NCBI GenBank assembly: GCA_965261975.1
Contig: CBDHEC010000046.1
Location: 33,848 to 97,847, forward strand
Direction of reading: 5' to 3'
Source of the DNA: Alphaproteobacteria bacterium
Lineage (GTDB): Bacteria > Pseudomonadota > Alphaproteobacteria > UBA6615
DNA length: 64,000 bases
Positions 1-64,000 of the stretch are shown one piece after another. Made by a program: the position numbers and the translations under genes. How positions within the stretch are numbered: the stretch's first letter is position 1; each line of letters begins with the position of its first letter. The notes beneath the pieces were generated by a model. That model was not told the origin of the DNA, made no database searches, and saw only the letters and a list, made by a program, of their open reading frames with translations.

Positions 1-414
1 ACCGGAGGCCGGGGCGCGGGTCTCGCCAACGGCGCGGTCGGCCGCTGCCGCGATGGCTTTCGGGTTTACGGCGTCGGGCTCGATGATTTCGAGCGCCCCC
101 CGGTCGGCCAGCAGGCGGCAGCGCAGGGTCTGCTCACTTTCCAGCCCGCCGGCATAGGGGATGCACACGGCCGGGGTGCGGGCGGCCAGAACTTCCATCA
201 CCGTGTTGTAGCCGCCCGGTGCCAGCAGGAACAACCCGCCGAAGATCAGCACGATGGCGATCTGCACGAGCGAGATAATCTGTTCGGAACGATCCTGCTG
301 GCGCGCCACATCCTCGCGCACCCGCGGCGGCAACACCGGCGCGGTACCCCCACGCAATGCGGTGAGCATGCGGGAGATCGGGTTGCGGGATGCCTCTTCG
401 GTCGGTGTCGTCAT
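1..414 (-). CDS. Partial ORF running off the left edge; apparent chimera of a membrane adenylate/guanylate-cyclase-like N-terminus and a GT28 C-terminal-like glycosyltransferase segment
   Basis: Hand translation from ATG at 414: MTTPTEE...LPPRVREDVARQQDRSEQIISLVQIAIVLIFGGLFLLAP then GGYNTVMEVLAARTPAVCIPYAGGLESEQTLRCRLLADRG. No stop to position 1. Absent from the ORF track. Confidence 0.6.
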   Translation of the reverse strand, partial: MTTPTEEASRNPISRMLTALRGGTAPVLPPRVREDVARQQDRSEQIISLVQIAIVLIFGGLFLLAPGGYNTVMEVLAARTPAVCIPYAGGLESEQTLRCRLLADRGALEIIEPDAVNPKAIAAAADRAVGETRAPASG

Positions 415-499
415 GACGGGTATATGGGGCGGGCGTCGGTGGTTTCCCATAAACGTCCCGTGATCGGCGAGCTGGCCCGGGATACGGCCCACACCCGCG

Positions 500-1396
500 C
501 TAGAATTTCAGCGTCAGGCCTTCACGTGCGACCACGGTATTCTCGAACCGGTCTTTCGCCTCTTTCTCGATCTGCGCCATCGCGGCGTCGTCATGGGACG
601 GGTCATGATGGAAGGGCACATAGGTGCCCACCTTTGCGATCTCGGCCAGGGCCGCGCCCTCCTGCCAGGTCGAGTGGCCCCAGCCCTCATGGGCCGGGTA
701 TTCGTCCTCGGTGTAGGTGGTGTCGTAGATGAACAGGTCGGCCCCGTCGATCAACGTCAGGATCGCCTCGTCATGGGTGCCGGCCACATGCTCGGTGTCG
801 GTCACGTAGCAGACGGCCTTGCCGTCGCGCTCGATCCGGTAACCGGTGGCGCCGCCCGGATGGTTCAGGAGCGCGGTCGTCACGCTGGCGCCGCAGGACA
901 ATTCGAAACTCTCGCCCGCCTTGAAGTCCTCGACGGATTTGGCCGCCACCAGAACATCCATGGGGATGGGAAACAGCGGGTCAGCCATCATCATGTGCAG
1001 CACCTCGGAGAGATTGCGGTCGTCGGGCAGGTGCCCCGCCCACAGGCGCAGATTCGAGTCCGGGCAGTAGGCCGGCGCGAAGAAGGGCAGGCCGACCAGA
1101 TGATCGAGATGGGTGTGGCTCAACAGGATGTCGGCATCGACCCCGGTGTCCGACGCGACCAGGGCGTTGCCCAGCGGCCGGATGCCCGTGCCGGCATCGA
1201 GGATGATGTGGCCGGGCTTGCCGCCGGGTCCGCTCCCGCAGGTGATTTCCACGCAGGAGGTGTTGCCGCCGAACGCCGTCGTCTCCGGGCCCGGACACGC
1301 GATCGACCCGCGCACGCCCCAGAAGGTGACCTCGACCTTGCCCCCCGCGTCAGCCACGTCAGGCACCCACAACGCCGGCCTTGCGGCGCGGCACAT
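500..1396 (-). CDS. MBL-fold metallo-hydrolase (RNase Z/phosphodiesterase-like)
   Basis: FWGVRGSIACPG, GGNTSCVE, HTHLDH metal motif, LNHPGG, GWGHST, HHDP. True start may be slightly downstream. Confidence 0.9.
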   Translation of the reverse strand: MCRAARPALWVPDVADAGGKVEVTFWGVRGSIACPGPETTAFGGNTSCVEITCGSGPGGKPGHIILDAGTGIRPLGNALVASDTGVDADILLSHTHLDHLVGLPFFAPAYCPDSNLRLWAGHLPDDRNLSEVLHMMMADPLFPIPMDVLVAAKSVEDFKAGESFELSCGASVTTALLNHPGGATGYRIERDGKAVCYVTDTEHVAGTHDEAILTLIDGADLFIYDTTYTEDEYPAHEGWGHSTWQEGAALAEIAKVGTYVPFHHDPSHDDAAMAQIEKEAKDRFENTVVAREGLTLKF

Positions 1397-1597
1397 ATGT
1401 CAAACTAGAATACATCGAACCGGATAGTGCCCCATTTCAGACCGGTCCGGTAATGGCGGAGTGATATAGCGAAGAGCTATTTTCCGCCGCCAACATGCGT
1501 CTGCGAACATTGAGTATTCCGGGAACAACCCGGCGCACCACCATCGGCGCAAGATCAGCGTGCGGGCCGACGAGACCCGCACACTGTCGTTACGCGC

Positions 1598-3280
1598 TCA
1601 GGATTCCGACGGCTGGGCCGATGATGGCTCCACATGGGTCGTCGGCTGGCCGATCTTCTGGCGCTGGCCGTCGCGGTAAATCGCCGTCAGCAGCGAGATC
1701 CCCATCAGCACCATGACGAGGCTAAACGGCAGCGCGCCGATCACCATCGCGGTCTGGATGGCGCCCAGTCCGCCGGCAATGATCAAACCGCCGACCACCA
1801 GCGCCAGCGCGCCACCCCAGAATAGGATATGCGGGCGGGCCTTGGGGCCCTCGTCGCCGGCGGCGTTGATGGTGTTGATGATCAGGACCGCGCTGTCGGC
1901 CGACGTCACCAGATAGGTCAGCAACAGGATGACGATGATGATCGACATCAGATAGGCCAGGGTGTCGCTCAGGATCACCGCCAGCATCGCGAACAGCTGG
2001 TCGGCCTGTCCGGCATCGGCGATGGCGCCGTTGGCGACCCCGGAAAGCTCCAGGTCGATGGCGGTGCCGCCGACCAGCGCGAACCAGATGAAGCACATCG
2101 CCGCCGGGATGATCAGCGCCCCCAGGACGTACTCACGAATGGTCCGCCCCTTGGAGATGCGGGCGAGGAATACGCCCACGAACGGGGCAAACGCGATCCA
2201 CCAGGCCCAGTAGAAGATGGTCCAACCACCCTGCCAGCCCGCCAGCGCGTCGCCGGTCTCCGTGCCGTCCTCGGCCCAGACCGTCAGCAGATTGCCGGGG
2301 ATCGAGGCCAGGTAGTCCCAGATCCCGACGAAGAAGGCCGTCAGACCGAAGAAGGTGGAGCCGAACAGGAGGAAGAAGATCAGAACGAAGAAACTCAGTC
2401 CCATGTTGATGTTCGACAGCCATTTGATGCCCTTGCCCACACCCGAAAGCGCGGACAGGGTCGACGCGCCCATGATCACGATCAGCGCCATGATGATTCC
2501 GGCCGTCGAGGAAGATCGGGTGCCGTCCGCCGCGATGTCATAGAGCCAGTCGCCCACGCCGATCCGCGACAGGCCCGAGATGAACTGCTCCACACCGAAA
2601 CCAAGCGTCTGGGACACACCCAACACGGTCGCGACCACTGCAACCACGTCGACCAAATGCCCGACGGGGCCGGAAAGGGATTTGCCGAACAGCGGCGTCA
2701 GCGCCGAGCGGATCGTCAACGGGAGCCCGCGCCGATAGCAGAAATAGGCGAGCGCCAAGCCGACGATGGCATAGGAGGCCCAGGCCGCGAGCCCCCAATG
2801 GGTGAAGGACCAGACATAGGCTTCACGCACGTTGCCGGCCGTGCTGCCCTCGGTCACCCCCATGATCGTGCTGGGGTTGGACGCGAAGTGATACATGGGT
2901 TCGGCCGTCGCGAAGGTCAGCATGCCGATGCCAATGCCCGCGCCGAACATCATCGAGAACCAGGAAAAGTTCGAGAATTCCGGTCGGTCGTCCTCATGGC
3001 CCAGGCGCAGCCGGCCGGCCGTCGGCCAGAGCGCCAGCGCGAAGCAGAGGATGACGAAGAACGCCATCGCATAGACGTACCAGTAGTTGAAAGAAGCCAG
3101 GATGATGCTGTTCAGATCGCCCAGGACGGCGGCGGCCTGGGCGGGAAAGGCAATCGCCCACAGGATCAGGGCGCCGACCAGGATTTTGCCGGTGATGGTG
3201 ACGTCCTTGGTGAAGCCCCGGTAGAATCCCGACGCCGAAATCGGAATGGGCAGATCAGTAACTGGCTCTTTGAATGACAT
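1598..3280 (-). CDS. BCCT family (betaine/carnitine/choline) transporter
   Basis: SWFSMMFGAGIGIG and WTIFYWAWWIAFAPFVGVFLARIS signatures; about 12 hydrophobic segments. Confidence 0.95.
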   Translation of the reverse strand: MSFKEPVTDLPIPISASGFYRGFTKDVTITGKILVGALILWAIAFPAQAAAVLGDLNSIILASFNYWYVYAMAFFVILCFALALWPTAGRLRLGHEDDRPEFSNFSWFSMMFGAGIGIGMLTFATAEPMYHFASNPSTIMGVTEGSTAGNVREAYVWSFTHWGLAAWASYAIVGLALAYFCYRRGLPLTIRSALTPLFGKSLSGPVGHLVDVVAVVATVLGVSQTLGFGVEQFISGLSRIGVGDWLYDIAADGTRSSSTAGIIMALIVIMGASTLSALSGVGKGIKWLSNINMGLSFFVLIFFLLFGSTFFGLTAFFVGIWDYLASIPGNLLTVWAEDGTETGDALAGWQGGWTIFYWAWWIAFAPFVGVFLARISKGRTIREYVLGALIIPAAMCFIWFALVGGTAIDLELSGVANGAIADAGQADQLFAMLAVILSDTLAYLMSIIIVILLLTYLVTSADSAVLIINTINAAGDEGPKARPHILFWGGALALVVGGLIIAGGLGAIQTAMVIGALPFSLVMVLMGISLLTAIYRDGQRQKIGQPTTHVEPSSAQPSES

Positions 3281-3388
3281 CGTGCTCGCTCTTTGTAATT
3301 ACGTACGAGTGTATGATCATATAGATTCGCCACCAGATAACAAATATGTCCGGAATACTTTGTGATTAACTATCGGCAAAGAAAATTT

Positions 3389-3438
3389 TATTCATTGAAT
3401 ACTTGTTGTTTTCGTTTTTACATATATTTCATTGAATA
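3389..3438. promoter_or_regulatory. Pair of operator-like TTCATTGAATA sites in the AT-rich divergent promoter region
   Basis: TATTCA-T-TGAATA palindrome at 3389-3401; TTCATTGAATA repeated at 3428-3438. Confidence 0.5.
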
Positions 3439-3543
3439 TCTGCGATTCCTCTTTCCGCGCTTCACACGAACACTGTAAACCCGGCACCATGGGGCAAGCC
3501 GCCCGAACACGAATGACCGGCAGTATCTGAGGGCCCTTGAAGC

Positions 3544-4791
3544 ATGTCCAACCCCGCCACGCAGACCTCGCAGACGAACTGGACCGGCGTGTCCTATGGC
3601 ATCGTGCTCGGCTTCGTCGCCGCCTACTTCCAGTTCAAGGTCCCGCCGGTCCTGCCGGTGATGTTCGACCTCTACGCCTACAACACCATCGTCGCGGGCG
3701 GGTTCATGTCGATCTTCGCCATCGCCGGCATGCTGATCAGCGTGCGCGTCGGCCGGGCGATCCGGCGCGACGGCGCCCAGCGCTACCTGATGGCCGCCTT
3801 CGGGCTGATGCTGGCGGGCACCGCGCTTGGCCTGGCGTTTCCGGAATCGGGCACGGTGATGCTCACCTCCCGCCTGATCGAGGGGTTCGGGGCCGCGGTG
3901 CTCGCCGTGTGCATGCCGGCGTTTGCCAACATGAGCGCGGGGCCGGGGCACCTGCCCATCGTGATCGCCGCCCAGGCCACCTGGATTCCCGTCGGCCAGC
4001 TGGTCGCCAACATCGTCGCCCAGCCCTCGGTCGCGGTGAATTTCTGGCAGCCGGTCTGGTGGTTCGGCGCGGCGGCCACCCTCGCGGTGGCGCTGTGGAC
4101 CCTGTGGATCGTCAGGCGCGGGAGCGTGCCGGGTGTGGCGCATATCCGTGCGGCAGCGGCAGGCGAAGATGGTGCAGCAGCGGCCAAGGACGCGGTGGCG
4201 CTCACAGCGAAAGAGATACGCGCGCTGTGGGTCGCCGCCGTCCTGTTCTTCCTGTGGCAGGCCCAGTTCATGGGCTATTTCACCTGGCTGCCGGTCTACC
4301 TGGTGGACGTCCGCGCCTTCAGTGCCGACGGCGCGGTGCTGATCAACCAGATCCCGGTGGTCGTGCTGCTGATCTTCTCGCTGCTCGGCGGGATGATCTT
4401 GAAGATCGGCGTCGGCGTGGTCCGGCTGCTCACCTTCGCCCTGGCGCTCCAGGCCGTGGGCTGGGCGATGATCCCGTTCGCGGGCAACGGCGTCATCGGG
4501 CTGGCCAGCCTTGTGGTCTGGGGCATCGCCGCGGGGCTGACGCCGACGTCACTATGGGCATTGCCGTCGACCCTCGTCGGCGGCCACCGCGCGGGTACCG
4601 ACGCCTTCGCGGTGGTCCTGACCGGGCGTTATCTCGGCATCCTCGCCGGGCCGCTCATCGCGGCGGGCATGTTCGAGCTGACCGGCGACTGGATCACCGT
4701 CGCCTACACCTTCGTGGTCATCGCGGGGCTGACCATCGTCGGCACGCTTTATCTGGGAACGCGCATCCGCGAGCTCAGGGCCGACGCCTAG
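3544..4791 (+). CDS. MFS transporter
   Basis: 415 aa, about 12 TM segments in two halves with a central hydrophilic loop; SRLIEGFG motif. Confidence 0.85.
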   Translation: MSNPATQTSQTNWTGVSYGIVLGFVAAYFQFKVPPVLPVMFDLYAYNTIVAGGFMSIFAIAGMLISVRVGRAIRRDGAQRYLMAAFGLMLAGTALGLAFPESGTVMLTSRLIEGFGAAVLAVCMPAFANMSAGPGHLPIVIAAQATWIPVGQLVANIVAQPSVAVNFWQPVWWFGAAATLAVALWTLWIVRRGSVPGVAHIRAAAAGEDGAAAAKDAVALTAKEIRALWVAAVLFFLWQAQFMGYFTWLPVYLVDVRAFSADGAVLINQIPVVVLLIFSLLGGMILKIGVGVVRLLTFALALQAVGWAMIPFAGNGVIGLASLVVWGIAAGLTPTSLWALPSTLVGGHRAGTDAFAVVLTGRYLGILAGPLIAAGMFELTGDWITVAYTFVVIAGLTIVGTLYLGTRIRELRADA

Positions 4792-4800
4792 GAAACGTTC

Positions 4801-5526
4801 TTACGGAACCAGGCGGTACCCGCCCGGCTCGGTCACGAGAATCCGCGCGTTCGACGGGTCGGCCTCGATCTTCTGGCGCAGGCGGTAGACATGGGTCTCC
4901 AGCGTGTGGGTCGTGACCCCGGCGTTGTAGCCCCAGACCTCGCCCAGCAGGGTGTCGCGGCTGACGACCTTGTCGCCGGCGCGATACAGATATTTCAGGA
5001 TCGCCGTTTCCTTCTCGGTCAGGCGCACCTTTCGTTCGTCGCCGTCGACCAGGATCTTCTGGGCCGGCTGGAAGGTGTACGGCCCGATGGAGAAGACCGC
5101 GTCCTCGCTCTGCTCGTGCTGGCGCAGCTGCGCGCGCAGGCGGGCCAGCAAGACATTCAACCGGAACGGCTTGGCGATATAGTCATTCGCGCCGGCGTCC
5201 AGGCCGAGGATCTGGTCGGCGTCGGTGTCGTGGCCCGTCAGCATGATGATCGGCGACTTCACGCCGTTGCGGCGCAGCAGCCGGCAGACCTCGCGGCCGT
5301 CCATGTCGGGCAGGCCGACATCGAGCAGGATCGCATCGAAATACTCGTCCTTCGTCACCTCGAGCGCGGCCTCGGCGGTCGTCGCCTCCGTGGTCACGAA
5401 CTCCTCGTGCAGGCGCAGCTGCTCCGACAGGGAATCCCGCAACGCGTCGTCGTCGTCGATCAGCAGAATCTTCTTGCCGTTCGCGGACTTGGTCTCAATC
5501 ACATTCGTCATCGCCAAACTCGCCAT
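4801..5526 (-). CDS. cenR: OmpR-family response regulator, CenR/OtpR orthologue
   Basis: KILLIDDD...LDVGLPDMDG receiver; RAQLRQHEQSEDAVF and WGYNAGVTTHTLETHVYRLRQKIE typical of alphaproteobacterial CenR; next to ribA, L,D-transpeptidase and yggS. Start at 5526 or 5511. Confidence 0.85.
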   Translation of the reverse strand: MASLAMTNVIETKSANGKKILLIDDDDALRDSLSEQLRLHEEFVTTEATTAEAALEVTKDEYFDAILLDVGLPDMDGREVCRLLRRNGVKSPIIMLTGHDTDADQILGLDAGANDYIAKPFRLNVLLARLRAQLRQHEQSEDAVFSIGPYTFQPAQKILVDGDERKVRLTEKETAILKYLYRAGDKVVSRDTLLGEVWGYNAGVTTHTLETHVYRLRQKIEADPSNARILVTEPGGYRLVP

Positions 5527-5528
5527 GT

Positions 5529-5813
5529 TTATGCGCTCACCTGAACGCCGCGCCAGAAGGCGACGTGGTCGCGGATGTTTTCCGCAGCCGGTTTCGGATC
5601 GGGATAATACCACGCCGCATCGGCGTTGACCTCGCCCTCGATTTCGACGGAGAGATAACTCGCCACGCCCTTCCAGGGGCAGCCCGTGGTCGTGGTGCTG
5701 TCCGTGAAATACTCCCGCTTCAGCGAGTCCATCGGGAAATAGATGTTCCCCTCGACGGTTTCGTAGCTCTCGCTCTCGGCAAGCACGATGTTGTTCCAGA
5801 CTGCTTTTGCCAT
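5529..5813 (-). CDS. DUF427 family protein
   Basis: MAKAVWNNIVLAES...VEGNIYFP...CPWKGVASY...AAWYYPDPK. Confidence 0.9.
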   Translation of the reverse strand: MAKAVWNNIVLAESESYETVEGNIYFPMDSLKREYFTDSTTTTGCPWKGVASYLSVEIEGEVNADAAWYYPDPKPAAENIRDHVAFWRGVQVSA

Positions 5814-6055
5814 AACGGCCCCCTTTGCGTTGCCAGACAGGTAGCGCTCCGGCGCGGTATTGCAAGAGGCAGGCCCCCGAATCCGGGGGCTCACGTTCGA
5901 TCACATTCCAGCGAGCGACAGCATGATTCCCGCCGCGCGCTCGTATCACGAGACAAGTGCCGCGCCCGTATTGCCGAGGGCACAAGGTTGGCGCATATTC
6001 CGCCCAACCGCGTAACCGCCAACGTCAATAAACGCCCCGACCGACCGACCCCGTA

Positions 6056-7174
6056 ATGCAGCAGCTTCCCAACACGCTCCAGCCCGTCGAACGCGCGATC
6101 TCCGATCTGCGCCGCGGGGCGACCATCGTCCTGATGGGGCAGGACCGGGCGCTGCTGGTCCACCCCGCCGAGGGCGCGACCGCGTCTCAGCTCGCGCGAA
6201 TCTCGGGGCTGACCAACGCCACCCCGGCCCTGCTGCTTACCGGGCGCCGCGCGGCCGTGCTCGAGTTGACCGAGAATCCCGGCGGCGCGGTCCGCCTGGC
6301 GCTGGCCGACGGGATCACGGCGGAGACCGTGCGGATGATGGCCGATCCGGCCGGCCCGCAGTCGGAGAAGAAACTGCCGGCCATCTCGATTTCCCAGATG
6401 GACCCCGGCCGCGACGCGATCGAGACCGGCGCGATCGAGCTGCTCAAGCTTGCCGGGCTGCTGCCCGCCGCCGTGGTCGCCGCCGTGCCGGCCGAACGGC
6501 TTGAATATCTCTCCGCCTGGGCCGAGACCCAGTCGCTGCTGACCGTCGAGCTCGAGCATGTGCTCAACTACCAGGAAATCGAGGCGCGCACCCTGGGGCG
6601 GGTCGGCGCGGCCCGGGTGCCCCTGGGCACCAACGAGAATGTCGAGATCGTTGCCTTTCGCCCCAGCGACGGCGGCCGCGAGCATCTGGCCATTATCATC
6701 GGCGCCCCCGACACGGCCGAACCCGTGCTGGTCAGGCTCCATTCGGAATGCTTCACCGGCGACCTGCTGGGCAGCCTGCGCTGCGATTGCGGCGACCAGC
6801 TGCGCGGCGCAATCGACGAGATCGGCGCGCAAGGCGGCGGCATGGTCCTGTATCTGGCCCAGGAGGGCCGGGGGATCGGGCTCGTCAACAAGCTGCGTGC
6901 CTATATGCTCCAGGATCAGGGCCTCGACACCATCGACGCCAACCAGCAGCTCGGCTTCGAGGCCGACGAGCGGCTCTACCGGCCGGCGGCCGAGATGCTG
7001 CATCAGCTCGGGTTCAAGACCGTCCGGCTCATGACCAACAACCCCGACAAGGTCTCGGCCTTGCGCGAATGGGACATCGATGTCGTCGAACGTGTCGAAC
7101 ACAGCTTCCCGTCGAACCAGCACAATGAATTCTACCTGGCCACCAAGCGGGACCGGGCGGGCCATTTGTTCTAG
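6056..7174 (+). CDS. ribA: GTP cyclohydrolase II with degenerate RibB-like N-terminal domain
   Basis: VRLHSECFTGDLLGSLRCDCG, QEGRGIGLVNK, LMTNNPDK. Confidence 0.95.
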   Translation: MQQLPNTLQPVERAISDLRRGATIVLMGQDRALLVHPAEGATASQLARISGLTNATPALLLTGRRAAVLELTENPGGAVRLALADGITAETVRMMADPAGPQSEKKLPAISISQMDPGRDAIETGAIELLKLAGLLPAAVVAAVPAERLEYLSAWAETQSLLTVELEHVLNYQEIEARTLGRVGAARVPLGTNENVEIVAFRPSDGGREHLAIIIGAPDTAEPVLVRLHSECFTGDLLGSLRCDCGDQLRGAIDEIGAQGGGMVLYLAQEGRGIGLVNKLRAYMLQDQGLDTIDANQQLGFEADERLYRPAAEMLHQLGFKTVRLMTNNPDKVSALREWDIDVVERVEHSFPSNQHNEFYLATKRDRAGHLF

Positions 7175-7265
7175 CCGACCGGCAATTAGTGCCGGGGCGA
7201 CGCAGATGACCGACATCTGCAACGCTGTAACTGCATGAATTAGCTGCATATTTTTTATCGCCGGC

Positions 7266-7281
7266 TGGCCCCGGGCTTGCA
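7266..7281 (+). promoter_or_regulatory. Putative sigma-54 (-24/-12) promoter
   Basis: TGGCCCCGGGCTTGCA with GG-N10-GC spacing, preceded by an AT-rich tract at ~7229-7259. Confidence 0.5.
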
Positions 7282-7295
7282 ACGTCGGTTTCGAT

Positions 7296-8117
7296 ATGAA
7301 TCTGACCGACCCCGTCGAACACAGCGAAGCCATGCTTGGCTATCACGACCCCACCTTGCGCGTGGGCATCGACGCGCGCGGCGAGTTTGGCGGTATGGAG
7401 AGCGCAGACGGCGAGGGTTTCTTCTCCACCCTGCTCGATATCATCAACCCGCTGCAGCACATCCCGCTGGTGTCGAGCCTGTATCGCGAGATCACCGGCG
7501 ACGAAATCAGCCCCGCGGCGCGAATCCTCGGCGGCGGCCTTTTCGGCGGCCCGATCGGCCTCGCCACGGCATCCGCGAACGCGGTTTTCGAGCAGGCATC
7601 GGGCGACGACATTCTTGGCCACACGCTCGCCGCCTTCTCCGACGAAAGCGGGCCGGACGCCGCACCCCAGCAGGCCGGCGTCCCGATTGTCCACGAACAG
7701 GCCGCCGCCGATCTCGACGCCGGCATCGTCATGAGCGGCCCGCCCGCGCTTGCCAGCCTGAAGGCGGCACCGCGCGAGGCCGCGAAAGCACCGAGCCCCC
7801 TGACGCCGCCGCCGGCCCCACAGAAGACCGCGCTTGTGGATCAGGCGGTAAATAGCGACGCCGCGGCCACACCGGCCGACGCCGACGCGGCGGAAACCGA
7901 GGCATTCCTGCGAGCGTTGCCGGCGAACTGGGTGAACGAGGCGCTGCGCGACGCGGCCACCGTAAACCAGGCCGTCCAGAACGGTGACGCCCCGGCACTG
8001 GGTGAGGCGAAACCCTGGGTCGGGAACGCCATCCTCGATGCGCTGAGCAAGTATGAAGCGATGACCAGGGCCCGAGCCGAACGGCCGGCCAACCAGGTCC
8101 CCGGCGCGCCGTCGTAA
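7296..8117 (+). CDS. Hypothetical protein with a conserved-looking LDIINPLQHIP...GGGLFGGPIG block and an Ala/Pro-rich tail
   Basis: 273-aa ORF with host-like codon usage; start uncertain. Confidence 0.7.
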   Translation: MNLTDPVEHSEAMLGYHDPTLRVGIDARGEFGGMESADGEGFFSTLLDIINPLQHIPLVSSLYREITGDEISPAARILGGGLFGGPIGLATASANAVFEQASGDDILGHTLAAFSDESGPDAAPQQAGVPIVHEQAAADLDAGIVMSGPPALASLKAAPREAAKAPSPLTPPPAPQKTALVDQAVNSDAAATPADADAAETEAFLRALPANWVNEALRDAATVNQAVQNGDAPALGEAKPWVGNAILDALSKYEAMTRARAERPANQVPGAPS

Positions 8118-8163
8118 CGTATCTGCGCTCGCAGGGCGCCCGCCGCACGGCTAGACTCAGCCC

Positions 8164-8676
8164 ATGGATATTCTCGTCACCCCCCGTCACGGGCACCGCG
8201 GCACGTTCTCCGTGTTCGATGAAACCCATGATTGCGCGCTCGGCCGCACCGGCGTGCGGGCCGAAAAGCGCGAGGGGGACGGGGCGACACCCGCCGGGCG
8301 GTTCGCCCTTCGCGAGATCCGCTACCGCGCCGACCGGGTCGCCTTGCCTGAAACCCGGCTCGCCGCGGCACCCCTGAACAAAGACGACGGCTGGTGCGAC
8401 GACCCCGCCGACCCGGCCTACAATCGCGCGGTGACATTGCCGTACGACGGCTCTGCCGAGACCATGTGGCGCAAGGACGGCCTCTACGATTTGCTGGTGA
8501 TCCTCGGCCACAACGATGCGCCGCCGATCGCCGGGATGGGCAGCGCGATCTTCCTGCATTGCGCGTCCCCGGAACTGGGCGAAACCGAAGGCTGTGTCGC
8601 CTTGCCGCGCGACACCCTGCTGGCACTCGTCCCGCGCCTGCGCGCAGACATGATGATCGATATTCGCGTCGCTTAA
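8164..8676 (+). CDS. L,D-transpeptidase (YkuD-like) family protein
   Basis: KREGDGATPAG, WCDDP, GSAIFLH, TEGCVAL catalytic His/Cys motif. Confidence 0.9.
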   Translation: MDILVTPRHGHRGTFSVFDETHDCALGRTGVRAEKREGDGATPAGRFALREIRYRADRVALPETRLAAAPLNKDDGWCDDPADPAYNRAVTLPYDGSAETMWRKDGLYDLLVILGHNDAPPIAGMGSAIFLHCASPELGETEGCVALPRDTLLALVPRLRADMMIDIRVA

Positions 8677-9371
8677 GCGGCGGTCACCCGCGGGCCGAAT
8701 ACACCGGTGCCGACGCGCACATGGGTCGCCCCCAGCTCCGTCGCCGCCTCGTAATCGGCCGACATGCCCATGCTCAGATTCGCCAACCCGTTGCGCGCCG
8801 CGATCTCGCCGAGCAGTGCGAAGTGGGGCGGGGCAGGCTCGTCTGCCGGCGGGATGCACATCAGGCCCTCGACCGGCAGCCCCAGCGCGCGACATGCGGC
8901 GATGAAACCATCGGCTTCGGCGGGCAGGATTCCGGCCTTCTGCGGCTCCTCGCCAGTATTGACCTGGACGAAACAACGCAACGTCTTGGCCGCACGGTCG
9001 AACTCCCGCGCCAGATGCTCCGCCAGTTTTTGCCGGTCGAGGCTCTGGATCACATCGAACAGTGCGACCGCCTCCTTGACCTTGTTGGTTTGCAACGGCC
9101 CGACCAGGTGGAGCTCCAGGCCGTCGATGTTCTCGCGCCGCGCGGCCCAATGGGCCTGGGCCTCCTGGACACGGTTTTCGCCGAACACGCGCTGGCCTGC
9201 CGCGAGCGCGGCATCGATCCGCGCCTCGGGCTGGGTCTTGCTGATGGCCACGAGCGTGACGTCGCCGGGATCGCGCCCTGCCCGTGCGGCCCCGGCGGCA
9301 ATACGCTCGCGGACTTGTTCCAGCCGCCCGGCAATATCAGCTCCGCCGGGATTCTCGTCTTCGTGCGACAC
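8673..9371 (-). CDS. yggS: PLP homeostasis protein YggS
   Basis: LVAISKT, FGENRVQE, HLVGPLQTNK, LSMGMSADYE, VRVGTGVFG; GTG start after GAGGG. Confidence 0.95.
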   Translation of the reverse strand: MSHEDENPGGADIAGRLEQVRERIAAGAARAGRDPGDVTLVAISKTQPEARIDAALAAGQRVFGENRVQEAQAHWAARRENIDGLELHLVGPLQTNKVKEAVALFDVIQSLDRQKLAEHLAREFDRAAKTLRCFVQVNTGEEPQKAGILPAEADGFIAACRALGLPVEGLMCIPPADEPAPPHFALLGEIAARNGLANLSMGMSADYEAATELGATHVRVGTGVFGPRVTAA

Positions 9372-9431
9372 AACGCCCTCCGTTCCGTGAACGCGATGTT
9401 CGTACGCGCCCTGTCGTATTATAAAGATGCC

Positions 9432-10640
9432 ATGGCAAATCGAATCGATACATTCGCGGATCTCATCGCCCCCATGAGCGAGGCGGAATTTTTCGCCGAA
9501 TACCACGACAAGAAACCGCTGCACATCCGCGCACCGGCACCCGACAAGCTTGACGATGTCATGACATGGGAGACGCTGAGCGCGATCCTCAACATGACGG
9601 CGATCTGGAGCCCCAGCAATCTGCGGCTCTTCCTCGATACGGAGGCGATTCCGGTCGAGAAATATTGCCGCCCGGCCATCGACCGCAACCATCAGCAGAC
9701 GATGCAGCCTGATTCCGAGCGGGTCATTAGCTGGCTGCAGCGCGGCGCCTCGATCGTCGCCAATGATATCGACACCCTCACGCCCGGCCTGGCCGCCGCG
9801 ACCAACGCGCTGGAAGCGCGTCTCGGGGCGAAAGTACAAAGCAACCTCTACTGCTCCTGGGAAACCCACCAGGCCTTCCCGACCCATTTCGACACCCACG
9901 AGGTGTTCGCCCTGCATGTCGCCGGCGAGAAAGTCTGGAACATCTATGAGGGCCGCCTGGAAAACCCCATCGCCAACGACGCCTATAAGAATGTCGACGA
10001 TGCCTTCAACGAGAAGAACCGCGGCGCGCTGAAGGAGGCGATCACCCTGCGCCCGGGGGACGTCCTGTATATCCCGCGCGGCCAGTACCACGACGCGCTC
10101 GCCTCGAGTGAAGGCTGCATTCACCTGTCCCTGGGGGTCACCCATGTCATCGGGATCGACGTGATGACGCTGTTGTTCGAGCATGCGCTCGCCGACCCCG
10201 CCATCCGATCGAACATTCCGCTGATCGGATCCGGCGACGCGGCGCGCAAGGCCTGGGTCGACAATCTGGTCGACCAGGTGGCGAAGATCGGCAAGAGCGA
10301 GGCCTTCCAGTCGTCCATCGCCCCAATGCATGACGATTTTCACTATCATCGCGGCGGCTTCGATCTACCGGGCGACGCCCTCTCGAAGGACGCCGATCCA
10401 CGGTTCGAGGTTTCGGCCAAAAACCTCAAGATTGTGCGTCAGAAGGGCAAAGCGCTGCTGGAAAGCCCGAAGGGGCAGGTGCCAATCCCCGACGATATCG
10501 TCGACCCGGTCACCTGGATCGTCGATGCAGGCCAGTTCACCGACGGCGAATTCGCCGACGCCTTTCCGGGCCTCGATACCGCCGCGCGAGCGAAACTGAT
10601 CAAGGACTTGTCCTCGATGCGCGTCATCGCGCCGGCGTAG
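9432..10640 (+). CDS. JmjC/Cupin_4 2-oxoglutarate Fe(II) oxygenase (RoxA/YcfD-like)
   Basis: HFDTHEVFALHVAGEKVW and LRPGDVLYIPRGQYH (HxD...H triad). Confidence 0.85.
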   Translation: MANRIDTFADLIAPMSEAEFFAEYHDKKPLHIRAPAPDKLDDVMTWETLSAILNMTAIWSPSNLRLFLDTEAIPVEKYCRPAIDRNHQQTMQPDSERVISWLQRGASIVANDIDTLTPGLAAATNALEARLGAKVQSNLYCSWETHQAFPTHFDTHEVFALHVAGEKVWNIYEGRLENPIANDAYKNVDDAFNEKNRGALKEAITLRPGDVLYIPRGQYHDALASSEGCIHLSLGVTHVIGIDVMTLLFEHALADPAIRSNIPLIGSGDAARKAWVDNLVDQVAKIGKSEAFQSSIAPMHDDFHYHRGGFDLPGDALSKDADPRFEVSAKNLKIVRQKGKALLESPKGQVPIPDDIVDPVTWIVDAGQFTDGEFADAFPGLDTAARAKLIKDLSSMRVIAPA

Positions 10641-10934
10641 ACACCGCGATCGCAGTCCGGTGGAGCGCGCCTGAGCGCCACCACCCGGCCCGAGGTCAGG
10701 GCCACAGGCCCTTTGCGGGCCCGGCGATGGTGCCCCAAACACCATATGTCGAGCTTTTCGCCGGGCATTTGCACACGAAATGGACAAACTCGGCGAATCC
10801 CAACGATTCAAGGCGCTTAGGCACTGTTGTTTAATTGCAACAATCGGTGGAAATCGTTGCGGAATAATCACGGAATTCGTTGCAACGCCCGGGCTTCGGG
10901 GGTTTTATCCTTCGCAAGGCTTCGTAACAAATGT

Positions 10935-11027
10935 CTGGCGTCCGCGAAAACGCCAGTTGTCTCGAAGCTGAACAGGCCCTTCGGGGCCATTCGCGGACGC
11001 AAGTCCATGATCTTGGAGGTTGGATTA
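10935..11027 (+). promoter_or_regulatory. Structured 5' leader of the porin gene
   Basis: 11-bp perfect stem 10938-10948/10990-11000 enclosing a GGCCC-TTCG-GGGCC hairpin (10975-10988). Confidence 0.55.
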
Positions 11028-12191
11028 ATGAAGAAAACTCTACTAGCCACGACGGCTTTGGTCGGTGCTGCGGTTCTCGCTGCTCCGGCAAACGCCGGTA
11101 CCGTGGGTTCACGTGACAACATGAATGTCACGCTCGGCGGTATCTTTTGGTTCTCCGCTTACCTGAAGGATGAGGATGTCTCTGCGGCCAGCGGCCGTGG
11201 TTACGGTTTCACGGTCAGTGAGTCCGAAATCCACATCGGTGCCTCGGCGACCGCCGACAACGGCATCAGGTATGGTGTCAACATCGAGCTGGCGGCTGGT
11301 GCTGCTGACACGACGGACGCCGACGAAGCTTATGCGTTCCTGGACAGTGACTCCTGGGGCCGTATCGAGCTTGGCGATCAGGACGACGCAACGAACCGTA
11401 TGCAGGTTGGCGCGTGGAACGCTGTCAAGGGTGCTGGCGGACCGTTCGGCGGCCTCGGCGACCTGAACACCGTCTTCGACGGCGTTGGCCTTTTCGGCGA
11501 CGGCTTCATCGCTCGTTCTGACTGGCAGGTCTTCACGACCTCGGACGACACGAAGGCGACCTACTTCTCGCCGCGCTTCTCTGGCTTCCAGATTGGTGCT
11601 TCGTGGACCCCGGACACGGGTGAAGTCTCGGGTGGACCGGCGACTTCCGACTCGGATGCCGACGGCGACTTCGAGAACGTCCTTGGCCTCTCCGTCAACT
11701 ATGTCGGTAACTTCGACAATGTTGGTGTCGGCCTCTCGGCCGGTTGGGAGCATGGTACGGACGAAACCGCTGCTGGTGCCGAGAACGAAGATCTCGACAT
11801 CTGGGGTGTTGGCGGTCGCGTCAGCGTCGCTGGTTTCACCATCGGTGCTAACTATCGTGACCTCGGCGACACGCTGTTGACCGCTGCTCAGACGGCTGCG
11901 GGCGCAGACGCCGGCTCCATGTGGGCCCTCGGTGTCGGCTATCAGGCAGGTCCTTGGGGCGTCAGCGCCTGGTACCTGAATGGTGAGATGGACAACACGA
12001 ACGCTGCAGCGCGTGAAACCGAGATCACCCGTTATGGTCTTGGTGCCGGTTATGCAGTGGCTCCGGGTTGGGCCCTTCGCGCCGAACTCACGTTCCTCGA
12101 CCATGAGAACCGCCGTACCGCGATCGGTACCGGTGGTACGACGGACAACGACGGTAAGGGCTTCCTGCTCGTCAACCGTTTCGTCTTCTAA
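11028..12191 (+). CDS. Outer-membrane porin, probably the major porin
   Basis: Signal peptide MKKTLLATTALVG, WGRIELGD, TYFSPRFSGFQIGAS, C-terminal Phe; GGT/GCT/CGT codon bias of highly expressed genes; GGAGG RBS. Confidence 0.92.
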   Translation: MKKTLLATTALVGAAVLAAPANAGTVGSRDNMNVTLGGIFWFSAYLKDEDVSAASGRGYGFTVSESEIHIGASATADNGIRYGVNIELAAGAADTTDADEAYAFLDSDSWGRIELGDQDDATNRMQVGAWNAVKGAGGPFGGLGDLNTVFDGVGLFGDGFIARSDWQVFTTSDDTKATYFSPRFSGFQIGASWTPDTGEVSGGPATSDSDADGDFENVLGLSVNYVGNFDNVGVGLSAGWEHGTDETAAGAENEDLDIWGVGGRVSVAGFTIGANYRDLGDTLLTAAQTAAGADAGSMWALGVGYQAGPWGVSAWYLNGEMDNTNAAARETEITRYGLGAGYAVAPGWALRAELTFLDHENRRTAIGTGGTTDNDGKGFLLVNRFVF

Positions 12192-12217
12192 GCTGTCTCT
12201 TACAGCTTGACGAGAAA

Positions 12218-12251
12218 GCAGGGCGGCAGATTTCTGTCGCCCTGTTTTTTT
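12218..12251 (+). terminator. Rho-independent terminator of the porin gene
   Basis: CAGGGCGGCAG-attt-CTGTCGCCCTG followed by a T run. Confidence 0.9.
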
Positions 12252-12335
12252 GTGCCCAAATCTCTGCTAATGATTCGGCACTTGGTTTCATGACGCCGCC
12301 GCGCGTTTGAAACAGCTGCATATCGGGTCCAAACC

Positions 12336-12848
12336 ATGAGTGCCAAACATGCATTGCGTATCGCCGCCACCGTCCTGCTCGTCGGACTGACCGCGTGCGA
12401 GGGTATCGAGACCGAGCGGGCGGATGCCGAAGATTTTCGCGACAAGGATGACGCCAGCATCGGCAAATTGTTCGGTGATATCGACCTGCTTGGCGGCGGC
12501 AGCGATGAGCAAACGAATTCCGGGATCGGCGTCAACGGCTTCCTGTGGCGGGCTTCGCTCGACACGCTTTCATTCCTGCCCTTGTCATCAGCGGACCCGT
12601 TCGGCGGCGTGATCATCACTGACTGGTATGCGCCGCCCGAAAGCCCCGAAGAACGCTTCAAGGTGACGGTGTTCATCCTGGGCCGGGAGCTCCGCTCGGA
12701 CGGTGTCCGCGTATCGGTGTTCCGTCAGAAGCGGGATAGCGGCGCTGGATGGCTGGACGCGAATACCGGCAAGAACACATCGACCAGCCTCGAGAATGCC
12801 ATTCTCACGCGCGCGCGCGAGCTGCGAATCTCCCAGTCGGACGGCTAA
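12336..12848 (+). CDS. DUF3576 family lipoprotein
   Basis: Lipobox LTAC; GVNGFLWRASLDTLSFLPLSSADPFGGVIITDWY; upstream of leuS. Confidence 0.9.
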   Translation: MSAKHALRIAATVLLVGLTACEGIETERADAEDFRDKDDASIGKLFGDIDLLGGGSDEQTNSGIGVNGFLWRASLDTLSFLPLSSADPFGGVIITDWYAPPESPEERFKVTVFILGRELRSDGVRVSVFRQKRDSGAGWLDANTGKNTSTSLENAILTRARELRISQSDG

Positions 12849-12938
12849 CGGAGTACATCGCCGTTCGGCCCCTGACCCGATACGAGTTTTTCAAGCCGCC
12901 ACGTCTGAGCACGTATGGCGCCGAGAAGGTTTCCGGCC

Positions 12939-15506
12939 ATGTCACAACGCTATAATTTCCGCGAAGCCGAGCAAAAGTGGCAAGCGGCCTGGACAGAACG
13001 CGGCACGTTCGCGGTCGAGGCAGACCCATCGCAGCCTAAATATTATGTCCTCGAGATGTTTCCGTATCCTTCCGGGCGCATCCATATGGGCCACCTGCGC
13101 TGCTACACGCTCGGCGACGTCGTCGCTCGATACAAGCGCGCGCAGGGCTTCAATGTTCTGCACCCAATGGGGTGGGACGCGTTCGGGCTGCCCGCCGAAA
13201 ACGCGGCGATGGAAAAGGGTGTCCACCCGGCGTCCTGGACCTACGAGAACATCGCCACAATGCGCGACCAGCTCCAGGCGATGGGGCTGTCGATCGACTG
13301 GAATCGCGAATTCGCGACCTGCGACCCCTCCTATTACCGGCACGAGCAGGCGATGTTCATCGACTTCCTCGCGAAGGACCTGGTCTACCGCCAGGACGGA
13401 TGGGTGAACTGGGATCCCGTGGACAACACGGTCCTCGCAAACGAACAGGTGATCGACGGCAAGGGCTGGCGATCGGGCGCGCCCATCGAACGACGCCGGC
13501 TGTCACAATGGTTTGGCCGGATCACCGCATTCAGCGATGAACTTCTGGCATCGCTGGAAACCCTCGACCGCTGGCCGGCCAAGGTCCGGGCGATGCAGGA
13601 AAACTGGATCGGACGCTCCGAGGGCGCCTATATCGATTTTGCGTTCACCGATGAGCGCGACACGTCATTGCGGGTCTACACGACGCGGCCGGATACGATT
13701 TTCGGTGCGAGTTTCTGCGCCGTTGCAGCCGACCACCCGCTGGCCGAGGAAGCGGCGTTGGCCGACCCGAAGGCCGCGGCCTTTATCGAGGAATGCCGCC
13801 AGCTCGGTACCAGCGAAGAGGCCATCCAGACGGCCGAGAAGCGCGGTTACGACACCGGGCTTCGGGTCAAGCACCCGTTCGCCGAGGGCGTCGAACTTCC
13901 CGTCTATATCGCGAATTTCGTGCTGATGGGATACGGGACCGGAGCGATATTCGGCTGCCCGGCGCATGATCAGCGCGACCTGGATTTTGCCCACGCCTAT
14001 GACTTGCCGGTCTTGCCCGTCGTCGTTCCCGGCGACGCCGACCCCGCGACCTTTGACGTCGGGACGGAAGCGTTCACCGACGATGGGAAACTCGCAAACT
14101 CCGAGTTCCTCGACGGGCTGGACGTGGAGGCGGGCAAGCGCGCCGTGATTGATCGGCTGGCAGCAGCCGGTCAGGGCGAAGGCACGACCAATTATCGCCT
14201 GCGCGACTGGCTGGTGTCGCGGCAACGATACTGGGGCTGCCCGATCCCGGTCGTCCATTGTCCCGATTGCGGTATCGTCCCCGTACCCAAGGCAGAGCTG
14301 CCGGTCGTATTGCCCGAGGATATCGACTTCAAATCGCCGGGTAACCCGCTCGATCGCCACCCCACATGGAAGCATGTCGATTGTCCGGACTGTGGCAAAC
14401 CGGCCGAACGCGACACCGACACTTTCGACACATTCATGGACTCGTCCTGGTATTTTGCGCGCTTCTGCTCGCCCGAGGCGGAAGCCCCCGTCGGGGCAGA
14501 CGAAGGCGCCTACTGGTTGCCGGTCGATCAGTATATCGGCGGCATCGAGCACGCCATTCTCCACCTGCTCTATTCTCGCTTCTTCATGCGGGCGATGCGT
14601 GACACCGACCATTTGGGGATCGACGAACCCTTTGCCGGCCTGTTCACCCAAGGCATGGTCAATCACGCCACCTATCGCGATGAAGCGGGCGAGTGGCTCG
14701 AGCCGCAAAGTGTCATTGAAAATGAAGACGGAAGTTTCGTGCGGGCCGACAGCGGCGCCGCGGTGACCGTCGGACGCATTGAAAAGATGTCGAAGTCGAA
14801 AAAGAACACGATCGACCCGACGGACGTGATTGCCTCTTACGGTGCCGACACCGCTCGCTGGTTCATCCTCTCCGACAGCCCGCCCGACAGGGACATGGAG
14901 TGGACGGATTCCGGCGTGCAGGGCGCCTTCCGGTTTGTGAACAGGGTATCCCGCATCATCCTGGACAATGTTGCCGCCCTGCCCGAACCCGGAACCGACC
15001 CGGCGAGCGGGGACGGCCCCTCGGATGAATTACGTCGTGCCGTCCACCGGGCCATTGCGGATGTAACCGACGACTTCGAGCGCTTTCACTACAACCGTGC
15101 GGTCGCGCATCTCTATGAACTGGTCAATTCGGTCTCCGCGGCAACAAAGGCCGGAAGCGTTTCAGGTGCCGCGCTGCGCGAGGCGCTCGAGACAATCGTC
15201 CGGCTGATCGGCCCGATGATGCCCCATCTGGCTGAAGAAATGTGGAAGGCCCTCGGGCGCGATACGCTTATCTGCGATAAAGCCTGGCCCGTTGCCGACA
15301 CCTCACTGCTTGTGGCCGACAGCTTAACCGTTGCGATTCAGGTGAAGGGCAAATTGCGTGGTACGATCGATATAGCCCCGGATACGGATCAGGCGGCCGT
15401 CGAAGCCGCCGCCAGGGCGGTACAAAACGTGGCGGACTCGATTGGCGACAGCGATGTGCGAAAGGTCATCTATGTACCGAACAAGCTGGTCAATTTTGTT
15501 GTCTAG
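12939..15506 (+). CDS. leuS: Leucine--tRNA ligase
   Basis: [13 protein letters not shown] (HIGH-like), [19 protein letters not shown]. Confidence 0.98.
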
Positions 15507-16023
15507 GCTGCACGCTTTTCTCGTTATCGGTCTGCTCGGCCTGACGGCTTGCGGATTTGAGCCGCTGTATGGCGATCAGGATCAGGGAACTCCTACCGAA
15601 GACCTGCTGAGCCAGGTTTACGTTCCGCCGCTGGCAGACAGGCTCGGGCAGCTCGTTCGTATCGAGTTGACCAACCGCCTGACCCCCAAGCCCGGGCCCG
15701 CGCCGGTGTATTCGGTCAACGTCGAGCTGACCGAATCGAAACAGGGCCTTGCCGTGCGACGCGACGCCAGTGCGACACGCGCAAACCTGATCATCACGGC
15801 AACCTTTTCGCTCTCCGTCATCGGAGAGAAAGAAAAATTGATGTCGGGCGTGAACCGTTCATCCAACGGCTACGACATCCTCAAATCGGACTTCGCCACC
15901 CTGGCGGCCGAGAACGATGCGCGGCGTCGCGGCGCGCGCGACATTGCCGACGGAATTGTCAGCCGTATCGCGATATATCTTTCCCGTGCGGCCAACCAGA
16001 CTGCGGCGCCCGCCCAAAGATGA
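15499..16023 (+). CDS. lptE: LPS assembly lipoprotein LptE
   Basis: [11 protein letters not shown] lipobox; leuS-lptE-holA synteny; TTG start overlapping the leuS end is inferred. Confidence 0.85.
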
Positions 16024-17051
16024 AGATCTCCGCCGGACGCGTTGCTGGTTTTGTGGCGAACCCCGATCCGGGCGTCAGTGCGATCCTGGTTTACGGGCCC
16101 AATGCCGGCCTCGTTCGTGAACACTGCAACAGTTTGGCGCGCTCCATCCTCGAGGACCCCAGTGATCCGTTCCGGGCGGCCGAGCTCACCGGCGCCGCGA
16201 TCACAGAGGCACCAACCCGGCTTGCTGACGAGTTGCTCGCCCTGTCGTTTGGCGGGGATCGTCGGCTCGTGACCGTCCGCGATGCGACGGATGGACTGAC
16301 CAAAAGCCTCGAGAGCGCGCTGAACGCCGGGGCGGAAGCGGAAATGAATGCCGTTGCGCTGATCGAGGCGGGGTCGCTGACCGGACGCTCCAGCCTGCGA
16401 AAGCTCTGCGAGAAACGAGATGATTGTGCCGCCCTGCCCTGCTATGCCGACGACGAGGAAGCGCGCGCCGGGCTTGCCCGCAGGCTGCTGTCCGACGCCG
16501 GCGTCGGTATCGAACCGGACGCCCTGCGCACACTCACCGGGTTTCTCGGAGACGACCGGCTCTCAAATCGGCGAGAGATCGAGAAACTCATTCTATTCGT
16601 TGGCCCGGATCAATCCGCAACAGAAGCCGATGTGCTGGCCGCGGTTGGCGACATCGGCTCCACCACGATGGACGACACGGTTTTTGCAGCGGCCGGGGGT
16701 GACATCGGACAGCTGGACCGCGCGATCGAAAGGTTCTGGGCCGAGGGTGGCGAGCCGATCGGCCTGATCCGCGCCACTCAGCGCCATTTCCAGCGGCTGC
16801 ATCGCGTCGCCGGTCAGATTGAAGCCGGCGTTCGCTATGAGGACGCCGCGCGCAAACTTCGCCCGCCGGTGTTCTGGAAGCAGTCGGGGCCGTTTCAGCA
16901 CCAGGCGCGTAACTGGTCACGCGGCCAGCTGGAACTCGCACTCGCACGTCTCGGCGAAGCCGAGCTTGTGCTCAAGACGACCGGCGTGCCCGCCCATGCG
17001 GCGTGCGGCCGTACGCTCTATGCAATCGCCAGCATGCGTCGGTCGCGATAG
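16020..17051 (+). CDS. holA: DNA polymerase III delta subunit
   Basis: ILVYGPNAGLV, SFGGDRRLV, EIEKLILF, RPPVFWK; synteny. Confidence 0.92.
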   Translation: MKISAGRVAGFVANPDPGVSAILVYGPNAGLVREHCNSLARSILEDPSDPFRAAELTGAAITEAPTRLADELLALSFGGDRRLVTVRDATDGLTKSLESALNAGAEAEMNAVALIEAGSLTGRSSLRKLCEKRDDCAALPCYADDEEARAGLARRLLSDAGVGIEPDALRTLTGFLGDDRLSNRREIEKLILFVGPDQSATEADVLAAVGDIGSTTMDDTVFAAAGGDIGQLDRAIERFWAEGGEPIGLIRATQRHFQRLHRVAGQIEAGVRYEDAARKLRPPVFWKQSGPFQHQARNWSRGQLELALARLGEAELVLKTTGVPAHAACGRTLYAIASMRRSR

Positions 17052-17103
17052 TGTAACCCACTGTAATAAAACGAATAATAAGGGTTCAGGCTCCCCTGGG
17101 GGG

Positions 17104-17988
17104 TCAGCCTTTCCGGTTGAGCCGTTGCAGGACATCATCGAGCTGATCGAAGGTGCTGAACTCGATCTCCAGCACACCCTTGCCCGAACTCTCGTCGCCG
17201 CGCGGATTGATCGAGACCTTCAGGCCGAGGACGTCCGACAGGTCGCGCTCCAACGCCAGCGTGTCGGTGCTCTTCGAGGGCTTCGCTTTCTTCGGTTTTT
17301 TCCGGCCGGCAGCCTTGCTTACCCTTCCCTCGATATCGCGCACGGTCATGCCGTCCCGCGCGATCTTGTGTGCCAGCTCCACCGCATCTTCGCGCCCGAC
17401 CAGCGCGCGCGCATGCCCGGCTGTCAGCTCCCCGCGATCAACCATCGCGCGGACCTCGTCCGGCAGCGTGAGCAACCGAAGCTGGTTCGCGATATGGCTG
17501 CGGCTCTTGCCCATGGCCTTGGCCAGCGCATCCTGGGTGTGGGAGAAGTGATCCATCAGGCGCTGGTAGCCTTCGGCCTCCTCAATCGGTGACAGGTCCG
17601 CGCGCTGGATATTCTCGATCAGAGCAATCTCCAGTGCCGCCCTGTCGTCCAGCTCGCGGATGATGACCGGGACCTCGTGCAGCTTCGCGCGCTGTGCGGC
17701 CCGCCAGCGACGCTCGCCGGCAATAATTTCATACAAATCGGCCTGCACCGGATCGCGTCGGACCAGGATCGGCTGCAGGATGCCCTTCTCACGGATCGAT
17801 TCGACGAGCGAGGCGAGTTCGTCCTCGTTGAAGTTCGTACGCGGCTGGAAGCGACCCGGGTGGAGCTGCTCGATCGGTAGCTCGCGTGCAGGCTTGGCCT
17901 TTTCCAGTTCCTGATAGTCTTCGCCGTCGTCGCCCAGAAGTGCCGACAGGCCGCGGCCGAGGCGCGGCCGCGAGGTGGGTTCGCTCAT
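17104..17988 (-). CDS. parB: Chromosome partitioning protein ParB
   Basis: LGRGLSALLG, GILQPILVR, IIAGERRWRAA, ALIENIQRADL. Confidence 0.97.
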   Translation of the reverse strand: MSEPTSRPRLGRGLSALLGDDGEDYQELEKAKPARELPIEQLHPGRFQPRTNFNEDELASLVESIREKGILQPILVRRDPVQADLYEIIAGERRWRAAQRAKLHEVPVIIRELDDRAALEIALIENIQRADLSPIEEAEGYQRLMDHFSHTQDALAKAMGKSRSHIANQLRLLTLPDEVRAMVDRGELTAGHARALVGREDAVELAHKIARDGMTVRDIEGRVSKAAGRKKPKKAKPSKSTDTLALERDLSDVLGLKVSINPRGDESSGKGVLEIEFSTFDQLDDVLQRLNRKG

Positions 17989-18842
17989 TCGGCTGCCTCC
18001 CCGATGGGCCCGATACCTTCGCGCCGCAGGAGCTCGGCCGCCAGGCGGGCATAGGCCTGGGCGCCGGAGCAGGCCAGGTCGTAGACCAGCGCCGGTTTCC
18101 CATAGGACGGCGCCTCGGACAGGCGGACATTGCGCGGAATGACTGTCTTGTAGACCCGATCGTTGAAATGCGCCCGGACATCCGCCTCGACCGAACGGCA
18201 CAGATTATTGCGGCCGTCATGCATCGTCAGCACGATGCCCTGAATATCCAGGCGTTCGTTGTAGGCACGGCGAATGCGCTCGATCGATTTCATCAGCCGG
18301 GTCATGCCCTCCAGGGCGAAATACTCGCACTGCAGCGGGACGAGGACCGAATCCGCGGCAACCAGCGCGTTGATGGTGAGCAAACCAAGCGCCGGCGGGC
18401 AATCAATCAGGACGTAGTCGTACCTGCCCAGGACGGGCGCCATGGTTTCACGGAGCCGGGACTCCCGGTGGGGAATGTCGATCAGCTCGATCTCCGCGCC
18501 CGCCAGGTCAGCGGATGCGGGCGCCACATCGAGCCCGGGAATTTCCGTCCGGCAGATCACATCGTCGAAACGGCCGCCGCCGATGATGACGTCATACACA
18601 TCTGTTTCATATTCTGAAACACCCAGGCCCGTGGAGGCGTTCCCCTGGGGGTCGAGATCGACCACCAGGACGCTTTGGCCGCAGGCGGCCAGGCCGGTCG
18701 CCAGGTTGATCGCGGTGGTGGTTTTGCCGACACCGCCCTTTTGATTGGCCACCGCTATGGTGCGTGTACCCCGCGCTCGCGCTGGGCCCTCGGGCATGAA
18801 CGGGCCGGTTGTCGGGCGGTCAAAGATGCGCTGATCAGACAC
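17985..18842 (-). CDS. parA: Chromosome partitioning ATPase ParA
   Basis: NQKGGVGKTTT, DLDPQGNAS, IDCPPALG, IPRNVRLSEAPS. Confidence 0.97.
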   Translation of the reverse strand: MSDQRIFDRPTTGPFMPEGPARARGTRTIAVANQKGGVGKTTTAINLATGLAACGQSVLVVDLDPQGNASTGLGVSEYETDVYDVIIGGGRFDDVICRTEIPGLDVAPASADLAGAEIELIDIPHRESRLRETMAPVLGRYDYVLIDCPPALGLLTINALVAADSVLVPLQCEYFALEGMTRLMKSIERIRRAYNERLDIQGIVLTMHDGRNNLCRSVEADVRAHFNDRVYKTVIPRNVRLSEAPSYGKPALVYDLACSGAQAYARLAAELLRREGIGPIGEAAE

Positions 18843-19491
18843 GAGACAGGTTCCTTATCTTGAGCACCACGCCATCCGGCTCGGACAGGCTCGGGTGTTG
18901 TTCCACTTGCATATTCCAGTTTTCGCGCGCGTCGGTCAATTCGTCTTCGACACGCGCGCCCTTGAGAAAAAGACAGTATCCGTCGGGTTCCAGGAGCCCG
19001 TCGGCATGGCCAAGGAGGCCCGACAGGGGCGCGAGCGCCCGGGCAACTACGACATCGAAGGTACCCGTGTCGAGCTTCTCGATCCGGCCCTCGGCGATCT
19101 CGGCACTCGCATCGGTCAGGCGGCGAACCTCCCGGAGAAACGCGCACTTGCGGGCATCGGACTCGGCCAGGACCACCCGGGCGCCGGTGATGATCGAGAC
19201 AAGCAGACCGGGGAAACCGGCGCCGCTGCCCATGTCCAGCACCCGCATCTCCGGCGTTATCCATTTGACCAGCTGGGCGGAATCGAGGAAATGTCGCCGC
19301 CACACATCTTCGAGGGACCGGTTCGAGACCAGGTTGATCCGCGGCTGCCAGGCCCGCAGGGTCTCCGCATAGACGTCGATCCGCGACAATGTTTCACGTG
19401 AAACATGTCGTTCCCCCGCTGTCGCATCTGTCACGAACGCGGCGAATTCATCGCGGGTCATCGGAGAGGACGAGGGGGCGCCGAAATTCAT
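18835..19491 (-). CDS. rsmG: 16S rRNA m7G527 methyltransferase
   Basis: WRRHFLDSAQL, DMGSGAGFPG, ARALAPL. Confidence 0.95.
   Translation of the reverse strand: MNFGAPSSSPMTRDEFAAFVTDATAGERHVSRETLSRIDVYAETLRAWQPRINLVSNRSLEDVWRRHFLDSAQLVKWITPEMRVLDMGSGAGFPGLLVSIITGARVVLAESDARKCAFLREVRRLTDASAEIAEGRIEKLDTGTFDVVVARALAPLSGLLGHADGLLEPDGYCLFLKGARVEDELTDARENWNMQVEQHPSLSEPDGVVLKIRNLSRV
19390..19405. other. parS: parS centromere site (inside rsmG)
   Basis: Perfect TGTTTCACGTGAAACA. Confidence 0.95.
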
Positions 19492-19515
19492 GCGCTCCCT
19501 ATAGCAAGGATGAGA

Positions 19516-21426
19516 CTAGGCACCAACCACAATATGTTGGGCACTACCATCGCTTTTCTTGTGTTTGCGCTTCACATAGCGGAGCAAGACCACCAGTGCT
19601 GCCGGGGTGACGCCGGGGACACGCCCGGCCTGGCCGAGGGTTGCCGGACGCAACCGGTCCAGCTTCTCGGCAATCTCGTTCGACAGTCCCGACACGGCGC
19701 GATAATCGAAATCATCCGGCAACACGAGCGCCTCGTCCCGCCGATAGGCCTCCACGTCGGCCGCCTGGCGATCGAGATAGCGGGCATACTTCGCCTCGAT
19801 CTCCATGGTCGCCCGGATCGGCGCCGGGATCTCCGCGAGGGCCGGCCAGATCTCCGCCGCCTGATCGAAGCTCGTATCGGGCATGGTCAGGAGGTCGAAG
19901 GCGGTCCGCCGAACTCCGTCCCGGTTTATCTGTATCCCGTACTGGGCAAGGGCGTCGGGTGTCGCATTGACCGCCTCAAGTTGCGCGCGCGCCTGGTCCA
20001 GCGCCGCCGCCTTGCGTTCATAACGTTGCGCCCGGGCCGCGCCCACGCAACCAATCTCCACCCCGAGACGGGTGAGGCGCTGGTCCGCATTGTCGGCGCG
20101 CAACAGGAGACGATACTCGGCGCGCGACGTGAACATCCGATAGGGCTCGTCGGCCCCGCGGGTGATCAGATCGTCGACCATCACGCCGATGTAGGATTGT
20201 GCCCGATCGGGCCGAAAACGAACCGCGCTCCCCGACGCGACCAGCGCGGCGTTGATTCCGGCCACCAGCCCCTGGCCCGCAGCCTCTTCATACCCGGTAG
20301 TGCCATTGATCTGACCCGCCAGGAACAACCCGGAAATCCGCCTCGTTTCCAAAGTAGTGCCAAGTTCACGCGGGTCGACGTAATCATATTCGATGGCGTA
20401 GCCGGGGCGGAGCACAGTCGCATTTTCAAGCCCCGGAATCGCCCGCAACATCGCCCGCTGCACATCCTCGGGCAGGGACGTGGAAATGCCGTTGGGATAG
20501 ACCGTGTCGTCATCCAGCCCCTCGGGCTCGAGGAAGATCTGGTGATGCTCCTTGTCGGCGAAACGAACCACCTTGTCCTCGATCGACGGGCAGTAGCGCG
20601 GGCCGCCGCTTTCGATCTGGCCGGAATAGATCGGCGCGCGGTCCAGGTTCGCACGAATCAGCTCGTGGACCGCGGAACTGGTGTGGGTGATGTGGCAATC
20701 GATCTGGGGCGTGGTAATCGCGTCGGTCATGTAGGAGAAGGGCACCGGCGGCGTATCGCCCGGCTGCCGGTCGAGGCCGTCCCAGTCGATCGTACGGCCG
20801 TCGAGGCGCGGGGGAGTCCCGGTTTTCAGGCGTCCCAGCGCAAACCCGGCGGATTCCAGCGTCTTCGAAAGCCCCATCGCCGGAGCCTCCCCGTACCGCC
20901 CCGCCGGCGTCTGGCTCTCGCCGATATGGATGACACCGCGCAGGAACGTCCCGGCCGTCAGGACCACGCAGCCGGCAGCGATCTCACGCCCGTCCGACAG
21001 CACCACGCCCGAGGCCCGGCCGTCCGGGTCAAGCATCAGGTCGTCCACGCCGGCGCCGAGAATATCGAGATTCTCCTGCTCGGCGAGGATGTCCTGGATC
21101 GCCTGCCGGTAGAGCTTCCGATCGGCCTGGGCGCGGGGCCCCCAGACAGCAGGCCCCTTGGTCCGGTTGAGCATCCGGAACTGGATTCCGCCACGGTCGA
21201 TCGCCCGGCCCATGATCCCGTCCAGGGCGTCGATCTCGCGCACGAGATGTCCCTTGCCCAACCCGCCGATCGCGGGATTGCAGGACATTTCGCCGATGGT
21301 CTCGAGCCTGTGGGTGACCAGGAGGGTGGACGCGCCGACCCGCGCAGAAGCCGCCGCGGCCTCACAGCCGGCATGGCCGCCGCCGATCACGATCACATCG
21401 TAGGTCTTGCTTTCCGGGTTGCTCAT
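19516..21426 (-). CDS. mnmG: tRNA uridine 5-carboxymethylaminomethyl modification enzyme MnmG (GidA)
   Basis: [46 protein letters not shown]. Confidence 0.98.
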
Positions 21427-21435
21427 TGCGCGCGC

Positions 21436-21464
21436 TATGTAGGCCCTGTGGCCGAGCCTGTCAA
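21436..21464 (-). promoter_or_regulatory. Putative sigma-70-type promoter of mnmG, implying a near-leaderless transcript
   Basis: Minus strand TTGACA-N17-TACATA ending 9 nt before the ATG. Confidence 0.55.
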
Positions 21465-21516
21465 AGAAGCATATCGGGGAGCTTCCGTATGGCCCCATGG
21501 GCACCCGGAAATCCGA

Positions 21517-21532
21517 TGTTTCACGTGAAACA
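21517..21532. other. parS: parS centromere site (mnmE-mnmG intergenic)
   Basis: Perfect TGTTTCACGTGAAACA. Confidence 0.95.
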
Positions 21533-21549
21533 TTCCCACCCGGGTATTC

Positions 21550-22881
21550 CTACTTCCCAATGCAGAAATCACGGAAAACCGTGTCCAGGATCTCGTCGAT
21601 ATCCACCCGGCCGGTGATCCGGCCCAGCGCCCGCAGCGCAACCCGGGCATCCTCCGCGGCGAGCTCGGGGTAGGCCGCGTCGGCCACATTCGACAGCGCG
21701 GCGTTGGCCTCCACCAAGGCGTCGCGATGGCGCTGGCGAGTCGGCAGGGGTGCTTCGGTCGACTCCAGGCGGTCGCGAACGAGGGCGGTCAGCCGGTCGA
21801 GCAAATCCTCCATCCCCGCGCCGGTGCCTGCCGACACGAGCATCGGCGACACGGGCAACGCCGGGGCGCCATAGTCGCCGTCGAGCAAATCCGCCTTGTT
21901 CGCCACCACAAGGGTCTCGTCGGTGATCAGGGCGCGGACTTTCGCGGGCAAGGTAGCATCGGTCGCATCGAGCACCACGAGCCGCAGGGCGGCACTCTCG
22001 GCGCGCTGTTGGGCCCGCCTGACGCCCTCGGCCTCGATATCGTCGGAAGCTTCACGGATGCCGGCCGTGTCCGAAACGGTGACCGCGAACCCGCCGAGAT
22101 TGAGCTGCACCTCGATCACATCACGGGTCGTACCAGCGACCTCGGAAATTATGGCCACGTCGCGTTGTGCTAAGTAATTGAGAATACTGGATTTTCCAAC
22201 ATTCGGCGCGCCAAGTATGACTATCGGGAAGCCGCTGCGGATTTGTTCACCCCGATCTGCACCTACTATATGTTGTGCTATTTCGGCGTTGAGCGCGGCG
22301 ATGCGTGCCTCGGTCCCGGCCTTCAACCCCTCGGGCAGCTCCTCGTCGGAGAAGTCGATTTCGGCCTCTGCGTAGCCCATCAGGTCGACCAGGCGCGCGC
22401 GCCAGCCTTCATAGAGATCCGCCAACGCCCCGTCATACTGGCGGAGTGCCAGCCGCCGCTGGGCGTCGGTCTGGGCCGCCACGAGGTCCGCCAGGCCCTC
22501 CGCCGCGGTCAGATCGAGCTTGCCGTTTTCGAATGCGCGCCGGGTGAATTCACCCGGTTCGGCGTGCCGGGCCAGGCCGGCGGCAGAGATCGCCTCGAAC
22601 ACCGCCTCCAGAACGGCGCGTCCGCCGTGCACCTGCAGCTCCGCGACATCCTCACCGGTGAAGCTGTCGGGCCCGGGAAACCGCAAGACCAGCGCCTGGT
22701 CTATAACCGCACCGTCGGCGTGTAGTTTATGTAACGCGGCATAACGCGCATCGGGCAACGGCGAGACCCCGAGCGAGGTCAGGAGCGCATCGGCATAGGG
22801 ACCGGAAATGCGCACGACCGAGACGCCGGCCAGCCCCGCGCCGCTCGACAATGCAAAGATGGTATCTGCTGCGGTGCCCAA
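21550..22881 (-). CDS. mnmE: tRNA modification GTPase MnmE (TrmE)
   Basis: DTIFALSSG, SFTGEDVAE, GAPNVGKSS, GTTRDVIE, DTAGIR, C-terminal FCIGK. Confidence 0.98.
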   Translation of the reverse strand: MGTAADTIFALSSGAGLAGVSVVRISGPYADALLTSLGVSPLPDARYAALHKLHADGAVIDQALVLRFPGPDSFTGEDVAELQVHGGRAVLEAVFEAISAAGLARHAEPGEFTRRAFENGKLDLTAAEGLADLVAAQTDAQRRLALRQYDGALADLYEGWRARLVDLMGYAEAEIDFSDEELPEGLKAGTEARIAALNAEIAQHIVGADRGEQIRSGFPIVILGAPNVGKSSILNYLAQRDVAIISEVAGTTRDVIEVQLNLGGFAVTVSDTAGIREASDDIEAEGVRRAQQRAESAALRLVVLDATDATLPAKVRALITDETLVVANKADLLDGDYGAPALPVSPMLVSAGTGAGMEDLLDRLTALVRDRLESTEAPLPTRQRHRDALVEANAALSNVADAAYPELAAEDARVALRALGRITGRVDIDEILDTVFRDFCIGK

Positions 22882-22888
22882 GGCAGGA

Positions 22889-23155
22889 TTACTTGCCGGG
22901 CTTGGTCGCGTTGGTCATCGACGACCAGAACGCATTCTGGAACTGTTCCCAGCCCTCGGCAGCGTCCGCGCCGGGCATGCCGCCGTCCGGCATCCACGCC
23001 TTGAACAGGCTCTGGGGGTCCATGGCCGACATCGCCTCCATGGCCTGCTTCTGCCATTCCTCGACGACCGCCTGCTGCGCCGCCGAGACGTCCGGCAGAC
23101 CCATGAAGCTGCGCGCCTCTTCGGGGGTGCAATCGATATCGATCGTGACTTTCAT
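22889..23155 (-). CDS. Small conserved protein (DUF6489-like)
   Basis: MKVTIDIDCTPEEARSFMGLPDV. Confidence 0.8.
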   Translation of the reverse strand: MKVTIDIDCTPEEARSFMGLPDVSAAQQAVVEEWQKQAMEAMSAMDPQSLFKAWMPDGGMPGADAAEGWEQFQNAFWSSMTNATKPGK

Positions 23156-23261
23156 CTTCCGTGCCTCCACAAGCTGCCTTGCCACCACCTTGTCTATGCG
23201 CGCGGCGCACCGACATTGTAGGTTGCGTTATCTTCCATCCCGATAGACCCGAGACCGCCAC

Positions 23262-25289
23262 ATGTCCGAACAGACGTCGCAAAACATGCTGGCGAACGAG
23301 ACCAGTCCGTATCTTCTGCAACACGCGGACAATCCCGTCCACTGGTATCCGTGGGGCGACGACGCCCTGGCGCGGGCCCAGGCCGAGAAAAAGCCGATCC
23401 TGCTGTCGATCGGCTATGCGGCCTGTCACTGGTGCCACGTGATGGCCCATGAGAGTTTCGAGGACGACGCCACCGCAAAAGTGATGAACGAGCTGTTCAT
23501 CAACATCAAGGTCGACCGCGAGGAGCGCCCAGACCTGGACGCGATCTACCAGGGCGCGCTGTCCCTGATGGGCGAGCAGGGGGGCTGGCCGCTCACCATG
23601 TTCTGCACGCCCGAGGGCAAGCCCTTCTGGGGCGGCACCTATTTTCCGCCGCGCGCGGGCATGGGCCGGCCGGGCTTCCCGGACCTGCTGATGAATATCG
23701 ACAAGATCTACCGGGTCGAGCAGGAGAAGGTGCAGTCCAACACGCAAGCCATCCTGCAGGCGCTCGGGGACATGGCCCGGCCTCAGCCGGGCGCGGCACC
23801 CGGGCCCGAACAGATCACCGCCTTCGCCGACGCGATCGCCGAGCAGGTCGACCGGCGCCATGGCGGCTTCGGCACCGCACCGAAATTCCCCCAATGCGGG
23901 GTGCTCGCGCTGATGTGGGCCCATGGCGGCGAGGCCGCGCGCGACGCCGTGACACTGACCCTCGACCGGATGGCCCAGGGCGGCATCTACGATCATCTGG
24001 GCGGCGGGTTCGCGCGCTACTCCACCGACGCGGCCTGGCTGGCGCCCCATTTCGAGAAGGTGCTCTACGACAACGCCCAGCTGCTGGAGCTCTACGCCCA
24101 GGCCTGGCGCGGCACGAAGGCTCCGCTCTATGCGCAACGCGCCGAGGAAACGGTCGCCTGGCTGCTGCGCGAGATGACCCACCCCGAGGGCGGCTTCTGC
24201 GCCACCCTGGATGCGGACTCCGAAGGGGTGGAGGGCAAGTTCTACGTCTGGAGCGAGGCGGAAATCGACGCGACGCTCGGCGCCGATGCCGGCTTGTTCA
24301 AGGACCATTACGACGTCCGGCCCGACGGCAACTGGGACGGCCACAACATCCTGAACCGGACCCGCGACCCGGGACTGAAAGACGCCGACACCGAGGCACG
24401 CCTGGCCGCGGCCCGGGCCAAGCTGTTCGAGGTTCGCGCGCCACGCATTCGCCCCGCGCTGGACGACAAGATCCTCACCGACTGGAACGGGCTGATGATT
24501 GCCGGACTGGTCGAGGCGGCGATGACCTTCGCCCGGCCGGACTGGCTGGAGGCCGCACACAACGCCTATGGCTTCGTGCGCCACCATCTCGCCACCGCCC
24601 TCCCGGACGACAGCATCGAACTCACCCACAGCTGGCGGGGCGGCGAGGCGCGCCACCGCGCCACCCTCGACGACTACGCCAGCCTGATGACCGGCGCATT
24701 GGCGCTTCACGAGGCGACGGGCGCGCAGCAAATGCTCGACGATGCGCGCGGGCTGGCGGCCTATATCGAGGGGCATTTCGCGTCGACGGACGGGTCGTAT
24801 TTCTTCACCTCCGACCTCGCCACCGACGTGATCACCCGCACCCGTACCGGCTTCGACAACGCCACCCCGGCGGGCAACGGGCTGCTCGCCACGGCGCTCA
24901 CCCGGATGTTCTACCTGACCGGCGACCCGGTTTATCGCGACCGGGCCACGGCGATCATCGAGGCCTTCTCGGGCGAGATCGACAACAACGCCTTCGGTTA
25001 CGGCACGTTGCTGCGCGCGTCGGGCCTGCTCGCCGCCGCGACCCAGATCGCGATCATCGGCGACCCGGACGCCCCCGGGACGAAAGCCCTGCAGCGCGCC
25101 GCCTTCCGGGGTGCCGCGCCCGAGCGGATCGTCTCGGTGATCGCGCCGAAGGGCACCCTGCCCGACGGGCACCCGGTGACCGGCAAGGAGCCTGTCGACG
25201 GCAAGCCCACCGCCTATGTCTGCCGCGGGCCGGTCTGCTCCCTGCCGATCACGGGCAAGGACGAACTCATGGCGGAGCTCTCGCGGTGA
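23262..25289 (+). CDS. Thioredoxin-domain YyaL/SPATA20-like protein
   Basis: SPYLLQHADNPVHW, GYAACHWCHVMAHESF, GGIYDHLGGGFARY. Confidence 0.93.
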   Translation: MSEQTSQNMLANETSPYLLQHADNPVHWYPWGDDALARAQAEKKPILLSIGYAACHWCHVMAHESFEDDATAKVMNELFINIKVDREERPDLDAIYQGALSLMGEQGGWPLTMFCTPEGKPFWGGTYFPPRAGMGRPGFPDLLMNIDKIYRVEQEKVQSNTQAILQALGDMARPQPGAAPGPEQITAFADAIAEQVDRRHGGFGTAPKFPQCGVLALMWAHGGEAARDAVTLTLDRMAQGGIYDHLGGGFARYSTDAAWLAPHFEKVLYDNAQLLELYAQAWRGTKAPLYAQRAEETVAWLLREMTHPEGGFCATLDADSEGVEGKFYVWSEAEIDATLGADAGLFKDHYDVRPDGNWDGHNILNRTRDPGLKDADTEARLAAARAKLFEVRAPRIRPALDDKILTDWNGLMIAGLVEAAMTFARPDWLEAAHNAYGFVRHHLATALPDDSIELTHSWRGGEARHRATLDDYASLMTGALALHEATGAQQMLDDARGLAAYIEGHFASTDGSYFFTSDLATDVITRTRTGFDNATPAGNGLLATALTRMFYLTGDPVYRDRATAIIEAFSGEIDNNAFGYGTLLRASGLLAAATQIAIIGDPDAPGTKALQRAAFRGAAPERIVSVIAPKGTLPDGHPVTGKEPVDGKPTAYVCRGPVCSLPITGKDELMAELSR

Positions 25290-25822
25290 CGGGGACGGAC
25301 GCAACACAGAGCTGCGTCCTGGAATCTCCCGTGGGCAACATCCGCGTGACGGCCGCGGGCGGTGCCGTCTCGGCCCTGGACTGGACCGATAAACAACCGC
25401 GCGTGCCCGGCACGAAAATCCTGCGCGACGCGGCCAGGCAGCTGGCGGAGTATTTCGCCGGCACCCGCACCGAGTTCTTCCTGCGCCTCGCGCCCGTCGG
25501 CACGGACCACCAGAAGAAGGTCTGGGCCGCGATGTGCGAAATTCCGTCCGGCGCCGTGCGCAGCTATGGCGACATCGCCCGCGAGATCGGCTCGTCGGCC
25601 CGCGCGGTAGGCACGGCCTGCGGCAAGAACCCGATCCCGATCATCGTGCCGTGTCACCGGATTCTTTCGACCGGCGGCGGCATCGGCGGCTATTCCGGGC
25701 GCGGCGGCATCGCGACCAAGCGCCAGCTGCTCGCCCTCGAAGGCTATGCCGTCGCGGGCGACGATCAGGGCCACCTCGATCTTGAAGGCGGCCGTCTTGA
25801 AGGCGAAATCGCCAGCCGATAG
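25286..25822 (+). CDS. ogt: Methylated-DNA--protein-cysteine methyltransferase
   Basis: ARAVGTACGKNPIPIIVPCHRI active site; GTGA overlap with upstream stop. Confidence 0.93.
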   Translation: MTGTDATQSCVLESPVGNIRVTAAGGAVSALDWTDKQPRVPGTKILRDAARQLAEYFAGTRTEFFLRLAPVGTDHQKKVWAAMCEIPSGAVRSYGDIAREIGSSARAVGTACGKNPIPIIVPCHRILSTGGGIGGYSGRGGIATKRQLLALEGYAVAGDDQGHLDLEGGRLEGEIASR

Positions 25823-25870
25823 GCTCGACACAACACGAACCCACAAAAGAACCTTTCAGGGGGAACTCAC

Positions 25871-26845
25871 ATGGTCCACGCAATCCGATTCCACGAGCCC
25901 GGCGGGCCGGAAGTCATGAAGTGGGAAGAGGTCGAGGTCGGCGATCCCGGCCCCGGCGAGATTCGCGTGAAACACACCGCCGCGGGCCTCAACTTCATCG
26001 ACATCTATCTCCGTTCGGGTGCGCGCCCGGTCCCCATGCCGAACGGGCTGGGGCTCGAGGGCGCCGGCGAGATCGTCGCCGTGGGCGACGGCGTGAGCGA
26101 CCTGGCCGTCGGTGACCGGGTCGGCTATGCCGACATGCCGCTCGGGGCCTACGCGGAAGAACGCGTGATGCCGGCGAAGATCACGGTGAAACTCCCCGAC
26201 GGCATTTCCGACGAGCAGGCCGCGGCCATGATGCTCAAGGGCATGACCGTGCAGTTCCTGATCAAGTCCTGCTTCCCGGTCCAAAAAGGCCAGACCGTCC
26301 TGTGGCACGCGGCGGCCGGCGGGGTGGGCCTGATTGCGTGTCAGTGGCTCAACCATCTCGGGGTCACGGTCATCGGCACCGTGGGTTCCGAAGAGAAGGC
26401 CGAACTCGCCAAGGCCCATGGCTGTCACCACACGATCAACTACAAGGACGAGGATTTCGTCGCGCGGGTGAAGGAGATCACCGACGGCGCGGGCGTGCCC
26501 GTGGTCTATGACGCGACCGGCAAGGACACACTGCGCGGCTCCATGGAATGCCTCCAGCGGCGCGGCTACCTGATCAGCTTCGGCAATGCGTCCGGCGCAC
26601 CCGACCCGGTCGAGCTCACAGAGCTCTCGGCCCATGGCTCGATCTACGCCGCCCGGCCCATGCTGTTCGACTTCACGGCCGAGCGCGACGAACTGCTGGC
26701 CTGTGCGGGCGACCTGTTCGACGTCGTGTCATCGGGCGCGGTGAAGATCGAGATCAACCAGCGCTACCCGCTGTCGGAGACGGTGCAGGCCCATATCGAC
26801 CTGGCCGGCCGCAAGACGACGGGTTCGACGATCCTGATGGCTTAG
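25871..26845 (+). CDS. qor: NADPH:quinone oxidoreductase (zeta-crystallin family)
   Basis: GLNFIDIY, HAAAGGVGLIACQW, SFGNASG. Confidence 0.9.
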   Translation: MVHAIRFHEPGGPEVMKWEEVEVGDPGPGEIRVKHTAAGLNFIDIYLRSGARPVPMPNGLGLEGAGEIVAVGDGVSDLAVGDRVGYADMPLGAYAEERVMPAKITVKLPDGISDEQAAAMMLKGMTVQFLIKSCFPVQKGQTVLWHAAAGGVGLIACQWLNHLGVTVIGTVGSEEKAELAKAHGCHHTINYKDEDFVARVKEITDGAGVPVVYDATGKDTLRGSMECLQRRGYLISFGNASGAPDPVELTELSAHGSIYAARPMLFDFTAERDELLACAGDLFDVVSSGAVKIEINQRYPLSETVQAHIDLAGRKTTGSTILMA

Positions 26846-26951
26846 GCAAACCGTCATACGCAAATCCGATCCGCGCATCTCGGCACGGACAGAAACGAGA
26901 CGCCCGGATCAGGTCCGGGCTCGACAAATGGAGAGGTGAGGCCGAGAGCCC

Positions 26952-28208
26952 CTACTGGTTCATCGTGTCGTAGAAGTCGTTGTTGTTCTTGGTCGACTTC
27001 ATCTTGCCGAGCAGGAACTCCATGCCGTCGACGACCCCCATGGGGTTGAGGATCCGGCGGAGCACCCACATCTTCGAGAGCGCGTCCTTGTCGACCAGGA
27101 GCTCTTCCTTGCGCGTGCCCGACTTGGTGATGTCGATGGACGGCCAGACGCGCTTGTCGGAAAGCTTGCGGTCGAGGACGATTTCCGAGTTACCGGTGCC
27201 CTTGAACTCCTCGAAGATGACCTCGTCCATGCGCGAGCCGGTCTCGATCAGCGCGGTCGAGATGATCGTCAGGGAGCCGCCCTCCTCGATGTTGCGGGCG
27301 GCACCGAAGAAACGCTTCGGGCGCTGCAGGGCGTTGGCGTCCACGCCGCCGGTCAGCACCTTGCCCGAGGACGGGACGACGGTGTTGTAAGCGCGTGCGA
27401 GACGCGTGATCGAATCCAGGAGAATCACCACGTCGCGCTTGTGCTCGACCAGGCGCTTGGCCTTGGCGATCACCATCTCGGCGACCTGCACATGGCGCGA
27501 GGCCGGCTCGTCGAAGGTGGAGGAGATCACCTCACCGCGCACGGTGCGCTGCATGTCGGTCACCTCTTCCGGCCGCTCGTCGATCAAGAGCACGATCAGG
27601 TAGATATCCGGATGATTGGCCATGATCGCCTTGGCGATGTTCTGCATCATCACGGTCTTACCGGTGCGCGGCGGTGCGACGAGCAGGGCGCGCTGGCCCA
27701 TGCCGAGGGGGGCCACCATGTCGATGACGCGGCATGACGGGTCCTTCATCTCGGGATCGTCGATTTCCAGCTCGATCTTCCGCTCGGGATAGAGCGGGGT
27801 CAGGTTGTCGAAGTTCACCCGGTGCTTGGTGTGGTCCACATCGTCGAAGTTGACCTGGGCGACCTTGACCAGGGCGAAGTAACGCTCGCCATCCTTGGGA
27901 GAGCGGATCTCGCCCTCGACCGTGTCGCCCGTGCGCAACGCAAAACGCCGCACCTGGCTGGGGGAGACGTAGATATCGTCGGGGCCCGGCAGGAAATTGG
28001 ATTCCGGCGAGCGCAGGAAGCCGAAGCCGTCCTGCAGCACCTCGAGCACGCCGATGCCGGTGATCGGCACCTCGTCTTCCGCGAGTTCCTTGAGGATCGC
28101 GAACATCATGTCCTGGGTGCGCAGATTGCTCGCGCCCTCGATCTCGAGTTCCTCGGCGAAGGCGAGGAGATCGGCGGCGGATTTGTCTTTGAGGTCTTGG
28201 AGTTTCAT
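26952..28208 (-). CDS. rho: Transcription termination factor Rho
   Basis: [38 protein letters not shown]. Confidence 0.98.
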
Positions 28209-28482
28209 TGCTTCCATGGGGGATGCCAGTTCTGTCTGGGAAATACGACGCGCCCTATCGGTGGGGAACCGAATTTTCGGGGGCGTTTGAATGTGTCAGC
28301 GAAAGATCGTGGACGCCGACGGGAACGCCGGTGGAAAACGACTTATGCGGAAGGGTGCGCGCGTTGGGTACTCTCTTGTGCGCGCCATTATTACGCACTT
28401 AGTGGGCGTGCTGCGTCAAGTCAATCCTTGTGACGGTTATGGGGCAATCTCGTGACGCCGGCACGCGGCGCGAAATACCGGC

Positions 28483-28932
28483 CTAGAACGGCCGGGCGAT
28501 GATCATGAAAACAATCACGATCATGAGCACCGTCGGCACCTCGTTGGCGAGGCGGTAAGTCCTGGCCGGGCGGGTGTTGGCGTCGGCGGCGAATTCCTTG
28601 AACCATTTGGCAAACACATGATGGGCCACGGTCATGCCCGTGATCGCGGCGAGCTTGACCCAGATCCAGCCCGACCCCCAATCGACGACACCGGGCGTGC
28701 CCAACAGCAGCCCGCCGAAGATGAATGTCGCAATCATCGCCGGGTTCATGATCGCGCGCAGCAGGCGCCGCTCCATGACCTTGAAGGTCTCGGACTTGTC
28801 GGACCCCGGCGCGGCGTCGCAGTGATAGACGAACAGGCGCGGCAGATAGAGCATCCCTGCCATCCAGGAGATCACGGAGATCACATGGAGCGACTTGATC
28901 CAGGGATAGGCCGCGACGAGAAAATCACCCAT
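28483..28932 (-). CDS. hemJ: Protoporphyrinogen oxidase HemJ
   Basis: KSLHVISVISWMAGMLYLPRLFVYH, NEVPT. Confidence 0.95.
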   Translation of the reverse strand: MGDFLVAAYPWIKSLHVISVISWMAGMLYLPRLFVYHCDAAPGSDKSETFKVMERRLLRAIMNPAMIATFIFGGLLLGTPGVVDWGSGWIWVKLAAITGMTVAHHVFAKWFKEFAADANTRPARTYRLANEVPTVLMIVIVFMIIARPF

Positions 28933-28935
28933 GAG

Positions 28936-30003
28936 TCAGGATCCAGCATGCGCCGATGATGCCGCAACCGGGCATTTCGACCATTCGGCCGCGCAGACGC
29001 GGCCGCTTTTTGCCAACGGGTCGCCACTGCAGATATCACAGCCCGCCGCGATGTTCCCGCGCACCTGATCGGCCAGCCCCGCGATGAACGCCGGGGCGGT
29101 GTCCACGGTCGGGACACGGATATATTCGGCCACCCCGGCCCTGTCGGCCAGCTCGCGATACTCGATGTCGAGCTCGACGAGGGTCTCCGAATGTTCCGAC
29201 ACGAAAGCGATCGGCACGATGACCACGGATTTCCCGTCCGCCCCGGCGCGCTCGATCTCGTCGTCGGTCGAGGGGCCGATCCATTCGAGCGGGCCGACCC
29301 GGCTCTGGTAACAGCACAGCCAATCGAGCTCCTGCCCGAGACTTTCCATCACGGCGGCAGCGGTCTGTTCCACCTGGGACTGATAGGGATCACCACCCTC
29401 GACGATCTGCTTCGGCAGACCATGGGCGGAAAACAGCACGCGCACATCCTTGGTATCACGCGATACCCCTTCCAGGGCCGAGGCCAGCAATCCGCTCACC
29501 GCGCCGATGAAGCCCGGGTCGGTCGGGTAACAGCACAACGCCGTCACGGGAATATCGAGCTTCTGCTTGCGCGCCGCCCGCGCCCAGACCCGCATCATGG
29601 AACCCACCGTGGTGGTCGAGAATTGCGGATAAAGCGGCAGCAGAACAATCCGGTCCGGCTGCGCCGCGATGACCTCTTCCATCACGGCATCGCACATCGG
29701 GTGCCAGTAGCGCATGGCGACGAAGCATTTGTATTCCCCGCCGCCATCCGCGTTCATCACAGATTCCAGTGCGTCGGCCTGGGCGCGGGTGTTGGCGAGC
29801 AGGGGCGATCCGCCGCCGATGTTGGCGTATATCTCCCGGGCGATGGGTGCGCGCTTGCGCGAGATGACCTGGGCCAGCAACCAGCGGATGGGCGTGGGCG
29901 CACCGATGATCATCGGATCGTTGAACAGGTTGAACAGAAACGGCCGGACGTCATCGGGCCCGTCGGGTCCGCCCAGATTGTAGAGGATAACGGCGGTGGT
30001 CAT
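28936..30003 (-). CDS. hemH: Ferrochelatase
   Basis: NLGGPD, AMRYWHP, PLYPQFS, FSAHGLP, FVSEHSETLVELD. Confidence 0.97.
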   Translation of the reverse strand: MTTAVILYNLGGPDGPDDVRPFLFNLFNDPMIIGAPTPIRWLLAQVISRKRAPIAREIYANIGGGSPLLANTRAQADALESVMNADGGGEYKCFVAMRYWHPMCDAVMEEVIAAQPDRIVLLPLYPQFSTTTVGSMMRVWARAARKQKLDIPVTALCCYPTDPGFIGAVSGLLASALEGVSRDTKDVRVLFSAHGLPKQIVEGGDPYQSQVEQTAAAVMESLGQELDWLCCYQSRVGPLEWIGPSTDDEIERAGADGKSVVIVPIAFVSEHSETLVELDIEYRELADRAGVAEYIRVPTVDTAPAFIAGLADQVRGNIAAGCDICSGDPLAKSGRVCAAEWSKCPVAASSAHAGS

Positions 30004-31037
30004 GTGCCGGCGTTCCATTCGCGAACGATCTCGGCGAGGCGTTCGACATGAGAAAACGGCGTGTCCTTATGGATCCCGTGCGCCAGGTTGAAGACGAACG
30101 GCCCCGCGCCCAGGCCGTCGAGAATTTCCCGCGCCGCTTGCTCCATCTCTTCGCCACCGACCATCAGATAGGCCGGGTCGAGATTTCCCTGTACCGGGCA
30201 GATCGGCTGGATTTTCTCTGCCGCCTCGGCTGCGGTCATGGACGCATCGAGCCCGACGGCATCAACACCCGTGCCACGGATATATCCCTCCAGACGATCA
30301 CCGACGCCACGAGCAAACCCGATGATCGGGACATTCGGCACCCGCGCGTTGACCCCCTCAACGATCCGCGCGGTCGGCGATATGACCCAGTCGTCGAAGT
30401 CCCCCGCGGGGACCGCGCCGGCCCAGGTGTCGAACAGCTGCAGCGCCTGGGCGCCCGCCTCGACCTGGGCCACGAGGTAATCCGTGGTCGAGGCGACCAG
30501 GATATCCAGCATGGCGGCGAAGTCTCCGCGTTCGCGAACCGCCCAGCTCTTGATCCCATTGAAGTCACGGCTGGAGCCGCCCTCGACCATGTAGGTGGCG
30601 ACCGTCCAGGGCGCGCCGGCGAACCCGATCAGGGCCACATCGTCGGGCAGTTCCGCGCGGACACGGGACACGGTTTCGAAAACCGGGGCTAGATGATCGA
30701 GTGTTTTTGCCGGGTCGAGCTTCGCCAGATCGGCGCCGCCGGTGACCGGTGTGAGGACGGGACCGGTCCCCTCGACAAAGCCGACCTCCTGACCGATCGC
30801 GTCGGGGATGACCAGGATATCGGAAAACAAAATCGCGGCATCGGGCCGGAACCGTTCGATCGGCTGCAGGGTGACCCGTGCTGCGCGTTCCGGGGTGTAG
30901 CAGAGATCCAGAAACCCATCGGCCTGGGCACGGATTTCCCGATATTCCGGCAGATATCGCCCGGCCTGGCGCATGAACCAGAATGGCGGGCGGGGCCCGG
31001 TTTGATCGGACAGGGCATCGAGGAACAGGTTGGACAC
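30000..31037 (-). CDS. hemE: Uroporphyrinogen decarboxylase
   Basis: WFMRQAGRYLPEY, AILFSDILV, GFAGAPWT, FNLAHGI. Confidence 0.97.
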   Translation of the reverse strand: MSNLFLDALSDQTGPRPPFWFMRQAGRYLPEYREIRAQADGFLDLCYTPERAARVTLQPIERFRPDAAILFSDILVIPDAIGQEVGFVEGTGPVLTPVTGGADLAKLDPAKTLDHLAPVFETVSRVRAELPDDVALIGFAGAPWTVATYMVEGGSSRDFNGIKSWAVRERGDFAAMLDILVASTTDYLVAQVEAGAQALQLFDTWAGAVPAGDFDDWVISPTARIVEGVNARVPNVPIIGFARGVGDRLEGYIRGTGVDAVGLDASMTAAEAAEKIQPICPVQGNLDPAYLMVGGEEMEQAAREILDGLGAGPFVFNLAHGIHKDTPFSHVERLAEIVREWNAGT

Positions 31038-31480
31038 GGCTTTGAAAACTGACGTTTGGGCTGAGCTGAATGCGGGCTGACTATGCCGATCCGGTTATCC
31101 TGGCGCATCCTAAAAATAAGTAATTGAACGTAGTGAAAAGTGAAATGTAGTTGTAGATGCGCGGTGAATCCGAGGGATAATTCGTTGTTCACAAATTCGT
31201 ACAGGGCGACACCCGGTTGTGCACGGACGGCGGGGCGTGTTGTTCGCAATTCTCCTAATGTGTTGTTCTGAAATATATTCGTGTCGGACGGGGATGTGGA
31301 TCACCTGCATCGCGGGTATGGATGAGTTTCATCGGGGTCGATTCCATACCCGCTGTTGGAAACTTTGTCCGCCGTGGGATGACAGCGGGTCGTTCGGACG
31401 GCATAAGGTTGAACAAATATTTTGAGCCGCGCGAAGTTGCGACTTATCCCCGTTGTCATTCCTTTCTCTCCCAGCCGAAA
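31038..31480. other. oriC: Probable chromosomal replication origin (oriC)
   Basis: Intergenic between hemE and a DUF299 gene, as for the Caulobacter origin; AT-rich tract 31111-31158; DnaA-box-like 9-mers TTGTTCACA 31185-31193, TGATCCACA (minus strand) 31295-31303, TTATCCCCG 31444-31452; parABS ~10 kb away; flanking operons point away from it. Confidence 0.85.
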
Positions 31481-31491
31481 TGGTGCCGCCG

Positions 31492-32343
31492 ATGGCTGAA
31501 ACTGAAGACGTCTTCCACTTGCATCTCGTGTCGGACTCGACCGGTGAGACCATTCGGTCCGTCTCGCGCGCCTGTCTGGCCCAGTTTGCCGACACCCCGT
31601 CGGTCGAACATTTCTGGCCCATGGCGCGCACCCCCAAGGCGATGGACCTGGTGCTCGAGGAGATCCATGAGAACCCCGGCCCGGTGATCTTCACCCTGGT
31701 GAATGACAGCCTGTGCGAACAGCTGATCCGCGGCTGCCGCCTGCGCAAGGTGCCGTGTATCTCCGTGCTCGACCCGGTGATCGCCGCGGTCGGCAATTAT
31801 CTGGGCCAGCAGCCGACCCATAACATCGGCGGGCAGCATGAGCTCGACGAGGCCTATTTCGGCCGGATCGAGGCGATGGACTGGTCGCTGAGCCATGACG
31901 ACGGCCAGCGAACCGAGGAGCTGAACGGGTCCGATATCGTCCTGGTGGGCGTGTCGCGCACCTCGAAGACGCCGACCTGCCTGTATCTCGCCAACCGGGG
32001 GATCAAGGCCGCGAACGTGCCCTATGTGCCGGGTGTGCCGCTGCCGGCAATCCTCGAGGAACTGACCCACCCGCTGGTGATCGGGCTGACGAACGATCCC
32101 AAGCGGCTGGTCGAGCTGCGCCGGGCGCGCCTGACGTCCCTGCACGAGAATGAAGAGACCGATTATGTGGACCCCGAAGTGGTTCGCGATGAAATCACCC
32201 AGGCGCGGCGCTACTTCGCCCGCAACAACTGGCCGGTCATCGATGTGACCCGGCGCTCGATCGAGGAAACCTCCGCCGCGATCATGAAAGTCTATGACCG
32301 CCGCCTGGAAGAGGCCGAAAAGGACAATGATGGTGGCGCGTGA
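31492..32343 (+). CDS. PEP synthase/PPDK regulatory kinase-pyrophosphorylase (DUF299)
   Basis: HLVSDSTGET, GVSRTSKTPT, IDVTRRSIEETSA. Confidence 0.95.
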   Translation: MAETEDVFHLHLVSDSTGETIRSVSRACLAQFADTPSVEHFWPMARTPKAMDLVLEEIHENPGPVIFTLVNDSLCEQLIRGCRLRKVPCISVLDPVIAAVGNYLGQQPTHNIGGQHELDEAYFGRIEAMDWSLSHDDGQRTEELNGSDIVLVGVSRTSKTPTCLYLANRGIKAANVPYVPGVPLPAILEELTHPLVIGLTNDPKRLVELRRARLTSLHENEETDYVDPEVVRDEITQARRYFARNNWPVIDVTRRSIEETSAAIMKVYDRRLEEAEKDNDGGA

Positions 32344-32965
32344 CGCGCAGGCGGGGATACCCGGTCCGCCGGCGGTCGTTCTGGCGTCGGCAAGCGCGGT
32401 GCGGACCCGGTTGTTGACCGCGGCGGGCGTGCCCCACGACATTGTCCCGGCCAATATCGATGAGGCGGAGGTGCGCGACCGTCTGCTGGCCGAAGATGCG
32501 ACCCACGCGTCGATCGCGGAAGTGCTCGCCGAGCTGAAGGCCCAGCATGTGGCCACGGACATGGCGGCCGACAGGATCGTGCTCGGCGCCGATCAGGTCC
32601 TGTCGTGCGAGGGTGAATTGTTCGAGAAACCGGTCGGGCTCGAGGGCGTACGCGGACACCTGAAACGCTTGATGGGCAAGGAACACACGTTGCATGCGGC
32701 CGTCTGCGCGGTGCGCGGCGGGGACGTTGTCTGGCACCATAACTCAAGCGCCAGACTGCGTATGCGTACGCTTGGTGAGGACTTTATCGAGCATTATGTG
32801 GAGACCGCCGGGGCGTCTGCCTGCCAGTCGGTCGGCGCCTATGAGATGGAGGGCATGGGCCCCCATTTGTTTTCCGAGATCGACGGGGATTTCTACGATA
32901 TTCTGGGCCTGCCGCTGTTGCCGGTGCTGGAATTCCTGCGGAACGAAGATGTGGTGATGTCATGA
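32327..32965 (+). CDS. maf: Maf family nucleoside triphosphate pyrophosphatase
   Basis: VLASAS, VLGADQVL, SVGAYEMEG, ILGLPL. Confidence 0.92.
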   Translation: MMVARDAQAGIPGPPAVVLASASAVRTRLLTAAGVPHDIVPANIDEAEVRDRLLAEDATHASIAEVLAELKAQHVATDMAADRIVLGADQVLSCEGELFEKPVGLEGVRGHLKRLMGKEHTLHAAVCAVRGGDVVWHHNSSARLRMRTLGEDFIEHYVETAGASACQSVGAYEMEGMGPHLFSEIDGDFYDILGLPLLPVLEFLRNEDVVMS

Positions 32966-33831
32966 CGGGCCGATTGAAAGCTGGCGTCATGGGCTGGCCG
33001 GTTGCCCATTCCCTGTCGCCGGTCCTGCACGGGCACTGGCTCGCGCGCTATGGGGTAGACGGCAGCTACGAGGCGATGCCGGTCGAGCCGGGGGATTTGC
33101 CCGCCGCCCTGGGGGGGTTGGCCGAAAATGGCTTCCGGGGCGTCAATCTGACCGTGCCCCACAAGGAAGCGGCGCTAGCGCTGGTGGACAATGTCGATGA
33201 AAGCGCCCAGCGGATCGGCGCGGTCAACACGATCGCCGTCGGCGATGACGGTGCGCTTACCGGCAGCAACACCGATGCCTACGGGCTCATCGAGAATATC
33301 CGTGCCGGCGCGCCCGCCGCGCTGGAAGCGCAGTTCGGGGATCGCGCGGCTGTCATTCTCGGGGCAGGCGGTGCCGCCCGCGCGGCGATGGTCGGGCTGG
33401 CGGACGCCGGTGTCGCCGAAATCCGTATCGTCAACCGCACGGTCGCGCGCGCCGAGGCGCTGGCGGCGCTGGCGAGCATCGCCGGTCTGCGGGTCACCGC
33501 CCATGGCTGGGACGGGGCGCCGGGTACGCTCGCCGGTGCGGGCGTGCTGATCAATACGAGCACGCTGGGCATGACCGGCCAGCCGCCGCTCGAGCTCGAC
33601 CTGGCGAACCTGCCGGACGACGCGGTGGTCAACGACATCGTGTATGCGCCGCTGGAGACTGGCCTGCTCGCCGCCGCTCGGGCGCGCGGCAACCCGGTCG
33701 TCGACGGGCTGGGGATGCTGCTCCATCAGGCGCGTGCCGGATTTCATGCCTGGTTCGGGGTCGATCCCGTGGTCGATGATGAGCTGCGGGCCGCGGTGCT
33801 CGACGCGCGCGATCGGCAGGCCGATACATGA
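32962..33831 (+). CDS. aroE: Shikimate dehydrogenase
   Basis: HSLSPVLH, NLTVPHKE, GAVNT, NTD, GAGGAARA. Confidence 0.96.
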   Translation: MTGRLKAGVMGWPVAHSLSPVLHGHWLARYGVDGSYEAMPVEPGDLPAALGGLAENGFRGVNLTVPHKEAALALVDNVDESAQRIGAVNTIAVGDDGALTGSNTDAYGLIENIRAGAPAALEAQFGDRAAVILGAGGAARAAMVGLADAGVAEIRIVNRTVARAEALAALASIAGLRVTAHGWDGAPGTLAGAGVLINTSTLGMTGQPPLELDLANLPDDAVVNDIVYAPLETGLLAAARARGNPVVDGLGMLLHQARAGFHAWFGVDPVVDDELRAAVLDARDRQADT

Positions 33832-34445
33832 TCGTGCTCGGCCTCACCGGCTCGATCGGCATGGGCAAGTCCACCGCGGCAAACATGCTGCGGGCGATGG
33901 GGGTGCCGGTGCATGATTCCGATGCGACCGTGCATGCGCTGTTCGCCCGCGACCGGTCCCTGCGCGACGCGATCGGCACACGGTTTCCCTATGCGGTAAG
34001 CGATGCCGGGGTGGACCGACAGGCGCTGGGCGCCGCCGTGTTCGGCAGCCCGGAGGCGCGGCGCGATCTCGAGGCGATCGTCCACCCCCGGGTGCGCGAG
34101 GCCGCGGAGGCCTTTTTGCGGTTCCACCGCCGCCAGCGCACGCCGCTGGTCGTGCTCGATATTCCGCTTCTGTATGAAACCGGCGGCGAAGACCGGGTCG
34201 ACGGGGTGATCGTGGTCTCCGCGCCGGCCGCACTGCAGCGCCGGCGCGTGATGGCGCGGCCCGGGATGGACGAGGAGCGCTTCGCCGGGATTCTCGCGTC
34301 CCAGATGCCGGACCGGGAGAAACGTCAACGCGCCGACTTTGTCGTGGAGACGGGCCTGGGCAAGGCCTATACTTTCCGCCGATTGAAGCGGATCGTCATG
34401 TCGACCCGCACCGCCGTGCAGTCTGGCCCGCCCGGCACGAACTAG
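33828..34445 (+). CDS. coaE: Dephospho-CoA kinase
   Basis: [28 protein letters not shown]. Confidence 0.96.
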
Positions 34446-34468
34446 ACCAGGACAGGACGGGCCCAGGC

Positions 34469-35152
34469 GTGCGCGAAATCATTCTCGATACTGAAACCAC
34501 GGGGCTCGACCCGGCCAACGGCGATCGCATCGTCGAGATCGGCTGCGTTGAGGCGCAGCATCACATACCCACCGGCGAGACCTACCATGTCTACGTCAAT
34601 CCCGAGCGTGACATGCCGACCGAGGCCTTCAATGTACACGGCCTGAGCGAGGAATTTCTGGCCGACAAGCCGATCTTCGCCGAAGTCGTCGGCGACTTCA
34701 TGGAGTTTATCGGCGACGCCCAGCTGGTCATTCACAATGCCAGCTTCGACATGAAGTTCCTCAACGCCGAGCTCAAGCGGCTGGGGTTTCCCATTCTCCC
34801 GATGGAACGGTCGACCGACACGGTGGCGCTGGCACGGCGAACGTTTCCAGGCGCCCAGGCCAGCCTCGATGCGCTGTGCCGGCGTTTCGAGATCGATCTG
34901 TCCCGGCGCGAGAAGCATGGCGCGCTGCTCGATGCGGAGTTGCTGGCGGAGGTCTATCTGCAGTTGCGCGGCGGCCGCCAGCCCGACCTGGCGCTGGCGG
35001 GCAATGAGAAGAAAACCGACGACGGCCCGGCGATCGTGCAACGCCAGGCGCGACCCGCCCGGCCCCACGCGCCGTCAGCGGAAGAGCTGGCCGCCCATGC
35101 GACGCTGGTCGAAAGCCTGAATGCGCCGATCTGGTCGGCCGGGGATGACTAG
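34469..35152 (+). CDS. dnaQ: DNA polymerase III epsilon subunit
   Basis: [26 protein letters not shown]. Confidence 0.96.
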
Positions 35153-35173
35153 GAAGCCGCCGGCGGCCGACGC

Positions 35174-35743
35174 CTAGAGCTCGAACTCGAACTTCTGCTT
35201 GTCTTCACCGTTGCCGGCATCGCCGCCGCCATTCGCGTCGGCGGCGGGCGCACCGCCCTCACCGGCTTCGGCCTGCACTTGTGCGACGCGCTGCTGGTAC
35301 ATCGACATGAAGTCGACCGGCTGCACGAGGAGCGGCGGGAAACCGCCGTCGCGCACGGCATCGGCGACGATGGCGCGGGCAAACGGGAAGAGCTGGCGCG
35401 GCGCTTCGATGTAAAGCATCGGCGGGATGTATTCATCCGGCACCTCGCCCAGGGTGAAGATGCCCGCATAGATGATTTCGACGATGAACAGCGCGTCCTC
35501 GCCCGACGTGCCCTCGGCACGCAGGGTCAGGGAGACCTCGAACGACTTGTCCGCGATCTGGTCGGCATTGACGTCGATCGCGATCTGCACGTTCGGTTCG
35601 CCGGTCTGCTGGCCCAGGGACTGGGGCGCATTCGGGTTCTCAAACGAGAGGTCCTTCACATACTGCGCGTTGACCATCATCATCGGCGCGCCGGTCGCGT
35701 CGGTACCGTCCGGGTTCGGCTGTGCTGCGTTTTCGTCACTCAT
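35174..35743 (-). CDS. secB: Protein export chaperone SecB
   Basis: QYVKDLSFENPNAP, LFPFARAIV, GGFPPL. Confidence 0.96.
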   Translation of the reverse strand: MSDENAAQPNPDGTDATGAPMMMVNAQYVKDLSFENPNAPQSLGQQTGEPNVQIAIDVNADQIADKSFEVSLTLRAEGTSGEDALFIVEIIYAGIFTLGEVPDEYIPPMLYIEAPRQLFPFARAIVADAVRDGGFPPLLVQPVDFMSMYQQRVAQVQAEAGEGGAPAADANGGGDAGNGEDKQKFEFEL

Positions 35744-35838
35744 GGCATTTCCGTATCTTTTTCATGGTCGCGCGGATGCGCTTGAGAAGTCGGCGCACTG
35801 GCTAACACGTACATGCGCCGCACGACAACCGCGCGCGC

Positions 35839-36369
35839 CTAGTCACGGCCCAGCCGCGGCGGCGGATCGGAGGGCTCCTGGTCGTCTTCGTCACGGCGCA
35901 CACCGAATTCCTCGCCATCCAGCACCGGCCCGCCCGGCCCCGGCCCCCGACGCTGTCCCGGCCGGCGAGAGGCGTCGCCCGGGTTGCCATACACGGAAAA
36001 ATGAACGTTGCGCGACCGCGCCAGTGCGGCCCAGACCCCGCGACCAAGGATCGCGCGCAGGGGCGGAATCAGGAGCGCGAAGCCCAGCGCGTCGGTCAAG
36101 AACCCCGGCGTCAGCAGCAGCAGTCCGCCGATCAGGAGGCACACGCCGTCGAACAGTTCGCGAACCGGCAACTGCTGTTGGTCGAGCTCCGTCTGGGCGC
36201 GGGCCAGGGTCGCCATCCCTTGCTGACGCAGGAGTGCGGTGCCGATGAATGCCGTGAGGACGACCAGCCCGATCGTCGACCAGACGCCGATCGCGCCGCC
36301 GACCTGGATAAACAGATAAATCTCGATCAGCGGAATACCTATGAACAGGGCGAGAATCAGGATGGGCAT
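35839..36369 (-). CDS. fxsA: FxsA family membrane protein
   Basis: PLIEIYLFIQVG, LLLTPGFLTD. Confidence 0.93.
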   Translation of the reverse strand: MPILILALFIGIPLIEIYLFIQVGGAIGVWSTIGLVVLTAFIGTALLRQQGMATLARAQTELDQQQLPVRELFDGVCLLIGGLLLLTPGFLTDALGFALLIPPLRAILGRGVWAALARSRNVHFSVYGNPGDASRRPGQRRGPGPGGPVLDGEEFGVRRDEDDQEPSDPPPRLGRD

Positions 36370-36370
36370 T

Positions 36371-36399
36371 CTTGTTCTTTCGTTATGTTGCCCCTATCT
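36371..36399 (+). promoter_or_regulatory. Putative sigma-32/sigma-70-type promoter towards Tim44-mltA
   Basis: CTTGTT-N16-CCTATCT, close to the rhizobial RpoH consensus CTTGAA-N16-CCTATAT. Confidence 0.4.
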
Positions 36400-36584
36400 A
36401 GAGGATACCAGACAGCGCACCGCCGGGCGACCGGCCTTGCAACCGCCGCTGGTATCGTGCGGCGCAAGAACGTAATGTTGGTACGGTTGAGACGGCGAGC
36501 AACCCGCTTCTGATCGCATTCGTAAGTTTTTGCGATCTCCCAGGGGCGGCGTATCAATTAAACCGACGGCAGAACGGACGGCGC

Positions 36585-37274
36585 GTGGCATTCTTAGACA
36601 TAATTCTTCTGGCGATGGTGGCGGCCTTTCTGGTGTTCCGCCTGCGCAGCGTATTGGGCAAACGAACGGGCCATGAGCGCCCGCCCCACGATCCCTATGC
36701 CCGGCGCGATGACGCCCCCGGCCGGCCCGACGCGGCCGAGGCCAATGATGACGATACCGTTGTCAGCCTGCCTGACCGCAGCTCGTCACCCGAGCCGCAA
36801 TCCGACATTCCCGACGGCACGCCGGCCACAGATGGCCTGAAGTCAATCCAGGCCGCAGATTCCAATTTCTCCGTCAACGAGTTCATCGAGGGCGTCCGCA
36901 TGGCCTTCGAGATGATCGTCACCTCCTTCGCCAGCGGTGAGCGCGACACCTTGCGTCCGCTGCTCAGTGACGAGGTCTATGAGAACTTCGCCGGCGCCAT
37001 CGTCGAACGCGCGGGCCGGAGCGAGACGATGGAAATGACCCTCGTCGGTATCCGCGAGGCCGAGGTGCTTGAGGCGACGATGGACGGACGCGTGGCCTTC
37101 GTGACCACGAAGATCGTTTCCGAACAGATCGAGGTCGTCCGCGACGCGGCGGGCGAGCCGGTGTCGGGAGACCCGACCAAGGTCACCACGGTGACCGACA
37201 TCTGGACATTCGCCCGCAACACGCGCTCGCGCAATCCGAACTGGACCCTCGTCGCGACCGAAGCGCCGAACTGA
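36585..37274 (+). CDS. Tim44/TimA family protein
   Basis: FRLRSVLGKRTGHE, DIWTFARN...PNWTLVAT. Confidence 0.92.
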   Translation: MAFLDIILLAMVAAFLVFRLRSVLGKRTGHERPPHDPYARRDDAPGRPDAAEANDDDTVVSLPDRSSSPEPQSDIPDGTPATDGLKSIQAADSNFSVNEFIEGVRMAFEMIVTSFASGERDTLRPLLSDEVYENFAGAIVERAGRSETMEMTLVGIREAEVLEATMDGRVAFVTTKIVSEQIEVVRDAAGEPVSGDPTKVTTVTDIWTFARNTRSRNPNWTLVATEAPN

Positions 37275-37285
37275 GCCAGACGCCG

Positions 37286-38476
37286 GTGATGGCCGCGCGA
37301 TATGTCCCCAATTCGAAAATCACGCGTTGTCTGCTGCTCGTCGGCATGATCGCGCTCGCGGCCTGCGAGATGGAAAAGAAGCCCGCGCCCGAGGCGGCCA
37401 CCAGCTATACCCCGGTCGCCTTTGACGAGCTTCCCGGCTGGGGTGCGGATGCGCTGGCCGAGGCGTTGCCCGCCTGGCGGCGATCTTGCGCGCGCATGGA
37501 AGGTCGGCCCGACGACAAGGAGGTCGGCCCGGCCGCGGGCACGATTGCGGACTGGCGGCCTGTCTGTCGCGGGATTGCCGGTCTGCCCGCGGATGATTCC
37601 GGCGCCCTGCGCAGTTACATCGAGGCGAATTTGGTGCCGCTTCGGGTGCGGGGCAAGGCCGACGACCCGGGCCTGTTTACCGGCTACTTCGAGCCGATCA
37701 TCGAGGCGTCACGAGAGCGCACGCCGATCTTCCATGAGCCGATCTACGCGCTGCCGCGCGACCATGTGTCGGTCCGGCTGGAAGATTTCGATCCCGCGCT
37801 AAAGGGACATCGTGTCGTTGGCCGGGTCGAGAATGGTCGGCTGGTGCCCTATCGCCAGCGCGGCGAGATCGAGGCCGGGGCGATCAGGGATAGTGCCGAT
37901 GTCCTGTTCTGGGCACGTGACACCCTCGATGTTTTCATCCTCCAGGTGCAGGGCTCCGGAATCGCGGCGCTGCCCGACGGGTCGCGTACCCGGATCGGCT
38001 TTGCCGGGCATAACGGCCATAACTACGGCTCGGTCGGGCGCTGGCTGATCGAGAAGGGCGAGCTTTCCGCCGGACGCGCGGGCTGGGAAGACATCCGGGC
38101 CTGGCTCGAGGCCAACCCCGACATCATGCGCGACACGCTGGCGGTGAACCGGCGCTTCATTTTCTTCCGCGAGATCGGCGGCGACGGGCCGACGGGTGCG
38201 GCCGGGGTCACGCTCACGGCCGAGCGATCCATGGCGGTCGACCCGAAGCACATTCCGCTGAACGTGCCGGTCTGGCTCGACGCGGAGCATCCCGATGGCG
38301 ACCAACGCCTGCAGCGGCTGATGCTGGCCCAGGATACCGGCAACGCGATCCGCGGCGCAGTACGCGGCGACTTCTACTGGGGAACCGGCCGTGCGGCGCT
38401 GGACAAGGCGGGGCGCATGAAGAGCCGTGGTGCCTATTTCATCTTCGTCCCGCGCGGACTCGTGCCGGCGAGTTAA
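37286..38476 (+). CDS. mltA: Membrane-bound lytic murein transglycosylase A
   Basis: Lipobox LAAC, FTGYFEP, LQVQGSG, AQDTGNAIRGAVRGDFYWG. Confidence 0.93.
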   Translation: MMAARYVPNSKITRCLLLVGMIALAACEMEKKPAPEAATSYTPVAFDELPGWGADALAEALPAWRRSCARMEGRPDDKEVGPAAGTIADWRPVCRGIAGLPADDSGALRSYIEANLVPLRVRGKADDPGLFTGYFEPIIEASRERTPIFHEPIYALPRDHVSVRLEDFDPALKGHRVVGRVENGRLVPYRQRGEIEAGAIRDSADVLFWARDTLDVFILQVQGSGIAALPDGSRTRIGFAGHNGHNYGSVGRWLIEKGELSAGRAGWEDIRAWLEANPDIMRDTLAVNRRFIFFREIGGDGPTGAAGVTLTAERSMAVDPKHIPLNVPVWLDAEHPDGDQRLQRLMLAQDTGNAIRGAVRGDFYWGTGRAALDKAGRMKSRGAYFIFVPRGLVPAS

Positions 38477-38557
38477 GGCCGGGCCGCGCGTCGTTCCGTG
38501 CCTGCTTTGATGGTGCCCGGAATGTGCTAAACAGAATGAAAATCTGAGGAGAGTGCG

Positions 38558-39331
38558 ATGAGCGACGGCCCGCGTGTGGCGCTGTTCGTAACCTGCCTGG
38601 TGGATTTGTTCCGGCCGAGTGTTGGTTTTGCGGCGGTGAAGTTGATGCAGGATGCCGGTTGCACCGTCGAGGTGCCCGAGGCGCAGACCTGTTGTGGACA
38701 GCCCGCCTATAATTCGGGCGACAGGGCCGACACGATCGCGATCGCCCGCCAGGTCATCGCCACCTTCGAGGAATTCGACTATGTGGTCGCGCCGTCGGGG
38801 TCGTGTGCGGGCATGATCTCCAAACATTATGCCGAGCTGCTGGCCGACGACCCGGACTGGGCGGATCGCGCCACCGCGTTGGGTGCGCGCACCCACGAGC
38901 TGGTTTCCTTTCTGACCGACGTGCTCGAGATCAAGGGCGTCGATGCCGCGTTCGAGGGCACGGTCACCTATCACGACAGCTGCTCCGGGCTTCGCGAGCT
39001 GGGCATTCACGTCCAGCCGCGCGCGCTGCTGGACGGGGTCGAGGGCCTGCACCTGCGCGAACTCGAAGACGCCAATGTGTGCTGCGGATTCGGCGGCACT
39101 TTTTGTGTGAAGTATCCGGACATCTCCAACAACATGGTCTCCAACAAGATGGAGAAGATCGTCGCCACCGGGGCCGAAACCCTGCTGGCGGGCGATATGG
39201 GCTGCCTGATGAACATGGCGGGCAAGCTGCAGCGCGATGGTGCCAATGTGCGGGTGCGTCACGTGGCGGAAGTGCTTGCCGGGATGGCGGACGAACCGGC
39301 CATCGGCGAACCGCAAGACGGAAAGGGGTGA
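38558..39331 (+). CDS. lutA: Lactate utilisation Fe-S protein A (CCG domains)
   Basis: FVTCLVD, QTCCGQPAYNSG, YHDSC, CCGFGGTF. Confidence 0.9.
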   Translation: MSDGPRVALFVTCLVDLFRPSVGFAAVKLMQDAGCTVEVPEAQTCCGQPAYNSGDRADTIAIARQVIATFEEFDYVVAPSGSCAGMISKHYAELLADDPDWADRATALGARTHELVSFLTDVLEIKGVDAAFEGTVTYHDSCSGLRELGIHVQPRALLDGVEGLHLRELEDANVCCGFGGTFCVKYPDISNNMVSNKMEKIVATGAETLLAGDMGCLMNMAGKLQRDGANVRVRHVAEVLAGMADEPAIGEPQDGKG

Positions 39332-39336
39332 GCGCC

Positions 39337-40770
39337 ATGAGCACTTCCACCGTTCACTCCACCAGCCGGAACTTCAAGAACAACGCCCGCGATCAGCTTG
39401 CCAACGAGGATCTGCAGGCGGCTCTCAACAAGGCACGCGGCCACTTCGTCGACGGCCGGGCGACGGCGCGGGACAATCTGCCCGAGTTCGACGATCTACG
39501 CGGCCAGGCCCGCGACATCAAGAACCACACCCTCGAGCATCTCGACTTCTATCTCGAGGCCTATGAGGAGAAGGTCCGCGAGTCCGGCGGGCATGTGCAC
39601 TGGGCCCGCACGGCGGCGGACGCGCAACAGATCGTCCTCGATATCTGCCGCTCGGTCGACGCCAAGCAGGTCAACAAGGGCAAGTCGATGATCGGCGAGG
39701 AGATCGAGATCAACAAGGCGCTGGAGGCCGACGGCATCCGCCCGATCGAGACCGATCTCGGTGAATACATCATCCAGCTGCGCGGCGAGCTGCCGAGCCA
39801 TATCATCGCGCCGGCGGTGCATCTGACCAAGGCACAGGTGGAATCGAGCTTCCGCGAGAACCACACCGAGCTCGATGGCGACCGGGTGCTCGAGGAACCG
39901 ATCAGCCTGCTCGACGAGGCGCGGACCATCCTGCGCAAGAAATACTTCGAGGCCGAGGTCGGGATCACCGGGGCGAACCTGCTGATCGCCGAGACCGGCT
40001 CGTCGATCATCGTTACCAACGAGGGCAATGGCGACCTGTCCCAACTGATCCCCAAGGTGCACATCGTGCTGGCGAGCCTCGAGAAGATCGTGCCGACCCT
40101 GGAAGACGCCGCCACCATCCTCAGGGTGCTGGCGCGATCGGCCACGGGCCAGGAATTCTCCAGCTACACGACGCTTTCCACGGGCCCGAAACGTGAAGAA
40201 GACCCGGATGGGCCCGAGCAGTATCACGTGATCCTGCTGGATAACGGCCGCACCGACATGCTCGGCACCGAGTTCGAGGAGATGCTGCGTTGCATCCGCT
40301 GCGGGGCGTGCATGAACCACTGCCCGGTCTACCAATCGGTCGGCGGCCACGCATACGGGTGGGTGTATCCCGGGCCCATGGGCTCGGTCCTGTCGCCGGG
40401 CCTGATCGGGGTGGATGAGGCGGGTCACCTGCCCAACGCCTCGTCCTTCTGTGGCCGCTGCGAGGAGGTGTGCCCGATGCACATCCCCCTGCCGAAGATG
40501 ATGCGCCACTGGCGCGAGCGGGAATTCGAAAGCCATCTCTCGCCGGGCTCCGCGCGGGTGGGGCTGGGCCTGTGGGCGTTCTTCGCCCGGCGGCCGAAGC
40601 TGTATCAGATGGCCACGGGTTTGCAGATGCGGATGCTCGCCTGGATGGGCCGCAAGCGCGGGCGCTTGTCGTCCGTGCCGCTGGCCAAGGGCTGGACCAG
40701 GTATCGCGAGCTGCCCGCGCCCCAGGGCCGGACGTTCCAGTCACGGTGGAAATCCGGGGAGCGGGTGTGA
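39337..40770 (+). CDS. lutB: Lactate utilisation protein B (LUD plus 4Fe-4S)
   Basis: ETDLGEYIIQL, CIRCGACMNHCPVY, CGRCEEVCP. Confidence 0.92.
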   Translation: MSTSTVHSTSRNFKNNARDQLANEDLQAALNKARGHFVDGRATARDNLPEFDDLRGQARDIKNHTLEHLDFYLEAYEEKVRESGGHVHWARTAADAQQIVLDICRSVDAKQVNKGKSMIGEEIEINKALEADGIRPIETDLGEYIIQLRGELPSHIIAPAVHLTKAQVESSFRENHTELDGDRVLEEPISLLDEARTILRKKYFEAEVGITGANLLIAETGSSIIVTNEGNGDLSQLIPKVHIVLASLEKIVPTLEDAATILRVLARSATGQEFSSYTTLSTGPKREEDPDGPEQYHVILLDNGRTDMLGTEFEEMLRCIRCGACMNHCPVYQSVGGHAYGWVYPGPMGSVLSPGLIGVDEAGHLPNASSFCGRCEEVCPMHIPLPKMMRHWREREFESHLSPGSARVGLGLWAFFARRPKLYQMATGLQMRMLAWMGRKRGRLSSVPLAKGWTRYRELPAPQGRTFQSRWKSGERV

Positions 40771-41474
40771 TGGGTAGCGACGCCAAGGACCAGATCATCT
40801 CATCCCTGCGCCGCTCGCGCGGCCGGTCAGGGCCCGTCGACGACGCCACGGCCGAGGCGCTGCGCGCGCGGATTGCCGGGCACAAGCGCAACATCGTGCC
40901 CGCGCGCACCGACACCGATCATCCCGGGCTGGTCGATCTGTTCGAGACCATGGCCCAGAAGGTCTTCGCGACCACGACCCGGGTCTCGGACATGGCCGAG
41001 GTGCCCGACGCGGTGGCGGAGTATCTGCGGGATTCGAACCTGCCATCGGAAGTGGTGATGGCGCCGGACACGGATCTCGATGCCGCACCCTGGGCCGACA
41101 ATTCGCTGCTGGAAATTCGCCGCGGCGTGCCCGACGAGCCCGACCAGGTGAGCATCACCTCGGCGCCCTCCGCGGTGGCCGAGACAGGTACGCTGGCCAT
41201 GTATTCCGGCCCGGCGCATCCCTCGACGCTGAATTTCATCCCCGAGACCCATGTGGTCGTGCTGCCGGCCAGCCGGGTGGTCAAATCCTATGAAGATGTG
41301 TTCGACGCGGTGCGTGACCTGGCGGCGGACCCCGATTCCGGACGGGGCGGCCTGCCGCCGCGCACGGTGAACTTCGTCACCGGCCCGTCGCGCTCGGGCG
41401 ATATCGAGCAGACGCTCTTGCTGGGTGCCCACGGCCCCCGTCGGCTGCATATCGTTATCGTCGAGGACGACTGA
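40770..41474 (+). CDS. lutC: Lactate utilisation protein C (LUD domain)
   Basis: AETGTL, FVTGPSRSGDIEQTLLLGAHGPRRL. Confidence 0.9.
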   Translation: MGSDAKDQIISSLRRSRGRSGPVDDATAEALRARIAGHKRNIVPARTDTDHPGLVDLFETMAQKVFATTTRVSDMAEVPDAVAEYLRDSNLPSEVVMAPDTDLDAAPWADNSLLEIRRGVPDEPDQVSITSAPSAVAETGTLAMYSGPAHPSTLNFIPETHVVVLPASRVVKSYEDVFDAVRDLAADPDSGRGGLPPRTVNFVTGPSRSGDIEQTLLLGAHGPRRLHIVIVEDD

Positions 41475-41482
41475 GCAAGGCG

Positions 41483-42046
41483 ATGTCACCGGGCGGCACC
41501 AGTGGCGATGACGATGACGACGAATTGTTCCGCCGCGCGCTCGCCGACGCGGCACCCCTGAAGCGACGGCGCCCGCAGCCCGCGAAGCCGGCACCCAGAA
41601 CCAAAGCGCCGCCGAAGACCGCGAAAAAGAAAGCGGCATCCGCCGCAGCTCCCCGCCCCGCGCCCCTCGCCCGCCCCAAGCCGCCGCCGGAGATTGCCGC
41701 CGGCGACTATGCGGGCATGGACCGGCGCACCGCCGACCGCTTTCGCCGGGGCCAGCTGCCCATCGAGGCGCGGCTCGATTTGCACGGCATGTATCAGGAC
41801 ACCGCGCAGGATGCGCTGGTCGGGTTCATCACGGAAAGCGCCGCGCGGGGCCGGCGCAATGTCCTGGTGATCACCGGGCGCGGATCGCGGGAGGGCTCGG
41901 GTGTATTGCGCGAACGCCTGCCCCAATGGCTGAACCAGTCGCCGTGCCGCGCCCATGTGCTGGCGTTCACATCCGCCCGCCCCCAGCATGGCCGCGACGG
42001 GGCCTTCTATGTGCTGCTGCGCCGAAAAAGAGGTGACAGGTCATGA
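41483..42046 (+). CDS. Smr/MutS2 C-terminal domain protein
   Basis: RLDLHGM, VLVITGRG, HGRDGAFYVLLR. Confidence 0.92.
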   Translation: MSPGGTSGDDDDDELFRRALADAAPLKRRRPQPAKPAPRTKAPPKTAKKKAASAAAPRPAPLARPKPPPEIAAGDYAGMDRRTADRFRRGQLPIEARLDLHGMYQDTAQDALVGFITESAARGRRNVLVITGRGSREGSGVLRERLPQWLNQSPCRAHVLAFTSARPQHGRDGAFYVLLRRKRGDRS

Positions 42047-42402
42047 CGCCGTTCGGGGCAAAGGTGCGGGCCTATCGCGCGGATCGGAATCTGACCCTCA
42101 AGGCGATGGCCGCGGATCTGCAAATCTCCGAGGCCTATCTGTCGTCCCTGGAACACGGTTATCGCGGCCGCCCGTCCGAGGCGCTGGTGGTGCAGATCTG
42201 CGAGTATTTCAACCTGATCTGGGACGATTACGAGGAGATGCACCGCCTCGCCGCGCTGTCCCACCCGAAGGTGACGGTCGACACGTCGGGCCTCACCCCG
42301 AACCACACGGAGCTTGCCAACACGCTCGCCGAGCGCATCCGCGATCTCTCCGACCAGGACGCCGCCGCGATCCTCGCGCGGTTGCGCGGGGATCTGTTTT
42401 AG
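42043..42402 (+). CDS. XRE-family HTH transcriptional regulator
   Basis: MTPFG...MAADLQISEAYLSSLEHG. Confidence 0.88.
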   Translation: MTPFGAKVRAYRADRNLTLKAMAADLQISEAYLSSLEHGYRGRPSEALVVQICEYFNLIWDDYEEMHRLAALSHPKVTVDTSGLTPNHTELANTLAERIRDLSDQDAAAILARLRGDLF

Positions 42403-42414
42403 GGCTGTGCCCGC

Positions 42415-43200
42415 CTAGTCGAACATCATCGCGACGCAGCGGATCCAGCCGCCGGACGCGCCCTTGATCTTCCACGGCATGCAGCTGACCATGAAGCCGT
42501 GATCGGGAAGTGTTTCAAGGTTGAGCAGCTTCTCCATGTGGCAGTAGGGCTGCTCGATGCCCGCCCAGTGGCCCTGCCACACGGCGTGGGCGTCCTTGTC
42601 CCGCGCATAGGTTTCCTGCTGCAGCGAGAAGGGCGCATCCCAGCCCCAGGCGTCGATGCCGGTCACCCGCACGCCGTGCTGCTGGGTCAGGAACAGGGTG
42701 GCCTCGCGGCCCATGCCGATGCCGCGGGAGAGATATTCCTCGGTGCCGTAATACTCGCTGGCCCGGGTGTTCACGAGCACGATGTCCAGCGGCTGCAGCT
42801 CATAGTCGATGCGCTTGAGCTCAGCCTCGATGTCGGACGGCTGGACGATGTAGCCGTCGTCGAAATGCCGGAAGTCGAACTTCACGGCCGGGCGGTAGAA
42901 CCAGTCCAGCGGCAGCTGGTCGATGGTCTGCATCGGGTTCCCGTCCTTGTCGACCGAGTGGTAATGCCACGGCGCGTCGATATGGGTGCCGTTATGGGTC
43001 GTCAGGGTGACGATCTCCCAGGCCCAGCCCTCGCCGTCGGGCAGGTCCACCGCCTTCATGCCCGGGAAAAAGCCGGCCATCGCCTCGGCGTTCTCTTCCT
43101 GGGTCACATACTGGATTTTCGGGCGCATGATCTCGGGATCGACGACGGTGTCGTTGTCGAGCGCCATCGAGAGGTCGACGATTTTCGTGGGTATCTGCAT
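42415..43200 (-). CDS. Cyclase family metal-dependent hydrolase (kynurenine formamidase-like)
   Basis: HNGTHIDAPWH motif, GIDAWGWD. Confidence 0.9.
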   Translation of the reverse strand: MQIPTKIVDLSMALDNDTVVDPEIMRPKIQYVTQEENAEAMAGFFPGMKAVDLPDGEGWAWEIVTLTTHNGTHIDAPWHYHSVDKDGNPMQTIDQLPLDWFYRPAVKFDFRHFDDGYIVQPSDIEAELKRIDYELQPLDIVLVNTRASEYYGTEEYLSRGIGMGREATLFLTQQHGVRVTGIDAWGWDAPFSLQQETYARDKDAHAVWQGHWAGIEQPYCHMEKLLNLETLPDHGFMVSCMPWKIKGASGGWIRCVAMMFD

Positions 43201-43275
43201 GGCTTCCCCCTGAAGCTTGTGTTGTTTGTTGGCGCCACCTTACGACGAGGCGGCGCCAGGGGGAAACAGGACTGT

Positions 43276-44586
43276 CTAGAGAATGAACTTCGACAAATCG
43301 GCGTTCTTGGTGAGCTCTTCCAGCCGCTCGCGGACCATCGCCTCGTCGATCTCGATCTCCTCGCCGTCCCGGTCGGGGGCCGAGAAGCTGATCTCGTCGA
43401 GCAATCGCTCGAGCACGGTGTGGAGGCGCCGTGCGCCGATATTTTCCACCGTCTGGTTGATCTGTGCCGACATCTCCGCGAGCGTGTCGATCGCGCCTTC
43501 CGAGAAGTTGAGGGTGACGCCTTCCGTGCCCATCAGGGCCACATACTGGCGGATCAGGCTGTTTTCGGGCTCGCGCAGGATGCGGCCGAAATCCTCCTGG
43601 GTGAGCGCGCGCAGCTCGACCCGGATCGGCAGCCGGCCCTGGAGCTCGGGCAGCAGGTCCGAGGGCTTGGCCAAGTGGAAGGCGCCCGAGGCGATAAACA
43701 GGATATGGTCGGTTTTGACGGCGCCATGCTTGGTGACGACGGTCGTGCCCTCGATCAGCGGCAGCAGGTCGCGCTGCACGCCTTCGCGGCTGACATCGGC
43801 GCCCTGCCGATCGGACCGCGCGGTGATCTTGTCGATCTCGTCCAGGAAGACGATGCCGTTATCCTCGACCGATTTGAGGGCCTCGCGGACCAGCTTTTCC
43901 TCGTCGAGCAGCTTGTCGGCCTCGTCGCCGATCAGCACGTCATAGCTCTCCGCCACGGTCATACGCCGGGACTTGGTCTGTTGGCCGAAAGCCTTGCCCA
44001 GCATGTCGTTGAGGTTGATCATCCCCATCTGACCACCGGGCATACCCGGTATGTCCATGGTCGGCAGGCCCATGCCGCCGGTGTCCGCGACATCGATCTC
44101 GATCTCCTTGTCGTCGAGCTCGCCCGAACGCAGTTTTTCGCGGAACGAGGCGCGGGTGGACTCGCTGGCGTTCTCGCCGACCAGCGCGTCCAGCACGCGG
44201 GCCTCGGCGTTGAACTCGGCCTGGGCCACCACCTCCTTGCGCTTCGTCTCGCGGGTCATGAGGATCGCCTGTTCGACCAGGTCGCGGATGATCGATTCCA
44301 CGTCACGGCCGACATAGCCGACTTCCGTGAACTTGGTGGCCTCGATCTTGATGAAGGGCGCGTTGGCAAGCCGCGCCAGGCGGCGGGAAATTTCCGTCTT
44401 GCCCACACCGGTCGGGCCGATCATCAGGATATTCTTCGGCAGCACCTCTTCGCGCATGTCGCCGGTCAGCTGCTGGCGGCGCCAGCGGTTGCGGAGCGCA
44501 ATGGCGACGGCGCGCTTGGCGTCGTTCTGGCCGATGATGAAACGGTCGAGCTCGGAGACGATCTCGCGCGGGGAAAAATTGGTCAT
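43276..44586 (-). CDS. hslU: ATP-dependent protease ATPase subunit HslU
   Basis: [34 protein letters not shown]. Confidence 0.98.
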
Positions 44587-44596
44587 GAGCTTTCCG

Positions 44597-45157
44597 TTAC
44601 AGGCTTTCGATCGTCACATTGGTGTTGGTGTAGACGCAGATGTCGGCGGCAATCGCCATCGCCTGCTCGGCGACCTCGCGGGGCGAGAGCTCATCGCGGG
44701 TCACCAGCGCGCGGGCCGCGGCCAGCGCATAGTTGCCGCCCGAACCGATGGCGATGATGCCGTCATCGGGCTCCAGCACGTCGCCGGTGCCGGTCAACAC
44801 GAGGGAGGTATCCTTGCTGGCGACCGCCATCATGGCTTCCAGCCGGCGCAGATAGCGGTCGGTTCGCCAGTCCTTGGCGAGCTCCACGCAGGCACGGGTG
44901 AGCTGGCCGGGATGCTGCTCGAGCTTGGCCTCGAGGCGTTCGAACAGGGTCATCGCGTCGGCGGTGGCACCGGCGAAGCCGGCGATCACGCTGCCGTCGC
45001 CCAGCGGGCGGACCTTGCGCGCGCTGGCCTTGATCACGGTCTGGCCGAGGGTCACCTGCCCGTCGCCTGCGATCACGACGTCGTTGCCCTTGCGCACGGA
45101 CAGGATGGTCGTGCCGTGCCAGGTCGGGATGCGGTCGTCGGCTTGGAGATTATTCAT
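44597..45157 (-). CDS. hslV: ATP-dependent protease subunit HslV
   Basis: [25 protein letters not shown]. Confidence 0.98.
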
Positions 45158-45268
45158 GGTCGCGTTCCGCCGTTGATAGAATATCCGTCAGAGGCCCGTC
45201 GGGGCCGGTCCGGGAGGGACCGAGTCCTGCCGCATCCGGGCGGCGGGCGCAATGGCCGAGAAGCCTCC

Positions 45269-45296
45269 ATGTGGGGTGATCGCGGTGCGGATCAAG
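45269..45296 (-). promoter_or_regulatory. Putative sigma-32 (RpoH) promoter of hslVU
   Basis: Minus strand CTTGAT-N16-CCACAT upstream of a heat-shock operon. Confidence 0.6.
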
Positions 45297-45331
45297 CCCT
45301 GTCGGGCCACCATCGAGCCGCCGACCCGCGC

Positions 45332-46201
45332 TCAGGGCCGGACGTCGATGACGAAATGGAACGGCGTGTCGTGGCCGCCGGCCTCGATGCTGTTCTCGCC
45401 AATGTGAAGAGACACGGCATTTCGGGGCTCGTCGAGGCCGATGCGTTCGCCGTTGACGAGCGTGCCGAGCTGGCTGCCGGCATCGCGGATCATCAGGCCG
45501 GGCCGGCCGATCTCGATCAGGAAATGAAGCCGCGAGAGGTTGTAGGGCCGCTCGTCCGAAAATTGCAGAACGATGTCGGTGCGCGGGATCTGCTCGCCGC
45601 GCCGGGGCTTGCGTCCGACCCCGTATGGCGTTTCCTTGATCTTCACGCCACGCCGGGGCATGCCGCTGCGCGTCGCGTCGCTGGCGGGTTTTATCCAGAC
45701 GGCGGACCAGCTGCCCATCGCGGCGATGTCGCCGGGATGTGGTGCGGCCGGCTTTCGTTTCCCGGTTATCGGGAAGACGTTGGAGTTCGCATCGGTGCCC
45801 CTCGGTTCGACCGGGGGGTCGGTCTCGGCGAAGATATCGACCCGCGTATCCGCCCCGGTCTCGGCGTCCGGTACGAGGTCCAGTGAATTGAGCAGCTGGG
45901 TTGCCGCGCTGCGGACCTTGTCGGGGTTGCGGGCGAGCTGCGCGGCCACGGTGCCGCGATCCACCATCGCCGCCTCGACCGGGCCGACGGCGATCGCGCT
46001 CAGGTCCTGGCGCCCGCCGAACAACAGGCTCGCCGCGCCGATGACGTCCCCCTGACGGGCGTCGCCCAGCAGGGTACCTGCCGCGTTGCGCAGCTCGACA
46101 TGACCCGTGACGATCACGAAGCCCACGTCCGGGTCCTCGCCGGCGCGGAGCAGGAATTCCTGATCGGAGAAGATTCGGGTACGCCCGGGCAGAGTGTTCA
46201 T
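45332..46201 (-). CDS. Cyclic-nucleotide-binding-like domain plus FHA domain protein
   Basis: N-terminal LLRAGE..GFVIVTGHVEL..GDVIGAASLL (cNMP-like); C-terminal GVGR..LSRLHF..DAGSQLGTLVNG (FHA). Confidence 0.75.
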   Translation of the reverse strand: MNTLPGRTRIFSDQEFLLRAGEDPDVGFVIVTGHVELRNAAGTLLGDARQGDVIGAASLLFGGRQDLSAIAVGPVEAAMVDRGTVAAQLARNPDKVRSAATQLLNSLDLVPDAETGADTRVDIFAETDPPVEPRGTDANSNVFPITGKRKPAAPHPGDIAAMGSWSAVWIKPASDATRSGMPRRGVKIKETPYGVGRKPRRGEQIPRTDIVLQFSDERPYNLSRLHFLIEIGRPGLMIRDAGSQLGTLVNGERIGLDEPRNAVSLHIGENSIEAGGHDTPFHFVIDVRP

Positions 46202-46368
46202 GACAACGCGAGGAATGAATGGGTCGAATTGTCGTATGATGCCGAAATACGGCGGATAGGCCAATCCGAATTACATGCATTAGTACGCACCGCGGGATGG
46301 CGTCCGGCCGTCGTGCCTGCTATTTAGGCGCCGCATTCGGCCCCAAACGGGCCTGCAGGAGAAAAACC

Positions 46369-47004
46369 ATGAGTGTTCAGGAACTTACCGAGCGCGGCCA
46401 GGGTCGAACGGCCGAAGTCGTGCGCACAACGAAGGAAACAGATATTTCCGTCGCGGTGAACCTCGACGGGACCGGCGCCTATGATGTGGAGACGGGCATC
46501 GGTTTCCTCGACCACATGCTCGAGCAACTCGCGCGCCACAGCCTGATCGATCTGACGGTGCGTGCGAAGGGTGACCTGCACATCGATTTCCACCACACGA
46601 CCGAAGACAGCGGTTATGCGGTCGGCGAGGCGATCAGCAATGCGCTGGGCGACCGCCGCGGCATCCGCCGCTACGGCGATGCGCTCGTGCCGATGGACGA
46701 GACCCTGACCCGGGTGGCGCTGGACGCGTCGAACCGGCCCTACCTGGTGTGGAAGGTGCCGTTCACCCGGCCGAAGCTGGGCGACATGGATACCGAGCTG
46801 TTCCAGGAATGGTACCGGGCCTTCGCCCAGTCGGCCGGCCTGACGCTGCATGTCGAGACGCTTTATGGCGAGAACAACCATCACATGGTCGAGTCCTGCT
46901 ACAAGGGTCTCGCCCGCGCCCTGCGCGTTGCCGTGGAGATCGATCCGCGGCGCGCCGACGATGTACCGTCGACCAAGGGTGTTCTGGGCGGTTCGATCGA
47001 TTAA
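46369..47004 (+). CDS. hisB: Imidazoleglycerol-phosphate dehydratase
   Basis: [25 protein letters not shown]. Confidence 0.97.
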
Positions 47005-47035
47005 GCGGCCGGATGGCCGTGCGGCGGCAGCAGAC

Positions 47036-47908
47036 ATGAACGAAACCGGGCGCACGCGCACAGACAAGCGCGACGAATCCACGCCGGGGGCGGTGCCCAC
47101 GGCGGTGAGCGCGGCTGCCTATGGCCCGCTCGTGCGCTTTCGCAAATGGATGGTCGATCGCATGGTCGCCAGGCGCGCACGGCGCGCCGAGGCGGTCCTG
47201 CGGGCCAACGGCGAGCTGTGGGACCTGATGACCCGGGCCGCCGCCGGCACGGCGGTGACGGGGGCGTCCTTCTCGGATTACCTGACCCTGTATGAACAGG
47301 TCCGGGCGTTCCGGCCGCGCGAGGTTCTTGAATGCGGCACCGGCATATCGACCGTCGTTCTGGCCTATGGGTTGATGGAGAATGCGCGCGAGGACGGCGG
47401 TGCGCCGGGCCGGGTGACCTCGATGGAGGACGACCGGTCCTGGTTCGAGGTGGCCGGCACGCGCCTGCCCGAGGAAGTCCGCGATGTGGTGGACCTGATC
47501 CACAGCCCCAAGCGCGACGGCTTCTACAAATGTTTTCGCGGCGTGCAGTATGAGTCCCTGCCCGACCGGCCCTATGATTTTGTCTTCTCCGACGGGCCCG
47601 ACCGCCACTCGCCGGTCAATGGCGACAAGCTGTTCAACCTCGATCTGATCCATGTGGTCGCCCGGTCCGATCGCCCGGTGCGCGCGGTCGTCGACAATCA
47701 CTATCTGACCTTCTACATCCTGCAGAAGGTGTTCGGCATCGAGCATGCCCGCTACAGCGTCAGCCACAAGCTGATGTTCGTCGGCCCGGTTACCCGCGAC
47801 GATGTGCGGTTCCTGCGCAAGGAATCCTTCCTGCCGGATTTGCGACTATTCTCGACGACGGAGCTGAAACTGCGTATGGCCCGCGAAGATTCGGTATCGG
47901 GACAGTAG
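47036..47908 (+). CDS. Putative class I SAM-dependent methyltransferase
   Basis: VLECGTGISTVVLA motif I-like, VTSMEDD, YDFVFSDGP. Confidence 0.65.
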   Translation: MNETGRTRTDKRDESTPGAVPTAVSAAAYGPLVRFRKWMVDRMVARRARRAEAVLRANGELWDLMTRAAAGTAVTGASFSDYLTLYEQVRAFRPREVLECGTGISTVVLAYGLMENAREDGGAPGRVTSMEDDRSWFEVAGTRLPEEVRDVVDLIHSPKRDGFYKCFRGVQYESLPDRPYDFVFSDGPDRHSPVNGDKLFNLDLIHVVARSDRPVRAVVDNHYLTFYILQKVFGIEHARYSVSHKLMFVGPVTRDDVRFLRKESFLPDLRLFSTTELKLRMAREDSVSGQ

Positions 47909-47910
47909 CG

Positions 47911-48285
47911 ATGGGCACGAAAATCTACACGGTGCACACGAACAGTTGGTCGGCCTCGGCCGATGGCGACGCGGTCCTGATCAAGGAGGGGTTCAGCTGG
48001 CCGGCCTTCCTGTTCGGGCCGCTCTGGGCGCTCTGGCATGGCATGTGGCGCACGGCGATTGTGCTTGTGATTCTGTCGGGGGCCGTCAGCGGCGCCGGCC
48101 TGGTTGCCGGCCTGGCCGAGGCGGGTGATCTCGCGCTGTCGGCGGGGCTGCAGGTCGCGATGGGCCTGTGGGCGAATGACTGGCGCCGACATGTGCTGGC
48201 GCGTCGCGACATTCGCGAACGGGGCGCGATCGCGGCCCGGCGGATGCGCGACGCCGAACAGCGTTATCTGACGGGAGCAATCTAG
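47911..48285 (+). CDS. DUF2628 family membrane protein
   Basis: [22 protein letters not shown]. Confidence 0.85.
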
Positions 48286-48289
48286 GCCG

Positions 48290-48940
48290 ATGGAGACCGT
48301 GGCGATCATCGATTACGGCTCGGGCAACCTGCGCTCGGCGGCCAAGGCCTTTGAGCGGTCGGCCCAGGAGGCCGGCCTGGCGCGCGAGATTGTCGTGACG
48401 CAAGACCCGGATGTCGTCGCCGGCGCCGACCGGGTGGTGCTGCCGGGGGTGGGCGCGTTTCGCGACTGTCGCGACGGGCTGGCCGCGCGCGACGGCATGC
48501 TCGAGGCGCTGCACGCGGCGGTGCAGACACGCGCACAGCCCTTTCTGGGGATCTGTGTGGGCATGCAGCTGATGGCGACCCGCGGCCTTGAGCATGGCGA
48601 GACGCCCGGCTTCGGCTGGATCCCCGGCGACGTGGTGCCGATTGCGCCGTCCGATGCGGGCCTCAAGATTCCCCATATGGGCTGGAACGAGCTCGACATC
48701 GTCGCGCGCGACCACCCGCTCCTGTCGGGTTTCGCGGCCGGGAATCCGCACGCCTATTTCGTGCACAGCTATCACCTGGCGGCCGAAAATGCCGACGATG
48801 TGCTGGCGCGTGTCGAGTATGGTGGCGCGATCACCGCGGCGGTTGGACGCGACAACATGATCGGGACCCAGTTCCACCCGGAGAAAAGTCAGGCCGTCGG
48901 CCTGGCGCTGATCGATGCATTCCTGAGGTGGTCACCATGA
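48290..48940 (+). CDS. hisH: Imidazole glycerol phosphate synthase glutaminase subunit
   Basis: [29 protein letters not shown]. Confidence 0.97.
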
Positions 48941-49452
48941 CGGACACCCAGATCGAGCGGCTGTCGGAATTTCGCGGCAACGATCTGGCCGACCTGTGCG
49001 ACGCGGCCGAGGCCGCGATTGTCGCCGGCGGGGGTTTCGGCTGGCTGGCGCCGCCGCGCCGCGACGTGATGGAGGCCTACTGGCGGGGCAACCTGCTGGT
49101 GCCGGGGCGCACCGTGTTCGTCGGCCGGCTCGACGGGGTGATCGCCGGGTCCGCGCAGCTCAACCGGCCGCGCGCGAGCAGCGAATCCCAGTCATTTGCG
49201 GTCAATGTCTCGACCTTCTTCGTGGCACCCTGGGCGCGCGGTCACGGGCTGGCGCCGGGGATGCTGTTGGCATGCGAGGAACTGGCCCGGCGCGAGGCCT
49301 ACACGGTGCTCAATCTCGACGTGCGCTCGACCCAGGAGCGCGCCATACAGATTTACGAGGAAAGCGGCTATGTGCGCTGGGGGACCCTGCCGCGATATGC
49401 GCGGGTCGCGGGCGAGTATGTCGAGGGCTATTTTTACACCAAGAATCTCTGA
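48937..49452 (+). CDS. GNAT family acetyltransferase
   Basis: [12 protein letters not shown] motif A; [10 protein letters not shown]. Confidence 0.88.
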
Positions 49453-49476
49453 TCGGGATTTCTCGGAAGGCTGACC

Positions 49477-50217
49477 ATGATTCTGTTTCCTGCGATTGAT
49501 CTGAAAGACGGGGCGTGCGTGCGCCTGCTGCGCGGCGACATGGACGCGGCAACGGTGTTCAACGACAGCCCGTCCGACCAGGCGCGCGCCTTCGTCGAGG
49601 CCGGCGCGGACTGGCTGCACATCGTCGATCTCAACGGCGCTTTCGATGGGCAATCGGTGAACGGCGATGCGGTGCGCGGTGTCCTCGACGTGACCCGTGC
49701 GGCGGGCGTTAACGTCCAGCTTGGCGGTGGCATACGCACGCCCGAGCATGTCGCGGGCTGGCTCGCCGACGGGGTCGACCGGGTCATCCTCGGCACCGCG
49801 GCGGTCAAGGACCCGAAGCTGGTGATCGAATCCTGCCGGGCCTATCCCGGGCAGGTGGCGGTGGGCATCGATGCGCGCGGCGGCCGGGTTGCGGTCGAGG
49901 GCTGGGCCGAAACATCCGACCTGGCGGCGGACGAGCTGGCGCGACGGTTCGAGGACGCCGGCGTGGCGGCGCTGATCTATACCGACATCGACCGCGACGG
50001 GGTAATGCAGGGCCCGAATGTGGATGCGACGGTCGCGCTGGCGCGGGCCATCTCGATCCCGGTGATCGCCTCGGGCGGCGTGTCGTCGCTGGAAGACATT
50101 GAGGTGTTCTTGCCCCACGAAGGCGACGGCATCGCCGGCGTGATTTCGGGCCGAGCGATTTATGACGGGCGGATCGACCTGGCCGCCGCGCTGGCGCGCC
50201 TGCGGGGAGACGGGTGA
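49477..50217 (+). CDS. hisA: ProFAR isomerase
   Basis: [32 protein letters not shown]. Confidence 0.97.
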
Positions 50218-51020
50218 TGCTGAAGGTGCGGATTATTCCCTGCCTCGATGTCAAAGACGGACGCGTGGTCAAGGGCGTCAACTTCGTCGGCCTGCGTGAT
50301 GCGGGCGACCCGGTGGAGCAGGCGCAGATTTATGATCAGGCGGGCGCCGATGAGCTGTGCTTCCTCGACATCACCGCCAGCCATGAGGACCGGGACATCA
50401 TCTTCGATGTGGTGGCACGAACGGCCGAGGCCTGCTTCATGCCGCTGACCGTCGGCGGCGGGGTGCGCACGGTCGAGGATATTCGCAAGCTCCTGCTCGC
50501 GGGCGCCGACAAGGTGTCGATCAACACCGCAGCGGTGAACGATCCCGAATTCGTCCGCGCGGCGGCCGAGAAGTTCGGCACCCAATGCATCGTCGTTGCG
50601 ATCGACGCCAAGGCCGTCGAATCCGAGGGGGTTGCAGGTAACTGGGAGGTCTTTACCCATGGCGGCCGCAACCCGACCGGCCTCGATGCGGTCGCGTGGG
50701 CGCAACAGATGGAAGCTTACGGGGCCGGCGAGATTCTGCTCACCTCCATGGACCGGGACGGCACGAAATCCGGGTTCGATGTGGCACTGACCCGCGCGAT
50801 CGCCGATGCGATTACCATTCCGGTCATCGCTTCGGGCGGGGTCGGCACGCTGGATCATCTTGTCGAGGGCGCGCGCGACGGTCATGCTTCGGCGGTGCTC
50901 GCGGCGTCGATTTTCCATTTCGGCGAGCACTCGCTGGGTGAGGCGAAGGCGCATATGGCGGCGGCGGGCGTTCCCGTGCGGCCGGTGGCCGGCGATGGTC
51001 ACAAGAAGGAGGGCTCGTGA
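50217..51020 (+). CDS. hisF: Imidazole glycerol phosphate synthase cyclase subunit
   Basis: [23 protein letters not shown]. Confidence 0.97.
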
Positions 51021-51352
51021 TGGCCGACAAAACAAGTGCGGAAATTGTCGATGCACTCTATGCGGTGATCGAATCGCGACGCGGCGCGGACCCGGATTCT
51101 TCCTACACAGCGCAGCTCCTTGCGAAGGGCACCGGCAAGATCGCCGAGAAGGTCGGCGAGGAGGCGGTCGAGACCGTCGTTGCGGCCCTCAATGAGGGTC
51201 CTGACGCGCTGGCCGCCGAGAGCGCGGACCTCATCTATCATCTCTGCGTCCTGTGGGCGGATGCGGGCGTGCGCCCGGAAGACGTCTGGGCGAAGCTGGC
51301 CGAACGCCAGGGCATGTCCGGGCTGACCGAGAAGGCGAACCGAAATGACTGA
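51020..51352 (+). CDS. hisE: Phosphoribosyl-ATP diphosphatase
   Basis: SSYTAQL, KVGEEAVE, ESADLIYH. Confidence 0.95.
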   Translation: MADKTSAEIVDALYAVIESRRGADPDSSYTAQLLAKGTGKIAEKVGEEAVETVVAALNEGPDALAAESADLIYHLCVLWADAGVRPEDVWAKLAERQGMSGLTEKANRND

Positions 51353-51722
51353 CATGACCTATGACGACGAGAATATCTTCGCGAAGATCCTGCGCGGCGA
51401 GATCCCCTGCAACAAGGTCTTCGAGGATGACCACGCGCTGGCCTTCCACGACATAAACCCCCAGGCGCCGGTCCATGTGCTGGTGATCCCCAAGGGAGCA
51501 TATGTGTCGAGCGAGGACTTCACGGCCAACGCGACGGACGCCGAAATCGCGGGATTCATGCGCGCGGTCGGCCATGTCGCACGCGAACTCGACCTCGCGG
51601 AACCCGGCTACAGGATTCTGGCCAACCACGGCACGGATTCCGGACAGGAAGTGCCTCACTTCCATGTGCATATCTTCGGTGGCCGGAATCTGGGCCGGAT
51701 GATCAAACCGCTCGACTCGTGA
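51345..51722 (+). CDS. HIT family nucleotide-binding protein
   Basis: NIFAKILRGEIP, GQEVPHFHVH histidine triad. Confidence 0.95.
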   Translation: MTDMTYDDENIFAKILRGEIPCNKVFEDDHALAFHDINPQAPVHVLVIPKGAYVSSEDFTANATDAEIAGFMRAVGHVARELDLAEPGYRILANHGTDSGQEVPHFHVHIFGGRNLGRMIKPLDS

Positions 51723-51786
51723 GCTTCCGGTTGCCCCGCCGTGCCTGATTGCACAGAATAAACGGTGGGGAATACGGAGGAGCGCC

Positions 51787-52650
51787 ATGAGTTACGAGAG
51801 TTTTGATCTGCACGAGATGTCGCCGGCCTGTGGCGGCATTATCGAGGGCATTGATCTTTCCAAGGACCTGACCAATCGTCAGTTCGACGAGATTCACGAG
51901 GCCCTGCTCGACCGCACGGTGATCGTGTTCCGCGATCAGGACCTCACGCCCGAGCAGCAGGTGGCGTTCGCGCGGCGTTTTGGCGATCCGCAGCCGGCGG
52001 AGGTGTCGGGCTTCGAGAAGAGCAAGGAAAATCCGGAAATCGACATCCTCGAATATGACGCGTCGAACCCGCCGCATGTGACCCGCGACCTGTGGCACAC
52101 CGATTTCGTCGGCACCGAGCAGCCGACCATGGGGACGGTGCTCTATGCCAAGGACATCCCGCCGCGTGGCGGTGACACTGTCTGGGTCAACATGGTGGCC
52201 GCCTATGAAGGGTTGTCCGACCGGATGCGCGCCCATGTCGACGGGTTGTGGGCCTATCATGATTCCTATCAGCCCTATTCCGAGATCTCGCGCCCGGAAA
52301 TGTATGACGCCGACAAGGGTACGGACTATCTGCGCGACAAGCAGGCCGCCTATGTGCCGGCCCTGCATCCGGTGGTGCGCAAGCACCCCGTGACCGGCAA
52401 GAAGGGCCTGTTCGTCAACGAGTCCATGACCACCTTCATCAAGGACATGGACCGGCGCGAAAGCGACTTCCTGCTGCGCTACCTGTTCGATTATCTGCGC
52501 ACGCCGGAATTCAACTACCGCCACAAGTGGAAGACCAACGACCTGGCGGTCTGGGATAACCGCCTGTCCCTGCATTACGCGCTGTTCGATTACACCGAAC
52601 ACCGCCTGATGCACCGCATCGTCATCCAGGGCGACGTGCCCCACGAATAG
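51787..52650 (+). CDS. TauD/TfdA family 2-oxoglutarate dioxygenase
   Basis: WHTD, GGDT, HPVVRKHP, WDNRLSLHY. Confidence 0.93.
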   Translation: MSYESFDLHEMSPACGGIIEGIDLSKDLTNRQFDEIHEALLDRTVIVFRDQDLTPEQQVAFARRFGDPQPAEVSGFEKSKENPEIDILEYDASNPPHVTRDLWHTDFVGTEQPTMGTVLYAKDIPPRGGDTVWVNMVAAYEGLSDRMRAHVDGLWAYHDSYQPYSEISRPEMYDADKGTDYLRDKQAAYVPALHPVVRKHPVTGKKGLFVNESMTTFIKDMDRRESDFLLRYLFDYLRTPEFNYRHKWKTNDLAVWDNRLSLHYALFDYTEHRLMHRIVIQGDVPHE

Positions 52651-52667
52651 CCAGTTTCTGCAGGCGG

Positions 52668-53522
52668 CTATCCGATCGGAATATTGTCGATAAGCCGGGT
52701 CTCGCCGAGCCAGGCGGCGGCCAGCACGCGCAGGGATGCACCCTCCGGTGCCTGATCGGCTGGCAGCAGGGTATCGGCGGTGCGGACCTCCACATACTCG
52801 ATCGGAGAGAAGCCCGCCGCGGCCAGCGCCTCGTGACCGGCCGCACAGGCAACAGGCGCGGCCTCTCCGGCCTGCACCCGTTGCGCGATGTCGAGCAGCG
52901 TGGCGTGCATGATGGGTGCGACGGCGCGATCGGCGGGGCTCAGATACGCGTTGCGCGAAGAGACCGCGAGGCCGTCGGCTTCGCGCACCGTGGGCAGGCC
53001 GATGATCTGTACCGGGATGTCCAGGTCGAGGGCCAGGCGTCGAATGACCTGCAGCTGCTGGTAGTCCTTTTCGCCGAATACGGCGCAATCGGGCAGGGCC
53101 TGCAGGAGCAGCTTTGTGACGATCGTCGCGACCCCGGCGAAGTGGCCGGGCCGATGGTCGCCGCACAGCCCCTGGCTGATGTCGGGTACATCGACGATTG
53201 TCTCAAAGCCGGAGGGATACATCTCGTCCACGCCCGGGGCGAACAGCAGGTCGACACCGTGCTTCTGGAGCGTCTCGATATCGCGCGCCTCGCGACGCGG
53301 GTAGCTGGAGAAATCCTCGTCCGGGCCGAACTGGGTCGGGTTGACGAATATGGTGGCCACCACCCGATCGGCATGATTGCGGGCCTTGTCTGCCAGCGCC
53401 ATGTGGGCCGTGTGCAGTGCGCCCATCGTCGGCACGAGGCCGATGGTCTCACCCGCGCGCCGCCAGCCGGAGATAGCCTCGCGCAGCTCTTTGACGGTAC
53501 GGACGATCGCGAGCTCGGACAT
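52668..53522 (-). CDS. panC: Pantoate--beta-alanine ligase
   Basis: VPTMGALH, FVNPTQF, FGEKDYQQ, SSRN, RLIDN. Confidence 0.97.
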   Translation of the reverse strand: MSELAIVRTVKELREAISGWRRAGETIGLVPTMGALHTAHMALADKARNHADRVVATIFVNPTQFGPDEDFSSYPRREARDIETLQKHGVDLLFAPGVDEMYPSGFETIVDVPDISQGLCGDHRPGHFAGVATIVTKLLLQALPDCAVFGEKDYQQLQVIRRLALDLDIPVQIIGLPTVREADGLAVSSRNAYLSPADRAVAPIMHATLLDIAQRVQAGEAAPVACAAGHEALAAAGFSPIEYVEVRTADTLLPADQAPEGASLRVLAAAWLGETRLIDNIPIG

Positions 53523-53534
53523 GCGGCGGGTCCC

Positions 53535-54380
53535 CTATTCGCCGGCTGGTTTGGCGTTGCCGAAAACATGTTCCGGGCCGGGGAATGTCCGGGCCCGAAC
53601 GTCGTCGGCATACGCCGCTGCAGCCGTCTCGATCTCGGGGTTCAAATCGGCATAGCGCTTGACGAATTTCGGCGTATAGGCGCCGAACAGTCCGACCATG
53701 TCCTCGGTGACAAGTATCTGGCCATCGCAAGCCGGCGATGCGCCGATACCGATGGTCGGGATGTCGATTGCCTCGGTGATCTCGCGCCCCAGTGATTCGG
53801 GCACGCCCTCGATGACCACGCCGAAGGCGCCTGCCTGGGTGACGGCGCGCGCGTCGTCGCGAATTTGCTGGGCCCGCGCATCGTCACGTCCCTGGACCTT
53901 GAAGCCGCCGAACATGTTCGACGATTGCGGCGTCAGGCCGATATGGGCCAGCACCGGGACACCCCGGGCGACCAGGAAGGCGATGGTATCCGCCATCGCC
54001 ACCCCGCCCTCGAGCTTGACGGCCGCGCAGCCGGTCTCGGTGAGAACCCGCGATGCCGATTCGAAGGCCGCGGCGGGTGATGCTTCGTAGGATGCGAATG
54101 GCATGTCGACAACGACGCAGGCGTGCCTGCTGCCGCGCACCACGGCCGCGCCATGGGCGATCATCATGTCCAGCGTGACGGGCAACGTGGAGTCGAAACC
54201 GTAGAGGACCATGCCCAGGGAATCGCCGACGAGCAGGAAGTCCACATGCGGGTCGAGCACTTCGGCCATGGGAGCCGTGTAAGCGGTCAGGCTGACAATG
54301 GGCGTGCCGCCCTTGCGGGCACGGAGATCGGGAACCCCAATGCGCCGGACGGGCGCGTCTGTCGGCGTGGCTGTGCTCAT
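53535..54380 (-). CDS. panB: 3-methyl-2-oxobutanoate hydroxymethyltransferase
   Basis: [30 protein letters not shown]. Confidence 0.97.
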
Positions 54381-54449
54381 CTTCGTTTCCCCCGGCCGGA
54401 TATTTCCCGGCATGGCTATTGATTGGCTCTCGTTCGGCGAAAACGCTAA

Positions 54450-54563
54450 TTGTGCGACGCACAAAATGCAAGGCCAGTTATCGGGAGAAGCGCCGAGGTT
54501 CTACCCGGTATGGCCCGAAATACCGGGACTGTAGGGCTATTGACCAGAAGTTGCGCCGCACAA
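54450..54563. promoter_or_regulatory. Two PhaR-box-like sites upstream of panB
   Basis: TTGTGCGACGCACAA palindrome at 54450-54464 and TGCGCCGCACAA at 54552-54563, both fitting TGCRNYGCASMA. Confidence 0.6.
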
Positions 54564-54592
54564 ATTTCGGTCGGCGGGTAGCCCGCCGACGC

Positions 54593-55828
54593 CTAGTTCC
54601 GGCCGAGAATGGTCACACAGGCCACGGCCTCTTCGATGCCGTGAAAGCCGCCGCCATTTTCCGCGATCGCGTATTCGGCATCCGCCACCTGCCGCGAGCC
54701 GGCCTCCCCGCGGAGCTGGGTGGTCAGTTCGAACACCTGTGCGAGGCCCGTGGCGCCGACCGGGTGTCCCTTGGATTCGAGCCCGCCCGACGGATTGACC
54801 GGAATCCGGCCGCCGAGGGTCGTGGCGCCGCTTTCCGTCAGCGCGCCCCCTGCCCCGAAGTCGCAGAAGCCGAGATTCTCGACCTGCTGGATCTCGGCGA
54901 ACGCCGTGGCGTCATGGACCTCGGCCACATGCATGTCGTCCGGCCCCAGCCCGGCCCGCTCATAGGCGTCGCGGGCCGCGAGGTGCGTGACATGCCGGTC
55001 GAATTCCTGGGGATCGCGGTCGGAGCCGGTGCGCAGCGCCGTCGCGTGAATCTTTACCGCCCGCGACCGGTCGAAGCGGTCGAGTTCCTCCTCGCGGCAG
55101 ATGATTGCCGCCGCGGCACCGTCGGAAATGGGCGAACACATGGGCAGCGTCAGCGGCCAGCTCACCTTGCGCCCGGCCATCACCTCGTCGACCGACATCG
55201 CCTCGCGATATTGCGACAGCGGGTTGTGGGCGGAATGGGCGTGGTTCTTGGCGGCCACGGCGGCGAGTTGTGCCTGGGTCGTGCCGAAGGACTTCATGTG
55301 GAACTTCGCCAGGGCGGCGTAGACATCCATGAACACGCTGCGCTGGCCGGTGTCTTCCTCGCCGTCCGGGTCGGCGACCCCCTGCCCCAGCGCCAGGAGC
55401 CGATCGGTCGCGGCCGCCACGTCATGGACATCCCAGCCGCCGTCGAACACCGAGAACATTTTGGCCCGGTCCTCGTGGAACATCTTCTCGGCACCCACCG
55501 CGAGTGCCACCCCGCCGCGCCCGGCCTCCAGCCAGGTCGCGGCCATGTCGAGCGCCGTCGAAGCGCTGGCGCAGGCATTCTCCACATTGGTGACCGGGAT
55601 TTCCTGGATGCCCATGTTGCGCAGCGCGATCTCGCCGGGGATTGACCCCTGCCCTTCGAGGATCGCCTGGGCGGCGTTGGAGAACCATGCCGCCTCGATG
55701 TCGGCAATTTCCGCACCGGCATCCGCCAGCGCATCGGTCACTACGGCGCGTGTCATTTCCTTGATCGGCCGGTCGAGATAGCGGCCGAACGGTGTCATGC
55801 CCACGCCGACGATGTAGATGTCAGTCAT
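54593..55828 (-). CDS. Thiolase family protein (SCP2/SCPx-type)
   Basis: VENACASAS, EVHDAT, NPSGGL..GHPVGATG. Confidence 0.9.
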   Translation of the reverse strand: MTDIYIVGVGMTPFGRYLDRPIKEMTRAVVTDALADAGAEIADIEAAWFSNAAQAILEGQGSIPGEIALRNMGIQEIPVTNVENACASASTALDMAATWLEAGRGGVALAVGAEKMFHEDRAKMFSVFDGGWDVHDVAAATDRLLALGQGVADPDGEEDTGQRSVFMDVYAALAKFHMKSFGTTQAQLAAVAAKNHAHSAHNPLSQYREAMSVDEVMAGRKVSWPLTLPMCSPISDGAAAAIICREEELDRFDRSRAVKIHATALRTGSDRDPQEFDRHVTHLAARDAYERAGLGPDDMHVAEVHDATAFAEIQQVENLGFCDFGAGGALTESGATTLGGRIPVNPSGGLESKGHPVGATGLAQVFELTTQLRGEAGSRQVADAEYAIAENGGGFHGIEEAVACVTILGRN

Positions 55829-55854
55829 CTTCTCATTTCCTCTTTGTCTGCCGC

Positions 55855-57096
55855 CTAGATCGACACAGGCATGCTGGTCAGGCCGCGGAACCGGGCCCGC
55901 CCGCCACGGCTCACCGGGCCGGTGCGTTCCAGGTCGGGGAAGGCGGCGACCAGTTTGCCGATGGCGATCGTGCCCTCCATGCGCGCGAGCGGCGCACCGA
56001 TACAGGCGTGAATGCCGGCGGCGAATGCCAGATGCTTGTTGGGCGTGCGCGTGATGTCGAAGACCTCGGGCCGGTCGAAAGCGTCGGGGTCGTGGTTGGC
56101 GCCGCCGATGCTTGTGAGCACCTGGGTGCCGGGCTCGAGGGTGATGTCGCCGATCTCGAACGGCTCGGCGATGCCGCGGTTACCGATCTGCAGCGGGCTG
56201 TCGAAGCGCAGCATTTCCTCGATCGCGCCGCCGATCAGCGACGGGTCCTTACGCAGCTTGTCCAGTTGATCGGGGTTGTCGAACATCGCCTTCATGCCGT
56301 TGCCCACGAGGTTCGTCGTCGTTTCGTGGCCGCCGTTGAGCAGCAGGATGCAGTTCTGGACGAGCTCGTCCTCGGTCAGGGGGTCGTCTTCGGAATCCTG
56401 GGATTCGATCAGTTCTTCGAGAATGTCCCCTGCCCGCACGCCGCGTGCCATGTTGCGCCGTTTCTCCGCCAGGAGATCGCGCAGGAAGGCGGTGAACTCG
56501 TCGACAGCCCGGTTGCCGGCCGCGACCATCTCCGGTGTCGCCGTGGGCTCGAGCGGTGTCAGGATTTCCCGCGACCATTCCTGCAGCCGTTCCCGTTCGC
56601 TTGTGTCGATTCCGAGCATGGAGCAGATCACCTCCACCGGCAGCGGGAACGCGAAATCCAGAACGAGGTCCATCCCGCCTTCGTCGCGGCAGCGTTCGAT
56701 CAGGCTGTCCACGAGATCGACCACCCGATGTTCGAGCTGCTGCAGGGCGCGCGGCGTGAAAGCGTGGCGCAGGAGGTTGCGAATGCGGGTGTGATAGGGC
56801 GGGTCACTGAACAGCATCGACGTGGTGTGCTGTTCGAGCAGCGGCCCCGGCCCGTACTTCTTTGTGAACATCTCGGTCTTGTCCGACGTCATGCCCTTGG
56901 TGCGGTAGACCCGGCGCACGTCTTCGTAGCGGGTCAGGTAGAAGGACCCGTCGGTGTTTTCATGCACCGGATCGAGCGCGCGGAGCGCGTCATAATAGGG
57001 ATACGGGCTCTCGTAGAATTCGGCCGGCGGGGCATACAGGTCGAAACGCTCAAGCAGTTCGCCCTGGGTCGCCGGGGCGACCATTGTTGATCTCAT
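55855..57096 (-). CDS. Cytochrome P450
   Basis: DPPYHTRIR, GGHETT, EEMLR, FAAGIHACIG haem ligand. Confidence 0.95.
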   Translation of the reverse strand: MRSTMVAPATQGELLERFDLYAPPAEFYESPYPYYDALRALDPVHENTDGSFYLTRYEDVRRVYRTKGMTSDKTEMFTKKYGPGPLLEQHTTSMLFSDPPYHTRIRNLLRHAFTPRALQQLEHRVVDLVDSLIERCRDEGGMDLVLDFAFPLPVEVICSMLGIDTSERERLQEWSREILTPLEPTATPEMVAAGNRAVDEFTAFLRDLLAEKRRNMARGVRAGDILEELIESQDSEDDPLTEDELVQNCILLLNGGHETTTNLVGNGMKAMFDNPDQLDKLRKDPSLIGGAIEEMLRFDSPLQIGNRGIAEPFEIGDITLEPGTQVLTSIGGANHDPDAFDRPEVFDITRTPNKHLAFAAGIHACIGAPLARMEGTIAIGKLVAAFPDLERTGPVSRGGRARFRGLTSMPVSI

Positions 57097-57239
57097 GACG
57101 TTTCCCCTGTCGTCTATATCGATGGCCTGAATGCTGTGACGGCCATTTTGTTGTTGGGCGTAATTGTAGGCAAAGCAGCAGGCAATGACTACGCTCTAGG
57201 GAACCGGTTCGGCCGGGCAGGACAGGGAATGAGTTCAAG

Positions 57240-57941
57240 ATGAGCCATCACGAAGATGAAGCCGAGCATCACTACGTGCACAGGATTGGCTGGTTGCGCG
57301 CCGCCGTTCTGGGGGCGAATGACGGCATTGTCTCGACCGCGAGCCTGATTGTCGGCGTCGCGGCGGCGTCGGCGGACCGCGAGACCATCCTGATCGCCGG
57401 TATTGCCGGGTTGGTGGCCGGCGCCACGGCCATGGCCGCCGGTGAGTATGTCTCGGTCAGCTCCCAGTCCGACACGGAACGCGCGGATCTGGAGACCGAG
57501 CGCCTCGCGCTGGAGGCCTCGCCAGACGAAGAGCTGGCCGAACTGGCTCAGGTCTATGTGGGCCGCGGGCTTGAGCCGGAACTGGCCCGGGAAGTCGCCA
57601 TTCAACTCACCGCGCATGATGCGCTGGGTGCGCATGCGCGAGACGAGCTGGGGATGCACGACACGAGCGCGGCGCGGCCCTTACAGGCGGCCTGGACATC
57701 TGCGGCGACATTCTCGGTGGGTGCAGGATTGCCGCTGGTTGCCGTGGCCCTGTCGCCGGTCGCCCAGGCCATACCCGTGGTTTCCATCGCGTCGCTGGCC
57801 AGTCTGGCGCTGCTCGGGGCCGTCTCGTCGAAGGTCGGCGGTGCGCCGGTGGCGCGGGCGACAGCGCGCGTCACGCTCTGGGGCGCCTTCGCGATGGCCC
57901 TCACGGCCGGAATCGGTAGCCTGGTCGGCGCGGCGATCTAG
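57240..57941 (+). CDS. VIT1/CCC1 family Fe/Mn transporter
   Basis: LRAAVLGANDGIVS, MAAGEYVSVSSQ, HARDELG. Confidence 0.93.
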   Translation: MSHHEDEAEHHYVHRIGWLRAAVLGANDGIVSTASLIVGVAAASADRETILIAGIAGLVAGATAMAAGEYVSVSSQSDTERADLETERLALEASPDEELAELAQVYVGRGLEPELAREVAIQLTAHDALGAHARDELGMHDTSAARPLQAAWTSAATFSVGAGLPLVAVALSPVAQAIPVVSIASLASLALLGAVSSKVGGAPVARATARVTLWGAFAMALTAGIGSLVGAAI

Positions 57942-58160
57942 GAGTCCGGGCCGGCGGGGCGCCGGTAGCCGCCGCACGCACGGAATGATGGCGGGCCCGC
58001 AGTGTTTACAACTGTGTGAGTGCGTGTTCACCGAAACATACGGAGCGACCCGCTTTCTGCGGATTCCAGGCCCGGGTTCTTTTGGGTAGTGCCAAAAGGC
58101 GGGTGCGGTAGTACCGTATGATTCGAGGTGGATGACGTTCGCAAGCGGAACCGAGCACTA

Positions 58161-59636
58161 ATGCTGCATAAGATCTTCGGCGCCGGCATGGCGTTTCTTG
58201 CTAACCGGCCACAGTTTGTGGTGGCTGCGCTCATCGCCGTGACACTGGCCGGTTTCACGACGGGGGTCCGCCATTACGCGGATGAAGCCAAGATACAGAC
58301 CGCCTACGACACGGCCAAATCATTCGAAAACTCCATTACGGCGCTGCACCAGTATTACTCCAAGGAGATCGAGCCGCGCGCACGCGCGGCGGGCGTTGAG
58401 TTTGCAATCGACTTCCACGATCACCCGGACCAGCTTCCCTTCCCGGCCACCGTATCGATCGAGTTTGGGAATACGCTTCGGGCTGTGAATCCGGCGATGA
58501 GCACCAAGATATACAGCCTTGACCCGTTTCCCAATCGCCGAGACCGAGTGCTTGACGCGTTCGAGACGGAATCTCTCGCCGTGCTCCTGAACGACCCCGA
58601 AACCGATTTTTTCCGGATCGAGGTCCGCGATGGCCAGGAATTCGCGCGGTATGCCCGCGCGCTCAAGATGGAAGCAGCATGCGTCGAATGCCACAACCGG
58701 CCCGAATACGGCTTTGAGGGGCGATGGAAACTGGGTGAGGTGCGCGGGGCCCAGCAGGTTACCCTGCCGGTACCCAATCTGACGCCGTTCATTGACCGGG
58801 CGACCGGAACGGCGATCTGGATCGCCATCGCCTCGTCATTGCTCGGCGGATTGCTGGTATGGCCTGTCGTCGCACGGCTTCGCCAGACGTTATCGCGCGC
58901 CGAGGCCGCGACCGAAGAACTTCGGGAGGCGAACAGGGCGAAGGAAGCTCTCTTCTCTATCGTTGCCCACGATCTGCGCAGCCCGTTGACCGGAATCATC
59001 GGTATTACCCGCTGGATCGCCGGCGCCGGGGGGAAGCTCAGCAAGGAAGCTCTCGTCGACTATGCCTCGGACATCAAGGAGGAGGGCGAACGGACGCTGG
59101 ATTTCCTGGACACGATGCTAAAATGGTCAAACGACCAGATGGACGGCATAACGCTGAAACCGCAGAACTTCGCCATCCGCGCGCTTGCCGAGGAATGTGT
59201 CTCACTGGTATCCGCGACGAGTTACCAGAAATCGGTCTTTATTGCCCAGAATGCCGGGCCCGAGACCGTCTATGCAGATCGCGAGGTGGCAAACGTCATT
59301 CTGCGCAACCTGATCAGCAACGCCATCAAGTTTACCCCCGGCGGCGGTGAAATCGAAATTTCCACCCGCAAGTCGGGCGATCAGGTGTTTGTGGCCGTCC
59401 GGGATACCGGTGTCGGGCTCAGTGCGGAAGAAATCGAGGTTCTCCTCGGCGCCCAACGGAACTTCTCGAAGGCCGGTACGGATGGTGAGCAGGGGACCGG
59501 CCTCGGTCTGGAGCTGTGCATCGAGATGATCGAAAAGTATGGTGGAAGCTTCACGATCACAAGTGAGCCCGGCCAGGGGGCCGTTTTCGAGTTTTCGCTG
59601 CCCGCCGCCGACTCGGATCGGTCGCAAGAAGCATGA
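58161..59636 (+). CDS. Sensor histidine kinase with an extracytoplasmic c-type haem (DUF3365-like) domain
   Basis: Two TM segments flanking a domain with CVECH; AHDLRSPL H-box, NLISNAIKF, DTGVG, GTGLGL. Confidence 0.88.
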   Translation: MLHKIFGAGMAFLANRPQFVVAALIAVTLAGFTTGVRHYADEAKIQTAYDTAKSFENSITALHQYYSKEIEPRARAAGVEFAIDFHDHPDQLPFPATVSIEFGNTLRAVNPAMSTKIYSLDPFPNRRDRVLDAFETESLAVLLNDPETDFFRIEVRDGQEFARYARALKMEAACVECHNRPEYGFEGRWKLGEVRGAQQVTLPVPNLTPFIDRATGTAIWIAIASSLLGGLLVWPVVARLRQTLSRAEAATEELREANRAKEALFSIVAHDLRSPLTGIIGITRWIAGAGGKLSKEALVDYASDIKEEGERTLDFLDTMLKWSNDQMDGITLKPQNFAIRALAEECVSLVSATSYQKSVFIAQNAGPETVYADREVANVILRNLISNAIKFTPGGGEIEISTRKSGDQVFVAVRDTGVGLSAEEIEVLLGAQRNFSKAGTDGEQGTGLGLELCIEMIEKYGGSFTITSEPGQGAVFEFSLPAADSDRSQEA

Positions 59637-59901
59637 ATGGCTGAGGCAATACACTGGACTACCTTTTGGATATACCAGCCTGTTATTAAACGGTTTTCTA
59701 AAAGTAGTGCGGGTTGACCTTTCGAAATTTCCGGGCCGTACACGGCCGCTGGCCGGGCGGTTTTTACGACCTTTTCCGACAGGGTGCTTTTTTCTGCTTC
59801 CGAAACCGTCCGGGAGAGGAATTATTCGGGATCTGCTAACGGACCCTGCGGGACGGTATTCGGGGCGTCCCGGGGGCCTCGCCGGCGGTCTGCAAAAAGT
59901 A

Positions 59902-61429
59902 CTACTTCTGGAGCACTACCCGGCGGTAGCTAAGGGCTTCGGCAATGTAGTGCCTCGCGATCGAGGCCTCCGGAGGGGGCGAATTTTCTACATCTAAATC
60001 TGCTAATGTACGGGCCACCCGCAGCACCCGGTGATAGCCCCGGGCCGACAGTTTCAGCTTCTCCGCCGCCTGCTTCATCAGATCGCGTCCGTCGGCGTCC
60101 GGCGTGGCGACGGATTCGAGCAATTTCCCATCCGCTTCGGCATTCGTGAGCGCGTCGGTGCCGGCATAGCGTTTGGCCTGAATGGCACGCGCCCTGGCGA
60201 CCCGGGCGGCGACTTCCGCGCTGCCCTCCGCGGGTGGTGGCAGGGTGAGGTCGGCCGCGGAGACCGTCGGGACGTCCACGAAGAGGTCTATGCGGTCCAG
60301 CAGGGGCCCGGAAAGCCGCGCCTGGTAGTCTGTGGCGCATTTCGGCGCCCTCGAGCAGGCGAGGCCGGGATCGTCCAAATGTCCGCATCGGCAGGGGTTC
60401 ATGGCCGCAATCAGCTGAAAACGTGCGGGATAGGCAACGTGGCGGTTGGCCCGGGCGACGACCGCGCGACCGGTTTCCAGCGGCTGGCGCAGGGATTCGA
60501 GCGTTTGCCGGCTGAATTCCGGCAATTCGTCGAGAAACAGGACACCGCGGTGAGAGAGGGACACCTCGCCCGGTTTCGCCCTCGTACCGCCGCCCACGAG
60601 CGCTGCAAGGGACGCGGAGTGGTGTGGGTCGCGGAACGGCCGCGTCGTCATCAGCCCGCCCTCGGGCAGCGTGCCGGAGATGGAGTGAATCATCGAAACC
60701 TCGAGGGTCTCGGCCGGTGACAATGGCGGAAGGATGCCGGGCAGGCGCTGGGCGAGCATCGATTTACCGGCGCCCGGGGGGCCCGAAAGGAGCAAATTGT
60801 GGCCCCCGGCCGCCGCGATTTCGAGCGCTCTTTTGGCAGATTCCTGGGCCTTTATGTCGATTAGATCCGGGTATGACTGGGTAGGGTCATACCGTAGTAC
60901 TTTGGGTGGCGACAGCAACTGGGCGCCCTTGAGGTGGTTGACCAGTGCCAGCATGTCCGGTGCGGCCAGAATCTCGAGATCGCCGGCCCAGGCAGCCCTC
61001 GCCCCCCTGTGCTGCGGGGCAGATCAGCCCGCGATCGCGGGCCGAGGCGTCGATCGCGGCCGGCAGGACGCCCGATACGGTCGCCAGCGCCCCATCGAGG
61101 GCCAGTTCGCCCAATGCGGTGTACTGAGCCAGCAGGTCGTCCGGCACGACCCCCATGGCGGCCAAAAGCCCCAATGCGATGGGCAAATCATAGTGACTGC
61201 CTTCCTTGGCCAGATCCGCCGGGGCCAGATTGACCGTTATTCGCTTGGGCGGCAGTGAAAGGCCCAGCGCCTGGAGGGCGGCGCGCACCCGTTCGCGGGA
61301 TTCGCCGACCGCCTTGTCGGGCAGGCCGACGATGGTGAAGGCGGGGAGCCCGGCGCCCATCTGGACCTGGACGTCCACATCGACCACGTCCACGCCCTGG
61401 AAGGCGACCGTATTGACGTGTGCGACCAT
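59902..61429 (-). CDS. comM: YifB/ComM Mg-chelatase-like AAA+ helicase, with one apparent frameshift near 60996-60998
   Basis: VGLPDKAVGESRERVR, NLAPADLAKEGSHYDL, GPPGAGKSM, FLDELPEF, AAMNPC; removing one C restores GGEAAWAGDLEILAAP. Confidence 0.93.
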
Positions 61430-61510
61430 GATGCCCTCGTCGATCCCCTCTCCGATCCCGCGTCTGCAGACCGTTCGGGCAGCGACGATAGCGGGTTTGA
61501 CGAGCCATTA

Positions 61511-61525
61511 GAACAAAAAATGAAC
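61511..61525. promoter_or_regulatory. Alphaproteobacterial LexA (SOS) box upstream of comM
   Basis: GAAC-AAAAAAT-GAAC (GTTC-N7-GTTC on the comM strand), ~80 bp upstream of the ATG. Confidence 0.8.
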
Positions 61526-61738
61526 AAATAACCCCGATTGTCACGGTATACCGGTAGAGCCATACCGTTAACAAAAAGTAATACGCTATTGTTTTTCCAG
61601 GATAATAGCCCATTAAAAAGTAGTACAATATCAGGCCTGTTGGCCTGGCCGGGGAATCGCGATTCCGGCCCCGGCGCGCCTGAAAATGCGGCCGTTAGCG
61701 GTGTTTTCGGGCGGGTTTTCGGCCGGCAGGGGCCGCCC

Positions 61739-62597
61739 CTAGAACCCGAAAAGTTCCGCTGGATTGTCGACCAGGATCTTCTTGCGCAGGGCCTCGTCCG
61801 GGGCCCAGTCGAGCAGCAGGTCGAGGAGGTCGCCGTCATTGGGCATTTCCTCGTAATGATCCGGATGGGGCCAATCCGAGCCCCACATCACGCGCTCGGG
61901 CGCACGTTCGATCAACGCCCTGGCGAACGGATGGGTGTCCGAATAGGGCGGGCGGGGTTCTTGCGAGAACCGCATGGGCCCGAAATCTTGACCCAGCAGC
62001 GCCCGGTGTCGATGCAGTCGAGCACCGTCCTGAAGCCCGGCGCGTCTATGCCCAGTTCGGCGGGCTGCCAACCCATATGGTCGATCACGAAATTGCCCGG
62101 CGAGGCGAGCATGGTCTCGCGCCAGTCCGCCGCCTCGTCGGGGCCGCGGAACCAGAATTGCGGGTGCCAGCCGAACTCGTGGGTGCGCGCGATGATGTCG
62201 GTGTTGATCTCGGGATTGGCCCGATAGGCAAACCGCGCGCCGACGACGCCGGCCCTGGTCAGGATCTCGAGCTCGCGATCGGTGATGTCGGGGCGGGCAG
62301 GGCGATGCCCCGCAGGCGCTCGGGCTCGCGCGACAGGGCGTGGAGCAGATATTCATAGGTATTCCCCTGGACGACCGAATGCACGATCACACCGCGCTCG
62401 ATTCCGAGGGTTTTGTGCATCTTCAGCATGTCGTCGAGGGTCGAATCCTCGACCAGCAGCGGCGCGTCGGGATGGTAGGGGAAGCGCTTGCCGGGGCCGT
62501 AGAGGTGAAAATGGGTATCCGTCGCGCCCGGCGGTGTCTTGAGCCTGGGTGTCTTGGTGTCGCGTTGCGGCGGCGGCGACTTCTTGCGTTCGGTCAT
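61739..62597 (-). CDS. Amidohydrolase_2 family protein (LigI/lactonase-like) with two apparent frameshifts (~62290, ~61978)
   Basis: DTHFHLYGP, VIDHMG, WVKISGP, WGSDWPH, LVDNPAELFGF spread over successive frames. Confidence 0.85.
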
Positions 62598-62716
62598 GGT
62601 CGTCGGCTTTCCCTGTTTGGACGTGATGGGATCACGATTGAATCTTTTCGCCACCGGCGCAATAATGCGCCCACAAGTGCGTACGAAAACGAGACGCCAC
62701 AAACGGGGAGAAGACG

Positions 62717-63299
62717 ATGAACGCCATTGCGAAAATGCCGAAGACGGCTAAGGAACGCGGGAAGGTCGCGCCGGCCAAGTTCGCGCATGTGGTGTTGCGC
62801 ACCCGCCCGAGCGTGTCGGCATGGTGCTGGACTGGTACAAGAAGGTGCTCGAAGGCGAGGCGATGTTCGAGACGGACGGCTTCGGTTTCGTGACCTATGA
62901 CACCGAGCACCACCGGGTTGCGGTGCTGGGTTTCCCCGGCATCAAGGAGCATATCGACGGCCACGCGGGCATGCACCACATGGCCTTCACATATTCGGAC
63001 CTGACCGACCTGATGTTCACCTATAACCGGCTGAAGGACGAACACGACATCAAGCCGAATTCTGCATCAACCACGGCCCGACCACGTCGATGTATTATTT
63101 TGACCCGGACAAGAACCAGGTCGAGCTGCAGGTCGACAATATCCCGGTCGAGAAGTTCGCCGAGTATTTCGACAACGGCGAGTTCACGGCGAACCCCATC
63201 GGCATCAAGTTCGACCCCGACGAGCTGTCGGCGCGGCTTGCCGCGGGCGAGCCCGAGGAAGTTCTGCTCCAGCGCCCCGACGGCATCCCGCGGACCTGA
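62717..63299 (+). CDS. VOC (glyoxalase/extradiol dioxygenase-like) family protein with apparent frameshifts (~62815, ~63058)
   Basis: KFAHVVLRT, YDTEHHRVA, HHMAFTY, CINHGPTTSMYYFDPDKNQVELQVDN across frames. Confidence 0.82.
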
Positions 63300-63345
63300 C
63301 CGAGTTCCCGGCGAACTAGGGTCGTCTGGCAATCTCAGAAACCGG

Positions 63346-63371
63346 AAGGGCGGGTCTCGACCCGCCCTTTT
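63346..63371. terminator. Hairpin terminator between the convergent VOC and gshB genes
   Basis: AAGGGCGGGTC-tc-GACCCGCCCTT followed by TT. Confidence 0.8.
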
Positions 63372-63396
63372 ACGTTTCCCCGCCTGTGCCGCGCGG

Positions 63397-64000
63397 TCAG
63401 TCCGCCTGGTCCGTGCGCCGCGCCTCGATGGCGTCCCAGATCAGGGCCGAGAGGTTGACCCCGTCGAACCGGTCGATCTCCTGAATGCCCGTGGGCGAGG
63501 TGACGTTGATCTCGGTCAGGTAGTCGCCGATGACGTCGATGCCGACGAAGATCAGCCCCTTGTCCTTCAGTGATCGGGCCGATGGCGGCGCAGATCTCTG
63601 CTTCCCGCGGGGTGAGCACCGATTCTTCTCGGCCCGGCCGCCGACATGCATGTTGGACGCGGGCGTCGCCCGTCCGCCGGCACCCGGTTGATGGCGCCGG
63701 ACCGGCTCGCCGTCGACCAGGATGATGCGCTTGTCGCCCAGGCGCACCTCCGGCAGGTAGCGCTGCACGATGATCGGCTCGCGGCTAGATGTCGGTGAAC
63801 ATCTCCAGCACCACGAATTCGAGGTTCTCGTCGTCGGGCTTGATGTGGAATACGCCCGCGCCGCCGTTGCCGTATAGCGGCTTGATGATGATGTCCTTGT
63901 GTTCCAGGCGCGAAACTCCTTGATCTCCTCGCGGGTCCGAGGTGATCAGCGTCGGCGGCATGACGCCGTCGAAGTGGGTGACGAACAGCTTCTCCGGCGC
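63397..64000 (-). CDS. gshB: Glutathione synthetase, 3' part, with several apparent frameshifts
   Basis: [55 protein letters not shown]. Confidence 0.92.

Follow-up and report, generated by a model that had tools for sequence, protein, structure and literature searches.

Phased clusters of a GTAGTRC heptamer at the 3' end of comM in an uncultured alphaproteobacterial genus: a candidate protein-binding array

In the 64,000-nucleotide stretch of alphaproteobacterial DNA analysed here (the window), the heptamer GTAGTRC is genuinely clustered, and most of the clustering consists of a three-heptamer module at the end of comM together with a phased copy of it downstream. We tentatively interpret GTAGTRC as a subsite that recurs within a composite DNA element specific to the genus and tied to comM, an array of putative protein-binding sites, and put the probability of this reading at about 45%. 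The element has a defined architecture, is associated exclusively with comM and is conserved, and its heptamers exceed codon-aware null models; proteins may bind it, bridge its modules and act through it at the locus. The genome of the window is labelled G000, other G-numbers denote the compared genomes, and C46 is the contig of the window.

All 11 exact copies of GTAGTRC listed in a preliminary description of this DNA are present at the coordinates and on the strands it gave, as are its near matches, GGACTAC at 59656, GTAATAC at 61578 and GTTGTGC at 22164 and 22272. Its estimate that the total is about what base composition would give does not hold, since the window contains roughly four times the expected number: dinucleotide shuffles have a mean of 2.96 copies and a maximum of 8 (none of 100 reaches 11), and the 127 copies in the genome (3,028,418 bp) correspond to 2.7 per 64 kb. 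Its emphasis on clustering was well placed. Eight copies fall within 58086–61626 (3,541 bp), the largest cluster in the 3.03 Mb assembly; elsewhere a span of the same length holds at most 3, and the maximum in 20,000 random placements never exceeded 5. Adjacent copies no more than 80 bp apart are found four times in the genome, always inside the window. All three genome copies of AAAGTAGTRC lie within the window (20351, 59701 and 61617), and the comM locus holds every genome copy of AAAGTANTAC (4 of 4), of GTANTACNGTATGA (2 of 2), of AAAAAGTAGTAC at up to one mismatch (3 of 3) and of GGTAGGGTCATACCGT at up to two mismatches (2 of 2).

Most of the 127 genome copies are ordinary. Among the 83 in called genes, 58 read xxG CAC TAC or xxG TAC TAC (His-Tyr or Tyr-Tyr in preferred codons), a count that, like those of islets below, depends on a crude gene caller under which 77% of the genome is coding. 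The other small clusters, among the 116 copies outside the window, likewise consist largely of Tyr-Tyr or His-Tyr codons (7 of 11 copies). Under a codon-preserving shuffle, a check suggested by the preliminary description, copies exceed the null in mnmG (3 against a mean of 0.17, with 0 of 5000 shuffles reaching 3) and in the 3' ORF of comM (3 against 0.28, P 0.0002); the neighbouring kinase gene has none against a mean of 0.41. This excess, together with the retention of copies at synonymous and non-coding positions in relatives of the same genus, supports the earlier view of the heptamer as a functional DNA word partly written into codons. In other genera, no copies were found at comM in G048, G053, G034 and G016. 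The proposed tie to TA-rich, low-GC3 islets proved weak: 2 of the 127 copies, one of them at 59947, lie within 30 nt of such an islet, and islets of this kind are not unusual (134 of 2264 crudely called genes contain 145 of them; 5 in the window against 3.1 expected). The comM islet at 59980–60024, with 2 of 12 codons GC-ending, is among the three most extreme.

The gene to which the element is attached, comM, lies on the minus strand at 59902–61429 and encodes a member of the Mg-chelatase-like AAA+ competence helicase family, ComM being a helicase for transformation and for uptake of gene-transfer-agent DNA. Within a G-run near 60990–61000, where the read depth is only about 2, a 1-nt frameshift causes the gene to be read as two ORFs (59902–60954 and 60887–61429). 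The module has the form H1-N7-H2-N27/28-H3, is 55–56 bp long and combines two direct heptamers with one inverted heptamer; one module spans the last 16 comM codons and the stop codon. In this module C (59899–59953, no strand assigned), H1 (GTACTAC, 59899–59905) includes the comM stop TAG on the minus strand, H2 (GCACTAC, 59913–59919) occupies the Val-Val codons GTA GTG, and H3 (GTAGTGC, 59947–59953), which follows H2 after N27, occupies Arg-His-Tyr codons. The same architecture is found in G010, G002, G009 and G004. Its non-coding partner, module B (59656–59710, no strand assigned), lies 243 bp away, start to start, and consists of GGACTAC (H1, 59656–59662), a degenerate H2 (GATATAC, around 59669–59675) and GTAGTGC (H3, 59704–59710), the last preceded by an A-tract. 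Module B is present in G010, G007 and G004, and partners designated M-type in G002 and G011. The 188-nt spacer between the two modules (59711–59898, no strand assigned), whose length is kept and whose sequence mostly is not, contains a terminator-like hairpin with a T-run at 59743–59765, downstream of the kinase gene.

A non-coding copy at 241–244 bp from the comM-end module, in the same orientation, recurs in six genomes and three distinct metagenome sequences. The start-to-start distance is 243 bp in G000, 242 bp in G010, G007 and G002, and 241 bp in G011 and G004, with spacers of 185–188 nt, and for 12 of the 15 spacer pairs the alignment is no better than that of shuffled sequence (z <3). 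A metagenome scan yielded 31 loci, 8 of them with ComM adjacent, and the spacing is repeated at all five ComM-adjacent loci with more than one module (three distinct sequences: L187, the same as L202, 244 bp; L190, the same as L203, 242 bp; L208, 242 bp). Convergent pairs of the form GNACTAC...(0–120 nt)...GTAGTNC occur in G000 only three times genome-wide, all at 59656–59953, with gaps of 27, 41 and 41. Across 12 genus genomes the pattern GNACTAC-N41/42-GTAGTNC occurs at 13 places, 12 of them distinct (one pair in G002 is a 141-nt contig-end overlap), and all 13 are at the comM 3' end or no more than about 2 kb downstream of it. Five of the 12 genomes have no module pattern, and the same five have no match to the comM DNA query; four of these five were also negative with a ComM protein query. 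In the displaced or non-coding copies that we compared (M1 and M2 of G011, the module of G002, the pseudo-copy of G007 and the middle module of L208), the heptamers and their spacing persist and the interior has diverged. Position 2 of the heptamer varies freely (G, C, T, A), a pattern more in keeping with a degenerate protein contact than with an RNA stem. The centre-to-centre distances within a module (14, 34–35 and 48–49 bp) are not multiples of the helical turn, which argues against docking sites.

The preliminary description assigned eight copies to the surroundings of comM. The gene is indeed there, but 58128–59636 encodes a sensor histidine kinase rather than comM, and the copies at 58086 and 58108 are therefore upstream of the kinase gene. 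They form element A (58086–58121, plus strand), which is conserved in G010 and comprises GTAGTGC in a hairpin loop (58086–58092) and GTAGTAC (58108–58114) followed by CGTATGA; the hairpin has z -3.27, and none of 200 shuffles folds as well. Element D (60870–60900, no strand assigned) lies in the comM inter-domain linker, where GTAGTAC (60894–60900) directly follows the inverted repeat GGTATGAC (60870–60877) and GTCATACC (60886–60893). Its minus-strand sequence is GTACTAC-G-GTATGA, a 14-mer pattern shared with element A. Four of five genus genomes retain a heptamer (GTAnTAC or GCACTAC) and, after it, GTATGAC or GTACGAC. Element E (61553–61626, no strand assigned), upstream of the comM promoter, contains GGTAGAGCCATACCGT (61553–61568), similar to 60880–60895, and AAAAAGTAATAC (61573–61584) and AAAAAGTAGTAC (61615–61626), which are 42 bp apart; the spacing of 42 bp recurs between two GTAnTRC copies in G010. 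That elements A and E are fully shared with G010 only, and D with four of five genomes, weakens a docking-site interpretation. The comM promoter also has a LexA-type box (GTTC-N7-GTTC, 61512–61526, minus strand), which is context and not a heptamer site; it is situated near the -35 position, is invariant in all five aligned genus genomes, conforms to the alphaproteobacterial LexA box and is followed downstream by a TATAGT-like -10 (TATCGT in G000). A published report gives ComM as a member of the LexA regulon in Alphaproteobacteria (PMC6473078).

Three further copies are located in mnmG. Sites 1 and 2 (20297–20360, plus strand; GTAGTGC at 20297 and 20354) read GGC ACT ACN (Gly-Thr-Thr) on the coding (minus) strand. 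Synonymous-site conservation, another check raised in the preliminary description, places them in the two blocks of mnmG where synonymous positions are best conserved: the longest codon run invariant in six species, GQINGTT (7 codons), holds one site, and the other site is within GTT-x-ETRRI. Each is found in 8 of 10 genus genomes and in 0 of 20 genomes from other genera. Site 3 (GTAGTGC, 19541–19547, minus strand), in Gly-Ser-Ala codons of the C-terminal tail, persists in G010 and G007; in G011, G002 and G009 the sequence has diverged. The closest relative, G008 (95–97% identity in the compared mnmG and mnmE fragments), lacks site 1 through a synonymous ACT to ACC change, an observation that counts against docking sites. 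G006 keeps both sites and comM was not found there, so the mnmG and comM zones need not share a factor; it is possible that they do.

These results lead us to propose that the heptamers could be contact points for one sequence-specific, multimeric DNA-binding protein. Such a protein would bridge the two phased modules, whose separation of 241–244 bp corresponds to about 23 helical turns, and might also use the weaker single or double sites in the comM upstream region and linker, the kinase promoter and mnmG. It would act locally at the comM locus, controlling transcription of comM and its neighbours or taking part in DNA transactions at a variable locus, and would not organise the origin domain. 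We identified no candidate binding protein and no match to a known motif family. Arg-His-Tyr in preferred codons yields GCACTAC, a trivial explanation for some coding copies, and, with conservation limited to close kin, shared ancestry accounts for part of it. A possible but doubtful extension is that the uncultured genus has a new sequence-specific DNA-binding system with sites in comM and mnmG codons on both sides of oriC and a two-module complex, phased by 23 turns, at the comM end. As a switch or insulator, this complex could gate both comM, a gene for a competence and recombination helicase, and its cassette-accepting locus; otherwise it could serve, alongside parS, as a second organiser near the origin.

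The preliminary description itself took the two zones for arrays of a putative nucleoid, segregation or replication factor marking an origin-proximal domain. The setting it described is right: there is an exact parS site near the mnmG zone at 19390 and a second at 21517 (a scan with the 16 bp palindrome TGTTNCACGTGAAACA at up to three mismatches gave three matches, the third a 3-mismatch site at 25959), and its placement of oriC is plausible, as hemE (30000–31037, minus strand) is followed by a gap (31038–31452) and then DUF299, maf and aroE. The cumulative GC skew minimum is near 26 kb, and the hemE-DUF299 gap is what we take to be the usual alphaproteobacterial oriC context. The zones lie about 10–12 kb to one side and 27–30 kb to the other side of this gap, near the two exact parS sites, and the mnmG-comM distance of 37–45 kb is kept in G010, G011, G009 and G002. 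They are also linked by GTAGTGCCAA (three genome copies, two of them at 20354 and 58086) and GGTAGTGCC (eight genome copies, three in the window), and 6 of 12 AAAGTANTRC copies in G010 are at mnmG or comM. Six comM-bearing genomes retain the mnmG sites in 12 of 12 cases and four comM-lacking ones in 4 of 8; these genomes are not phylogenetically independent. An origin array nevertheless seems quite improbable to us, as the structured sites are confined to two loci. One of these is strictly tied to the 3' end of comM, a non-essential gene that 5 of 12 genus genomes lack together with all modules. The sites do not spread over a domain in the manner of matS, SlmA or Noc families, with 127 copies genome-wide (116 outside the window) and structured ones at two loci only; the association with TA-rich islets is not seen, and none of the three parS matches overlaps a heptamer site. 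Nothing ties the sites to oriC except that comM and mnmG lie near it, and an origin role is not supported.

The main rival to an array of protein-binding sites is site-specific integration at the comM 3' end, with the modules as its attachment-type sites or what remains of them: incoming DNA would bring a replacement comM end, displaced old ends would pile up downstream, and the heptamers would be putative recombinase contact points. The non-coding modules do resemble decayed comM 3' ends: M2 of G011 keeps the reading frame of the same 16 codons and stop, the pseudo-copy in G007 matches comM at 72% identity over 98 nt, and the middle one of the three modules in L208 is comM-like. In these three, direct repeats of the gene end flank foreign DNA, extra sequence separating the present comM end from the displaced module pair (1.1 kb with DUF2189 in G007, 1.7 kb with a cupin and an alpha/beta hydrolase gene in G011, about 0.3 kb in L208). 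The VIT1-comM gene content differs in every species; 66 kb of low-GC DNA replaces kinase, comM and amidohydrolase in G008; and large insertions split comM elsewhere in the family (pieces 55 kb apart in G045 and on different contigs in G018 and G015). We nevertheless regard integration as unlikely to be the explanation. The six tyrosine recombinase (Phage_integrase) matches in G000 are all off contig C46, the genome has no serine recombinase or Y1 transposase, and no integrase stands at an insert end, the G007 and G011 inserts having no recombinase and the inserts encoding DUF2189, cupin and alpha/beta hydrolase only. The duplicated comM stretch in G007 extends at least 98 nt upstream of the module, so the crossover was probably not in the module, and the 27–28 bp gap between inverted subsites is unlike tyrosine-recombinase cores. 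Decaying relics would not hold a spacing of 241–244 bp over unalignable spacers, and integration leaves the mnmG, comM-linker and promoter sites unexplained. That there is no present function at all, the heptamer-bearing comM 3' end having undergone one or a few duplications and the mnmG copies being frozen codon accidents in a young clade, is improbable. It would agree with comparisons that all fall within one genus (74–97% DNA identity), with the Arg-His-Tyr copy being of the commonest trivial class and with the synonymous loss in G008; it does not account for heptamers that survive in copies with change-saturated interiors, a spacing held to ±2 bp, an mnmG count never reached by synonymous shuffles or the location of both mnmG sites within the top conserved codon runs of the gene. 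Action at the RNA level, with heptamers as stem arms or as seed and target pairs, appears very improbable. A kinase 3'-UTR RNA with AAAGUAGUGC could pair with GCACUACUUU in mnmG mRNA and GGCACUAC in comM mRNA, or stems could form at the comM mRNA 3' end: H2 is complementary to H3, the kinase stop and the terminator-like hairpin flank module B, AAAGTAGTRC is restricted to the window, and two changes in the linker hairpin arms (G010 and G002) keep G-U pairing on the plus strand only, as read by eye. Folding is no better than in shuffles, however (z -0.87 for B, -0.88 for C, -1.43 for D and +1.17 for the mnmG block), and a 7 bp stem closing 27–41 nt is weak. By eye, H-H3 pairing is broken on one or both strands in 4 of 13 modules (M2 of G011, module C of G009, module C of G004, and module B of G000 and G010 counted as one type), and the comM-end module of G011 breaks it too. 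The whole window has no Rfam match at the gathering score and no tRNA or tmRNA gene.

If the heptamers are docking sites, they would form a clear natural cis-element that shares its DNA with the final codons and stop of a conserved gene and keeps its subsites and 242 bp phasing while the intervening sequence changes, giving a handle on comM control in Alphaproteobacteria beyond LexA and bearing on the frequent gene gain and loss at this locus. If they are integration scars only, the comM 3' end would still be marked as an insertion hot spot in this family. Either way, the origin-organising claim loses most of its support.

Among known systems, parS, matS, SlmA and Noc sites are single palindromes of 12–16 bp with known proteins, distributed over large domains; the heptamers resemble them as short words that coding sequence can accommodate and that cluster in one chromosomal region, here beside true parS, and differ in forming a tripartite module at one gene plus three mnmG copies. 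Integron attC sites have RYYYAAC and GTTRRRY cores bounding an imperfect palindrome of 57–141 bp. GNACTAC and GTAGTRC have A for T at the third core base, there are three subsites and not four, and no intI-type tyrosine recombinase is adjacent (0 of the 6 Phage_integrase matches in G000 are on C46). REP/RAYT systems combine many intergenic copies of GTAG-headed palindromes with a Y1 transposase gene; G000 has no PF01797 match, and the modules occur only at comM. The FLP target FRT consists of two inverted 13 bp repeats, a third direct repeat and an 8 bp crossover spacer, and shares with the comM module the set of two direct and one inverted repeats, the module differing in its 27–28 bp gap and 7 bp repeats. 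The cer and psi sites, with accessory sequences of about 160–180 bp, serve plasmid dimer resolution and, like the putative docking sites at comM, are nucleoprotein sites where the length of a poorly conserved flank matters; the comM modules have no visible XerCD-type 28 bp core and are set at a chromosomal gene end. Tandem accretion at the 3' end of a target gene, as in tRNA-gene islands and in CIME-type elements without an integrase, resembles this variable locus in its direct-oriented displaced comM ends downstream, with unrelated cargo between them in some genomes. It differs in that the comM locus has no integrase in or beside the inserts, that the G007 duplication exceeds the module, and that the spacing of the module pair is conserved and the spacer sequence is not. 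Auxiliary operators such as lac O2 in lacZ and gal OI in galE lie in coding sequence and act with DNA looping. We know of no repressor for the comM-module sites, which are strongest at the gene 3' end and beyond rather than at the promoter, and whose three-subsite module with a 242 bp partner is unlike known operators. What the two share is short putative protein-binding words within codons, several sites at, inside and beyond a gene, and phasing of these sites at a fixed distance.

All 11 exact copies of the heptamer GTAGTRC listed in the preliminary description were recovered at the same positions, together with its near matches. Their total had been taken to be about what base composition would give. 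Instead, dinucleotide-shuffled versions of the window contain 2.96 copies on average and 8 at most, and none of 100 shuffles reaches 11. The 3,028,418-bp source assembly (59 contigs, ~63% GC) contains 127 copies in all, a density of 2.7 per 64 kb. The reported clustering stands: eight copies fall within 3,541 bp (58086–61626), the biggest cluster in the genome. In 20,000 random placements of the 127 sites no span of this length held more than 5, and elsewhere in the real genome the highest number is 3. All four of the genome's adjacent pairs separated by 80 bp or less lie inside the window.

Codon usage and amino acid sequence do not account for the copies in mnmG (19516–21504, minus strand), where codon-preserving shuffles yield 0.17 copies compared to the 3 observed, a number reached in none of 5000 shuffles. 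For the 3' open reading frame of comM (59902–61429, minus strand) the expectation is 0.28 compared to 3 observed (P 0.0002), and the neighboring kinase gene has no copies with 0.41 expected. By our crude gene calls, 58 of the 83 coding copies genome-wide read xxG CAC TAC or xxG TAC TAC, that is, His-Tyr or Tyr-Tyr in preferred codons. The same class supplies 7 of the 11 copies in small clusters elsewhere (contigs C34, C40 and C26), and two further candidate loci (C5:1323–1484 and C57:189454) were rejected as ordinary coding sequence. Of the copies in the window, this class includes just one, the Arg-His-Tyr copy in comM at 59947. Rare classes make up the remaining coding copies: two in mnmG are Gly-Thr-Thr (GGC ACT ACN), and the others comprise Gly-Ser-Ala, Val-Val (GTA GTG), Val-Leu (GTA CTA) and a copy that includes the stop codon of comM. 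A further four copies lie outside coding sequence. Most copies in the genome are thus trivial, whereas those in the window are not.

A Pfam scan places parB, parA and rsmG before mnmG, followed by mnmE (21550–22881, minus strand), then rho and hemH, hemE (30000–31037, minus strand), a 415-bp gap (31038–31452), a DUF299 kinase/pyrophosphorylase gene, maf and aroE. This order around the gap is the classical alphaproteobacterial oriC context. GC content at the gap is lower than in any other kilobase of the central window (0.579), and the word TGATCCACA occurs there at 31295. The cumulative GC skew has its minimum near 26 kb, and exact parS sites occur at 19390 (inside rsmG) and at 21517–21532 (TGTTTCACGTGAAACA, in the 45-bp gap between mnmE and mnmG). 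Because of the gene order, the skew minimum and the parS positions, the proposed placement of the heptamer zones on both sides of the origin is reasonable. DnaA-box-like words show no excess in the window (7 compared to 4.3 by chance), and Rfam and tRNA scans were empty. Position is also the one argument for the earlier suggestion that the heptamers serve an origin-domain factor, a reading that we consider improbable. The far zone comprises VIT1 (57240–57941, plus strand), a sensor histidine kinase with a Tll0287-like domain (58128–59636, plus strand; previously labeled comM), comM itself and an amidohydrolase gene (from 61739, minus strand).

The heptamers had also been tied to TA-rich islets. 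Defining an islet as a 12-codon window with at most 4 GC-ending codons and clean flanks, we counted 145 in 134 of 2264 genes (crude calls), with 5 in the window compared to 3.1 expected. The islet in comM ranks as one of the three most extreme. Its AT-rich codons are shared by the source genome (G000) and two same-genus genomes (G010 and G011), while G007 and G002 use GC-richer synonyms, so that its conservation holds in part. Of the 127 heptamers, only 2 are located 30 nt or less from an islet; the two features are distinct phenomena.

At the comM 3' end the plus strand reads GTACTAC-N7-GCACTAC-N27-GTAGTGC (59899–59953). A second, non-coding element at 59656–59710 reads GGACTAC-N41-GTAGTGC, its middle heptamer being degenerate. 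Convergent GNACTAC...GTAGTNC pairs 0–120 nt apart occur only three times in the source genome; all three are in this region, and their gaps measure 27, 41 and 41 nt. The module has the form H1-N7-H2-N27/28-H3 (two direct subsites and an inverted one, 55–56 bp) throughout the genus, with 13 modules in 7 genomes. A search of 12 genomes of the genus for the pattern GNACTAC-N41/42-GTAGTNC gave 13 places, all at the comM 3' end or within ~2 kb downstream and none away from comM. An apparent duplication of the comM end in G002 was rejected as a 141-nt contig-end overlap, so the 13 places represent 12 distinct ones. The pattern is absent from the five genomes without a comM DNA match (G001, G003, G005, G006 and G008), four of which were also negative with a ComM protein query. 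In the family's other genera the ComM tail differs (R-x-H-I-A-E-A-L...P-G-R-stop) and has no heptamers; the nearest named relatives of ComM are alphaproteobacterial MAGs with at most 69% identity.

Paired modules always share one orientation and nearly the same start-to-start distance: 243 bp in G000, 242 bp in G010, G007 and G002, and 241 bp in G011 and G004. Scanning metagenomes for all three heptamers in this arrangement gave 31 loci, 23 of which are low-complexity GTACTAC-rich repeats without ComM; the remaining 8 adjoin ComM, whose end carries the module. All five multi-module ComM loci (three distinct sequences) keep the spacing, at 244 bp (L187 = L202), 242 bp (L190 = L203, of the G002 type) and 242 bp (L208, which has three modules). 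A distance of ~242 bp corresponds to 23 helical turns. The intervening spacers are 185–188 nt long, share no small open reading frame, and in 12 of 15 pairs align no better than shuffled sequence. The region upstream of comM in the same genomes is full of indels, unlike the fixed-length spacer. Since spacer length is fixed while the sequence is free, we cannot explain this arrangement other than by a constraint on the distance between modules.

G011, G007 and L208 each have additional DNA between the current comM end and a displaced pair of modules: 1.7 kb with cupin and alpha/beta hydrolase genes in G011, 1.1 kb encoding a DUF2189 protein in G007, and ~0.3 kb in L208. Within the displaced pair, the module on the comM side is a former comM end that has decayed: it retains the 16-codon frame length in G011, and in G007 it shares 72% identity with comM across 98 nt. 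The interiors of displaced modules have diverged while heptamers and spacings are intact; these copies are the strongest indication that selection acts on the heptamers themselves. All the comparisons cover one genus of uncultured organisms, kin that are not independent. A complete lack of function appears quite unlikely to us.

Longer words recur at the same locus. All four genome copies of AAAGTANTAC lie inside 59896–61626, and all three copies of AAAAAGTAGTAC (at most one mismatch) are at this locus. The two copies of GTANTACNGTATGA are at 58108 (plus strand, upstream of the kinase gene, conserved in G010) and 60887 (minus strand, in the comM linker element, which 4 of 5 genomes retain). 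The word GGTAGrGyCATACCGT is found at both 60880 and 61553. A heptamer pair 42 bp apart upstream of comM is common to G000 and G010.

The locus itself is variable. The orphan kinase, found beside comM in just two of the genomes examined (G000 and G010), has a C-x-x-C-H motif in its sensor domain (A-C-V-E-C-H-N, ~58680–58700) and no adjoining response regulator. At 60887–61010 comM reads as two overlapping frames, apparently shifted by one extra base in a G-run near 60990–61000. Assembly depth here is low, and contigs from the DNA read run over 57900–61800 (depth ~2–5) show no joints or variants and leave 60928–61002 uncovered; with a depth of ~2 and this stretch uncovered, a pseudogene and an error in sequencing are equally likely explanations. 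The amidohydrolase gene (61739–62720) also seems split: the frame at 61739–62356 matches only the last 80 Pfam model positions, and a minus-strand frame at 62259–62702 lies just upstream. In G008, the closest relative (95–97% identity in the mnmG/mnmE fragments compared), 66 kb of low-GC DNA (0.51–0.62 per 4 kb; C1:560980–627066, L166–L169) stands in place of the kinase, comM and amidohydrolase genes; this DNA shows no similarity to G000 and no comM remnant, and includes a 2467-aa frame. Three genomes of other genera have comM in two pieces 55 kb apart or on separate contigs (G045:C1:3849225–3905282, G018 C50/C67, G015 C25/C117), with breaks near query residues 137–213, which suggests large insertions inside comM. 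Copies of AAAGTAGTGC on small G010 contigs belong to a ~2-kb repeat (99–100% identity on C1, C2 and C4, L170–L173); C2 and C4 also match each other at 98% identity for more than 10 kb. An insertion sequence together with duplicated or plasmid-like DNA is the likely explanation.

When mnmG is aligned by codon across six species, 468 of 684 columns are identical in amino acid and 115 in codon. The sites at 20297 and 20354 both encode Gly-Thr-Thr, one within the longest invariant-codon run (GQINGTT, 7 codons) and the other within GTT-x-ETRRI. Each is found in 8 of the 10 genomes from the genus and in none of 20 from other genera, which use ACC/ACG for the same amino acids or have different residues. 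Against a strong constraint, G008 has ACT changed to ACC at one site, and in G006 both sites persist although comM was not detected. The words GTAGTGCCAA and GGTAGTGCC, shared between the two heptamer zones, only hint at a possible factor common to mnmG and comM. Patches AT-rich in codons occur in mnmE at 22165–22203 and 22263–22277; the latter (CACAACATATAGTAG, coding strand) is invariant in six species of 79–95% identity. Given the TATAGT hexamer within it, this patch may act as an internal promoter for mnmG-rsmG-parAB.

These results lead us to propose, with a probability of roughly 0.45, that a putative multimeric, sequence-specific DNA-binding protein recognizes the heptamers and bridges two modules. 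Such a protein would dock on the heptamers and span both phased modules. The proposal draws on the fixed architecture and phasing, the free spacers, the degenerate second heptamer position, and survival after detachment from coding sequence. If the modules were instead relics of integration sites, this would account for the displacement of comM ends and for the varying gene content at the locus, but the phasing, the absence of a recombinase nearby and the other heptamer sites would be left unexplained; we judge this scenario unlikely. Among the papers listed in a literature search on comM and integration, nothing was specific to comM, and PMC11476347 has no mention of the gene. A role at the RNA level is very improbable, as single-strand folding of both modules, the comM linker element (60870–60900) and the mnmG block is no better than that of shuffles, and some of the pairings are broken. 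Within 57900–61800 a sigma-70 promoter scan gave no matches, and terminator-like matches are at chance level (5 compared to 4.3).

In comparison with known systems, a full-text literature search with the four heptamer words gave only unrelated papers among the matches listed, and none of the site families tested fits the heptamers or modules. Readings as sigma-54, CtrA, GntR/FadR-type or NarL-type sites were dropped in a by-eye comparison with consensus sequences because spacing or key bases mismatch. The comM promoter itself has a −10 element at ~61465–61475 (TATAGT in four relatives, TATCGT in the window) and a conserved LexA-type GTTC-N7-GTTC box at 61512–61526 that overlaps the −35 and does not include the heptamers. 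This box agrees with PMC6473078, in which ComM belongs to the alphaproteobacterial LexA regulon.
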